Assembly: GCA_003990765.1 (NCBI GenBank)
Contig: RBNJ01000053.1
Coordinates: 1 to 46,625, forward strand
Direction: 5' to 3'
Length of the DNA stretch: 46,625 nucleotides
From: Jimgerdemannia flammicorona
Taxonomy: Eukaryota
Both the position numbers and the translations under genes were made by a program. This document shows, piece after piece, positions 1-46,625 of this stretch (the first letter of the stretch is position 1; each line of letters opens with the position of its first letter). The notes beneath the pieces were generated by a model. That model made no database searches, was not told where the DNA came from, and worked only from the letters and a program-made list of their open reading frames with translations.

Positions 1-45
<45 letters not shown>

Positions 46-249
46 GAATGGGGAATGGAATCATCTGTGTGATGTGCCTTGACATGGTCATCAAGGTCAA
101 TTGTGATGTGTTGTGATTGTTCAAATCTGTGTAAATTTGAGTTAATAGATCCTAATGTCACTCTGACAATTTTCTCTCCTCACTCCTCTCTTCCACCTGG
201 CAAAAACAAAAAACAAAAAACAAAAACAATAAACAAAATATATATATAT

Positions 250-1721
250 TGTAACAGTGACCCCAGAATGATGACATCAGCACAGAAGACAGCCTTTCCT
301 TACATGCCACCAGATCGGAGTACAAGAAGATCATATGGCATACGAGATGAGCAATGATGACCAACTGTGAGTCATTGTGACCACAGTACAAGCATCCTGA
401 AGAATATAAAAGAAGGATCAAGGAACTGCAGTAGCAGTAATCAACAAGAACCACCAATCCCAAAATAGCTCAAAGACTTACCACAAATGAAATGCCTGCT
501 GTCTGCCAAACCTCAAGGTCAAGGAATCACCAAGGTATCTCGGTCGAGGAAAGGATGTTCTAAGACATCAGAAGAGCCATGAGGACCCACTCAAGAAGGA
601 CTTCTAGTGTCAACCTGGGTACTGCAGACCCTTATCACTTCATTCTCTACCACCATGAAATGGAAACAAGGATCACTATTGCTACCGAATGTCTCCAAAT
701 GTGGCAGGAGTACGAAATAGGAAACCTCCTCTGCCGGGAGTTCCAACAAGCCAGCACCCAAGAGCTACAAGATGCCACTTCCATGGATATAAGCGAAACA
801 AGGACAGCTAAGAAGATCCATCAGATCTTCAGGCATGCACCATGGTCGATCCCCAACTTGGAGTATATTAGTGTCTCAGACTTCAGAGACCTATCATCCC
901 ACCATATCAATGTACTAGAAGCCAGGGTAGCTACAGAAGCCTGGTCCACTATCACTCTCAACAGTAAAGAAGTAGAAGACTTCTGGTACCCTATCCTTCA
1001 GGACAACCCAGACCAATTTCTGCAAGGATTGATCTCAGTATTCCAAGGCCCAAGCATAGAAGTTAGACCTCCCCAAGACCCCACATTTGTTCCCTATTTT
1101 GTGGAAGAGAACCTCATAGACTGGAGAGCTCCAGATCTTGTTCCCAATTTTCCCGCCATAGCCAAATATGATGACATCATCAGCGATGACGTCATCCTGT
1201 GTGACATAACTGAAGCACGCAAAGAATGTGAAACATGCGACCTGCATGACGAATTCATGGATCTCATCTCCTTCAGTGATGATGATGATGATGAGGATGA
1301 AGCTCCCATGGTCCTGAACTTTCTGCTCTAAGTTCTGTGTTACACTGGATAATGTCAGCACCGGTATTCTGAGGTGATGCAAAATTGTTCCAGTACCAGC
1401 ATTTTGATGTGACACTAAATAATGCCAGCATCCTGAACCTGTACAACTATCAGTACTGACTCTGGAACTTAGTAGTTTTAGTTATTGGAATTTATATTTA
1501 GCTTTATATTTTAGCAACCATTGAATTGTATTTTGTATAAATACCCCTCTTATTTCATCTGAAATAAAGTCAGTTCTGGTTTCACTTATACACACTTCCT
1601 TGCAAGCAATCTAAGAGATAACAAGACAGTTAAAGATAAGAATTTTGAGGACTATAAGATCTTGTGAAGGTACTCCAATAAGAACTTGCTTATAATAACT
1701 TGAGTTAGTCTAAGAGATACA
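250..1721 (+). repeat. 5' LTR of element 1 (right end uncertain: GTTACA at 1344 or GATACA at 1721)
   Basis: The first 106 bp match 7440-7545 with 7 mismatches. GTATAAATACCCC (~1536) and AATAAA (~1563) favour the longer boundary. No convincing primer-binding site found. Confidence 0.6.
579..1331 (+). CDS. 250-aa ORF of unknown function within the 5' LTR/leader region of element 1
   Basis: Uninterrupted ATG-TAA ORF with protein-like composition and an acidic C-terminus (DDDDDEDE). No family recognised. Confidence 0.45.
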   Translation: MRTHSRRTSSVNLGTADPYHFILYHHEMETRITIATECLQMWQEYEIGNLLCREFQQASTQELQDATSMDISETRTAKKIHQIFRHAPWSIPNLEYISVSDFRDLSSHHINVLEARVATEAWSTITLNSKEVEDFWYPILQDNPDQFLQGLISVFQGPSIEVRPPQDPTFVPYFVEENLIDWRAPDLVPNFPAIAKYDDIISDDVILCDITEARKECETCDLHDEFMDLISFSDDDDDEDEAPMVLNFLL

Positions 1722-1898
1722 CCTTGAAGAGAATCTGGCATATTTGAAGAACTCAGCAACCACTACATGACAACTTCATACCCATTGGCTGGTGATTCAA
1801 GATAAATCCCTCACTTTCAAGCTGAAAAACAAACAACCCCCACAACAACTACCCTGACTACAAGAGTCACCCCTGCAAGAATTCAAGATAAGATAGAA

Positions 1899-4800
1899 AT
1901 GTATCCCCCCACATTCTATGGATATACTACTAAAGAGTCAATCCTGACCTTCATTGAAGACTTTGAACAATTTGCCACCATATGAGCCATTGGTTTGGAT
2001 GCTCAATTGGCCCTTCTATCAGTCAGCCTCAGTGGACCTGCCAGAGATAAGTTTAATCAAGCCACTATTGCTGGTGCTGATGCAGTCAAACTTACCAACA
2101 TGAAGGTCTTCCTCAGAACAATATATTATACTGAAGAGCTCAAGCAAGCTCTCAAGGATCAACTCAATACTATCTGCCAGAGACTTAGTAAAGATCCCAA
2201 CTCATTCTATATCTGAATCTGCCACCAGATTGTCTTGGCTGGCTATGATGATACCCTTAAGGAACAAATAGCAGATTCAACCTTCCTCAAAGGAGTTCAC
2301 CCTGAAATTGCCCTAGCAATCTGGTCTACCCCAGCTGCACTGACTCTTGATCAGAAAGTGGTCTTTGCACAGAGATATTGTACTGCCAGACACTCTGCCA
2401 AATACTCAATGGAGAAAATAACTGACATCAAGATGGAGCCATCAAAGCTAACTAAACAGACAACCAACCCCACCTACCCCCAAGACAGCCAAAGCTGACC
2501 CAGTGGAAGAACTTGCCAAGCAGTTTGCTAAGATGACTGCACACCTTGGTAATGTTGTTAGAGAAGTCTGAAGTGCCAACAGAAGACCAGTGCAGAATTT
2601 GAAGCTGCTACAGAAGAATGCAATATCACATGCTTCAGATGTGGAGAAGAAGGCCACTATGCAAAGAGTTGCATGACCAAAATGAGATGCAAAGCCCAAC
2701 CAAGCAATGCTAGCAGAATCAGAGAACAAACCAATGCAGTAGTCATCAAGGAGATCAGTGACACTGATGATGAAGAATACTACAAGGAGCTCAAATTCTT
2801 CCCTGCTACTGAAGGTACCAGAACCCAGTCCAAGCCCTATGACAAGAAGAGCAACAGCAAGCCAGTTGGAAGACCAAAGAAGACTCCAGCTGTCACTATT
2901 CAAAGCAAGACCCAACCTGAGAAGATTGATCAAGACATGGAGTTAGATGAAGCTGCCTGCCAAATTATCGAAGACACTACTTCAGTCTCAGGAGAAAGCG
3001 AGAGCAAGAAGGAACAGAAGCTGCACAAGACCAAGATCCACCAGTATGACATCTACAAGGACCTCAAGGAACAGAAGGTCAATGCCACTTTTGGGCAGCT
3101 AGCTGAAGTTCCTGCCTTCAGACAGCAGTTGAGAGTAGGACTTGCAACTACTGCCAAGAATCAAGAGTACAAGATCATAGAAGCTCACAATGCACAAGAA
3201 GAATCTGAGAACTCAGGTGAAGAATCCGAAGACCAGCACAAGACATCAGCCTATACCACCTGCCAGATTGAAGACTGTATCTTTGATGCCATCATTGATA
3301 CTGGTGCTGGAGGATGCCTCATGAGCAAGAAGGCAATTGACCACCTAGGTTGGGACATTGAAGAGTTCACTAAGATGGTCTATGTCACAGCAGATGGTAT
3401 ACAAGCTACCCCCCTTGGCAAAATCTGAGAAGTCCCCATCAAGATAGGAGGAGCTACCATCCCAGTAGATATGATTATTACAAGCACCACCAACTATAAC
3501 ATCCTCATTGGCAACCAATGGCTTCACAAGGCTATGGCTATCATTGACCTCAATGCCCAGAAGATGCACATCAACTACAGAGGAAGAAAGGTATGAGTTT
3601 CTATCAATGTCCACAAAGGAGTCCTGCCAGACATGGATGAAGGAGATGAAGAAGACACAGAGGTCTTCATGCACTTGGTGAACAAGAACAAGAACAAGAC
3701 ACTCAAGCTCACAGATGAGTAGTGATATAACAAGATCATCGATGGGTATGCCCCTCAAGGAAGATGCCTCCATGGTACTAGAATGTACTGCTCCGAACAC
3801 CTGAATGACTGCTGGTCCTATATCAGTGAAGTCAAAAAATCTGCCAACAGAAATATGAGCAAGAAGCCACTGAAGCAAAAAGGAAAGCTGAAGAAGATGA
3901 CCAGCCCCCAGAGCTTCAAGCTGACAGTGACAATGAGGAGGAACAAGAATCAGACATCACCCTCAAGGTCAAGAAGTTTCACCCTGAAGCCAAGATCCCA
4001 GAATACAAGACTGAAGGAGCCATAGGAATGGACCTTGCCAGCATCCAAGATGCTACTCTTAAACCACAGATCACTACCATACTTGGCACTGAAATTGGAG
4101 TCAAGTTGCCAGAAAACCATGCCAGAATTATCAAGACCAGGAGCAGTCTGGCCAAAAGCGAAATCTCAGTTGAAGGAGGAGTAATTGACCCTGATTACAC
4201 TGGCGAGATTTTTCTCATAGTCAGAAATCACAACCACACCACTCCCTTCAAAGTCAAGAAGCATGACAGGATTGGCCAGATACTGATCCACGAAATAAAG
4301 AAGCCCAAGATCATAGAAGCCACTGAACTTATTAAGAACAAGAGAGAATAACAAGACTTTGGATCTACTGGAAGAGGAGCCTATACTGTAACCAAGATTA
4401 CTGAACTTGAGCACAAGAAAGACAAGGATCAGAACAAGCACACATATACCATTGGAGAAAACTTTCCCCTGGAGGAACAACTTCTCAAGATCCTGTACCA
4501 GAATGAAGGAGTACTTGCTACAGACATTAGGAATATCCACAATCAAGAACCCAAGTACTATCACAAAGTTGACACTTGTGATACCAAGCCTATCTATTAG
4601 AAAGCCAGACCCATACCACCTGCCTACAGAGAGTGGCTGCAAGCCAAACTCAAGGAAATGGAAGAAGTTGGAATCATCAAGCAAGCTATCAGCCCCTGGG
4701 CCTCACCCATTGTCCTTGCCCTGAAGAAAGGAAGTAAGCCTAGAGAGTTTGCATCAAGACTCTGCATTGACTACTGGAAACTCAATGCCATTACCAAGAA

Positions 4801-7127
4801 GAATAGGTAGCCCTTGTCAAATATTCAAGAAATCCTTACCACCCTTGGAAGCAAAGCCAAATACTACATCACCTTGGATCTGTTCTCAGGCTTCTATCAG
4901 ATTGGTCTCACTCAAGATGCCAGTGAGAAATCAGCCTTCATCATACCTGATGCCACCTATATCTATCTGTGAATGCCATTTAGAATGTGCAATGCACCAG
5001 CAAGTTTCCAGCAAATGATGAACAGAGTTTTCGGCAATGAGATTGGAAAATGGCTCTTTGTCTATATTGATGATATGATCATCTTCAGCAACACTGCATG
5101 GGAACATATCAATCACATACAGCTAGCCCTCAAGAGGCTCAAGGAGCATGGCCTCTACATCAAGCCCAAGAAATGCAAGTTTGCAGCTCAAGAAATTGCC
5201 TACCTAGGACACCTCATCAACCAGACTGAAATCCACACAGACCTCATGAAGATCGAGGCTGTTGCAGCCTACCCAAGACCCAGAACAACTACAGAAGTCC
5301 ATGCCTTCCTTGGACTGTCCAGCTACTACAGAAGATTCATCAAAGGATACTCCAATATTGCAGCACCTATCTACGAGCTACTGAAGAAGGAGACCAAATT
5401 CAAATAGACCAAGGAGTGCCAAGAAACCTTCAATGAACTCAAGACCAGGTTGACCCAAGCACCCATCCTCAGAAGACCAGACTGGAACCTAGAATTCATC
5501 CTGCAGACAGACATGAGTGCTATAGGACTTGGAGCAGTCCTAGCTCAGAAGAAAGATGGACATGAATATGTCATCTCCTATGCAAGCCGAGGTACTCGCA
5601 GAGTGGAACAGAACTACAAGTCATGCAAGCTTGAATGCTTAGCAGTAGTTTGAGCAGTAGACAAGTTCTACTACTACCTAGCTGGAAAACACTTCACCAT
5701 TCAAACAGACCATTCTGCTCTTGCCTGGTTATTCCACACTCTGAACCCCAAAGGAATATATACCAGATGGATCTACAGGCTGCAAGAGTATGACTGTACT
5801 GTCAAGCACTGCTCAGGAAAGACCAACACCAATGCTAATACACTCTCAAGGACATCCTGAAATACTCCCATCAAGACTACTCAACATAAATAAGAAGCTA
5901 TACTATGGATTAATCAGCTACCTTAGGCAGCAGAAGATACCCAACCACCTCGAACCCTGGACAATCACCATCATCAACTGGACTTGGAAACAGTTTGAAT
6001 TAGACAACACTATACTCAGAAAAGGAGGAAAGCTAGTAATACCTGAACACAAGAAGTATCAAGTAATGAAGGAAGAGCAAGAATACTTAGGAGGAACCAA
6101 CACATACAACAAGACAAGAAGAACTATGTGGTGGCCTAAGATGGAAGAAGACCTGTGTCAATTTGTCAAAGAGTGTGACAAGTGCCAAAAACAGAAACAA
6201 GATCAGCAAGATCAGGCATCTGGATCATCAAGAATTGAGCCTATCCCCTTCTACCACATTGCAATAGATATCATTGGACCACTACCAGTAATACTATCAG
6301 GAAACTGCTATATTATAGTTATTGTAGACCTCTTCACCAAATGGATAGAGGCAGGAGCATTACAAGAAGTGAATGCCCTCTCTATAGTTGACTTCCTATA
6401 CCGAGAAATCATCTGCCACTACAGGACACTAAAGCAAATCACAACAGACTGTGGTACAGAATTTTTCAATGAATTCCATGAGATAATGTATCAGAAATAC
6501 AAGATCCAGCACATCAAGACCACTATGTACCACCCTCAAGGAAATGGACAGACAGAGAGAATCAACAAGACCCTCAAGAACATCCTAGCAAAGATCTCAG
6601 AGACATATGAGAATTGGGTTAACTATCTCCCAACTGCCCTCTCTGTTCTACGAGATATATAGTCACAGAGTACACATTTTACCCCAAGAGAGCTGCTCTT
6701 CAGAGAAGAAGATTCTGATGGAACCTCAGCCACAAATCTAGACCTAACTTGGAGACAGATTGATGCAGAAATCCTGAGACTACACCAAATTAGGAAGAAG
6801 GCTGAAGATTACATCACTAAGTCAAAAGTGCTGACAAGGAAGAATGCAGAAAAGAATCACAAGGCCCTAGAACCCATTTGAATCAGAGAAAAGGTTCTAC
6901 TGTATTGAAATATGGTAGAAGCCTCATGATCACGAAAACTGGAGCCCAAATGAGAAGGACCCTTCTATGTGCAAGATATCAAGGGAACTACCTTCTGGCT
7001 TAGAAAAATCTCAGGGACCATACTGTCTACCATGGTACATAGGAACAGACTCAAGAAGTACTATAAACCCATACAAGAGAAGCAAAACATGATGACCACC
7101 TGCGAGGTTCTAGTCTGCAAATCATAA
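1899..7127 (+). pseudogene. gag-pol of element 1, broken by many stops and frameshifts
   Basis: Gag-like MYPPTFYG...FIEDFEQF. CCHC knuckle CFRCGEEGHYAKSC at 2631-2672. Protease IIDTGA ~3291. RT YIDD at 5063-5074. RNase H FILQTDMSAIGLGAVL ~5494. Integrase DIIGPLP / TDCGTEF / YHPQGNGQTERINKTLK. GPF motif ~6957. Confidence 0.95.
3959..4371 (+). pseudogene. dUTPase domain between protease and RT of element 1
   Basis: Trimeric dUTPase motifs in order: GMDL, RSSLA, GGVIDPDYTGEI, DRIGQ, and R..*QDFGSTG (motif 5, interrupted by a stop at 4349-4351). Confidence 0.93.
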
Positions 7128-7439
7128 CAGCATGTCCCGTGACCAGCAGGCTATCTATCTGGACCATTCCCTAAGGGATATGGTACTGGCAACTACTCAT
7201 CCATGAGACTTTTGCAGTCAGAGGAGTTCAAACCATCAACTGATTGGTCAAGATCAGAATCAGGCCCTTGCTCTATATGAAGGGAGCAACTCTTCACCAT
7301 ATACCAAAATACAAAGAGAAGATGCCAGTCCATAAATACCAGTTTTTGACCACTTGTTAGAGGTTATGAGATCAACAAATTTTTCAGGACTGGACCAATG
7401 AATAAGGACACTCAGGAAGATCCTTATTCAGGAGGAAGA

Positions 7440-7545
7440 TGTAACGGTGACCCCAGAATGATGATATCAGCACAGGAGACAGCCTTTCCTTACAAGCCAC
7501 CAGATCGGAGCACAAGAAGATTATATGGCATACAAGATGAGCAAT
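7440..7545 (+). repeat. Surviving start of the 3' LTR of element 1
   Basis: 99/106 identical to 250-355 by manual alignment. Preceded by a polypurine tract. Confidence 0.92.
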
Positions 7546-10500
7546 TGTAAGTGCACAACCTCCAAGCCACCAAAATCGCATGGTATCCTCAGAACTAATT
7601 CGGAAACCACATGCGAGACTACAAAACAAGAGATCATCTGGTTACACAAAATATGCCAGCAAGCATGAGAACCCACTACCAAGATACAAGAATACTAGAA
7701 GAAGTACTACAACTATAAGACTGACTCTGAACTGCTATAGCTAGTTTGGTGTACTGTACTATTACAAAAGAAACCAAAAGTACCAAACTCAAATCAAGAC
7801 AAGAAGAACCCTATCTCACCTATTAAAAGGTTCACGAACTGCACTTATCAACTCAAGACCAAGATATACCGTAACTATACAAGAGCTCATTACTTAGCAG
7901 AAGCAAAATGCATTTGAACAACTCTGTTCGCTTTATCTGTGTCACCTCCATTAGAGAGTGATGGACGCTTCATCTGAACTCAAGAAAGCTGATGATGTCG
8001 AAACCAATCTCAAGCCATCCATGTGACAGATATTACTACTAGAAATTGTCTCAGATTACAGAAAATATCATTTCCGAGAGGTTCGAACCCCCAGCCACGA
8101 CATTGGGAGCCCTTGCCCTAGACGAGAATGGCCAGTCCTCGCAAATGTGCCAGCAGACCAAAAAAAAAAGAGAACCAAGACCTGTGATCCTTGTACAACC
8201 AAGCCACCAAGGATAGCCTTAATCTTGCAAGAGATAGAAGTGATGAGATCTTGAAACTGATAATGTCAGAAGTCAGAAAACTGCTCAGACCTTGCCAGCG
8301 ATGATGTCATCAATAGTGATGTCATCAAAGACTAACCAGACAGCACCTAAATCTATAAATAGCCTAGCAGTCATAGTATAGTTAGATTAGTATTGTACGA
8401 TGTGACTGTGAACTGACTCAGTAGTCAGACGATCTTTTAACATGTCAGATCACACTTATACTACGTGACTGCATTCCGACTCAGCAAGGCACTTAGTGCT
8501 ACATCCATATCTAGCATAGTCCAGATAGCCCCTCACTGAGTATCAATATCCCGCCCAACTCTCACCGAGCTGTGACGCCCATGTTTCATGGGGCGCCATC
8601 TCACGAGTATAAATACCCCCTCTCTCAGACCTCAGAATCTCAGACTTGAACAATCCGAACACAACTCCTGAGCACTTCCCTACAATACCCCTTCACACAA
8701 ATACTCCTAGTATAGCAATATCATGAATAGCAAATAAACCTATTCCATAATCCACAAACTACTCTTAAGTAAATCAGCTCTCTGTTAGGTCCTACTCCTA
8801 ACCCCGTTATGAAATTTCCTAATTGGGTGTTGTCTGCAGCGATACGCCAATTCAACTAAGCTGGTCTTAATTTCTTAAACTTCCTGAAATATGGAAAATC
8901 CTGAACATCCAGAACTAGTCCGGAAAAGGACTTTGGTTGAGACGTCAACCCGATCTTGAAATCAATAAGCATAGAGGATGTACTCCATATGAAATTGATC
9001 TTGACCATAAGAAAACGGTCTTCCAGAATATCCAGAACTTCCAGAAAACCCTTCCAGAACTATGTAATGGTCACCCTAAAAAGTAACCCTCTTACAAATA
9101 TAGACTCTCAAAAAGTATGAGCTCTCAAGAATATTCCCATCCCTACTACTCTCAAGTTACTCCAGTGCTTTCTGAGTATTGTAGGTTACTAATTCAAGAA
9201 TACTCTGCTATTGCAGCCCCACTAACTAGTCTGGTCCACAAATGAGTAAATATCAAGACTAAATAGACTTCTGAGTATACTCAGACTATAGACTATCTCA
9301 AAAGACTTCTTACTGAGACCCCAGTGCTAATTGCACCTAACTCTACTAGGCTATTCACTCTGACTACAGATGCCTCTGATATTGCCATTAGGGTAGTACT
9401 TAGCCAAGAAGATCACCTAGTAGCCTATCTCTCTCAAAAGCTCAAGTTAGCCAAGATTCAATATATTATCTATAAGAAAGAACTTCTGGCTATTGTCACT
9501 GTACTCCAGGATTAGCACCATTTCCTTCTAGGACAACTATTTATAGTCTATACTATCAATATACTCTATAGTATATTCATATATAGCTTATGCTAATCTA
9601 CAGATAAGTCAGTTAGATGGAAATCATTACTAACTTTGATATTGAAATAAAGTATATTCCAGGCAAAACCAACTGTATGACTGATTGTTTCTCCAGATAT
9701 ATAGAAGATTAACTTGTCTTCATAATAGAGGTAATTGGAGACCTCACTCAGATTATCAAAGATAGCTACCAACAGACAGCCCCCTGGTGAATTTTCTTCA
9801 ATTTTGTCAAAACCCAGAGGCCAAAGTCTCAGAATCCATGATGCAAATATTCAAAAAAAATTCACTTACCATAATAGACTTATCTATAGAGACTATAATA
9901 GAGTGATTATACCCAATAATTATACTCTACAGTTCAAAATTATGTAGGAACTTCATGATACTTCTGCAGCAAAATACTTTAGTTTTGAAAAGACCTACAA
10001 TCTCCTCTTAAGAGAGTTCTACTTGCTAAAGATGACCAAGAATATCAAAGATTTCATGGTCTTATATGATATATGCTAAATATTCAAAAGTAATAATAAG
10101 TTACCAGTAGGACTTCTGCAATCTCTACCTATCTTTAGTTATAACTGGAATTAGATTACTATGAACTTCATTATCCAGCTCCCCAAGACCAAAGCAGAAT
10201 GGAATACCATTGTAGTATTTGTAGACTATCTGAGTAAATAAGCTCATTTTGTACTCACTAAAACCACTGTCACAATACCAGAGATTGCTGAAATCTTTCT
10301 CAACCAAGTATTCAGACTATATGGCATACTCAGTACTATTATATCTGACTGAGATGTCAAGTTTACAAGTAACTTCTGGAAGGCATTCTTCACTCTCTAT
10401 AAAATTAAGCTAAAGCTCCCTACTGTCTACTACTTCTAGACTGATGGTCAGACTGAGTAAACCAACAAAACTCTCAAGCCAATACTCAGCATTTTCTGTT

Positions 10501-11230
10501 GTTACAAACAAAATGATTGAGACAAGTACCTAGCCCATGCCAAGTTTGCCTAATATTAGTCAGCAAACCTTAATAAAGAAGACTCCATTCTTTCTAAACT
10601 ATGGTCAATACCCAAAAACCCTAAGCACTACTGTAAAATCAGTAGTCTCAGCAGCCCAAGATTTGGCCAAGACTATTTCTGACCTTATATGAATGATAAG
10701 GAATGTCCTTACAGAAGAACAGGACTATCAGACCAAGTATACAAACTTAAAGTAAAGGGAAGCCTCCTATAATATTGGTAATATAGTCATGCTTAGAACA
10801 GACCATCTCTACTCAGACACTTTGGCCCAGCAACCATTCAAGAAACTCTGTACAAGAAGAATTGGACCATATAAGATTGTGGAAAAAGTCAGTGAAGTTA
10901 ACTAAAAGTTGTAATATTCAAGTACACCCAGTGTTCCATATCAGCCAACTGGTATACTACTATGTGAACCCATTCCCTGAGTATACAGTTCCACCACCAC
11001 TCCCAATTAGGATCAATGATCATGAGGAATTCAAAATTGGAAAAGTACTTGATCATAGGGTCTGCAAATATACCAAAACAGTCAAGCAGTTCTTCCTCAT
11101 CAAGTGGAAGGGTTACCCCACCCATGATGCCACCTGGGAAAAAGAAGAAGCACTGGAGAATACACATGAAGCTCTTCAGGACTATATGGAAACACTTACC
11201 TCACAGCAGAGGAAGGAGCTGCAGCTCTAA
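7546..11230 (+). mobile_element. Degenerate chromodomain-bearing Ty3/Gypsy (chromovirus-type) element nested in the 3' LTR of element 1; gag, protease and most of RT missing
   Basis: Similarity to the 5' LTR stops at 7545 and new sequence starts TGTAAG. LTR-like TATAAATA at ~8355 and ~8608. RNase H FTLTTDASDIAI ~9354. Integrase relic (FIIQLPKTK, FTSNFWKAFF, TDGQTE). IGPYKIV, VHPVFHISQL and chromodomain FLIKWKGYPTHDATWE in 10861-11230. No 3' LTR seen. 7546-9150 may include more than one fragment. Confidence 0.85.
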
Positions 11231-11788
11231 TAGCTTAGGGCACAGAGCAAATGACAAGATAACATATATTCTATCTGGGATATACAATATCAAGCATTGC
11301 AGGAAAAGAAATACTATAACTAGCCAGTAAGACAAAAGGATTGTTCTGTTGGAGATCTCCTCTGGACCTCACATATAGTTAAACCAGAAGGAAGCGACGT
11401 CGTGGTTCTCTGTTCAAGAACCTTAATTTTTTTATCAACGAGATATGTCTACGGAAATCCGGTAGCGGTATCGTTGGCATCGCAGGACGTAAGCGCCTAT
11501 ATTAGGGCCTATTTGTCATTGGTTGGACATCTGCACCTGGCACAATAAACCGAGTAGTCGCGTGGAAAAGAAATCGGCTGGTGAGTAGGCAGGAGCGGGA
11601 GGTGCCCTGTCCGTGATGAATGATGATATGATCGGTCGAGAACTGAGACAGATTAAAAGCCATATTATGTTTCCCAAACTCTCATCAACACGAGGGTATC
11701 GGAAAAAAAATAAAAATAAAAATAAAAATAGACAATGACAATAGGCGTGGTATCATTATGGGCTAATAGGCAAAACTGTTATATATAT

Positions 11789-12956
11789 TGTAACGTGCCC
11801 GGCTCAATGGAGGCAAATTACAAGGTTGGGGGTTGGTGTAGTTTGGCTTGAGCCCCCAGTTACTTTGTCAAAAAGCAACAAAATGTTCTAAGATTCCTGA
11901 GTGTATAGTGGTATAATAGTCAAAGCTGGATATCTGTGAGCGATTTCCTTATTGGGAGGGGTTCTTGGGTGTAGCGGCGATCTTGTGTATGTGGCGGACG
12001 GTTTTGGTGTAGCACGACGATCTCGGTGTAGCGTGACGTTCTCCAAAAGTATACGATTTCTGCGTGACGATCTCTTGTGTAGCGCAGCGATCTCCTTATG
12101 CGTGACGGTCTGGCAATTTAACGGGTTCCTTATGCGGTTTTGCGTGACGATCTTGTTTCCAAAAGTATGCGGTTTCTGGCGGATGACTCGATTTGGCGCG
12201 GATTCACTGGGAATAGAGGGTGGCGCGGATTCCTCCCGAATCGGCGGCTCACTGGGAACGGATGAATAACTCGGACGATGCGGATAATTCGGGTAACTCG
12301 GATAACTCGGATGTCGCGGATTCTTCCTGAATCGGCGGGCTTTCTGGGAATAATAACTGGCGGCGGATAACTCAATAACTCGGGTTCTTGGCAAGTTACG
12401 TCAAAGACTGGCTTCGTTTGCGCGGGGTTACGTCGTAGACTGGCTCCACTGCGAAGTTGCGTCAGAAGACTGGCTTGTGGCAAGTTTCCTTCAAAAGGCG
12501 GCGAAGTTCTTCCTTGAACTTTGGCGGCAAATCTTCAGGCTTATCTAGCAAGCGAACCAAGGCTTTGTATCGGAAAGTGGACCGGAGTGGAAAAGGAGAC
12601 CAATGCTCACAATCTCCTAACAGTAGCTGTAGAGTTCCTCTCAAAGTGTGGTAGGCAGACTTGTCTTTTGCTTTTGGATTCAATTTCGGACTGGGGTTTA
12701 TTCACTCTTGTCTCTGGGGTATTTTATACATTGTGGTTGCTATCTGGTTACTATGTTGCTAATTATAGATTGCTATCTATGGCAGGTGTGCTGGTTCAGC
12801 ACAGGTGTGCAGGTTCAGCATAAGTATACCTTATCTGGTAGTCTAGCTATTTATACAGTTTTCCGCAGCAATGGTTGCTGTGTCAGGTTACTTATGCTAT
12901 GTGTTCACTTCATCTGACCAAGTTACAATTCGAGTGGTACGATTTGGTTTGTCACA
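11789..12956 (-). mobile_element. Probable solo LTR (1168 bp)
   Basis: TG...CA termini (TGTAAC / GTCACA) flanked by ATATAT on both sides. The paralogous empty site is visible at ~30161-30190 (taaactaatttatatatgttaaaatctgcc). TATA-like and AATAAA motifs on the minus strand. A related copy starts at 37708. Confidence 0.85.
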
Positions 12957-13221
12957 ATATATGTTAGAATCTGTCCAAATGAGTTGCCCATTACACCTCG
13001 TTTCCGCCTATGTTAATGACTACAGAGGACCACATACGCGTATTGTCGGCTAGAAACTAAACCTATTAATGCAAAACATTGTGCGCTCCATTTTTACATC
13101 CAATCATACAACAGGAGTTTTTACTCTCCGTGCTTCGGCTAGAGAGCTGGCCCCCTTTCCGCCAATGTGATTGACTACAGGAAACAAACCTACAAATGCA
13201 AAAATATAATCTGCTCCATTT

Positions 13222-15238
13222 TTACATTCCATCATATAACAAGACTTTGAGGCTCGTGTTTACTTTCCACGCTTCGGCTAATGCGCTGGCTCCCTTCTCG
13301 CCAATGTTATTCTCTACAGAGGAATTCAAAAAAATACATATGCGTGGTGAGCAGCTAGAACATTATGCAGACGAATGCGAAACCGAATTGCACTTCATTC
13401 CTACAGACCTGATAGAAGCAGGTTTTGCAGGCTTGTGTTCATTTTCAGTGCTTTGGCCAGTGCGTTGGCTCCCTTCTCGCCAATGCCATTGTCTACGGAG
13501 TAATAAATAAAATGTATATGCATGGTTATCAGCTCGAACATCGTGTGGATGAATTCAAAAATACAATGTGCTTTACTCCCACATACAGAATAAATTCAGA
13601 TTTTGCAGGCTCGTGTTCATTTTCAGCGTTTCGGCTAGTGCATTGGCTCCCTTCTCGCCAATACCATTGTCTGCAGAGAAATGCATATAATGCATACACA
13701 TAGTTGTTAGTTAGAACACTAAATAAATGAATAAAAAAAATAATGTGCTTTGATCCTACAAGGTAGATTCAGGATTTGCAGGCTCGCGTTTATTTTCAGG
13801 GCTTCGGCTAATGTTCTGGCTCCATTCCCGCCAATATAATTTCCTATAGAGGAATACATAAATGCATATGAGTGGTTTTCAGCCAAAACGTTAAACAGAT
13901 TAATAAAATATAATGCACTTCGTTTCACCATACGTGATAGATCCAGGTTTTGCAGGCTCGTGTTTGTTTTCAGTACTTCGGCAAGTGCATTGGCTCCCTT
14001 CTCGCCAATACCATTGTCTACAGAGAAAAATTTACATATTTATGCATACTTATAAGCTAAATAATTAAACCGACGAAAACAAAAATATAATTCGCTTCAT
14101 TCCTACATACCTTCTAAATCCAAGGTTTGGAGGCTCCTGTTCATTTTCAGTGCTTCGGTTAGCAAGGTGGCTCCCTTCTCGCCAATAGCATTTTCTGCAG
14201 AGGAACGCATAATATATGTACGCGCGGTTGTCAGCTTAAACGCTAAATGGAGGGTTGCATAATATAATAATTATCATTTCTACATACTGCATAAACCAAT
14301 GTTTCGCAGACTTGTGTTCATTTTCAGTGTTTCGGCTAGTGAACTGGCTCCCTTCTCTCCAATGTAACTTCCTACAGAGTAACACATAAAATATATATGC
14401 TTGGTTGTCTGCTGGAATGATAAATAGATGAACGCAAAAAATAAGATATGTTTTATTCCTACCTGATAGATCCAGGGTTTGTAGACTCATATTGATTTTC
14501 AGTGCTTTGGCTAGTGTGTTGACTCCTTTCTCGCCAATTTCACTCCCTACAGAGTAGCACAAAAATGTATATGCTGGTTGTCAGCTGAGACACTAAACGT
14601 ATGAATGCAAAAATATAACGCCTTTCATTTCTACATACATGATATATCCAAGTATTGTAGACACGTATTCATTTTCAGTGCTTCGGCTAGTGCGCTGGCT
14701 CCCTTCTCGCCGATGTCATTCACTACAAAGTAACACATAAATTTATAGTATGGCTGTCCGTTAAAAACACATAAATATAAACCCTAAAATGTAATATACT
14801 TCATTCCTACATGTTAGATCCAGGTTTTGCAGGCTTGCATTCATTTTCAATGCTTCAGCTAGGGCGCTAGCTCCCCTCTCGCCAATGTAATTATCTGCAG
14901 AGTACACAAAATGTATATGGTTTGCTATCAGCCAAAACACTATACAGATAAATGCAAAAATACAATTTACTTCATTCCGACATACTTGTTAGATTCAGGT
15001 TTTGCAAGCTCATGTTCACTTTCAGTGCTTCGGCTAGTGCGCTAGCTCCCCTCTCGCCAATGTCATTCCCTACCAAAAAATATACATTTGGTTACCAGTG
15101 AGAATACTAAACAGATGAATACAGATAAAATGTGCTTCATTCTTAATTCCATACGTGATAGATCCAGGTTTTGCAGGCTCGTGTTCATTTTCAGTGCTTC
15201 GGCTAGTGCGCAGGCCTCATACTCATCAATACAATGTT
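13222..15238 (-). repeat. LRR exon-intron tandem array of copy A (12 units, ~170-185 bp period)
   Basis: 84-bp exons: 15238-15155, 15069-14986, 14894-14811, 14722-14639, 14546-14463, 14371-14288, 14194-14111, 14017-13934, 13843-13760, 13670-13587, 13492-13409, plus the terminal exon from 13313. Consensus xNxIGEKGASALAEALKMNTSLQNLDLx. Confidence 0.95.
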
Positions 15239-18187
15239 CTATAGAATATGCAAAATATATATAGTTGTCAGCTAGAATGTTAGGAAATGAATACAAAAAT
15301 AAAATGTGCTGAACTTCTATAAACCTTTTTTATAATAATCCATTCTTACTAAAATACATAAAAATATTAATATACAGTTAACAGTTAGGATCTCTCAAAA
15401 AAATAATACAGTTAATTTATATTTGTTATCAAGCTTTAAGGCTCCAATGTGAGTTGTGACCATTAAAAAATATTAATATATACCTGAAAGATTAAGTGTT
15501 CGAAGTTGAAAACATTTCTGAACAATATTTTTAATTCTACGGATAGAAAAGATCAGTTTTTTTTTTTTAGTATAGAGATTATAAAATAACCTATTTGTCA
15601 TTAAACAAAACATTGCCATACTGTATGTTCTTCATCTCATTTATTCTAAATAAGCATATCAATGTAATGTTAGTATTTAATTTGTAAAGTTTATCAAGCA
15701 ACAATATTTTGTTAACTTACTCAAGGATTTCAACAGTGGTTGCAGCATTAAATAGAGCTTCCACATCTTCAGAACGAACTTTGTTACAAGCTATAAAGCT
15801 ATAATTTGGCAACTCAGTAGTCATTCTAAGAAAGCAAAAAAAAAAAATTATAGACAAGCTTATTACCTAATTTTCCGCAAAGGAATATCAAATAGTACGC
15901 GCGTCGCCAAATTTCGAAATGTATGCAAAGATCTCTCTGACAAATCCTTCATTCTGAATATTATAACAAAACAGTCTTGAGTACAAAAACAACATAGACA
16001 TCAATTTGAATATTAAAAAACGGGAAATAATACAAACGTCAGCTCCCAAGTTTCGTTGTTAAACGTAATGCTGTCATTTATGGAACAGTTCTTGATGGCT
16101 GTATAAAGACTCCTAACAGCGTTTGTTGTCTCCCACTCTGATGCGTGATTCTTGCACACCCATCGCACTGTTACGGTACCGTTTTCCCCACGACGGAGCA
16201 CGCGCTGCAGATTCCCAGGCCAGTTTGTGTCATTCAAGCCCTTGAGACAAGCTATAAACCGAAATTCGAAAGGAAGCATGAGTACACGTAGAAATAAGCG
16301 CATTCACACTTGGACAGAAAATCAGTGTACCACTGCACCTTGAAGTTTTCGCAGATCAGGTCTTTCCATCAGTCCTGGTGCACTTTCTTGCGTCTTAACC
16401 AGCAGCGGAACCTCAGCCATATATTTCTTGGTCTGGTTATCCATGGCCCCGAGCTTGTCTCCGAATATCTTGAAAAACAATTCAGTCTGCGCGCAGAACT
16501 CAAGTTCGCGGTCCATAAATATCGACGAGTCAGTTGCATTGTATGCCGTTGAGGTGATTTGACCTTCAACCCGTAAGATGTCTGCTACCTCCTTCCAAAA
16601 TGCGGGGATACATTCCAATAGGCATCCTCCCAAACGTACAGCAAGCAATAGACATGGCATGATCTATTGAATGAGAAATGTTAGAAGGCGTGCAAAGAGA
16701 GTTCGGACACTAAAGCTCAAAGAGACGACATACCGTACGTATATATGTCCCATATTTAGCTACAAACTAAAAAAATAAAATAAAAATAAAATAAAAAAAT
16801 AAAAAAAATAAAAAAAATAAAAAAAATAAAAAAAAAAGACATGAAGTAATGATAGGTTAAGTAGAAAATAGGCACCCGTGTTGTAGTATATGGAGTATAT
16901 TCCATATTGAATATCAACATATCATACCTCCCGTGGTCGAGTGACATGGTAGCCATCATTGTACGCCAGATGGAACTGTTTCTTTGTGGTGCCGTTTTCG
17001 ATGGTTTCGTGCTCGCAAAGAAAGTATAGACGGAACGTTTTGGTGAAGAGAACGTCAATTGATGGCGACCACCAATGACCATCCTCGGGAAATATGAAGA
17101 AGAGTCGCGGGACTGTATCCTCATGGAGATCGAGCATAAGCTTAGGCAGACTGTCAACCTTGCCGCGGATTTCGTCGAGGCTGCTCAGTATATCTCTCGT
17201 GTCGTTTTTTTTGTCTTCTATGTTATTCTTTATGTCCTATGCAATTTGTATAAATTTGGGGAAAATAGCCACGGAATTTGAATAAGCATTGTATCAGGAC
17301 AATACGGCAACACAAAATATCGATTACTACTAACCAACGCTAGATTGTAAGGTGGTGCTGTGAATGCAAAGAATAATATTTAGTCAGCAAAAGGCTCGCG
17401 CGCTTTTGATGAATGTTTCGAAATCCCATCCCTTTGAATGACTACATAATAAAACTGTGTAATTCACCTACCTCGGAGTTGGTCCTTCAGAATGTCGAGA
17501 AGTCTGCACTCCCTTTCATGAAGTTGTATGCGTTCTTTACCAAGTCGATCTTTCTCCTTCTCATCCGTTGTCAGTGCCACCAGTTCAAATTTTTGCATCA
17601 GTTCATCGATTTCGGTCTCAATCCTCTTAATTCTAGCCTCGGCAGCACTTTCGTCGGTAGCTGTTACATAAAATTGTAAGCGCAACCTAAATTTAATTCA
17701 AGACGACAATTATTTGCATGGACAATAGTTGCCACACCAAAGAAAAATCACGCACCTTCCCAATATCCCTGCTGACCACCGCACCCTACGTTAAATACAA
17801 ACGAAATGTTCCAGTTTGGGTAAGCAAAGGTACCGGAGCTGCGGGTCACATTCACAACTATCGGCAGAGCTATTTATCCGATGACGGATCCTTGAATACC
17901 ATTGCTTAGGATAATCATTTGACAATACTAGAGTAATTACCTCGTAATCGAGAAATCTCACCCACTATTTTGGCCACCGGTCCACCTGGTAAGTTATATG
18001 GAGGTCCCAGTAGATCCTCTTTTGTAAGCTGAACGAGAGCGTTTCCGTCTACTTCTTGATCCAGCAAGATTGTCGCATGCTCTGGCTTCAATCGGAGCGC
18101 GGGATGCCGAAAGTGCTCAAAGAGTGTGTATTCGTCCCAAGTCTTGATTTCGTCAAGCGAAGGAGTTGGAAGTTCGGAGGAGGACAT
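13222..18187 (-). CDS. Copy A: SAM - coiled coil - conserved core - RI-like LRR protein; 25 exons, ~883 aa
   Basis: Manual GT-AG model, open throughout. Non-LRR exons: 18187-17941 (SAM: QEVDGNALVQLTKEDL..YNLPGGPVAKI), 17785-17756, 17660-17472, 17357-17335, 17236-16928, 16766-16734, 16663-16339, 16251-16038, 15953-15867, 15798-15721, 15645-15622, 15536-15484, 15348-15325. Then eleven 84-bp LRR exons and terminal exon 13313-13222. Exon phases and nearly all lengths are conserved in copy C. Confidence 0.88.
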
Positions 18188-19399
18188 GGTAACAGAAGTA
18201 GAGGTATATACTGGTTTTCTTTTGGTCGCTAAGGGAAGAGTTGTCTGCAGGAGTGAAAGTCGTTTTCGCAAGGTATTTAACTAACGTAATAAGGGTGACT
18301 GCTATCTCTTTTCAGCTTCCAAACGTCACAAAGAATACAAAGAATACAAAGAATACAAAGAATGCAACATAATACACTGGAATATTCTCTTGTATATAGT
18401 AAGCATGTTTGTCAAAATACGGACATGTGATACCTGCATAATTGACAGGACTTAATCGTTATTATATAATTATACAAGAGGGCATTCAAATCAAAACGGA
18501 CAAAATTTCTTTGAGAGATAAGATCGGTTTTGATTTGAACGCATGGTTGTCATTCATACATAGTTCTCCTTAGCTGCAAATATCGCTGTATTCTCCTAAT
18601 TATTGTCAGGAATTCACATCTAGATAAACAAAGTTGATTTGAATACTTGAACCTTAAAAAGGAATGTAAGTTCGAACCGAAATCCAGTTCGACATTTTCA
18701 TGGCGCAGTAATCAACACAGCATGTGTCCTCTCATGAGAATTTTGATGGGAGGGTATAGCCAAAGAAGGCTATAAAAAAGTGTGTGTCTGCTTCCCATGG
18801 CTGTGTCAGGTGTGCCGATTCCTCTTAAAAGTTTTTGTTTAAGTGAGCAGACCGCCCTGAGCGATTCTTCGCCTTTGGGGTCGTTTGCGAGGTGATAGTA
18901 GGGTTGCGGTGCGTGTAGACTACCCATCCTAGTCAGATCCAAAATGGGATAGTCTCGTTTCCGTTGAATCGAGAAAATGTTCGTGACCATCTGTATGGTT
19001 ATTAACCAGAGGACAGAACCTTGGATTGTTACCTATTGGGCAATCTCGTTCATAAATTTTGTCACGGCCCACGGGGCGTTTCGGTAAGTAGAATGGTAGG
19101 GGCCCGACAGTTTCCTGATCACGAAAAACCGCTACATGGTCAGATAGCAAAGTGTCAAATGTTCTGTGTCAGCCGACGAGTATCATACCTTTTCAGTTAC
19201 TAATGTGAAATGAACAAATCCTCATGTTGGAGCTTTTGACACCTTCAGGATTTTGATGGACCCGAGTCAATTATAGGGTTCATGCTATGTCCACAGTAAT
19301 AATCACACTCTAATTGATGAAACTGCAAGTCGTAACTTTGATCGGACAGGCGGCTTAAATTTTGAGCAGTAATGAACGTTTTGGATTGTACCTGTATAT

Positions 19400-20320
19400 G
19401 AATGTTTTAGGGATAGCTGATATACTGAAGCCAATATGCCTGGACGTGCTGATGTCATCGGTCTGCCAATTATGAAAGCATCGATGCCTTCATCCGCAAA
19501 TAAAACATCGAACGTAGACCGGATCTCTGCGGTGCGTGGACATGTTCATGTGATCGTATGGGGGAACGGTAACAAAGGCAGCGGAGGTCGCGCGCTTCGA
19601 AATTGTAGCAATTGCGTTCTCTGCAACCATGAGCTTGGCGATGATTTTGAATTGTACGAAACACGCGTTCGGGTTGGTCAGAAACGTTTGACACAGCATT
19701 GCGAGGTTGCTACGCAGGATGATATCACGTAAATCTGGATTCCTGGTACCATACATTGAGTACCTGCGCCATACATTTAAATAAATACATGTGTACACTA
19801 AGTACGCCATGTAATTATGTGACGTGGTTTTGCAATTTTCAACTTAAACTCTCGTCAGGCGATGGACCAACTGGTGAATGATTACGTCCATAAGGGTCTG
19901 ACGTCCGTTGTGTGGAATGCTGGGTCTATCCATCATGACTGAAGCATATCTGCGATACTCAAACGACTTGGCTTTTTTAAGAGCGGGACATAATCTATGG
20001 AAGATCTGACAACCGTATCGTTGGCATCGCAAGACGTAAGCGTCTCTATCAGGATTTGTCTGTTATTAGACACTGGCACAGCGGAATGTATAGAAACCAA
20101 GTAGTTGCGTGGAAGCGAAATCGGCAGATTTTGAATTGAAAGCCATATTTTATTTCCATAATGTCTTCATCGATGCGTGGGTATTAGAGTGAAAATAAAC
20201 AGATTGGGGTCATTATGGGTTAATCGAAAAAACTGATATATGCAAACATATTTTAAATTCTGCCAAAATGAATTGCCCATTCCACCTCGCTTCCGCTGAT
20301 GTTAAGGGCTACAGAGGACC
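19400..20320. repeat. Shared inter-gene segment of the tandem unit (homologous stretches at ~11400-11788 plus 12957-13030, ~29290-30250 and ~38375-38730)
   Basis: Recurrent anchors: catcgca(g/a)ga(c/t)gtaagc at ~11478, ~20024, ~38441; ccctgtcc(g/a)tga at ~11606, ~30018, ~38570; gcgaggttgctacgcaggat at ~19701 and ~29638. Confidence 0.85.
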
Positions 20321-20404
20321 ACATAAATGTATACGCGAGGATTTCGACTGGAAACTAAACATATGGATGCTAAAGCACAGTGTGCTCCATTTCTACATTC
20401 TCCA

Positions 20405-22543
20405 CTAAACCAAGACTTTGAGGCTCGCGTTTACTTTCTTCGCTTCGACTAGAGCGCTGGTTCCCTTCTCGCCAATGTTATTCTCTACAGACGAATACAG
20501 AAAATGCATACGCATTGTTATCAGCTAGAATGCTACGTAAATAAATGCACAAACAAAATATGCTTCATTCCTACAGACCTGATAAATCCAGGTTTTCCAG
20601 GTTGGTGTTCATTTTCAGCGCTTCAGCTAGTGCGATGGCTCCCTTCTCGCCGATACCATTTCCTACAGAGGACCCCACACGCGGTTGTCAGCTCGGAGGC
20701 TTAACAGATGAATGCAAAAATATAATACGCTTCGTTCCCACATACTGGCTAGCTGCACGTCTTGCAGGCTTGTGTTCATTTTCAGTGCTTCCGCTAGCGC
20801 GCTGGCTCCCTTCTCGCTAACGCCAATGCCTAGAGAGGAACAAGTAAAATTAATATGCTTCGTCATCGGATTGAACTCTAATGAATGCAAAATCATAATG
20901 CGCTACATTTCTACATACATTTTAAATTCAGGTTTTGCAGGCTTGAGTTCATTTTCAGTGCTTCGGCTAGCGCGCTGGTTCCCTTATCGCCAATGGAATT
21001 GTCTACAGAGAAACACATAAAATGTAATCGAATCGTTGTCAGCTAAAACGTCAAATAGATGAAAGCAAAAATGTAATGCACTTCATTCCAGCATACTCCT
21101 TAGATTCAATATTTGCAGGCTCGTGTTCAATTTCAGTGCTTCGGCTAGTGCGCTGCCTCCTTTCTCGCCAATCCCATTTGCTACAGGGAACACATAAATT
21201 TATACGTGTAGCTGTTAGCTAGAACACTGAACAGATGAATGCAAAAATACAATGCAATATACATTTTAGGTTTAGGCTTTGCAGGCTCGCGTTCATTTTC
21301 AGAGCTCCGGCTAGTGCGCAGGCTCCCTTCTCGCCAATAGAATTATCTACAGGGGAACACGTTAAATGTATACGGGTGGTTTGTAGCTAAAACGAATGTA
21401 TAATGCGCTTTATTCGTACACACCCCATAGATTCAGATTTTGCAGACTCCTGTTCATTTTTAGTGCTTCGGCTAGTGCACTGTCTCCCTTCTCACCAATG
21501 CCATTGTCCACAGAGGAACACATGCATGCTTGTCAGCTAGAGCACTAAACAGATGAATTCAAAAATGTAATGCTCTTCATTCGTACATACTTGTTAGATC
21601 CAGATTAATAAGTCTTGTATTCATTTTCAATCCTTGGGCTAGTACGCTGGCTCTCTTTTCGCCAATAACGTTATTTGCAAAGAACACATAAAATATACAC
21701 GCGCGGTTGTTGGTTAAACCACTAAGCAGATTAATGCAAAAATATAATGCGCTTCATTCCTACATACCCTATAGATTCAGGTTTTGCAGGCTCGTGTTCA
21801 TTTTCAGTGTTTCGGCGAGCGCGCTGGCTCCCTTCTCACCAATATCATTGTCTACAGAGTAACAGATACCTGCTTGTCAGCTAAAAAAAACTAAACAGGT
21901 GAATGCAAAAATATAATGCTCTTTATCTCCACACACTTGTTAGATCCAGGTTTTGAAGTCTTGTGTTCATTTTCAGTCCATGGGCTAGTACGCTGGTTCC
22001 CTTTTCGCCAAGACCATTTTCTGCAAAGGAACACGTAAAATTTATACGCGCGGTAGTCAGCTAGAGCACTAAACAACTTAATGCAAAAGTATAATTTGCT
22101 TCATTCCTACATACCACATAGATTCAGGTTTTGCAGGCTCTTGTTAATTTTCAGTGCTTCGGCTAGTGTGCTGGCTCCCTTCTCACCTATACCATTGTCT
22201 ACAGAGGAACACACAAAGTGTATACGCATGCTCGTCACCTAGAACAATAAACAGATGAATGCAAAAATATAATGCTCGTCGCTCCCGCATACATGTTAGA
22301 TCCAGGTTTTGCAGGCTTGTGTTCATTTTCAGTCCTTCGGCTAATACGCTAACTCTCTTTGCGCCAATATTATTTCCTACACAAAATTTATACGCTTGGC
22401 TATCAGCTAGAGTACTAAACATATAAATGCAAAAATATATTGTTCTTCATTTCTCATACTTGCTAGATTCAGGTATTGCAGGCTCGTGTTAATTCTCAGT
22501 CCTTCGGCTAGTGCGCTGGCTCCCTTCTCGTCAATATAACGTC
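20405..22543 (-). repeat. LRR exon-intron tandem array of copy B (13 units)
   Basis: 84-bp exons starting at 22543, 22376, 22198, 22020, 21851, 21674, 21507, 21346, 21180, 21002, 20829 and 20662. Terminal exon 20484-20405. Confidence 0.93.
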
Positions 22544-24984
22544 CTGCAGGAGAACATACAAACATGGTTGTCAGCTAGAACAATAAACAGATGATTGCAA
22601 TAATATAATGTGTTTAATTCTTACATACCTTTTTTATAATAACCCAATCTGACTATAGAAGTACAAGAAAAAAAGTAACTATTAAAAAGATAATACTGTT
22701 TTCATTGCTATAACTTCAGCTACAATGATGTAATTATTTTTTCTATTGATGAAATTTCCGGAGGAGAAATCTCAGATATGAGATGTGACTACTGTATAAA
22801 GCTATTATAGTTGTATATCTGAAAGATCAAGTGTTCGAAGTTGAAGACACTTCTGAATAATATTTTTAATCCTACAGACAGGTAAAGATTGACTTTGTTA
22901 GTATGAATATTTTTGGTTATTATTAATAATTATAGACCAAAATATTAAACATTAAATGAAAGATAATTATACTGTATATTTTTTATCTCATTTATTCTAG
23001 AGAAGTATGTATATGTGATGTTAGCATTTAATACATCAAGTTTTTCAAATAAAAAAATGTTTACATTAACTTACACAAGGATTTAAATGATGGTTGTAGC
23101 ATTAATAGGAGCTTCTACATCTTCCAAATGAACATTTTCGCAACCTACGAAGCTATAATTCCATCATTTTCAGCAAGAAAATTATAAGGCAAAGGTTTAC
23201 TTAATACCTGATTTTCCGCAAAGGAATACCAGGCAGCACGCGCGTCACGGAATTTCGAAATGAACTCAAAGATCCCTTTGACAAATCATTCATTCTGAAT
23301 ATTAAAATATAACAATATTTAGTATGAAAACAGCATAATTAGACATAATGATACAAGTAGAAACATTAAAATCAGAATATAATACGAACTTCAGCTCCCA
23401 AGTTTCGTCATTAAATGTAATACTGCCATCTATGGAACAGCACTTGATTGTTGTATGAAGACTCCGAACAGCGTTTGGTGTCTCCCACTCCGAGGCATGA
23501 TTATTGCACACCCATCGCACTGTTATACTACCTTTTTCCCCACGACGGAGCACGCGCTGCAGATTCCCAAGTCGGTTGACGTTATACAATAATCTCTCAA
23601 AGTAAGCTACAAACCGAAATTCGAAAAAAAAAAAAAAAAAAAGGATTAATATATATATAAATCAGCGCACGAATAATTGGATGTATCGCTGTACCTTGAA
23701 ATTCTCGTAGATCAGGTCTTTCCATCCGTCCCGGTGTTTCTCTTTGCGTCTGAAACAACGTCGGAGTATCAGTTGTATATTTCTTGCCCTGGTTATCAGT
23801 AGCCTCGAACTTATCTCCGAATGTCTGTTTGTTGTCCGTTGAAGCTACTTGACCACCAGCCCGTAGGACCTCTGCTTCCGCCTTCCCAATTTCAGGGACA
23901 CATTCCAATAAGCGTCCTCCCAAGCGTACAGCAAGTAATAGACAGGACATAATCTGTTGTATAATAAATATTAGATGGCGTGCAAAGAGAGTTCGGATAC
24001 TCAAGCTCAAACAGACGACATACCGTGCGTATGTATGTCCCATATTTAGCTATAAACTAAATATATTAAGATGTGTTTCATCAGAAAAGTAAGCACCCGT
24101 ATTGTAATATATGGAGTACATGTCATATTAAATTTCAACATAGCATACCTCGCGTGGTCGGGCGACAGGATAACCACCATGATACGCCAGATGGAACAGT
24201 TTCTTTGTGGTGCCGTTTTCGACGGTTTCGTGCTCGCAGAGAAAATATAAACGAAATTTTTTGGTGAAGAGGCTGTCAATTGACGGCGCCGACCAATTAC
24301 CATCCTTGGGAAAGATGAAAAAGAGTCGCGGGATTCTATCCTCATGACGATCGAGCATAGGCTTGGGCAGACTGTCAACCATGCTGTCAAGGTCGTTGAG
24401 TATCTCGATTTCGGCCTTGATTCTAGCCTCGGCATCACGTTCGCCGCCAGCTGTTATATATAATTGTAAGCGCCAATTAAATTTTAATTCAGCGTGGCGG
24501 ATTTGCAGGGACAATTGTTGTCACACCGAAGAAAATCCGCACCTTCCATAAATCCCTGCTGACCAACTCGTCCTATGTCAAACGCATGTAAAATATTCAA
24601 GTTTGGGTTAGCAAAGGTACCGGAGCTTTAAATCACATTCACAACTATCAGCAGAGCCATTTCCTCGATAATTAATCCTTGAATGCCCTTTGTAACCATT
24701 TCTTTGGATATGCATTTGACAATAGCTGCAGTAATTACCTCGTAATCGAGCAATCTCACCCGTGATTTTGGCCATAGGGCTACCTCGTAAGTTATACGAG
24801 GTTCCAACAAAACCTTTTCAGTCAGCTGTACCAGAGCGTTCCCGTCTACTCCCTGATCCAGCAAGATTGCAGCATGTTCGGGCTTCAATCTGAGAGCGGG
24901 ATGCTGAAAGTGTTCAAAGACTCGGGTTTTGTCCCAAGTATTGATTTCGTCAAGCGAAGGAGTTGGAAGTTCGGAGGAGGACAT
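20405..24984 (-). pseudogene. Copy B of the SAM-core-LRR gene (13 LRR exons), inactivated
   Basis: 1-bp deletion in the SAM exon (~24799). In-frame TAA at 23085-23083 (GAA in A and C). Donor GT>AT at 22818. LRR acceptors AG>AA (21675) and AG>GG (21509). In-frame fusion of exon 3 to exon 5 (~24405). Confidence 0.88.
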
Positions 24985-25746
24985 AGAGTCAGAGGTAGAG
25001 GTGTGATTTTCTTTTGGTAATTAAAAGAAGAGTTATCTGCAGACGTGGATATCGTTTTTGCAAGGCATTTTATCCGTGCGAAGCGACCGCCGAAAAGTCT
25101 CCTTTCAGCCTTCAAACGTCACGAAATTAATTCTAGTAGTAACAAAGTACGAGCTTGTGATACCTGTAAGACTGCAGGACTCGATTGTTATTATTACATA
25201 AGTGCATAAAATCTTTGGGAGACAAGATTGGTTTAGATTTTAGATTTGAACGCAGATTATCTACATATTGAATTGTGCGACTGAAAAACAACCAATTCAT
25301 TCATACTAATTAAATGCGAATAGAATATGCCCAATTCGCAGTCTGCCAGTAGCCAATTTGAATATTTCAACTTTAAGAAGTTTGTGCAGCGTCGGTAGTA
25401 TAAGCCGAATTTCGAACTTTGACCAAGCTATACTTAATTGGTCTTGGCTGTTCAGACCCGATTAAATCCCGGCATGATAAAGTGGATGTGTCTATTTTAT
25501 CGGGCAAATGCGTGCATGAGGAATGTTTCTGTCTTGAATGCTTTGCAATGGTCAGTTCAAAGAACCCGACATGAAAAGGAGTGTACAAGAGGAGGCGGGT
25601 GGGAGCGAGGGCCGTGCTGAGCAAAAGGGAGAGGTAGAACTTCAAAGCTATACAGCTTGCCTAATCGAGTGAATACGTGATATCCCGGACAATGTTATGG
25701 CGCAGTTTTCCTTTAATCAAGCCCAGCACGTGTTACTAAAAGAACG

Positions 25747-27275
25747 TGTGATGCTGAGATGACTCCTACTTCCTATGTTGGGTGGCCGGTTCCTCCGACC
25801 TGATTTGGACAATTGCTGCTTCCCATGGCCGGCGTACTCCTTACCCCGGATTCGTGCCACTTGCGGCTCCTGTTAGCAGGCGGAGCTACCTTGGCACGTC
25901 TACCGATCGTCTCGACCAGGGTTTCGTCGTCGCGGACGTCAATCAGAATGAAGGGTCCAAACCGGTGCAGATATAGGTAGGTATGGGGAATGACGCATCG
26001 TCGTCTGGGTGAAAATGAGCCCCATAGAGTGGGTAGACTAGGTGTCTTGCCTAAACGTTGTCCTGGCCGCCGTTAGAGGTTTTTGGGGAGCGTTCGTTGT
26101 TCGGGAGAGGTTGGCATCAGTTATTTCGAGGTCTGCAGGATGGTTGCGGCGGTTTGACTTCCATCTGATCTTTTTCTCAATGTCCATTGGTCCATTGGTC
26201 TCTTCTAGATCGTCCGACACGGTTAGCTCCGTATTGATATCGGTATTGACAAGGGTTCCGGGCTCCACGTCGGATGCTTGCACACTGACTTCTTTGGGTG
26301 GGTATGGTTCGAAGTTTCCAAGACTAACGAGTGTTCTTGGCTGGGGACTGGGGACAGTTGAATGATTGGGCGTGGCGCTGATCGTTTCTTCGTCGTTATC
26401 TTTTTCATTTTCCGAGGTGTCGGCCGAAGTGTCGTTAAGGACAGTGCAGCTGGATCTTGTCTAGGCCTCAGCAACCAGTTCGGTATTGACTGATGGCTCT
26501 GCTTCTAACGCCTGTGTACCGATCTCTCCGCCCCCTCCGCCCGGGGTATTGTCCGTCCTCGTCAAGGCCTCCGTCTATCATCTTTGGCACCTCTACGATG
26601 ACCTCTGCTTCCTTGCGCCGTCGGCTTTCATGCGATGGGGTTGAAACGGACGGGCATCATTATCGGGTAAGCTTCGGCTTCTGCGCCTTCTTCTTCCATT
26701 AGTTCGGGAACGCTTAAGTGATGTGCGGTAGGTCAGAGTCGTAGGGTAGGCCTGACTTCGCGCCGATAACCAGGCTAGGTTGGGTTTGGATTACGCCGGC
26801 TCTCGTGGTTGACGTTCAGCCTAGCAATATGCCTTTCTTCTTCGCATTCATAGTACTGGCGAACATTGGTCGTTCGTCGCTGTTGCATCTGCTCGTTCAT
26901 CACTGTTGCATCTGCTCGCTGTCGCTGTTGCATCTGCTCGTTCGTCGCTGTTGCATCTACTCGTTCATTTCCGCGCTAACTGCCTTTCATACTATCTCCG
27001 TTATCTCCCCATTGCTAGGCTCGGGCTACGTTTGCCGAGGTAGCCATCACGATCGGTGTAGTCGCACTGATCGGAACCTGACCTTGTCCTTGCATTAACA
27101 GACCTGCCGAAGGGTTCGTCGAAAAATTTGGTTGCAGCATTAGGTAAGGATTGGTGACCGCGAGCGGGTTGCTGGCATAGGTCTGGCTGTCGAAAGGCTC
27201 GAGCGAAGTGTGGAGACACTATGGGGACGAACATGGTTGACCGGAGGATTCCTATTTGGCCGACATTTTCCTCCC
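25747..27275 (-). mobile_element. Probable 3' LTR (~1519 bp, 27265-25747) with adjacent polypurine tract; rest of the element missing
   Basis: On the minus strand GGGAGGAAAA (27275-27266) is followed by TGTCGGCC...CATCACA. The tract resembles the GGAGGAAGA/TG junction of element 1. Similarity to the paralogous host sequence at ~39074-39125 ends at this boundary. Internal imperfect tandem repeat ctgttgcatctgctcg at ~26875-26965. Confidence 0.65.
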
Positions 27276-27865
27276 AGGCCCCTTGCGCTGCGGAAAGGAC
27301 CCTTCGTTATTCACGCTGTGTAATCACTTGCATTATTTTCCAGTCCCAAAGTTCAGAGTACATACAACATGGTGTTGTTAGCTAAAATATAATCCAATAA
27401 AAAGCACAATTCTGAAGCTCGGAGATATGTGTGAAACTGTACTTTTATATAAAGAAGAATAGTGCTTGAGGAAGTTGAATGTGGCTGTCATAAGGAACTG
27501 CCTAACTGGTTCTCTGCAGGCTCAAGCGTCGGCTTGGCCGATATAGGATTACAGAATTTTTTTTCACATCAGCTGGGCCTCGAAGGCATAATAACGTAGA
27601 GCAATCGTGGTCTGTGCTTGCAAAGATAATAGATAGTGGCGGCCGCCATATTTCCAATTTTCAATAAACGGATGGTCGTAGTTACATGACGCCGTCAATC
27701 CAGTTCGACAGACATAAAGTGAGATAAACTGGGCACCTCCATGGTTCTCCTGGTCGTGCCCGACGGCATCTTACGTCTGAAGATCAGGTTCGCTTTTATC
27801 ACCAGAGTCCGCTGCGCCCGATGCGAACACAAAATCCTTGATATCTGTGGAATTTTCTTACCAAA

Positions 27866-28129
27866 GATCTGTGTTCGAATAACATCGGGAAGGTTGGCAA
27901 AACCCAACGCAAATGCCCTCGAAACTTAGAAAACCCTCACCTCATTGAATCCCAGGAAAAAAATTATCGGGCAGAAAAAACCATCGCAAAGACCATGGAA
28001 GCCAACGAAAAGAATCTATCTTTGAATGGCATCGGGAAGGAGGGCGCGAAGGCCGTCGCGGGGGTTCCCGAACCCAACAAAATTCTCACTTCATTGGATT
28101 GGTCGGGGAATAGCATCGAGGAGGAGAGG
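27866..28129 (+). pseudogene. Intronless RI-like LRR relic (about 3 degenerate repeats)
   Basis: Reads DLCSNNIGKVG / ANALET*KTLTSLN / NLSLNGIGKEGAKAVAGVPEPNKILTSLDWSGNSIEEE (last block 28013-28126), with frameshifts and a stop. Confidence 0.7.
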
Positions 28130-28567
28130 TTTGGTCCTATGCCTTTCTTTCTTTTTGGGGCTCCTCCCTGATGTAATTGAACATTAGATCTAACGAGCGA
28201 GTATTTTTTTCGGTTATTAGGGCCCTTATGACATCTATTGCGTCCTCGTCTCTGATTTTTTCCTATGAGGTGAGGGTTCCGTTGGTTTCGAAAGCCTTTG
28301 TGCCATTCTCACCGATAGTGTTTCAGTGAAATGAGGATATTTGGGCCTTACACCGTCATTTAGCCATCCCATTTTTAGTTCCCGTCACCAATAAATAAAT
28401 GAACGTTCTTGCAGAGCCTTCCTAGCCACCAACAATGTGATCTTGCACAATTTTCCTCACTCAAAAAACCCTCGGAGATGTTTCTACCTAGCCACGGTAA
28501 GGCGAATGATAATTGTAGTAGGTTCAATAATCCCTATTACACTCAAAGCCTTTTTTTCCTTTTTTTA

Positions 28568-28598
<31 letters not shown>

Positions 28599-30317
28599 GA
28601 ATAAGGCATAGTTTATGATTGACATCAATCATAAATAAGACACTTTCCCCAACCATTATTCCGCTTTTCGACGAGGGTGCAGAGTTACAGTCCGCAAAAT
28701 GTATGTGCTCTTGAATATCAAACCCACAGTGTTCTTCGAAATTCCAAAATCCTATGAATATACAGTCTCGACAAGAAACTGCAACGCTTCAAGCATACGC
28801 TTCCCCACTGCTCTTCTCCTCTGAACATATATAGTCACATCAGCTATGTCATTCCTGCGCTCCGCGTGCTATTAAGTGTTTAAAATAAAATTCTGGAATA
28901 CATCCTCATTGGGTTAGTTCTAAACTCGTTACCATTCTTGCCGCTTTGCCCAGGAGGCAAATCAATCCGTCCTCCATACCTCCATAGTCAAACAGGTAAT
29001 GGTTTGATTGTTCATTGGCTAGTGGCGTCACACTCAAGACTGTATATAGTAAACTTATTCTGAGCCGACATTTACTTCTTTGCGCGCACGAATGTATTGA
29101 TATGTTTGTTGTGGCCACATAATAACCAACGACACTATACTTTGTGCCAGTTTATTCTACACACTTCAGGCGCGTGCACTATTTGATATGCATCCTGACT
29201 TCGTGCAAGACCCGTAAACGGTCTGCCTGTACTTTAAAAAGGCATCGTCGCCTTCACCATCCACTGATGAAAATTCCTGTAGGAGCTCTGCGATGCGTGT
29301 ATATGTTAATGTGATCGTAAGATGGGCTGCTCTGGAAACGGATCAGAGGGAGCGGAGTTTGCAAAGGACGCCGATAGCGCTTGCCTCCCGCTTTTTATCC
29401 CTCAAACATGTCGTAACGAGGCCGTATTCAGCTTACACGAAGATAGAAATCCAGCGTTCGGAAGGAGGGGTCGACACGCCGTTAGACGCCGTTTTCGAGC
29501 TGTGGGTCGGCGGAGAAGCTCCACCAGAACTTCCGTATCCAGTTCAAGGCATATTAATCTGAATCCAACAGATGATGATGACTTTGAATTTTACGAGATA
29601 AGCGTTCAGGTTGTTCAGAATCTTACGATAAGGCGATGCGAGGTTGCTACGCAGGATTATATCATGTAAGTCAGGATTCTTTTCAAGTCCTTAACAATTG
29701 ACGAGCGGAATTAGTTCAAGGAGCATCGCAACACAGAATTGCTGATGATTGAACACCACCCATGGCCACAGTCAACGCACGTCAGGCGATGGGCCGAATG
29801 GTGACCTATTATGTCCATGATGCCCTGGATATGTCCAACACACAATGCTCTGATGAGCTAGATATAGTCTATGGAGGGACGGGTAGCCCGAATCTTTGGT
29901 ATTGTAAGACAGAAGCGTCTCTATCAGGATCTCTCTGTTGTTTGAGACATCCTGGAATGTATAGAAACTGAATAGTTCCGTGGAAACGTAATCGGCTGGC
30001 GAGAAATGGGATTTGCCCCTGTCCGTGATGAATAAGAGAATGTAATCGCTGAGATGGTTTAGAAGCCATATTATATTTCTATAATATTTCATTGACACGA
30101 GGGTTTCGGACTGAGGATAAACAGAAGGCAGTACCCATGGTTTTATTTAGGATAATAGGCTAAACTAATTTATATATGTTAAAATCTGCCAAAATGAGTG
30201 CCCAATCCATCTCGTTTCCGCTGATGTTAATAGTTACAGAGCACTACATAAATGTATACGCGCGATTGTCGACTAGAAACTAAACATAGGGATGCTAAAT
30301 CACAGTGTGCTCCATTT

Positions 30318-31298
30318 CTACATTCTGTCATAAACCAAGACTTTGAGACTCGTGTTTACTTTCCGCGATTCGGCTAATGCGCTAGCTCCCTTTTCGCCAA
30401 TATAATTTCCTACAGGACGACCACATAAAATGTATAATATTGGCGATCAGCTAGAACACTAACAAGGTGAATGCAAATATATAATGCTCTTTGTTTGTAC
30501 ATACCTCCTAGATTCAGGTTTTGCAGGCTCGTGTTCATTATCAGTGCTTCGGCTAGTGCGCAGGCTCCCTCCTCGCCAATACAATTGTCTACAGAGAACG
30601 CATAAACAATATACACATGGTTGTCAGCTATAACACTAAAAAAATGAGTGTAAAATATAACATACTTCATTTCTACATACATTTTAGATCCAGGTTTTGC
30701 AGGCTCATGTTCATTTTCAGTGCTTCTGCTAATGCACTGGCTCCCTTATCGCCAATACCATTGTCTACAGATGAATGCACAAAATGTATAAGCTTGACCA
30801 TCAGCTAGAACACTAAAAAGATGAATGCAAAAATATAATACTCATCACTCTAACATACATGCTAGATCTAGATTTTGCAGGCTCGTGTTCATTTTCAGTG
30901 CTTCAGCTAATGCACTGGCTCCCTTATCACCAATATCATTGCCTATAGATGAATACACAAAATGTATAAGCTTGACCATCAACTAGAACATTAAAAAGAT
31001 GAATGCAAAAATATAATACTCATCACTCTGACATACTTGTTAGATCTAGATTTTGCAGGCTCGTGTTCATTTTCAGTACTTCGGCTAATGCACTGGCTCC
31101 CTTATCGCCAATATCATTGTCTACAGATGAATGCACAAAATTTATAAGCTTGACCACCAGCTAGAACACTAAAAAGATGAATGCAAAAATATAATACTCA
31201 TCACTCTGACATACATGTTAGATCTAGATTTTGCAGGCTCGTATTTATTTTCAGTGCTTCGGCGAGTACGCTGGCACCCTTCTCGTCAATGCAATGCC
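30318..31298 (-). repeat. LRR exon-intron tandem array of copy C (6 units)
   Basis: The first four exon starts are exactly 178 bp apart with near-identical introns. Confidence 0.95.
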
Positions 31299-34275
31299 CT
31301 ACAGAGGAATATGAAATATATGTGAGTAGTTGTCAGCTATAGCACTAGGAGATGAATGCAAAAATACAATGTGTGCTTATTTCATATATACCTTTTTTAT
31401 AATGGAGTTGTCTGACTGTAGAAATATATAAAAATATTAACATAAAGTCAATAGTTAGAAACTATCAAAAAGATAATACAATTTGATTTTATATATATTC
31501 TTAAGCTTGAATATTCAAGCTCATTTTATAACTTTAGCTTAAGTTCTGATATTCTTTACACTATTTTTTTTATAAGCTTGTATAAAATTTATAAAGAATT
31601 TCTCAAAAAGTATTACAGTGTTGAATATACCTGAAAGATCAAGTGTTCGAAGTTGAAGACACTTCTTAATAATGTTTTTAATCCTACAGATAAATAAATG
31701 TTAATGTTGTTAGTATAGATATTTCAAATAACTCATCTATAATTAGACCAAAGTATTAAATAAAATATTATTATACGGTATATTCCTCAGCTCATTTATT
31801 CTAGAGATATATCAATAATATGTTAGTATTTAATATATATATCAGTTTTTCAACAACAGTATTTATATTAACTTACACAACGATTTCAACAGTTGTCACA
31901 GCATTAATAAGAGCTTCCACATCCTCTGAATGAACCTTTTCACAACCTACAAAGCTATAATTTGGTTGCTCAGTAATCATTCCAGGTAAGCAAAAATAAA
32001 ATAAAATAACAGAAAACGTATTACCTGATTTTCCGTAAAGGAATGCCAGAAAGCTCGCGCGTCACCGAATTTCGAAATGTGCGCAAAGATCCCTTTGACA
32101 AGTCCTCCATTCTGAATATTAAAATAAAACAGCTTTGAGTATAAAAACAGTATAGACATAAAAGATACAAGTTAAATATTAAATCAGAAAATAATACGAA
32201 CCTCAGTTCCCAAGTTTCGTCGTTAAACGTAATGCTGTCACCCATGGAACTGCTCTTGATGGCGGTATGAAGCCTTCGAACAGCATTAGTTGTATCCCAT
32301 TCGGATGAATGATTTTTGCATACCCATCGCACTGTTATGCTGCCTTTTTCCCCATGACGGAGCACGCGCTGCAGATTCCCAAGTCGGTTTGCATTATCCA
32401 TGCCCTCAAGATAAGCTATTAATCAAATTTAAAAAGAAGCATGAGTATATTGAAAGCAGTGCACATATATTTTTTCAGAAAATTAATGTATCGCTGTACC
32501 TTGAAGTTCTCGCAGATCAGGTCTTTCCATCAGTCCCGGCGATCTTCCTTGCATCTGAACCGAGGGCGGCGCATCAGTCGTACATTTCTTGACCTGGTTG
32601 TCAGTAGCCTCGAGTTTGTCTCCGAATGCCTTAAAAAATTTCTCAGTCTGTGCGCAGAACTCAAGTTCGTGATCCGTAAATATGGACGATTCTGTTGCCT
32701 CGTATGCCATTGAAGCGACTTGACCGCCAGACCGTAGGACCTCTGCTGCCGCCTTCCCAATTGCAGGGACACATTCCAATAGGCGTCCTCCTAAGCGTAC
32801 AGCCAGCAATAGACAGGGCATGATCTATTGCATTAAAAATGTTAGATAGCGTACAAAGAGATTTCGGACGCTCAAGCTCAATCAGACGACATACCGTACG
32901 TATGTATGGCCCATATTTGGCTACAAACTAGAATACATTTTGTAGAGATATGTCATGAGGAATAACAAGCACCTGTATTTTTACAATTGTATTATATATC
33001 ATATTGAATATCAACATACCTCCCGTGGTCGGGCGACACGGTAACCATCATGATACGCCAGATGGAATTGTTTCTTTGCGATGCCGTTTTCGATGGTTTC
33101 GTGCTCGCAGAGAAAATATAGACGGAATGTTTTGGTGAAGAGGCTGTCAATTGACGATTCCCACCAATGACCATCCTCGGGAAAGATGAAGAAGAGGCGC
33201 GGGACTGTATCCTCATGGAGATCAAGCATGAGCTTAGGCAGACTGTCGACCTTGCCGTGAAGCTCGTCGAGGCTGCTGAGGATATCTCTCGTGTCGCCCT
33301 TTATGTCTTCTGTATCATGTTTTATGTCCTGTACAATCTATATTAATGTAGGGGATATAATCGTGAGGTTGCATAAACATCGTATCAGGACAATCCGCTA
33401 AACAAAATATCGATTACTACTAACCGATGCCAGATCGGAAGATGGTGCTGGGACAGAAAACATATATTATAATTAGCTCTTTTTCGATGAGTTTCCGAAA
33501 TCACATCCCTTTGAATAGCTGCACAATAAACCGCATAATCCACCTACCTCGTAGTTGCTCCTTCAGAATATCGAGAAGTTTACACTTTGTTTCATGAAGC
33601 TCTGTTCGCTCTTTACCAAGTCGGTCTTTCTCCTTCTCATCCGTTGTCGATTCGTTCTTCAGGGCCACCAGTTCAATTTTTTGCGTCAGTTTATCGATTT
33701 CGGCCTCAATCTTCTTGATTCTGACATCGGCGACGCTTTTTCTGGTAGCTATTATGTATAATTATGAGCGAAAAATAGTTTAATTCAAGACAATATATAT
33801 ATGTATGTTGTGTTGGGACAATATATCACACCAAAGAAAAAGCACGTACCCTCCGTAGATGCTTGCTGAGTTCCTAATTCAGATACAAATGAAATATTTA
33901 AGCTTCAGTTAGCAAAGGTACCAAAGCGTTATTGCTGTTGGCAGAGCCATTTACTCGATAGTGAATCCTTTAATACCCCTCAAAACCATTGCTTTGGAAA
34001 TGCATTTGACTGTAGATACGGTAATTACCTCGTAATCGAGCAATCTCACCCATAATTTTGGTCACAGGACCACCTCGCAAATTATACGGAGGTCCCAACA
34101 GAGCGTTTTCGGTCAGCTGAAGGAGAGCGTTCCCATCCACCTCCTGATCCAGCAAGATTGCGGCATGCTCGGGCCTCAATCTGAGAGCAGGATGCTGAAA
34201 GTGTTCAAATACGCGGTTTTCGTCCCAAGTATTTATTTCTTCAAGCGAAGGAGTTGGAAGTTCGGAGGAGGACAT
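30318..34275 (-). CDS. Copy C: SAM - coiled coil - conserved core - RI-like LRR protein; 19 exons, ~717 aa
   Basis: Manual GT-AG model, open throughout. Non-LRR exons: 34275-34029, 33873-33850, 33748-33548, 33447-33425, 33328-33020, 32927-32895, 32824-32500, 32415-32202, 32111-32025, 31954-31877, 31800-31777, 31683-31631, 31415-31392. LRR exons: 31298-31215, 31120-31037, 30942-30859, 30764-30681, 30588-30505, terminal 30409-30318. Confidence 0.88.
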
Positions 34276-36349
34276 GGTGGCAAAGATAGAGGCGTACACT
34301 GATTTGGTTTAGGTGGTTAAGAGAAGAGTTTTCTGCAGACGTGAAAGTCGTTTGTGCAAGGTATTTATCCGTGTAAAACAACCTCCGAGCTCCGTAATCA
34401 GGTCATTCAACGTTCTCCGAAAAAGGCGACTGCTGTCCTTTTTCAGCGTCCAAACGTCACGAAATCAATTCAAGAAGGCAACATGATACACTGGAATATT
34501 CTTTGTAAGAATGTTTGTCAAAGTACGAACTTGGTGATACCTGCAAGATTGACAGGACTTAATCATTATATAATTACATAAGAATGTTTTCAAATCAAAA
34601 TTGACCAAATTTCATTCAGAGGTAGGTAGTGTTGAACGTATTCACATACATGGTTGTCATTCATACATTGTTCCTCTTAGTTGAAAATTTGTCCTTATAA
34701 TTAGGTCGAGGCGACGGAGGAGCGGCGATGTGTATTGTCAATAACACCTATCTAGCCAATTTGAGTATTTGAACTTTAAAATTCGGTAATATAAGCACTT
34801 TGACCAAATCATACTTGATCGACAATTTCATGGCGCAGTTTTTCCTTTAATCAAACCCATGTCCTCTCGTCGAGAATTTGGGTACAGTTGGGCATAGCCG
34901 AGAAGGCTGCAATAGAGAACGTGCTAAAGTGGCAGATGACCCCTGTGCCAAAACGGGTGAGCAGGCCGCTCCGATCGGTTCTTTGCCTTTCGGGTCGTTT
35001 GCGAAGTGATGGTAGGGTCGCAGCTGAGCGCAAAGCCCCCATGTGTGCTGTGCTACCGAGGTTTCTACCAGTTCCAAAAGGGAACATGACCGTCATATGG
35101 TCATTAACCAGAGGACGAAACCTTGAGGCCTTGACTCAATAGAGTATTTTCGGTGAGTAGAAGGGTAGGGGCTCCGACTGTTTTCTGGAAGTCGTCTGTC
35201 AGAAAAAGCCAGAACTATCACAACGTCTTTGCTAGTGAATTCCTTAAAGCGTCGCAGGGCAACCTGTCAAGCCTGAAAATGACCCTTTGAGGGTGCGCTT
35301 CTTACCTGAATGCACGGAATTCCCATTTCTGCAGGACAATAGTTTGTCCATCTGGCAGTTAAGAATTACAGCTGGCACGTGTTCCATACAATGTTTTGGA
35401 AAATATGCTTGAGGTAACAGTGTTGGTGTTGAGGGTATGGATGGGTAGGAGTGTAACTGGGGAAGGGAGGATATGCATTAGTAAATATATGGACCTAACA
35501 TACCATCGACCTTCCCTCTCCAACACATGTACCGACATCCTTACTTATCGCCGACGCCTCTCCAACCTTCTTCAACCCTTGGTAGCCTTCACCTCCAACC
35601 AACAGTGGCATCCCCCAGACGTTCGACCACCACACAAACTGAAAGACGACGAAATCGAATGGAACTGGCGCCGTTGATGCAGATAAGTAATTTGAGCTTG
35701 TTATTTGAGCGACAACGAAGGGCGAAGATGGTTTATGTGATGGCGTGTCAAGTTGCAGCGGGGTGGGGGTCAGGGTCATGGAGTTGGCAGAAATGTGGTT
35801 TGAAGACTTGACTTGAGGTGATAGCATGAAGGGTCTCGTTCCATGATGAGGTAGTAGAGTTGAGACAGGAACTATCTACAGAGTGACCAGAGAGGAAGCG
35901 ATTGCAGGGGTTGAGGAATGGAGGATGGCAGTCGCAGATTGCATTGACAGTGTGACTGAAGCAGCATGGCCTGTTCTGTTCATGAATACACACATGATAA
36001 GGATATTTAACGAAACATGCTCTTTTCCGTTTCCGAGGACGGTAGGAATGGGACTCTTCATTTCGCCGAATACAATCTCCACCGATGGCCCCTGGTTTTG
36101 CGTACTGCGTTTAATCTCTAAATTATGAATAATTTCGAGACTATCAAAATTATAGTAGCTCGTCTTTAAGTAATACACTTACAATAAGTCTTCAAAAACA
36201 CAATCCTTCAATTAATTTTTGCACACTTCAGGTGCGTGCATATGTACATGAATGTTTTAGGTATATCCGATATGCTGAAACCAGTATACATCTGTAAGGG
36301 TCTGATAGCCTCGTCTGCAAAATGAAGGTTCCGCGGGGAAAATAGCCTG

Positions 36350-37560
36350 GTGGCGTTCTGCTCTGTCATGTGTTGTCAGCTTGCACAGAGACCCCAAGTT
36401 GACGTCCCTTTCTCCGCTACCTTACCAGTCACAAGGTTTGGTAGGCAACCTTCTGAGTCCCCTTTCCCCTATTATTACCCCCTCTACCTTGGGTTGGTTT
36501 GCTGTGCCTGCATGGGCATGGTGGGAGGAGGGCAATGGTGATGAGTTGCCCCTTTATCAGTGTCGGATCAGTGTCTTCTCCACTTTTTTGTGGTTTCTGG
36601 TATCTTTGGCTGCATCTGGAGTGCATCCATTTTAGTGTGGTGCCTTCTTCCTTTTGCCATCACCAACAAGGTACTAACTTGGTGTGTCTTGGACTACATA
36701 GAGAGTCGGCTGACCTTGGGCATCAAGTGCTCAGTGTAGGTTACCTGTAGGTCCTTGGTGCCTGTGGTGGGGCCCTCTGGCTTTGGCGAGCTTCCCAGCA
36801 AGTATGGTTCTGGCATAGGTGACTGTTTTTCAGGTGATGTCGGGATGGGAGGAGAGATGGCTATCACAGATAGGAGGAAGGATGATTACGGTAAACCAGT
36901 AGGATGCCAGGCTGGGGGCAGTCATTGGAGCTGGGGCGGATAATATTTCAGTAGGGCCTTTCGATTGGCTAGTGGGGGGTGGGGTGGTGCAGGGGCTGGC
37001 ATTCTGGCTGTATCCAACTGGAACCAGGAGCTGACATGGTAACGTGATCGAGGCCTGCAGGCTTGGGGAGTGGGGCCTTCCTCATTTGGCAGTACCTGAC
37101 TGGAACCAGAAGCTGACATGGCAATGTGATCAAGGCCCACAGGCTTGGGGAGTGGGAGTGGAGTCTCTTCAGGCCCTAGCCCATATATAAGTCCTTTGAG
37201 GAAGGTACTGTATATAAGTCCTTTACTCACCTGCTTTGAATCTACTTTGCTCTCTATTGGTTGGTTAGGGGGTTTTTTCTTTACCTCGAGCTTTCTTTTA
37301 GGGTTCAGGGGGCTCTTCTTTATTCAGTCCTAGTGCTGCTAGATCTGATGCATAGGTGTGCTCTCATATGTAAATGATGATCCAGCCCTGGTGAGCAGAC
37401 AAGTCTAGTCTATGTTGTGGGGGTTGATGTAGCTGGTGTTCAACAGGCATAGCTGGAGCAGTGAGACTGCTGGACAATTTAGTAGCCTAGGTTAATGGGG
37501 GGATATTGTTTGGTGGGTGGTGGGGGAGGGTTTTGACCTATATAGTCTAGGTTCCCTTCC
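36350..37560. mobile_element. Possible degraded transposon-derived segment
   Basis: Interrupts the tandem-unit homology. G-rich on the plus strand and visibly CpG-poor, like the decayed retroelements. No diagnostic domain recognised. Confidence 0.3.
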
Positions 37561-37707
37561 AATAAAAATCCATGGGACTATGAGTCTGTTAAAAAAAAAA
37601 AAAAAAAAAAAAGAGACCCCAAGTTGATCTATGACCCAAACGCATCATCATAGATCTGCCCTTTTTGGTTAGTGACTTATTTCCAGTGAAACATCCTGTC
37701 AATGTAT

Positions 37708-38160
37708 TGTGACAAGCAAAAAAACATAGTATATATAACCAGATGACGTGACCCAGATGATGCAGCATAGCTACCCACATAGTTACCATCACCTGTATAA
37801 ATAGCCGACCTACCCAAAACCAGTATGTTCATCTGTGTCCTGTGGACACACTCATGTCCTGTGGACACACTCATGTCCTGCGGACACACCCATGTCCTGC
37901 AGATATACTCATGTCCTGTAGATACACCTATATCCAGTGGACACACCCAAATATTACCAAGAGTGGTAAATCTATAATTACCCAGATAGTAACCAGGTAG
38001 CAACCAACTTGTATAAATACCCCAGAGACAAGAGTGAATAAACCTCAGTCCGAAATTCAAACACATTTCCTAACTCCGGTCCACTTTCCAATACAAAGCT
38101 TGAGATTTGCCACCAAAGTTCGAGTGAAGAACTTCGCTACCATTTGAAGAGAAACTTGCC
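37708..38160 (+). mobile_element. Truncated copy of the 11789-12956 LTR family, inverted orientation
   Basis: Begins TGTGACAA, the reverse complement of the 12956 end. 37965-38060 and 38073-38160 match the reverse complement of ~12680-12775 and ~12478-12598. Confidence 0.85.
37836..37949 (+). repeat. 19-bp minisatellite, 6 imperfect copies (TGTCCTGTGGACACACTCA)
   Basis: Head-to-tail units with no spacers, inside the LTR fragment. Confidence 0.9.
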
Positions 38161-38694
38161 GCCATTTGAGTAATCTGTCGTCTCATGAAGTCCAAATTTC
38201 CAGTGATCGGAAGCCGGAACTGACACGCCGTTAGACGCAGTTCTCGAACTATGTGTCGACGGAGAACCTCTGTCCTGAGTTCGTCTTTGTGGGCAATGAT
38301 TTGGAATTGTATGGGCCACGCATTCGGGTTCGCAACCTTTGATGATGTCAATGAAATTCTGGCTTTATACAGTATAACTGGAACGCATTTACGATACTCG
38401 AAAACCTTAGTTTTTTAATGAGCGATTTATAGTCTATGGACATCGCAGGATGTAAGCACCTTTATCAGGATCTGTCTATTATTAGTTGGACACCTGCACC
38501 TGGTACAGTGAAACTGAGTATTCGCATGGAAAATAAATCGGCTGGTGAGTAGACAGGAGTGGCAGGCGCCCCTGTCCATGACGAATAAGAGGATATGATC
38601 GCGGACGTGGACTGACATGGATTGAAACCCATATTATATTTGGGTTTTCCTCGACGCGCAGGGGTTAAAATCTGCCAGAATGAGTTGCCTTATC

Positions 38695-38877
38695 CACCTC
38701 GTTACTGCCCTGTTAATGGCTACAGAGAACTACAAAAATGTATACACGAGGTTTCCGGCTAGAAACTAAACATATGGACCTCTAAACCAAGATAAGAGCG
38801 CTGGCTAAATTCACGCCAATGTTATTCTCTACAGGCGAATACAGAAAATGCATACGCGTGGTTATCAACTAGAACAG
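38695..38877 (-). pseudogene. Copy D remnant: internally deleted terminal LRR exon and part of the last intron
   Basis: gccaatgttattctctacag-cgaatacagaaaatgcatacgc matches the copy B terminal acceptor (~20471-20512). The gene-upstream anchor atggcgcagttttcc follows at ~39074. Confidence 0.8.
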
Positions 38878-40063
38878 ACTTTCGCTCCCACCCACCTCCC
38901 TCTCGTACACCTCTTTCACGTTTTCTTTGACCTGACCGATGCAACACATTTGAGACAAACATTCCTCATACACGCATTCGCCAAATATACAAAACAGATA
39001 CTCATCCAATTTGTTATTTACAGAGGGATGAGAGTTAACAGAGGGTTCGGTTCGGAGTATTAAGACAAATTTCATGGCGCAGTTTTCCTTTTAATCAAGC
39101 CAGCACGCTGCTACTAAATGAACGTACTTCGATAGAGACGAAAAATCCGAAAGTCACGTGCACACGATACAAGACCACACGCTAAATAGAGCCCAAGGTC
39201 AATATCTCAGAAGATCTGCTGGACTTCATCCGCAAACACCTCACGGAATTTTGCTGACTGAGCACATGAAAACAGAGTTCTTCGGTGTTCCCACATAAAG
39301 TTCAACGATGAAGACGTAAACGATGACGACATCTAAAACGTGACGTCCAATTTGGACGCGTCCGCAAGCTGCAAGCCATGCAAGTCGCAAGCCGATTGAA
39401 TGTCAAAGTGCCATTCCTGTTCTTACTATTCTCATCGTAGATGACTCTTCGGTGTATGCTGCTCAGCCTCTTCAATATGGGCAGTTTCCATAATGCGGTG
39501 TTGCTGGCTTTCGTCTCTCAGGCGGTCGTTCTCAGTTTTCGTAGTGAGACCGTCTCCCCGAAGACATGGACACGGACACAACACGAACGCAGACGATACC
39601 CTTGCCTCAACTCCAGGCTCACCGCCAGACATAATTGCTCCCACCACGGTCTTCCGTTTGAGCCACGCTTTGTCCGACTCGAACATCGTTCTCCAATAGC
39701 CACCGTATCAAAACGCGTCCTTGCCCGCATCTTGCGACGCCTTTTCTTCCCCTGCCTGCAGCTTGGGGTAATCTGGTACGAACTTTCGACCTTAGCCGTG
39801 CCGGCGATCTCGCATTCCCATTCGATGATGACGCGCTGGAATTCGGAGGAGGAGTTGAACAGGAAGGGAGAAGGAATAAGAGTTGTGCCGGTGACATGGG
39901 CCTCCAGTTTTTGGAGGCCTGGAAGAACGTTTTGTGGAAACCAGAGCCTCATGAGCGAGCTAGCAAAAAGGGGGGAGAGGGAGAGAAGGCAGGGGCAGGG
40001 AGGAAGGATGAGGAATGGGAGGTCCATCACGCATGTGCATGCACAAGATAATTCACGATGTCG

Positions 40064-40380
40064 ACTACTGCAATGACACCACCATCAACCTAATGGAGGC
40101 GTTCAATGATCCTGCCACCGATGTCACGTACTGGGAGGGCGAGGTGGGTTTTGCTGACTTCAGAAGTTGAGGGTTTGTAGACGTGTCGTGGTGTGTGTGG
40201 TTAGGGCGGACCGTGTGATTTTCACTTCGTGCGGGACTCAGTGTTATTACTTCCCTCCCCTTCTCGATGTACGATTCTGCTACTTCCTAATCTTCTGTCT
40301 TAATCTATATTATCATCTTCCCTGCCATGCTGCAGATCGTAGACTCTGTCAACCACGTCCTGTGGACCAACATCTGGGAG
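40064..40380 (+). other. Possible spliced gene fragment of unknown family
   Basis: Codon-like blocks YCNDTTINLMEAFNDPATDVTYWEGE|gt, ...YYFPPLLD|gt and ag|IVDSVNHVLWTNIWE. Frames do not join cleanly. Confidence 0.3.
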
Positions 40381-41224
40381 GCAGATAGGGAGGTGGACAT
40401 GAAACATTTATTCGAACCGTGCGTGGGGAAGGATGATCGACAGCAGGCTACGAATGATTTGGGGTCGGATGGTTTCCATTTTTATTTTATTTTATTTTAT
40501 TTTATTTTATAGTCACTTGGACTCCCGCATTTATTACCATCCCATCTAAGCCTGATTTAATATACAATATCCCCTCTCTCTATCCAACACCCGTCGGATG
40601 GTTTCCATGTGGTAGTGGTGGAATGCTGAGGTGATTTTCTTGCATGTGTGAGATATTGTTTAGCCATTTACGAATCTTGGTGAGCATGCAATGTATGGCA
40701 TCATCAGCACGGCTGTCAACTTGGTGGTCATCAAGGTTGTGTCCAACGGCATCTAGGCAGCGATAAAATCAATGAACATTTTTGAGCTCCATACTCCGAT
40801 AAGTTTACCTTCCAGCCAGACTGAATTGGCGCGGCCAAATCAAGTGGATCTTTGATCAGCAGTTTGGATACCGAAACAAGTGTGACGTTCCGCCCGAAAT
40901 TAATCACCAACAAATAAATTACCTGTCTAACCTGCAAAGTGACATCCCAAAGGTGCTTTGTATTCTCCGGTCAACATCAGTCGCTTCTATTCCACCAATC
41001 GCCTTGTTTTATTTACATACTTCCATCAACAGTGCAGTGTTGATATTGTTGCGCCACCCACGTGTGCCTCTTGTGGAACCATAACTGCCCAAAGGTATTT
41101 TGCCAACATCTTTGTACCACAAACCTTACGCTTTTCCATTACCCGTTTTCTTTCCCGAAAACCCTCAACTACATCCTCCAATATATACCCCCTACGCCCA
41201 CCTGGCCGGCAAATTGCATCTCCT

Positions 41225-42780
41225 GGCCTCCATTATTATCTCCACCACCATCGCTTTGGTTGTCGACGCCGTCTAACATTCAGCCACACGTGTCCCTTTC
41301 CTTCCAGAGGGAAAACACCGTTACATCACTGGCGGGAGCACGGGGCTGAGCCATCGAACTGGTGAGTTGAAGCCGGCAGCGGCGGATTTTAGGGTACGTG
41401 TCTTTGGTCCATTTTCACGTGGAAGAGCTTTATCCGTTACAATTTTGTTGAAACTCCTGAAATCTGGTTGTAGGCCAAACAAACATCAGGTCTTTTGTCA
41501 CCTCCAAGGTGGGCACCGTCTGTGCCATAGACGAGGCCACTATTTTCACCTGTGCCAGTATGTCATTCTGTGCCCTTCACCACACCTCCATCTCCCTCAC
41601 ACGACCATCCCTTTCCACAGGCACTTCCTTACCTCGACCAAACCCTCGACGATTTCGAGAACAGTAAGTTCAACTACCTCGGCCTGCTCTACACTGCCCA
41701 CGAACGTGCATACCTTATATCAACTACATTGTACCCTTTAGTTTGTGTTCACTCATTCCTTACAGGAATCCACCCGCCGTATGGTCGCCGATGGCATCCA
41801 AGGCAAAATTGTCTTCGTGTCCTCCGTGCTAGGTCTCATGCTTCATCGGGTACAGTGATTATGCGTCGGCCAAGCACGTGGCCCCGGGAGAAGGGTGTTG
41901 GGTTTGGTTGTAAAGGTGGCGATTTCAAGCGCGGAGGTCCACACACCGCGATATACTCATACACTCACTCTCATTGTAGTCATTGTCGTTATTCTGTCTC
42001 ACTTCACAAAAAATTCTCTCCACTACTCCAGGTCTCGCCGATAGCCTTCGCAACAACTCCTCCTTTACGGCATCAACGTCAACGTCTACTTCCCTGGCGG
42101 CATTCTCTCCCCCGGTTAGGAGACCAAGGTGAGCTTCCAAACCTCACTTGTTGATTTCCCCTCATAAATGTGACCCAGTCTTCGTTCTTAAATTGTATCT
42201 CCGCGTCTTTTGCCCGCAGAACAAGGCGGAGCCCAAGTTCACGGCGGAGATTGAGGGTGCCAGTACGCCGCAGGCAGCTGAGGAATGCGCTAGGACGCTG
42301 ATGAAAGGGGGATACGGGAGAGATTGGAAGCATTCGCTGTGTGGGGTTGGACTCGGGATGCGGATGCGTGCCTGTTTTTGAGCATGTCCGGTTTATAATT
42401 GCAGTCTCCAGGACGGATATTATTTCGTCGGGACTGACTTGCTCACGGTGCTCTTGCGGTCCGCCACGCATAGTAGGTTTATGGAGAAGGATGGGTTGGG
42501 CATGTTGGTGGAGCTGACATGAGCGCATAAATGGCATCGGCATTCTTCGCATGATTTTCTTACTAACTTCTCTTCCTACCCTCCTCGTCTGTTCCCAGGC
42601 CTAAGACCCAGCAACAACTGGGTTCTATATTCGGCACTTGCCAGCGTTGCTTTCTTTATCCTTGTGCTCATTTTTTCGGCTCCCCCCCCCGTTGATCAAG
42701 CCTGTTTCTGGTATCATATTACTCCAACATACACATACATACACACAGATCGTTTCCTCGGGGGCTTTTTGACCTGGATT
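41225..42780 (+). pseudogene. TSC10: 3-ketodihydrosphingosine reductase (KDSR/TSC10-like SDR) pseudogene
   Basis: Exon relics in order: YITGGSTGL (~41322), LDQTLDDFEN..NYLGLLYTAHE, GKIVFVSSVLGLM / FIGYSDYASAK (YxxxK at 41860-41874), GLADSLRN / LLLYGINVNVYFPGGILSPG* (TAG 42117-42119), NKAEPKFTAEIEG, LRPSNNW. Multiple frameshifts. Ends approximate. Confidence 0.8.
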
Positions 42781-43256
42781 TCGTGGTCTTGCAGGGTCAC
42801 AAGAAGATACTGGCGGAGAAGAAGCTGCAGTGGGGTCATGTCGTGTCTTGGGGGATCTTTGGTTTTGTTTGAGTGAAGAAATATTTTGGGTGGCGGTCGC
42901 ACCGTGAAGTTCGTGTTCGGATACGATGGAGTGGAGGCTAGGGGTTGAACGATTATCTTAAGTACCGATATAGGTCGTGCTGATGAGAGTAGGCGGAAAT
43001 GATAATGAGGGACCCCAAAGACTGGTAAGACCGTGTTGGTGTGTCGATATATGTTGGGAGGTACAGGAAATGGTGAAGGGAATAAATCGAATACGAAAAA
43101 TAAAATAATAGCTGTTCACTTTGTGCGACCATGTGGATAAATAAACCCGAGTTCCCGAGGTTTGTATCACAAACCGGGTTGACCCGAAAAGGATAGACTC
43201 GGCGAATCGGTTTTCCGTCAAACACATACACCCCTACACACTCACACACTTACAAT

Positions 43257-45642
43257 ATGCTAATATCCTTGTCAAAGGATACTAACAGCGCCAATCCCAG
43301 AGAAACCAAAGTCCGTGTCAAGGTTTCCGCCGCTGATCAGCATCTGGCTCAGCTCGTTGAAAGCCATTCCTTCAACCTTGAAGAAATCCAAGAAGGTCGA
43401 TCCATCACCGTCAATGTCTTTGACACAAAACCCAACTCTGCGCATCTCAGAAAATACGGGAAAAAATTGTTTAGGGCCCTCCTTTCGGAAAATGAGTCGA
43501 GCCCCGCCCGACGTCTACTGCATGTTATATTGCAACCTCAATCAAAGGGTCGGATCCTCCTCGATCTCAACGGCGACCACGACCTTGACGTCATCCCCTG
43601 GGAGTACGCTTGGGGCAACAACACACCTCTGTCCGATAATGCGGAGCTGAATACCCATGGGTATTTGACCAACAAGTTAAAATTCACACGCGTTCACAGA
43701 CGGAAGATTCTTCAGCTGTCAGAACTTCAGCGACTTCCACTGCGCATCGTCGCCGTCGTACCAGACCCCATCATCCCGCCGAGCGATCCCAACGTGAACC
43801 AATTTCCAGATCTACATCTGAGCGATCAATTTCAAACATTATGTGATGCGTATGAGAAAAACAATCGAGCGGTATTACTGCAGCGTGCGTTCCCGCCGAC
43901 CATCGACCAAATGTACGAGTTGCTTAGAAGCAAGCCTAAGATGGCCACGGTGCTTCATTTCATGGGACACTGCGGCTCGCAGAACAATAGCGCGAAGGCA
44001 CTCATCTTTGAAGATCAAGATACAGGCGGTCTTGACTTCGCTGACGCATTGAACTTTGACGCGTCCATGAATCTGAGACTGGCGTTCCTTTCTGCCTGCG
44101 ACACTCGTCGTGTCGCCCGAGACCTGACTGAAAACGGCATTCCATACACCATCGGTTCACATTGTCCCCTGCCAGACGACCTCACTCGCAAGTTCGAGTG
44201 CAAATTCTACCAGTGCCTTGCCAGCGGCTGTACGGTCGAAAAGGCGATGTTGGATGCGCGCACCTGCATGAAAGACCCAAAAGACACCCGACAACGCTAC
44301 TATTTTCCCGGTGCTATGATCCTCTACTCATCCACGTTTCGGGAGGAGGATGGTGCGTTCATGTGCGACTCGGGCAAGCCCACGATCGAAGCCCACATGC
44401 CCCTCCATAACCTTGAAGAGATCTCCTTCACGCGATATTTTTGCGGACGCAAGAAGAAGCTTATCGAGATAACCGGCGTTTTGAGGCGTATGGCGGAGAG
44501 AGGGACACAGACCTGTCCCATGTACATCATTGAAGGTATTGCTGGTCAGGGAAAGACAGTGTTGGCTGAGAAGGCAGTCAGGAGGTTGGCGCATCTCTTC
44601 CCCGGTGGGATCTTCGCTTGGCGATTCGATCCTTCGCACAAGGTTTCGGCCATCAAATATCTTCAGCGTCTGGCTCAGGTATTATTCCAGGAAGACTTCG
44701 GCAACGACATCGACACGTTGGGACAGGCCATCATGATGAAATTCCGGGGCTATCCGACGACTTTACTGATCCTCAATAGAGCCGATGTCTTGAAGCGCGA
44801 ACAACTCAAGGACGACAAAGATGCTGTAACGCTAGTAAACTGGCTTCAGAAGGTTGTATCGATAGAAGATATTGCAGTTAAAATTCTCGCAACGTCGAAT
44901 CAACCTTTAAAATGGACAACAGAGGAGAAAGTTATGCATCTCGACGGTTTGACAAATTCTGACGATTCGACGGATTCCGACATTGAGAGTGGCGTCGAAT
45001 TGTTCATTCGAAATCTTGACGCTCAAGTGAAGCAGAGGGTGAAGAATGAAGCGAATGCGACGCAGTTGCTACACGAACTCGTCAGACTCGCAGACGGGCA
45101 TCCACTGTGTTTGGAGTTCCTTGGCCATGCGACCACCAAACCACAACATCAAAATATATCACTTAAAGAAATCGTTCATGAACATTTCGACGCAATGCTA
45201 ACAGATGGTTCATATGAAAGTAGAAAACTCGAAACCCGTTTCCGACCAATAATCGACAAGCTTCCAACGCAGCAGCGCATGCTACTGTATTTGTGTTCTC
45301 TTTTCACGGGACCAATCACGGAATCGGTGCTCGTGTTTGTACGATATTTTGTTCATTTGACTGGTACATCGTTGGAAAGGGTCGATTCCAGTATTGACAC
45401 CACAAGAGGGAACCTGTCGCAACTCTGCGATGTCAAGTTATTGTTGAAAAGAGACGACGAATACAAAATCCACGTCGCACTTAGAGAAGGTGTGAGACAA
45501 TGTAATTTTGTAATGAAACTGCGACTCTGTTTGCCGATACTCGGCGTATATGAGGACACGTTTGTAATTGGCGTTGCCAAGCCATCTAAGCATGGTAAGT
45601 AATCAAATTGAAATTCGGGCTATTGATTCTCCTCTCTGGCAG

Positions 45643-45675
<33 letters not shown>

Positions 45676-46625
45676 GAAAGAAAAAAAAATACTGATTTTT
45701 CGCCGCAGGTATTTCCATGGTGCTTGAATGGCAACTCCGAAGCATTCAAGACCATGCTCGTAGCAAAGTGAAGAACAAGACCTATGGCATACAATACTAT
45801 GACGTTGTCAACACTAGCAACAATGGCTATAAACTCGAAAGGGCCGGCGCGCAGCACCAAGTGTTATATGGTGGATTGGTTGTGTTCCGACATAAAGCAT
45901 CCGAAATTCTCCACGATAGCTTTCCAAAGTTCTGCATGGAACACATCATCCATATCATGACAGAAAAGAATTCATCATTCATTCTGTGTTTACATCAAAC
46001 TGACACCGAGCCCGCTAAACGGTCTACCCCAAATACCAAAAGAAATATAGTTCTGATTAAGAAAGCCATGGAGTCATTGCGATCTGCTCTGGGGGAGACA
46101 CACTTTATAATGAAGACAGAACCTTCTCCCAGTAAGTTGCAGTCTCCTAGACTCCCAGAACAACTGTTGAAAATAATACAAACTCACGATACCATCATCA
46201 AACTGTTTATTTGAATATGTAAACTGATAGATATTATCTATGAAAAAGAACAGTCCTCAAATACTTCGCAGGGTGAGTGGAAAATTTTGTATAATATTAT
46301 GAACAGGAGCAACTTATTGGAATCGCTCACTGACAAAGATGCTTTCCCTTCACCGAAACAAAAGTCGGCAATCAGAACCAGCCGGCTATCGAAATAGATT
46401 TCGGCAATGTCAACACATATGGAAAATTTGTTGGACGTCAGCAAGAGCTCCAAAAATTGGAAGAACTACTGAGTGATAAGGAAATTCGCTATATCACCAT
46501 ACGCGGTTTCGGCGGGATGGGCAAAACGGCATTGGCAATTCAAGCGGTCAAGAACTTTAATTCTGGCAGAGTTCTGGTGATATCCCTCATTGGAAAGCCA
46601 AATTCAGCTTCAGTAATCTCAAAAA
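43257..46625 (+). CDS. NLR-like STAND protein: CHAT (caspase-like) protease - NB-ARC - unknown region - second NB-ARC; runs off the window
   Basis: Exon 1 is 43257-45594. It has CHAT dyad motifs VLHFMGH (His 43968) and LAFLSAC (Cys 44097), FCGR, Walker A GIAGQGKT (44535-44558), Walker B-like LLILNRAD, GHPL and KIH. Intron 45595-45708 joins in frame to the 45717 ORF. A second FVGRQQEL...GFGGMGKT lies at 46427-46528; the splicing that links it is uncertain. Confidence 0.85.

What the first reader, a model, noticed from the sequence alone, without database searches (positions are those of the whole stretch)
13222..34275. Tandem family of SAM-core-LRR genes built from one-repeat-per-exon, frame-symmetric cassettes: a candidate diversifying receptor system
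Seen: three paralogues share an N-terminal exon scaffold but carry 12, 13 and 6 LRR exons. Every internal LRR exon is exactly 84 bp, phase 1 at both ends, and sits in introns that are themselves homologous. Any cassette can be gained, lost, swapped or skipped without a frameshift. Established: 28-aa RI-like LRRs are the sensor type of animal NLRs such as NOD1/NOD2/NLRC3, which also use 84-nt LRR exons. One-repeat-per-exon shuffling was proposed as a receptor-diversification mechanism for Ectocarpus ROCO and NB-ARC-TPR genes. Characterised fungal NLRs mostly use WD40/ANK/TPR sensors, not LRRs. Inference: this is an NTPase-less, SAM-tipped LRR receptor family diversifying by exon-level recombination, possibly for non-self recognition. 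I do not know of a described system with this architecture.
Basis: partly seen in the sequence, partly recalled or inferred. Interest (0 to 1): 0.92.

Follow-up and report, generated by a model that had tools for sequence, protein, structure and literature searches.

The report
Fungal LRR gene cluster, one repeat per exon
Two apparently intact genes and one decayed copy of an uncharacterised fungal protein family sit in tandem, each building its leucine-rich-repeat arm from 84-base exons that can be added or lost without breaking the reading frame, a gene layout described for animal and brown-algal immune receptors that my literature searches did not find for fungi.

Summary
Three minus-strand paralogues (A 13222-18187, B 20401-24984, C 30318-34275) carry 12, 13 and 6 RI-type LRR units. 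All 28 internal units are 84 nt, phase 1-1, and their introns are homologous. Contigs from two public runs carry intron-less joins at nine predicted introns.

Corrections:
- B is a pseudogene, with a frameshift, in-frame stops, and broken splice sites including two LRR acceptors.
- C has one AG-to-GG acceptor.
- Four micro-exons per gene were missed.

The architecture is not unique. The central core has 557 representative relatives. Of 22 looked-up relatives that carry an organism name, 21 are Mortierellaceae; there are also Endogone hits. Core plus RI-type LRR proteins occur in at least eight named Mortierellaceae species.

The core has no Pfam family, no P-loop and no fold match, so "NTPase-less" stands. 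The SAM call is only sub-threshold.

LRR number changes by tandem duplication of exon-plus-intron units within a gene (C units 89-93% alike, introns 95-97%). I found no exchange between paralogues. Selection is purifying overall (omega 0.2-0.5); repeat positions 3 and 28 evolve at about the neutral rate.

An immune role is inferred, not shown. I rate it a new variant of a known kind, interest 0.55.

The parts
13222..18187 (-). Copy A: apparently intact gene, 25 exons, 892 codons, all introns AG/GT
   Evidence: Model built. Joins at introns 16664-16733 and 17786-17940 are seen in contigs of runs X1 and X2.
17941..18187 (-). Exon 1 of A: SAM-like N-terminal domain (82 codons)
   Evidence: Pfam SAM_1 E 0.011, below the cut-off. 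PDB matches are mostly SAM-domain proteins, best E 0.0031 with a profile.
17756..17785 (-). 30-nt micro-exon 1b, phase 1-1
   Evidence: The acceptor at 17785 is used in contigs of X1 and X2. An AG/GT-bounded open counterpart exists in C (33850-33873, 24 nt) and B (24543-24572). The donor was not seen in use: the X2 contig runs on through 17661-17755.
17335..17660 (-). Coiled-coil exon 17472-17660 and 23-nt exon 17335-17357
   Evidence: X2 record 10 carries 24 unplaced letters where the 23-nt exon belongs.
16038..17236 (-). Core domain of unknown fold on four exons: 16928-17236, 16734-16766, 16339-16663, 16038-16251
   Evidence: Profile of the first core exon: 557 relatives at E up to 0.001. 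No Pfam family. dN/dS between A and C is 0.29.
   Evidence: The matching part of the relative P0114 folds as LRR (VIA-align Z 8.8 to 3dze, also NLRP LRRs). Both C micro-exons appear as letters between joins.
13409..15238 (-). Eleven 84-nt phase 1-1 LRR exons of A, starting at 15238, 15069, 14894, 14722, 14546, 14371, 14194, 14017, 13843, 13670 and 13492
13222..13313 (-). Terminal 12th LRR exon of A (92 nt with stop). The former donor reads GA, so the frame runs into the old intron.
   Evidence: The same GA is present in B and C.
13091..13174 (-). Inactivated 13th LRR unit downstream of A's stop: AG acceptor kept, internal stop, no GT donor
   Evidence: 54/84 to the consensus. Fainter counterparts lie behind B and C.
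20401..24984 (-). Copy B: pseudogene with 13 LRR units (20401-22543)
   Evidence: Frameshift in the SAM exon. Deletions and a stop in the scaffold. Stop in unit 21768-21851, acceptors AA at 21591-21674 and GG at 21424-21507. AT donor after 22814-22878.
30318..34275 (-). Copy C: gene of 19 exons, 726 codons (717 if the downstream acceptor is used), six LRR units (31215-31298, 31037-31120, 30859-30942, 30681-30764, 30505-30588, terminal 30318-30409)
   Evidence: Joins at 32112-32201, 32416-32499, 32825-32894 and 32928-33019, and across both micro-exons, are seen in X2 (one also in X1).
31877..31981 (-). Exon of C whose acceptor reads GG. An alternative in-frame AG acceptor would give exon 31877-31954.
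   Evidence: Which acceptor is used was not visible.

Best explanation
This is a head-to-tail cluster of one gene family from a Mucoromycota fungus, with two apparently functional genes (A, C) and one pseudogene (B). The nearest named relatives are from Endogone and Mortierellaceae. Each protein has four parts: a small SAM-like domain, a coiled coil, a conserved core of about 280 residues with unknown fold and no NTPase motif, and a horseshoe of RI/NLR-type 28-residue leucine-rich repeats.

Shown:
- The LRR arm is encoded one repeat per 84-nt, phase 1-1 exon, separated by homologous introns of about 90 nt.
- Products are spliced.
- A and C have been under purifying selection since they duplicated.
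- Repeat number has changed by tandem duplication of exon-plus-intron blocks inside single genes: three near-identical blocks in C, and two-unit blocks in B.
- One cassette was lost before the genes duplicated, through a donor mutation.
- Decay of cassettes is seen in B.

Inferred:
- The proteins are cytosolic binders or sensors.
- The concave LRR face contacts a protein ligand. Repeat positions 28, 1 and 3 flank the exon junction, are by far the most variable, and would sit on that face.
- The SAM-like domain, coiled coil and core would assemble or signal.
- The overall logic (variable N-terminal module, conserved centre, repeat sensor, tandem birth-and-death) resembles NLR immune receptors, with the core in place of the NOD. 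Diversification acts on evolutionary time through unequal recombination, not through a dedicated shuffling mechanism.
For: - Gene models with all AG/GT introns and open frames of 892 and 726 codons.
- Intron-less joins with GT..AG ends at nine predicted junctions in contigs of runs X1 and X2.
- A versus C non-LRR exons: dN 0.128, dS 0.445, omega 0.29 over 1206 nt.
- Unit identities: C2/C3/C4 are 89-93% alike and their introns 95-97%. B3/5/7 are 86-88% and B2/4/6 are 77-85%. First, penultimate and terminal units pair across genes.
- The best between-gene unit identity (87%) does not exceed that of the scaffold exons (83.3% mean, range 80-91%).
- Entropy per repeat position is 3.2, 2.7 and 3.1 bits at positions 1, 3 and 28, against at most 1.7 bits elsewhere. 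The chance that the top three all fall in the six positions I take as exposed is 0.006. The exposed set is recalled LRR knowledge, not a call.
- Family breadth: 557 relatives at E up to 0.001. Of 30 looked up, 22 carry an organism name: 21 Mortierellaceae and 1 rotifer record. Endogone hits are 67% identical.
- P0114 from Gamsiella aligns to A over 664 residues at 33% identity and has Pfam LRR_6 at E 3e-41.
- The family profile matches ribonuclease inhibitor, NLRPs, NLRC4 and RanGAP only in its LRR part.
- N-termini vary among relatives, for example Sel1 repeats in P0110.
- 19 of 66 metagenome loci with a long core match hold two or three co-oriented copies.
- No Walker A motif.
Against: - No ligand, partner, localisation or phenotype is known for any member.
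- Selection on the LRRs is purifying overall (omega 0.22-0.50 in recent unit groups). The two most variable full codons give omega about 1.0, which is what relaxed constraint alone would give.
- The SAM assignment is below Pfam's cut-off.
- The run type of X1 and X2 is only guessed to be RNA.
- The only contig across the exon 1 region keeps 17661-17755. Read that way, the frame stops 12 codons after the SAM exon, so the SAM-to-core fusion protein is not yet shown.
- C needs a non-AG or shifted acceptor.
- Only 8 of 158 stored family proteins carry strict RI-type repeats, and 0 of 73 metagenome loci do, so the LRR arm is a sub-family trait.
- The whole genome is not held, so family size in this organism is unknown.
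Confidence: 0.55

Rival explanations
1. One reading: an actively diversifying receptor repertoire. Cassettes would be exchanged between paralogues, or skipped by alternative splicing, to create many binding specificities for non-self recognition, as proposed for brown-algal LRR-ROCO genes.
For: - Phase 1-1 exons of equal length allow any skip or swap.
- Introns are homologous.
- There are inactivated cassettes: three in B and one behind A.
- The hypervariable positions sit at the exon junction.
- Contigs in X1 and X2 join LRR exons that are not neighbours in the window, for example 30764 to 31040.
- The cluster lies 9 kb from a CHAT plus NB-ARC-like gene.
- Brown-algal precedent: passages of PMC3341825 and the abstract of PMC11378527.
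Against: - No between-gene unit pair is more alike than the scaffold.
- The end units keep their order across genes.
- No reverse-strand cassettes lie in the arrays: 0 plus-strand matches of at least 50/84, and a single 42/84 match outside the genes.
- Omega is below 1.
- The odd joins carry foreign letters and 95-99% likeness, so they fit other paralogues or another strain as well as exon skipping. Contigs cannot tell these apart.
Confidence: 0.15
2. An ordinary, non-immune LRR scaffold or regulator family, comparable to RanGAP, LRRC34, dynein-regulatory-complex or tropomodulin-type LRR proteins. The one-repeat-per-exon layout would be only the historical trace of how the repeats arose.
For: - Purifying selection acts on both scaffold and LRRs.
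- The family profile matches non-immune RI-type LRR proteins (LRRC34, DRC5, RanGAP1, SKP2, tropomodulin, CARMIL) as well as NLRs.
- The exon-repeat correspondence also occurs in non-receptor RI-type genes (Hoss 2019, PMC6642158, passages).
Against: - The family is lineage-restricted, highly multi-copy and tandemly arrayed, with pseudogenes.
- N-termini and repeat numbers are variable.
- No orthologue exists outside Mucoromycota among the named hits, apart from one rotifer record.
Confidence: 0.25
3. A decaying remnant: all three copies are non-functional leftovers of a dying family, and the apparent open frames of A and C are chance survivals.
For: - B is clearly broken.
- C has a GG acceptor.
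- The observed A transcript form stops after the SAM exon if the 95-nt stretch is kept.
- A retrotransposon lies next door.
Against: - Frames of 892 and 726 codons stay open across 25 and 19 exons with canonical sites.
- Omega is 0.29 at dS 0.445 between A and C.
- Spliced forms of both genes occur in two runs.
Confidence: 0.05

Closest known systems
Animal NOD/NLRC-type NLR genes (NOD1, NOD2, NLRC3 and relatives) and zebrafish NLR-B30.2 genes
   Same: RI-type 28-residue LRRs are encoded one repeat per exon. The border always falls at the same place at or near the beta-strand, so exons can be dropped without breaking frame or fold (Hoss 2019, PMC6642158, abstract and passages; Howe 2016, PMC4852459, passages). 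The family's LRR profile matches NLRP, NLRC4 and NAIP LRRs.
   Different: There is no NACHT or other NTPase. The central domain is unrelated and of unknown fold. The organism is a fungus. Whether the intron phase and exact position match the animal genes was not tested: no animal genomic DNA was to hand, and the paper's supplementary figure is closed.
[quoted passage not shown]
   Same: Each repeat sits on its own frame-symmetric exon of fixed length. There are tandem gene duplicates, pseudogenes, inactivated exons, and local duplications inside the repeat domain (Zambounis 2012, PMC3341825, passages; Teng 2024, PMC11378527, abstract).
   Different: Exons are 84 nt and RI-type rather than 72 nt and plant-type. 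There is no ROC-COR GTPase. No reverse-strand cassettes lie in the introns. End units keep their order between paralogues. No diversifying selection was detected.
Uncharacterised 'RNI-like' or hypothetical proteins of Mortierellaceae (for example Gamsiella multidivaricata XP_051412588.1 = P0114, Mortierella alpina KAF9565977.1 = P0134, Linnemannia exigua KAG0271686.1 = P0110)
   Same: True homologues: coiled coil, the same core domain and RI-type LRRs. P0114 aligns over 664 residues at 33% identity, E 2e-76, with LRR_6 at E 3e-41 to 9e-87.
   Different: No SAM-like tip: they carry other N-termini, such as Sel1 repeats in P0110 or a beta-rich domain in many. They have a Cys-x-Cys and His pattern in the core that the window's copies lack in part. 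Their exon structure could not be examined. In 66 metagenome loci the core is matched as one long uninterrupted stretch of at least 150 residues, whereas here it is split over four exons.
Characterised fungal NLRs (NACHT or NB-ARC with WD40, ANK, TPR or HEAT repeats)
   Same: A tripartite logic of variable N-terminal module, conserved centre and C-terminal repeats. They are tandem, fast-turnover families. A CHAT plus NB-ARC-like gene is a neighbour here.
   Different: Those have an NTPase and are reported without LRRs (PMC5658179, figure legend; PMC10197012 and PMC12258605, passages). This family has LRRs and no NTPase.
Ribonuclease inhibitor
   Same: The same LRR class: the family profile matches RI at E 4e-13 to 4e-8.
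   Different: RI is repeats only. As I recall, its exons hold two repeats, like the NLRP genes (171 nt; for NLRP). There is no added domain.

Membership tests
RI/NLR-type leucine-rich repeats (Pfam LRR_6 class) | Repeat of 28-29 residues with the LxxLxLxxN.. core followed by a helix-forming segment | tested here: met
   31 units of 28 residues. L, N and L are invariant at repeat positions 12, 16, 19 and 22. 47-50% identity to the LRRs of P0114, which score LRR_6 at E 3e-41. The family profile matches RI and NLRPs at E down to 1e-14. Single 27-residue exons alone reach Pfam in only 1 of 6 cases, because the exon border splits the model.
SAM domain (PF00536) | Score at or above Pfam's gathering cut-off | tested here: not met
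   16.6 bits against a cut-off of 23, E 0.011.
SAM domain (PF00536) | Sequence likeness to solved SAM domains over most of the roughly 65-residue domain | tested here: inconclusive
   Single sequence: 16 PDB sequences at E up to 1, best 0.014, mostly SAM-domain proteins. Profile of the three copies: 13 sequences, at least 11 of them SAM-domain proteins by their entry names, best E 0.0031, covering query residues 19-81. No structure of this exon was predicted.
NLR / STAND receptors | Central P-loop NTPase (NACHT or NB-ARC) | tested here: not met
   No Walker A motif in A. No NTPase family in the Pfam scan of the core exons or of 54 relatives. None of the 60 PDB matches shown for the family profile falls in the core part.
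NLR / STAND receptors | C-terminal superstructure-forming repeats and a variable N-terminal module | tested here: met
   LRR arm. N-termini differ among relatives: SAM-like here, Sel1 in P0110, others unassigned.
Exon-shuffled repeat receptors of the Ectocarpus type | One repeat per exon, equal length, frame-symmetric | tested here: met
   28 of 28 internal units are 84 nt and phase 1-1.
Exon-shuffled repeat receptors of the Ectocarpus type | Inactivated or reverse-strand cassettes within the repeat-domain introns, and scrambled exon order between recent duplicates | tested here: not met
   Inactivated units exist (three in B, one behind A), but they lie in register, not inside introns. None lies on the opposite strand within the arrays. 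First, penultimate and last units keep their order between genes.
Exon-shuffled repeat receptors of the Ectocarpus type | Diversifying selection on repeat residues | tested here: inconclusive
   Omega is 0.22-0.50 for unit groups, 1.01 for positions 3 and 28, and 0.31 for the rest. These are crude pairwise counts on paralogous repeats, with no site model and no orthologues.
Unnamed Mucoromycota core-domain family | Homology of the roughly 280-residue core | tested here: met
   Profile of the first core exon: 557 proteins at E up to 0.001, 48 at up to 1e-10. Full A protein against stored relatives: matches spanning A residues about 160-450.

The most novel reading that the evidence does not exclude
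A NOD-less fungal counterpart of NLR immune receptors. The conserved core, with no known fold and no NTPase motif, would be a new assembly or signalling hub shared by hundreds of Mucoromycota genes. It would be tipped by interchangeable adaptors (SAM-like here) and armed, in one sub-family, with RI-type LRR cassettes. The one-repeat-per-exon layout would let unequal recombination, and perhaps exon skipping, tune recognition of endobacteria, mycoviruses or foreign hyphae.
Probability: 0.15. Interest if true: 0.85.

Novelty: new variant of a known kind. Interest (0 to 1): 0.55.

Why it matters
The fungal immunity papers I read describe NLR-like receptors that carry WD40, ankyrin, TPR or HEAT repeats and no LRRs (passages). 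Here, LRRs of the animal NLR class are attached to a widespread but unnamed fungal domain instead of an NTPase. They are laid out one repeat per exon, as in animal NOD/NLRC genes and brown-algal ROCO genes.

If the family senses non-self, Mucoromycota, many of which host endobacteria, would have an immune-receptor class built on a different central engine. Even if it does not, two results stand:
- The locus is a clean natural example of how frame-symmetric repeat exons gain, lose and inactivate cassettes.
- The core domain, with 557 representative relatives and no family or fold assignment in the libraries searched here, is a clear target for structural and functional work.

Two literature searches listed no paper that, by its title or abstract start, describes this family.

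Tried and rejected
- Whole genome: none is held for this window, so no genome-wide census was possible.
- Earlier findings of the scan: nothing by place, sequence or words.
- Word-indexed protein search with the third core exon: 165 candidates, none at E up to 0.01.
- ESM Atlas with the first core exon and with the core of P0084: no usable hit, best score 0.79.
- PADLOC: 0 families for 6 queries.
- NCBIfam: only two chance-level rows, E 0.04-0.06.
- Fold of the core:
  - The model of P0114's core (pLDDT 78.8) and of P0090 (pLDDT 80.8) gave no Foldseek match at E up to 0.001.
  - The small beta-sheet part was barely tested, so I do not claim a new fold.
- Homodimer of the P0090 coiled coil plus core: complex prediction gave no answer, after the queue had been full.
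- Run search: no RNA holder is listed. Both holders are typed only by a guess.
- Depth figures and uncovered stretches were not used.
- Non-neighbour LRR joins were considered as exon skipping. I set them aside because contigs at 95-99% likeness with foreign letters fit other paralogues equally well.
- Metagenome scan, to learn whether relatives also use one LRR per exon: 73 loci were fetched and none carries RI-type repeats, so the question stays open.
- tblastn of A against 27500-28700 for a stray LRR copy: not significant (E 0.26).
- Supplementary files of PMC3341825 and PMC6642158 (exon tables and per-gene exon maps) are closed. They bear on the exact comparison of exon phase and border.

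Full report
**What is there**

The window is eukaryotic, with 34-50% G+C in 2-kb bins. Between 13.2 and 34.3 kb it holds three co-oriented minus-strand copies of one gene.

A scan for the 84-nt unit found 32 matches, all on the minus strand. Twelve belong to copy A, with a relic just behind it; 13 belong to B; 6 belong to C. Tandem Repeats Finder independently reports periods of 175-178 and 346-351 over the same three stretches.

- All 28 internal units are 84 nt and are read from their third base, so every flanking intron is phase 1.
- 28 of 28 internal units have GT donors and 29 of 31 units have AG acceptors.
- The introns between units are 77-95 nt.
- They are alike: 378 pairs average 0.69 identity against 0.55 for shuffled partners.

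**Gene models**

Copy A (13222-18187) can be read as 25 exons and 892 codons, with AG/GT at every intron. Copy C (30318-34275) reads as 19 exons and 726 codons. The two proteins are 73% identical over about 717 residues.

- a 30-nt exon (24 nt in C) after the first exon;
- the 23-nt exon;
- two 24-nt exons inside the irregular repeats that precede the array.

The last unit is 92 nt. In all three copies the donor reads GA and the frame runs eight bases into the former intron. The next cassette survives as a dead relic at 13091-13174, with fainter traces behind B and C. That cassette was therefore lost before the genes duplicated.

**Copy B is a pseudogene**

- It has a 1-nt deletion in the first exon.
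- It lacks most of the coiled-coil exon, the 23-nt exon and the start of the first core exon, and 22 codons of the third core exon.
- It carries a stop in the 105-nt cap exon and an AT in place of a donor.
- In its array there is a stop in unit 21768-21851 and dead acceptors at 21591-21674 (AA) and 21424-21507 (GG).

Copy C has one blemish, a GG acceptor at 31981. An AG 27 nt downstream would keep the frame and drop nine codons.

**Transcripts**

The run search listed two holders, and their library type is only guessed to be RNA. Their contigs, laid on 13200-33199, carry joined forms that skip predicted introns with GT..AG ends:
- In A: 16664-16733 and 17786-17940, both seen in X1 and X2.
- In C: 32112-32201 (X1 and X2), and 32416-32499, 32825-32894 and 32928-33019 (X2).
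- Two further joins whose in-between letters are variants of the two 24-nt micro-exons.
- A contig with 24 unplaced letters where A's 23-nt exon belongs.

The simplest reading is spliced RNA.

One caveat matters. The contig that uses the acceptor at 17785 runs on through 17661-17755. Read that way, the frame stops 12 codons after the SAM-like exon. I take 17756-17785 as a micro-exon followed by a retained 95-nt intron, for two reasons:
- AG/GT-bounded, open counterparts with lengths divisible by three exist in B and C.
- The second strain's 21-nt deletion falls in the putative intron.

The donor itself was not seen in use.

**What the protein is**

- The repeats are RI/NLR-type.
  - They are 28 residues long with invariant framework leucines and asparagine.
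  - They are 47-50% identical to the repeats of a Gamsiella protein that scores Pfam LRR_6 at E 3e-41.
  - A profile of the family matches ribonuclease inhibitor, NLRPs, NLRC4, NAIP, RanGAP and others, only in its repeat part.
- The first exon looks like a SAM domain, but only below threshold.
- The core between the coiled coil and the repeats has no Pfam family and no Walker A motif.
- Two AlphaFold models of relatives (pLDDT 78.8 and 80.8) gave no convincing structural match.

**The family**

A profile of the first core exon finds 557 representative proteins at E up to 0.001. Of 30 looked up, 22 carry an organism name: 21 are Mortierellaceae and one is a rotifer record. The closest named hits, at 67% identity, are two Endogone fragments.

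All are hypothetical proteins. Two literature searches listed no paper that, by its title or abstract start, describes them.

Only a subset carries RI-type repeats:
- 8 of 158 stored proteins by a strict pattern;
- 9 of 54 by Pfam LRR_6;
- 0 of 73 metagenome loci.

In the metagenome loci the core is matched as one long uninterrupted stretch of at least 150 residues. 19 of 66 loci hold two or three co-oriented copies. Tandem arrays are thus typical of the family, and the split core is a feature of this lineage.

**How the arrays evolve**

- A and C scaffold exons differ by dN 0.128 and dS 0.445 (omega 0.29), and are 83.3% identical in nucleotides.
- Units at the ends of the arrays pair across genes: A1 with B1, A11 with B12, and the terminal units at 77-85%.
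- Interior units group by gene.
  - C2, C3 and C4 are 89-93% alike, and the introns after C1, C2 and C3 are 95-97% alike.
  - B shows a two-unit period (B3/5/7 at 86-88%, B2/4/6 at 77-85%), matching the 346-nt TRF period.
- These blocks are younger than the gene duplication. No between-gene pair (at most 87%) is.

Repeat number therefore changes by unequal recombination within a gene, and I see no sign of recent exchange between paralogues.

Variation is concentrated at repeat positions 28, 1 and 3 (3.1, 3.2 and 2.7 bits against at most 1.7 bits elsewhere). These flank the exon junction. By recalled LRR structure they lie at the end of the beta-strand on the concave face.

Selection is purifying overall (omega 0.22-0.50). 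Positions 3 and 28 give omega about 1.0 and the remaining positions 0.31. This does not separate diversifying selection from relaxed constraint.

**Comparison with known systems**

- One 28-residue RI-type repeat per exon, with a fixed border and the consequence that exons can be skipped, is described for human NOD and NLRC genes (Hoss 2019, abstract and passages) and for zebrafish NLRs (passages).
- One LRR per 72-nt exon, with shuffling, inactivated exons and pseudogenes, is described for Ectocarpus ROCO genes (passages; abstract).
- Fungal NLRs are reported without LRRs.

This locus shares the exon logic of the first two and the tripartite, tandem, birth-and-death look of the third. It lacks their NTPase or GTPase, and it lacks the reverse-strand and scrambled cassettes of the algal genes.

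**Verdict**

The feature is real and the observation accurate, with one copy dead. It is unproven on function and overstated on uniqueness and on active shuffling. I rate it a new variant of a known kind, interest 0.55.

Noticed in passing
window 1-11300 (+): A long retrotransposon-like element with reverse transcriptase, integrase, dUTPase and a chromodomain (Pfam). It reads like a Ty3/gypsy chromovirus, a label I recall rather than tested. It ends about 2 kb from copy A.
   Followed up: partly
window 43197-45602 (+) and 46334-46624 (+): An 801-codon open frame with a CHAT domain (E 1e-18) and a P-loop that is NB-ARC-like below cut-off. Its relatives of 1270-1307 residues add ankyrin repeats, so it is a fungal NLR-like gene. 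A second NB-ARC-like P-loop frame starts at the window's end.
   Followed up: partly
window 27842-28168 (+): An open frame on the opposite strand, between B and C, with a weak RI-type LRR match (LRR_6 E 0.0028, below cut-off). It is also the only plus-strand 42/84 match to the unit consensus. It may be a degenerate, intron-less LRR relic.
   Followed up: partly
window 25809-27305: Contigs of run X1 cover this stretch between B and C, with one record bridging 25973 to 26206. No Pfam family was found for the 140-codon frame at 26038-26460. A 23-nt tandem repeat lies at 26870-26966.
   Followed up: no
P0070 (relative of the core domain): One of the 22 named relatives is filed under a bdelloid rotifer, Rotaria sp. 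Silwood2. This could be contamination or a transferred gene; I did not examine it.
   Followed up: no
P0090 residues 1-75 and the N-termini of many Mortierellaceae relatives: A confidently modelled beta-rich N-terminal domain (pLDDT 85-97) recurs by eye in many relatives in place of the SAM-like tip. It has no Pfam family.
   Followed up: no
alignments A2 and A3 (core domain): Nearly invariant His-Glu, Cys-Glu-Cys-Gly-x-His and His-x-x-x-His-x-Gly-Tyr residues in the Mortierellaceae cores suggest a metal site or catalytic centre. The window's copies keep only part of this pattern.
   Followed up: no
window 16769-16837 and 37836-37946: An A-rich 9-nt microsatellite lies inside an intron of copy A, and a 19-nt tandem repeat of 5.8 copies lies further downstream.
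   Followed up: no

Follow-up and report, generated by a model that had tools for sequence, protein, structure and literature searches.

LRR genes built from one exon per repeat have already been published, from human NOD/NLRC genes, from the ROCO genes of brown algae and from Tetrahymena, the last two with a codon split at the exon junction. Plant resistance genes offer another precedent: the solvent-exposed x residues of their xxLxLxx motif are hypervariable, a pattern commonly attributed to diversifying selection on the ligand-binding face, and plant LRR domains lie mostly on long exons.

In human NOD/NLRC genes, as set out in the passages cited here, each exon encodes one 28-residue LRR of the ribonuclease-inhibitor (RI) type (Hoss et al. 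2019, PMC6642158). The cited parts of the Tetrahymena study describe tandem 90-bp LRR exons of uniform phase, speak explicitly of a "junction amino acid" and trace the exons to clonal expansion and exon shuffling (Xiong et al. 2019, PMC6564038). Brown-algal ROCO genes also carry one repeat per exon, bases 3-71 of a 72-bp exon making up the repeat. Positive selection there acts on a few concave-face residues, and the authors speculate in the cited passages on added diversification through somatic recombination or alternative splicing (PMC3341825, 2012; PMC11378527, 2024). As for fungi, their NOD-like receptors are described as devoid of LRRs in the cited parts of Dyrka et al. 2014 (PMC4986451) and Uehling et al. 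2017 (PMC5658179).

Here we analysed a window of 46,625 nucleotides (the whole stretch of DNA studied) in which three paralogs, genes A, B and C, stand in tandem. Together with many Mortierellaceae database proteins, it shows that NOD2/NLRC3-type LRRs do occur in Mucoromycota-type fungi. We see in this family candidate recognition receptors of early-diverging fungi, and in its gene structure one more independent case of exon-per-LRR organisation. Our preferred reading, which we hold with a probability of about 78%, is that gene A is a receptor-like gene of a Mucoromycota-type fungus whose LRR exon array is germline-encoded and diversified by selection, the split codon being a by-product.

One repeat per exon in three tandem paralogs

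The LRR-coding part of gene A occupies 13409-15238 on the minus strand (Table 1). In all, 31 LRR exons lie on this strand (12 in A, 13 in B, 6 in C), every one 84 nt long, a multiple of 3 made up of 2 nt, 27 codons and 1 nt, so that one exon holds one 28-residue LRR. All 28 junctions between consecutive LRR exons are in phase 1; intron phases elsewhere in gene A are mixed. As the original prediction had stated, the codon before the conserved Asn is split 1 nt + 2 nt, and this holds at every one of the 28 intragenic LRR-LRR junctions (A 11, B 12, C 5). The 11 junction tetrapeptides that it had read from copy A are exact as well (SRND, TNNY, TLND, SWSE, SGSY, CKNA, EDNG, SRNY, PYNG, FYNG, SENN). 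The residue after the split codon is Asn in 25 of the 31 exons, the others having His (2), Ser (2), Arg (1) or Ile (1). Around it stands a conserved scaffold: Leu or Asn is invariant at four positions across the 31 exons, the consensus fits LxxLxLxxNxL and then an amphipathic helix with a 28-residue period, and the helix part is nearly constant, no position outside the hypervariable ones exceeding 1.88 bits.

Table 1. Features of gene A and LRR arrays of its paralogs; "next junction" is the codon formed with the following exon.
Feature	Position	Strand	Remarks
Gene A model	13222..18187	minus	22 exons, ORF of 866 codons, GT..AG at all 21 introns, stop TAA 13224-13222
Exon 1, SAM-like N-terminus	17941..18187	minus	weak Pfam SAM_1 match, E 0.027, under the curated cut-off; kept in B and C
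Coiled-coil exon	17472..17660	minus	read from the translation; long helix at the equivalent place in the homolog model
Unnamed conserved domain	16038..17236	minus	exons 17236-16928, 16766-16734, 16663-16339, 16251-16038; without Pfam family
LRR cap exon	15484..15536	minus	phase-1 end; gives first base of first junction codon
LRR exon A1, 84 nt	15155..15238	minus	acceptor AG, donor GT; next junction CGG (Arg)
LRR exon A2	14986..15069	minus	next junction AAT (Asn)
LRR exon A3	14811..14894	minus	next junction TTG (Leu)
LRR exon A4	14639..14722	minus	next junction TGG (Trp)
LRR exon A5	14463..14546	minus	next junction GGA (Gly)
LRR exon A6	14288..14371	minus	next junction AAA (Lys)
LRR exon A7	14111..14194	minus	next junction GAC (Asp)
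LRR exon A8	13934..14017	minus	next junction CGA (Arg); RNA contig joints at 14017
LRR exon A9	13760..13843	minus	next junction TAC (Tyr)
LRR exon A10	13587..13670	minus	next junction TAC (Tyr)
LRR exon A11	13409..13492	minus	next junction GAG (Glu)
Terminal LRR exon A12 and stop codon	13222..13313	minus	mismatch-free RNA contig over 13086-13313, match begins at 13313
Degenerate LRR exon remnant, downstream of A stop codon	13091..13174	minus	in-frame stop, without GT donor
Copy B LRR array, 13 exons	20401..22543	minus	looks like a pseudogene
Copy C LRR array, 6 exons	30326..31298	minus	exons C2-C4 87-93% identical including introns

Gene A is transcribed and spliced. Assembled contigs from two runs, both presumed to be RNA, were aligned to 12900-32000; in gene A they show spliced joints at 15953/16038, 16663/16734, 17235/17334, 17357/17472 and 17784/17940, with clean GT..AG joints at the unique N-terminal exons. 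The intron 1 acceptor at 17784/5, as found in the contigs, would bring a premature stop in copy A; the gene A model uses instead a putative downstream acceptor, at the exon starting 17660.

The predicted product begins with a SAM-like region, followed by a coiled coil, an unnamed conserved domain and LRRs of the NOD2/NLRC3 type. Judging by their sequence, the repeats belong to the RI type and are NOD2/NLRC3-like. In fact, a profile of 29 exon peptides finds rabbit NOD2 chains as its best match (E 6.9e-16), and the model of the homolog P0029, with pLDDT 84-94 in its LRR part, returns NOD2, ribonuclease inhibitor and NLRPs as top Foldseek matches. Single LRR exons gave sub-threshold partial matches to Pfam LRR_6 in two of eight cases (19-20 bits, where the cut-off is 23.4); these matches are weak because the Pfam unit straddles the exon junction. 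Of the central P-loop NTPase domain of NLR/STAND receptors gene A shows no sign: Pfam matched neither NACHT nor NB-ARC in its upstream exons, and the 866-residue model has no Walker A pattern. At 43197-45602, on the strand opposite to gene A, there is a separate CHAT + P-loop gene.

The unnamed domain matches no Pfam family, in the window or in the scanned relatives, and gave no usable ESM Atlas match. A profile search returned 589 relatives, the named ones being hypothetical proteins of Mortierellaceae and Endogone, and the best match, from Endogone, is 67% identical. Pfam LRR_6 repeats occur in six of 57 relatives scanned, from Mortierella, Gryganskiella and others. When a homolog model of 388 residues was used in a wide VIA-align search, matches were confined to the LRR-like C-terminal part (residues 253-388), so that the search bears little on the fold of residues 50-250. 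Among the 72 metagenome loci of the unnamed-domain profile scan none has an RI-type LRR array, with one chance motif match against 22 in the window.

How did the arrays come about? The 28 introns align with one another (mean diversity 0.30) and share a conserved donor, an acceptor tract and an internal block that resembles a branch site by eye. In a tree of the units, the first and last ones have orthologs in all three genes and the internal ones group within each gene. The tree unites C2, C3 and C4, and its groupings B3/B5/B7 and B4/B6 point to duplication of a two-unit block; tandem-repeat periods of 175-178 and 346-351 agree with this. The array has one exon per repeat, its introns were duplicated alongside the exons, and unit counts differ by paralog (12, 13 and 6). 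Growth and change of the array would proceed by tandem duplication and loss of exon+intron units in the germline, with unequal crossing-over as the probable mechanism. By chance, the intron of the ancestral unit would have interrupted the codon that precedes the conserved Asn, and all copies would have inherited the split. Because they were all copied from a single ancestral exon+intron unit, as the alignable introns attest, the 28 identical intron positions count as one event, and the chance that one intron lands in any of three hypervariable codons among 28 is about 1 in 9.

The paralogs also raise the question of decay, in which the arrays would be pseudogenes and their variation mutational debris. 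Copy C has upstream exons that match every part of A's N-terminal region, and gene A keeps its full 866-codon frame, GT..AG at 21 introns and spliced RNA contigs. Lesions are found in copy B: an in-frame TAG in exon 21851-21768, broken acceptors (AA at exon 21674-21591, GG at exon 21507-21424) and a frame change in its first exon, the SAM exon. They and the degenerate remnant after the stop codon of A speak for decay; the strong conservation of the scaffold, and the restriction of variation to three codons instead of its spread over the exon, argue so strongly against it that we give this explanation next to no credence.

Three hypervariable codons around the junction

In what follows, x7 and x8 are positions of LxxLxLxxN, x8 being the split codon, and x10 comes directly after the Asn. 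The original prediction held that the hypervariable residue of the repeat is the one encoded across the splice junction. This is half right. The split codon is hypervariable (3.20 bits, 11 residue types over 28 junctions), but it does not stand alone: x7, the codon just before it, reaches 3.32 bits and x10, the codon after the Asn, 2.76 bits, and both lie wholly within the exon. Since x7 and x10 are equally variable though unsplit, the split is not the cause of the variability at these sites.

Variation close to the junction does exceed that of intronic and synonymous sites. Nucleotide diversity is 0.63 over the nine hypervariable columns, against 0.30 over 94 intron columns and 0.26 over 25 third positions. 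No hypervariable column falls below 0.55, a level reached by 10 of the 94 intron columns and by one of 75 other exon columns (Mann-Whitney p ~6e-6 for hypervariable against intron columns, which are not independent). Substitutions counted per site tell the same story: pN at the three codons is 0.65, 0.65 and 0.53 against an overall pS of 0.39, a ratio of 1.4-1.7, in pairwise statistics that ignore the shared ancestry among units. In five independent pairs of young duplicates, hypervariable columns differ at 14/45 sites and other exon sites at 43/375 (p 0.001); against the introns of the same pairs (83/436) the difference is marginal (p 0.077). Moreover, two of the same positions are the most variable ones in 25 LRR units from six database homologs of other genera.

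The placement of the variable positions near the strand and the adjacent loop, also anticipated, is borne out by secondary structure in an AlphaFold model, that of the homolog Mortierella antarctica P0029 and not of the gene A protein. There the strand covers positions 3-5 of the repeat (up to 7) and the helix starts from about position 13, so that the variable positions fall at the strand's C-terminal end and in the loop that leads into the helix.

That three codons outpace introns and synonymous sites fits diversifying selection. Selection rather than relaxed constraint would then act at x7, x8 and x10, where the strand ends and the ascending loop follows, holding them diverse on a putative binding surface that would contact a ligand. 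Neutral drift offers another account, in which unconstrained surface residues only seem fast beside short introns and synonymous sites that could be under constraint of their own or kept alike by gene conversion. The conserved blocks of the introns (donor, branch-like block, acceptor tract) lend it some weight, as do the marginal comparison of young duplicates with introns and the near saturation of diversity at the variable columns, which makes ratios imprecise. Yet drift sits poorly with the separation of the column classes (9/9, 10/94 and 1/75), with a pN above pS at all three codons and with the recurrence of the same positions in homologs of other genera; moreover, gene conversion of whole units would wipe out diversity at the hypervariable sites too, unless selection kept it. 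We judge drift rather unlikely, and favour selection on a germline-encoded array.

Exon joining and the junction codon

The original prediction went further and proposed that exons are joined variably, by skipping or alternative splicing, each join creating a new x8 codon beyond what the germline encodes. Such junctional diversity made by splicing would matter if true; it is unsupported so far. That joining exons makes a new junction codon is true but trivial, and is in print for Tetrahymena LRR exon arrays in the cited part of PMC6564038.

Several properties of the array make the proposal attractive. All LRR exons have equal length and symmetric phase 1, so that any skip keeps both the frame and the repeat register; the junction codon sits inside the variable patch; and non-adjacent joins in A could yield 13 different residues. 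LRR exon arrays are also known to be alternatively spliced, as documented for human NLRP3 and reported for brown-algal ROCO genes in the cited passages of PMC6642158 and PMC11378527, respectively.

The arithmetic of stop codons had been worked out correctly: adjacent joins give none (0/12 in A with the cap exon, 0/12 in B, 0/5 in C), and some non-adjacent joins do. But stop-free adjacent joins are what any open reading frame requires, and if the exons are shuffled, a stop-free series still arises with a probability of 0.058 for A, 0.26 for B and 0.49 for C. Non-adjacent joins make stops in 10/66 cases in A, 7/66 in B and 3/10 in C, where base frequencies predict 0.139, 0.083 and 0.12. Stop-making combinations are thus not depleted, and a rate in line with the base-frequency expectation gives no sign of selection for free exon recombination. 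Skipping a single exon would itself create a stop in 2/11 cases in A, 2/11 in B and 1/4 in C. In addition, two of the three hypervariable codons are unsplit, so their variability needs no splicing, and a skip that alters one x8 residue loses a whole repeat, a junctional gain that is small beside the loss. The RNA contigs in the LRR arrays fuse pieces of A, B, C and unseen paralogs, leaving 3-25 letters unmatched at the joints, and skipping is not resolvable in them. Receptor diversification of the sort found in antigen receptors or lamprey VLRs would show as joins that depart from the germline order; among the contig joints listed there is no reliable non-adjacent one. Variable splicing as the source of x8 diversity seems to us highly improbable.

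The diversity itself is, as read from the genomic letters, germline-encoded to either side of the junction: that of x7, x8 and x10 would be carried by the first and last bases of the exons. Because intron phase is symmetric, gain, loss or skipping of a unit leaves the frame intact and incidentally resets x8; there is no sign that the cell makes use of this resetting. A broader scheme can be imagined in which fungal LRR receptors diversify combinatorially, through exon skipping in RNA or through units being often gained and lost, in the germline or somatically, with x8 respecified at each novel join. We regard it as very doubtful.

Relation to known LRR gene families

A close likeness is in the human NOD/NLRC genes described in PMC6642158, which in the cited passages share with gene A an exon border that is constant for each repeat and lies in the beta-strand region, frame-preserving exons and the same LRR type. 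Animal NLRC3 proteins are 41-49% identical to the LRR region of P0029, and it is a possibility that the 84-nt, phase-1 exon of NOD/NLRC type is an ancient cassette common to animals and early-diverging fungi. Unlike the human genes, gene A has neither NACHT nor any other NTPase; it joins its repeats to a SAM-like region, a coiled coil and the unnamed domain, in a fungus-like host.

Tetrahymena, in the cited passages, has similar arrays of same-length LRR exons with a single intron phase and a residue coded by two adjoining exons. Its exons are 90 bp long, in phase 2 (2 nt + 1 nt) and of another LRR type, against 84 nt and phase 1 here, and hypervariability of the junction residue goes unstated in those passages of PMC6564038, unlike that of x8. 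The brown-algal ROCO genes, again in the parts cited, resemble the present locus in a codon split 1+2, in repeat numbers that vary between recent paralogs and in exons inactivated by a stop or by loss of a splice site. They differ in having a 24-residue LRR type on a ROC-COR GTPase and LRR exons on the opposite strand too; their selected sites 14, 16, 18 and 19 (in the papers' numbering) lie away from the exon junction, unlike x8.

With plant resistance genes the array shares variable x positions around a short beta strand on a conserved Leu/Asn scaffold, although here x2 and x3 are fairly conserved and the variation falls at x7, x8 and x10. Mortierellaceae "RNI-like" proteins have the same LRR type and many paralogs, annotated only as hypothetical or RNI-like, and the architecture that joins the unnamed domain to RI-type LRRs is found in Mortierella, Gryganskiella and other relatives as well.

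Repeats and exons of the three paralogs

Each leucine-rich repeat (LRR) of the tandem paralogs A, B and C is encoded by one exon of exactly 84 nt, in all 31 exons, and a degenerate LRR exon remnant lies beyond the stop codon of A in addition to these. Because every exon reads as 2 nt, 27 codons and 1 nt, a codon is split 1+2 at each of the 28 LRR-LRR junctions; in 25 of the 31 exons, Asn follows this codon. The original prediction that introns split the codon before the conserved Asn thus stands, and the 11 junction tetrapeptides it listed for copy A were all recovered. The introns between repeats are 77-95 nt long, with GT at 28/28 internal donors; AG is found at 29/31 acceptors, both exceptions belonging to B.

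Arrays and other features located in the window
Feature	Position	Strand	Content
LRR array A	15238-13222	minus	12 exons of 84 nt
LRR array B	22543-20401	minus	13 exons of 84 nt
LRR array C	31298-30326	minus	6 exons of 84 nt
Gene A, intron 1 acceptor region	17660-17785	minus	exon 1 spliced to acceptor 17784/5 in RNA contigs of both runs
Disabled exons of B	21424-21851	minus	three LRR exons in a row (in-frame TAG; acceptors AA, GG)
Frame between B and C	27842-28171	plus	weak RI-type LRR match (Pfam LRR_6, E 0.0028)
LTR-retrotransposon-like coding region	about 560-6660	plus	zinc knuckle, aspartic protease, dUTPase (E 2.2e-23), integrase zinc-binding domain and integrase core
CHAT/NTPase frame	43197-45602	plus	unbroken, 801 codons; CHAT protease-like domain (Pfam E 1.2e-18), then P-loop NTPase region

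Gene A was modelled from spliced RNA-contig joints and sequence as 22 exons, with GT..AG at all introns and an open frame of 866 codons (stop TAA 13224-13222). Its protein runs from a SAM-like exon, matched only weakly in Pfam, through a coiled coil, a conserved domain of ~330 residues and a cap exon to 12 LRRs. The conserved domain matched no Pfam family, and neither NACHT, NB-ARC nor a Walker A motif was found in the gene A product. Phase symmetry is confined to the LRR exons, the remaining introns being of mixed phases. At intron 1, the inferred acceptor, whose exon begins at 17660, preserves the open frame; it lies ~125 nt downstream of the contig-supported one, which leads to a premature stop in copy A. 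One RNA contig may come from a paralog, because it lacks 21 nt at 17731.

Copy C has counterparts to all parts of A by sequence match. Copy B looks like a pseudogene: one of its LRR exons carries an in-frame TAG, two acceptors are lost and the first exon contains a frame change. Its disabled exons resemble the 'inactivated exons' of brown-algal ROCO genes, and a join from the fourth to the eighth LRR exon (B4 to B8) would stay in frame with AAT (Asn) as junction codon.

Three variable codons and their place in the fold

The split codon had been predicted to be hypervariable. It is (x8, 3.20 bits of entropy), but as one of three: each exon's final complete codon (x7) reaches 3.32 bits and the codon after the Asn (x10) 2.76, all other LRR positions being at or below 1.88. 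The nine nucleotide columns of these codons have diversities of 0.55-0.73 (mean 0.63), against means of 0.30 in 94 aligned intron columns and 0.26 at the 25 third positions of the remaining codons; values of at least 0.55 occur in 10/94 intron columns and 1/75 other exon columns. Similarly, pN is 0.65, 0.65 and 0.53 at x7, x8 and x10, against an overall pS of 0.39 (pairwise Nei-Gojobori counts). Since these codons exceed intronic and synonymous variation, the predicted excess next to the junctions holds. Five independent pairs of young duplicates differ at 14/45 sites of the hypervariable columns, against 43/375 other exon sites (p 0.001) and 83/436 intron sites (p 0.077, marginal). Across six database homologs (25 LRR units), the most variable positions are once more x8 (2.96 bits) and x7 (2.78 bits). 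Thus, the variability is real and fits diversifying selection, with the units being mutually related and the youngest-pair test against introns marginal.

In the AlphaFold model of a Mortierella antarctica homolog (P0029; pLDDT 84-94 across the LRR part), positions 3-5 (up to 7) of LxxLxLxxN form the beta strand, and the helix begins at about position 13. The model therefore puts x7 and x8 where the strand ends C-terminally or the ascending loop begins, with x10 inside that loop. Foldseek matches it to NOD2, ribonuclease inhibitor and NLRPs. The predicted location is thus supported, with exposure and concave facing taken from established knowledge of LRR solenoids.

Germline duplication of units, and splicing as a proposed source of diversity

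The introns between LRR exons are mutually homologous by alignment. In a tree of the units, A, B and C share orthologous first units and orthologous last units. Internal units group by gene; C2-C4 are 87-93% identical to one another, and the grouping of B3/B5/B7 and of B4/B6 indicates duplication of two-unit blocks. Unit number varies by paralog (12, 13 and 6). Exon-plus-intron units were thus duplicated and lost in the germline. The uniform intron position accordingly goes back to one ancestral unit and counts as one event. With three of the 28 codons variable, a single intron landing in one of them is unremarkable.

The original prediction also saw junctional diversity in the joining of new exon pairs. 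Its arithmetic is sound, as each novel exon pairing creates a new codon and some non-adjacent joins do make stops (10/66 forward joins in A, 7/66 in B, 3/10 in C; single-exon skips 2/11, 2/11 and 1/4). Against its use, non-adjacent stops are not depleted, their fractions being at or above the base-frequency product (0.139, 0.083 and 0.12 for A, B and C), and of the three variable codons only x8 is split. Stop-free adjacent joins are a mere requirement of an open reading frame. The RNA data consist of assembled contigs, in which repeats collapse. Diversity made by splicing is unsupported.

Relatives, neighbours and known exon-per-LRR systems

A profile search with the conserved domain retrieved 589 proteins; ten checked for names were Mortierellaceae hypothetical proteins or unnamed metagenome proteins, and LRR_6 repeats occur in 6/57 scanned relatives. 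Two hypothetical protein fragments from Endogone sp. are 67% identical to the domain. Such relatives make a Mucoromycota-type fungus the most likely origin of the window. Of the 72 related loci, most come from one metagenome, in which dozens of paralogs of the domain lack RI-type LRRs; in some organism, the domain family has expanded hugely and is joined to other C-terminal regions.

For the repeats, rabbit NOD2 is the solved structure that the unit profile matches best (E 6.9e-16). Searching with the M. antarctica homolog's LRR region retrieves 2125 proteins (E at most 1e-20), with Mortierellaceae 'RNI-like' proteins at the top, some with NACHT, followed by animal NLRC3 (41-49% identity).

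In the window, the NTPase region of the CHAT frame weakly matches AAA_22, NB-ARC, NPHP3_N and NACHT; this STAND/NLR-like architecture adjoins the LRR gene cluster. The frame between B and C, on the opposite strand, may be an inverted LRR fragment.

NACHT (PF05729) and RI-type LRR_6 occur together in P0172, a database protein, and in other Mortierellaceae and unnamed proteins. Early-diverging fungi therefore do have NACHT-LRR proteins, contrary to fungal NLR surveys, which record no LRRs (PMC4986451, PMC5658179). Our non-exhaustive search of the literature on LRRs and NLRs of Mucoromycota, Mortierella and Endogone found, among the 12 records listed, no description of the gene A family.

In NOD and NLRC genes, Hoss et al. 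2019 (PMC6642158) describe one 28-residue LRR per exon, with the exon border at a constant beta-sheet place and strictly frame-preserving exons, a layout they propose allows alternative splicing. Zebrafish NLR LRRs likewise lie on single exons (PMC4852459). In Tetrahymena, 90-bp LRR exons form arrays of uniform phase, and a 'junction amino acid' is described in so many words (Xiong et al. 2019, PMC6564038). Brown-algal ROCO genes have 72-bp LRR exons that vary in number, some inactivated, with four concave-face sites under positive selection and further diversification speculated (Zambounis et al. 2012, PMC3341825; 2024 paper PMC11378527). Exon-per-LRR organisation is thus already known, and gene A adds a case in an under-described fungal receptor-like family.
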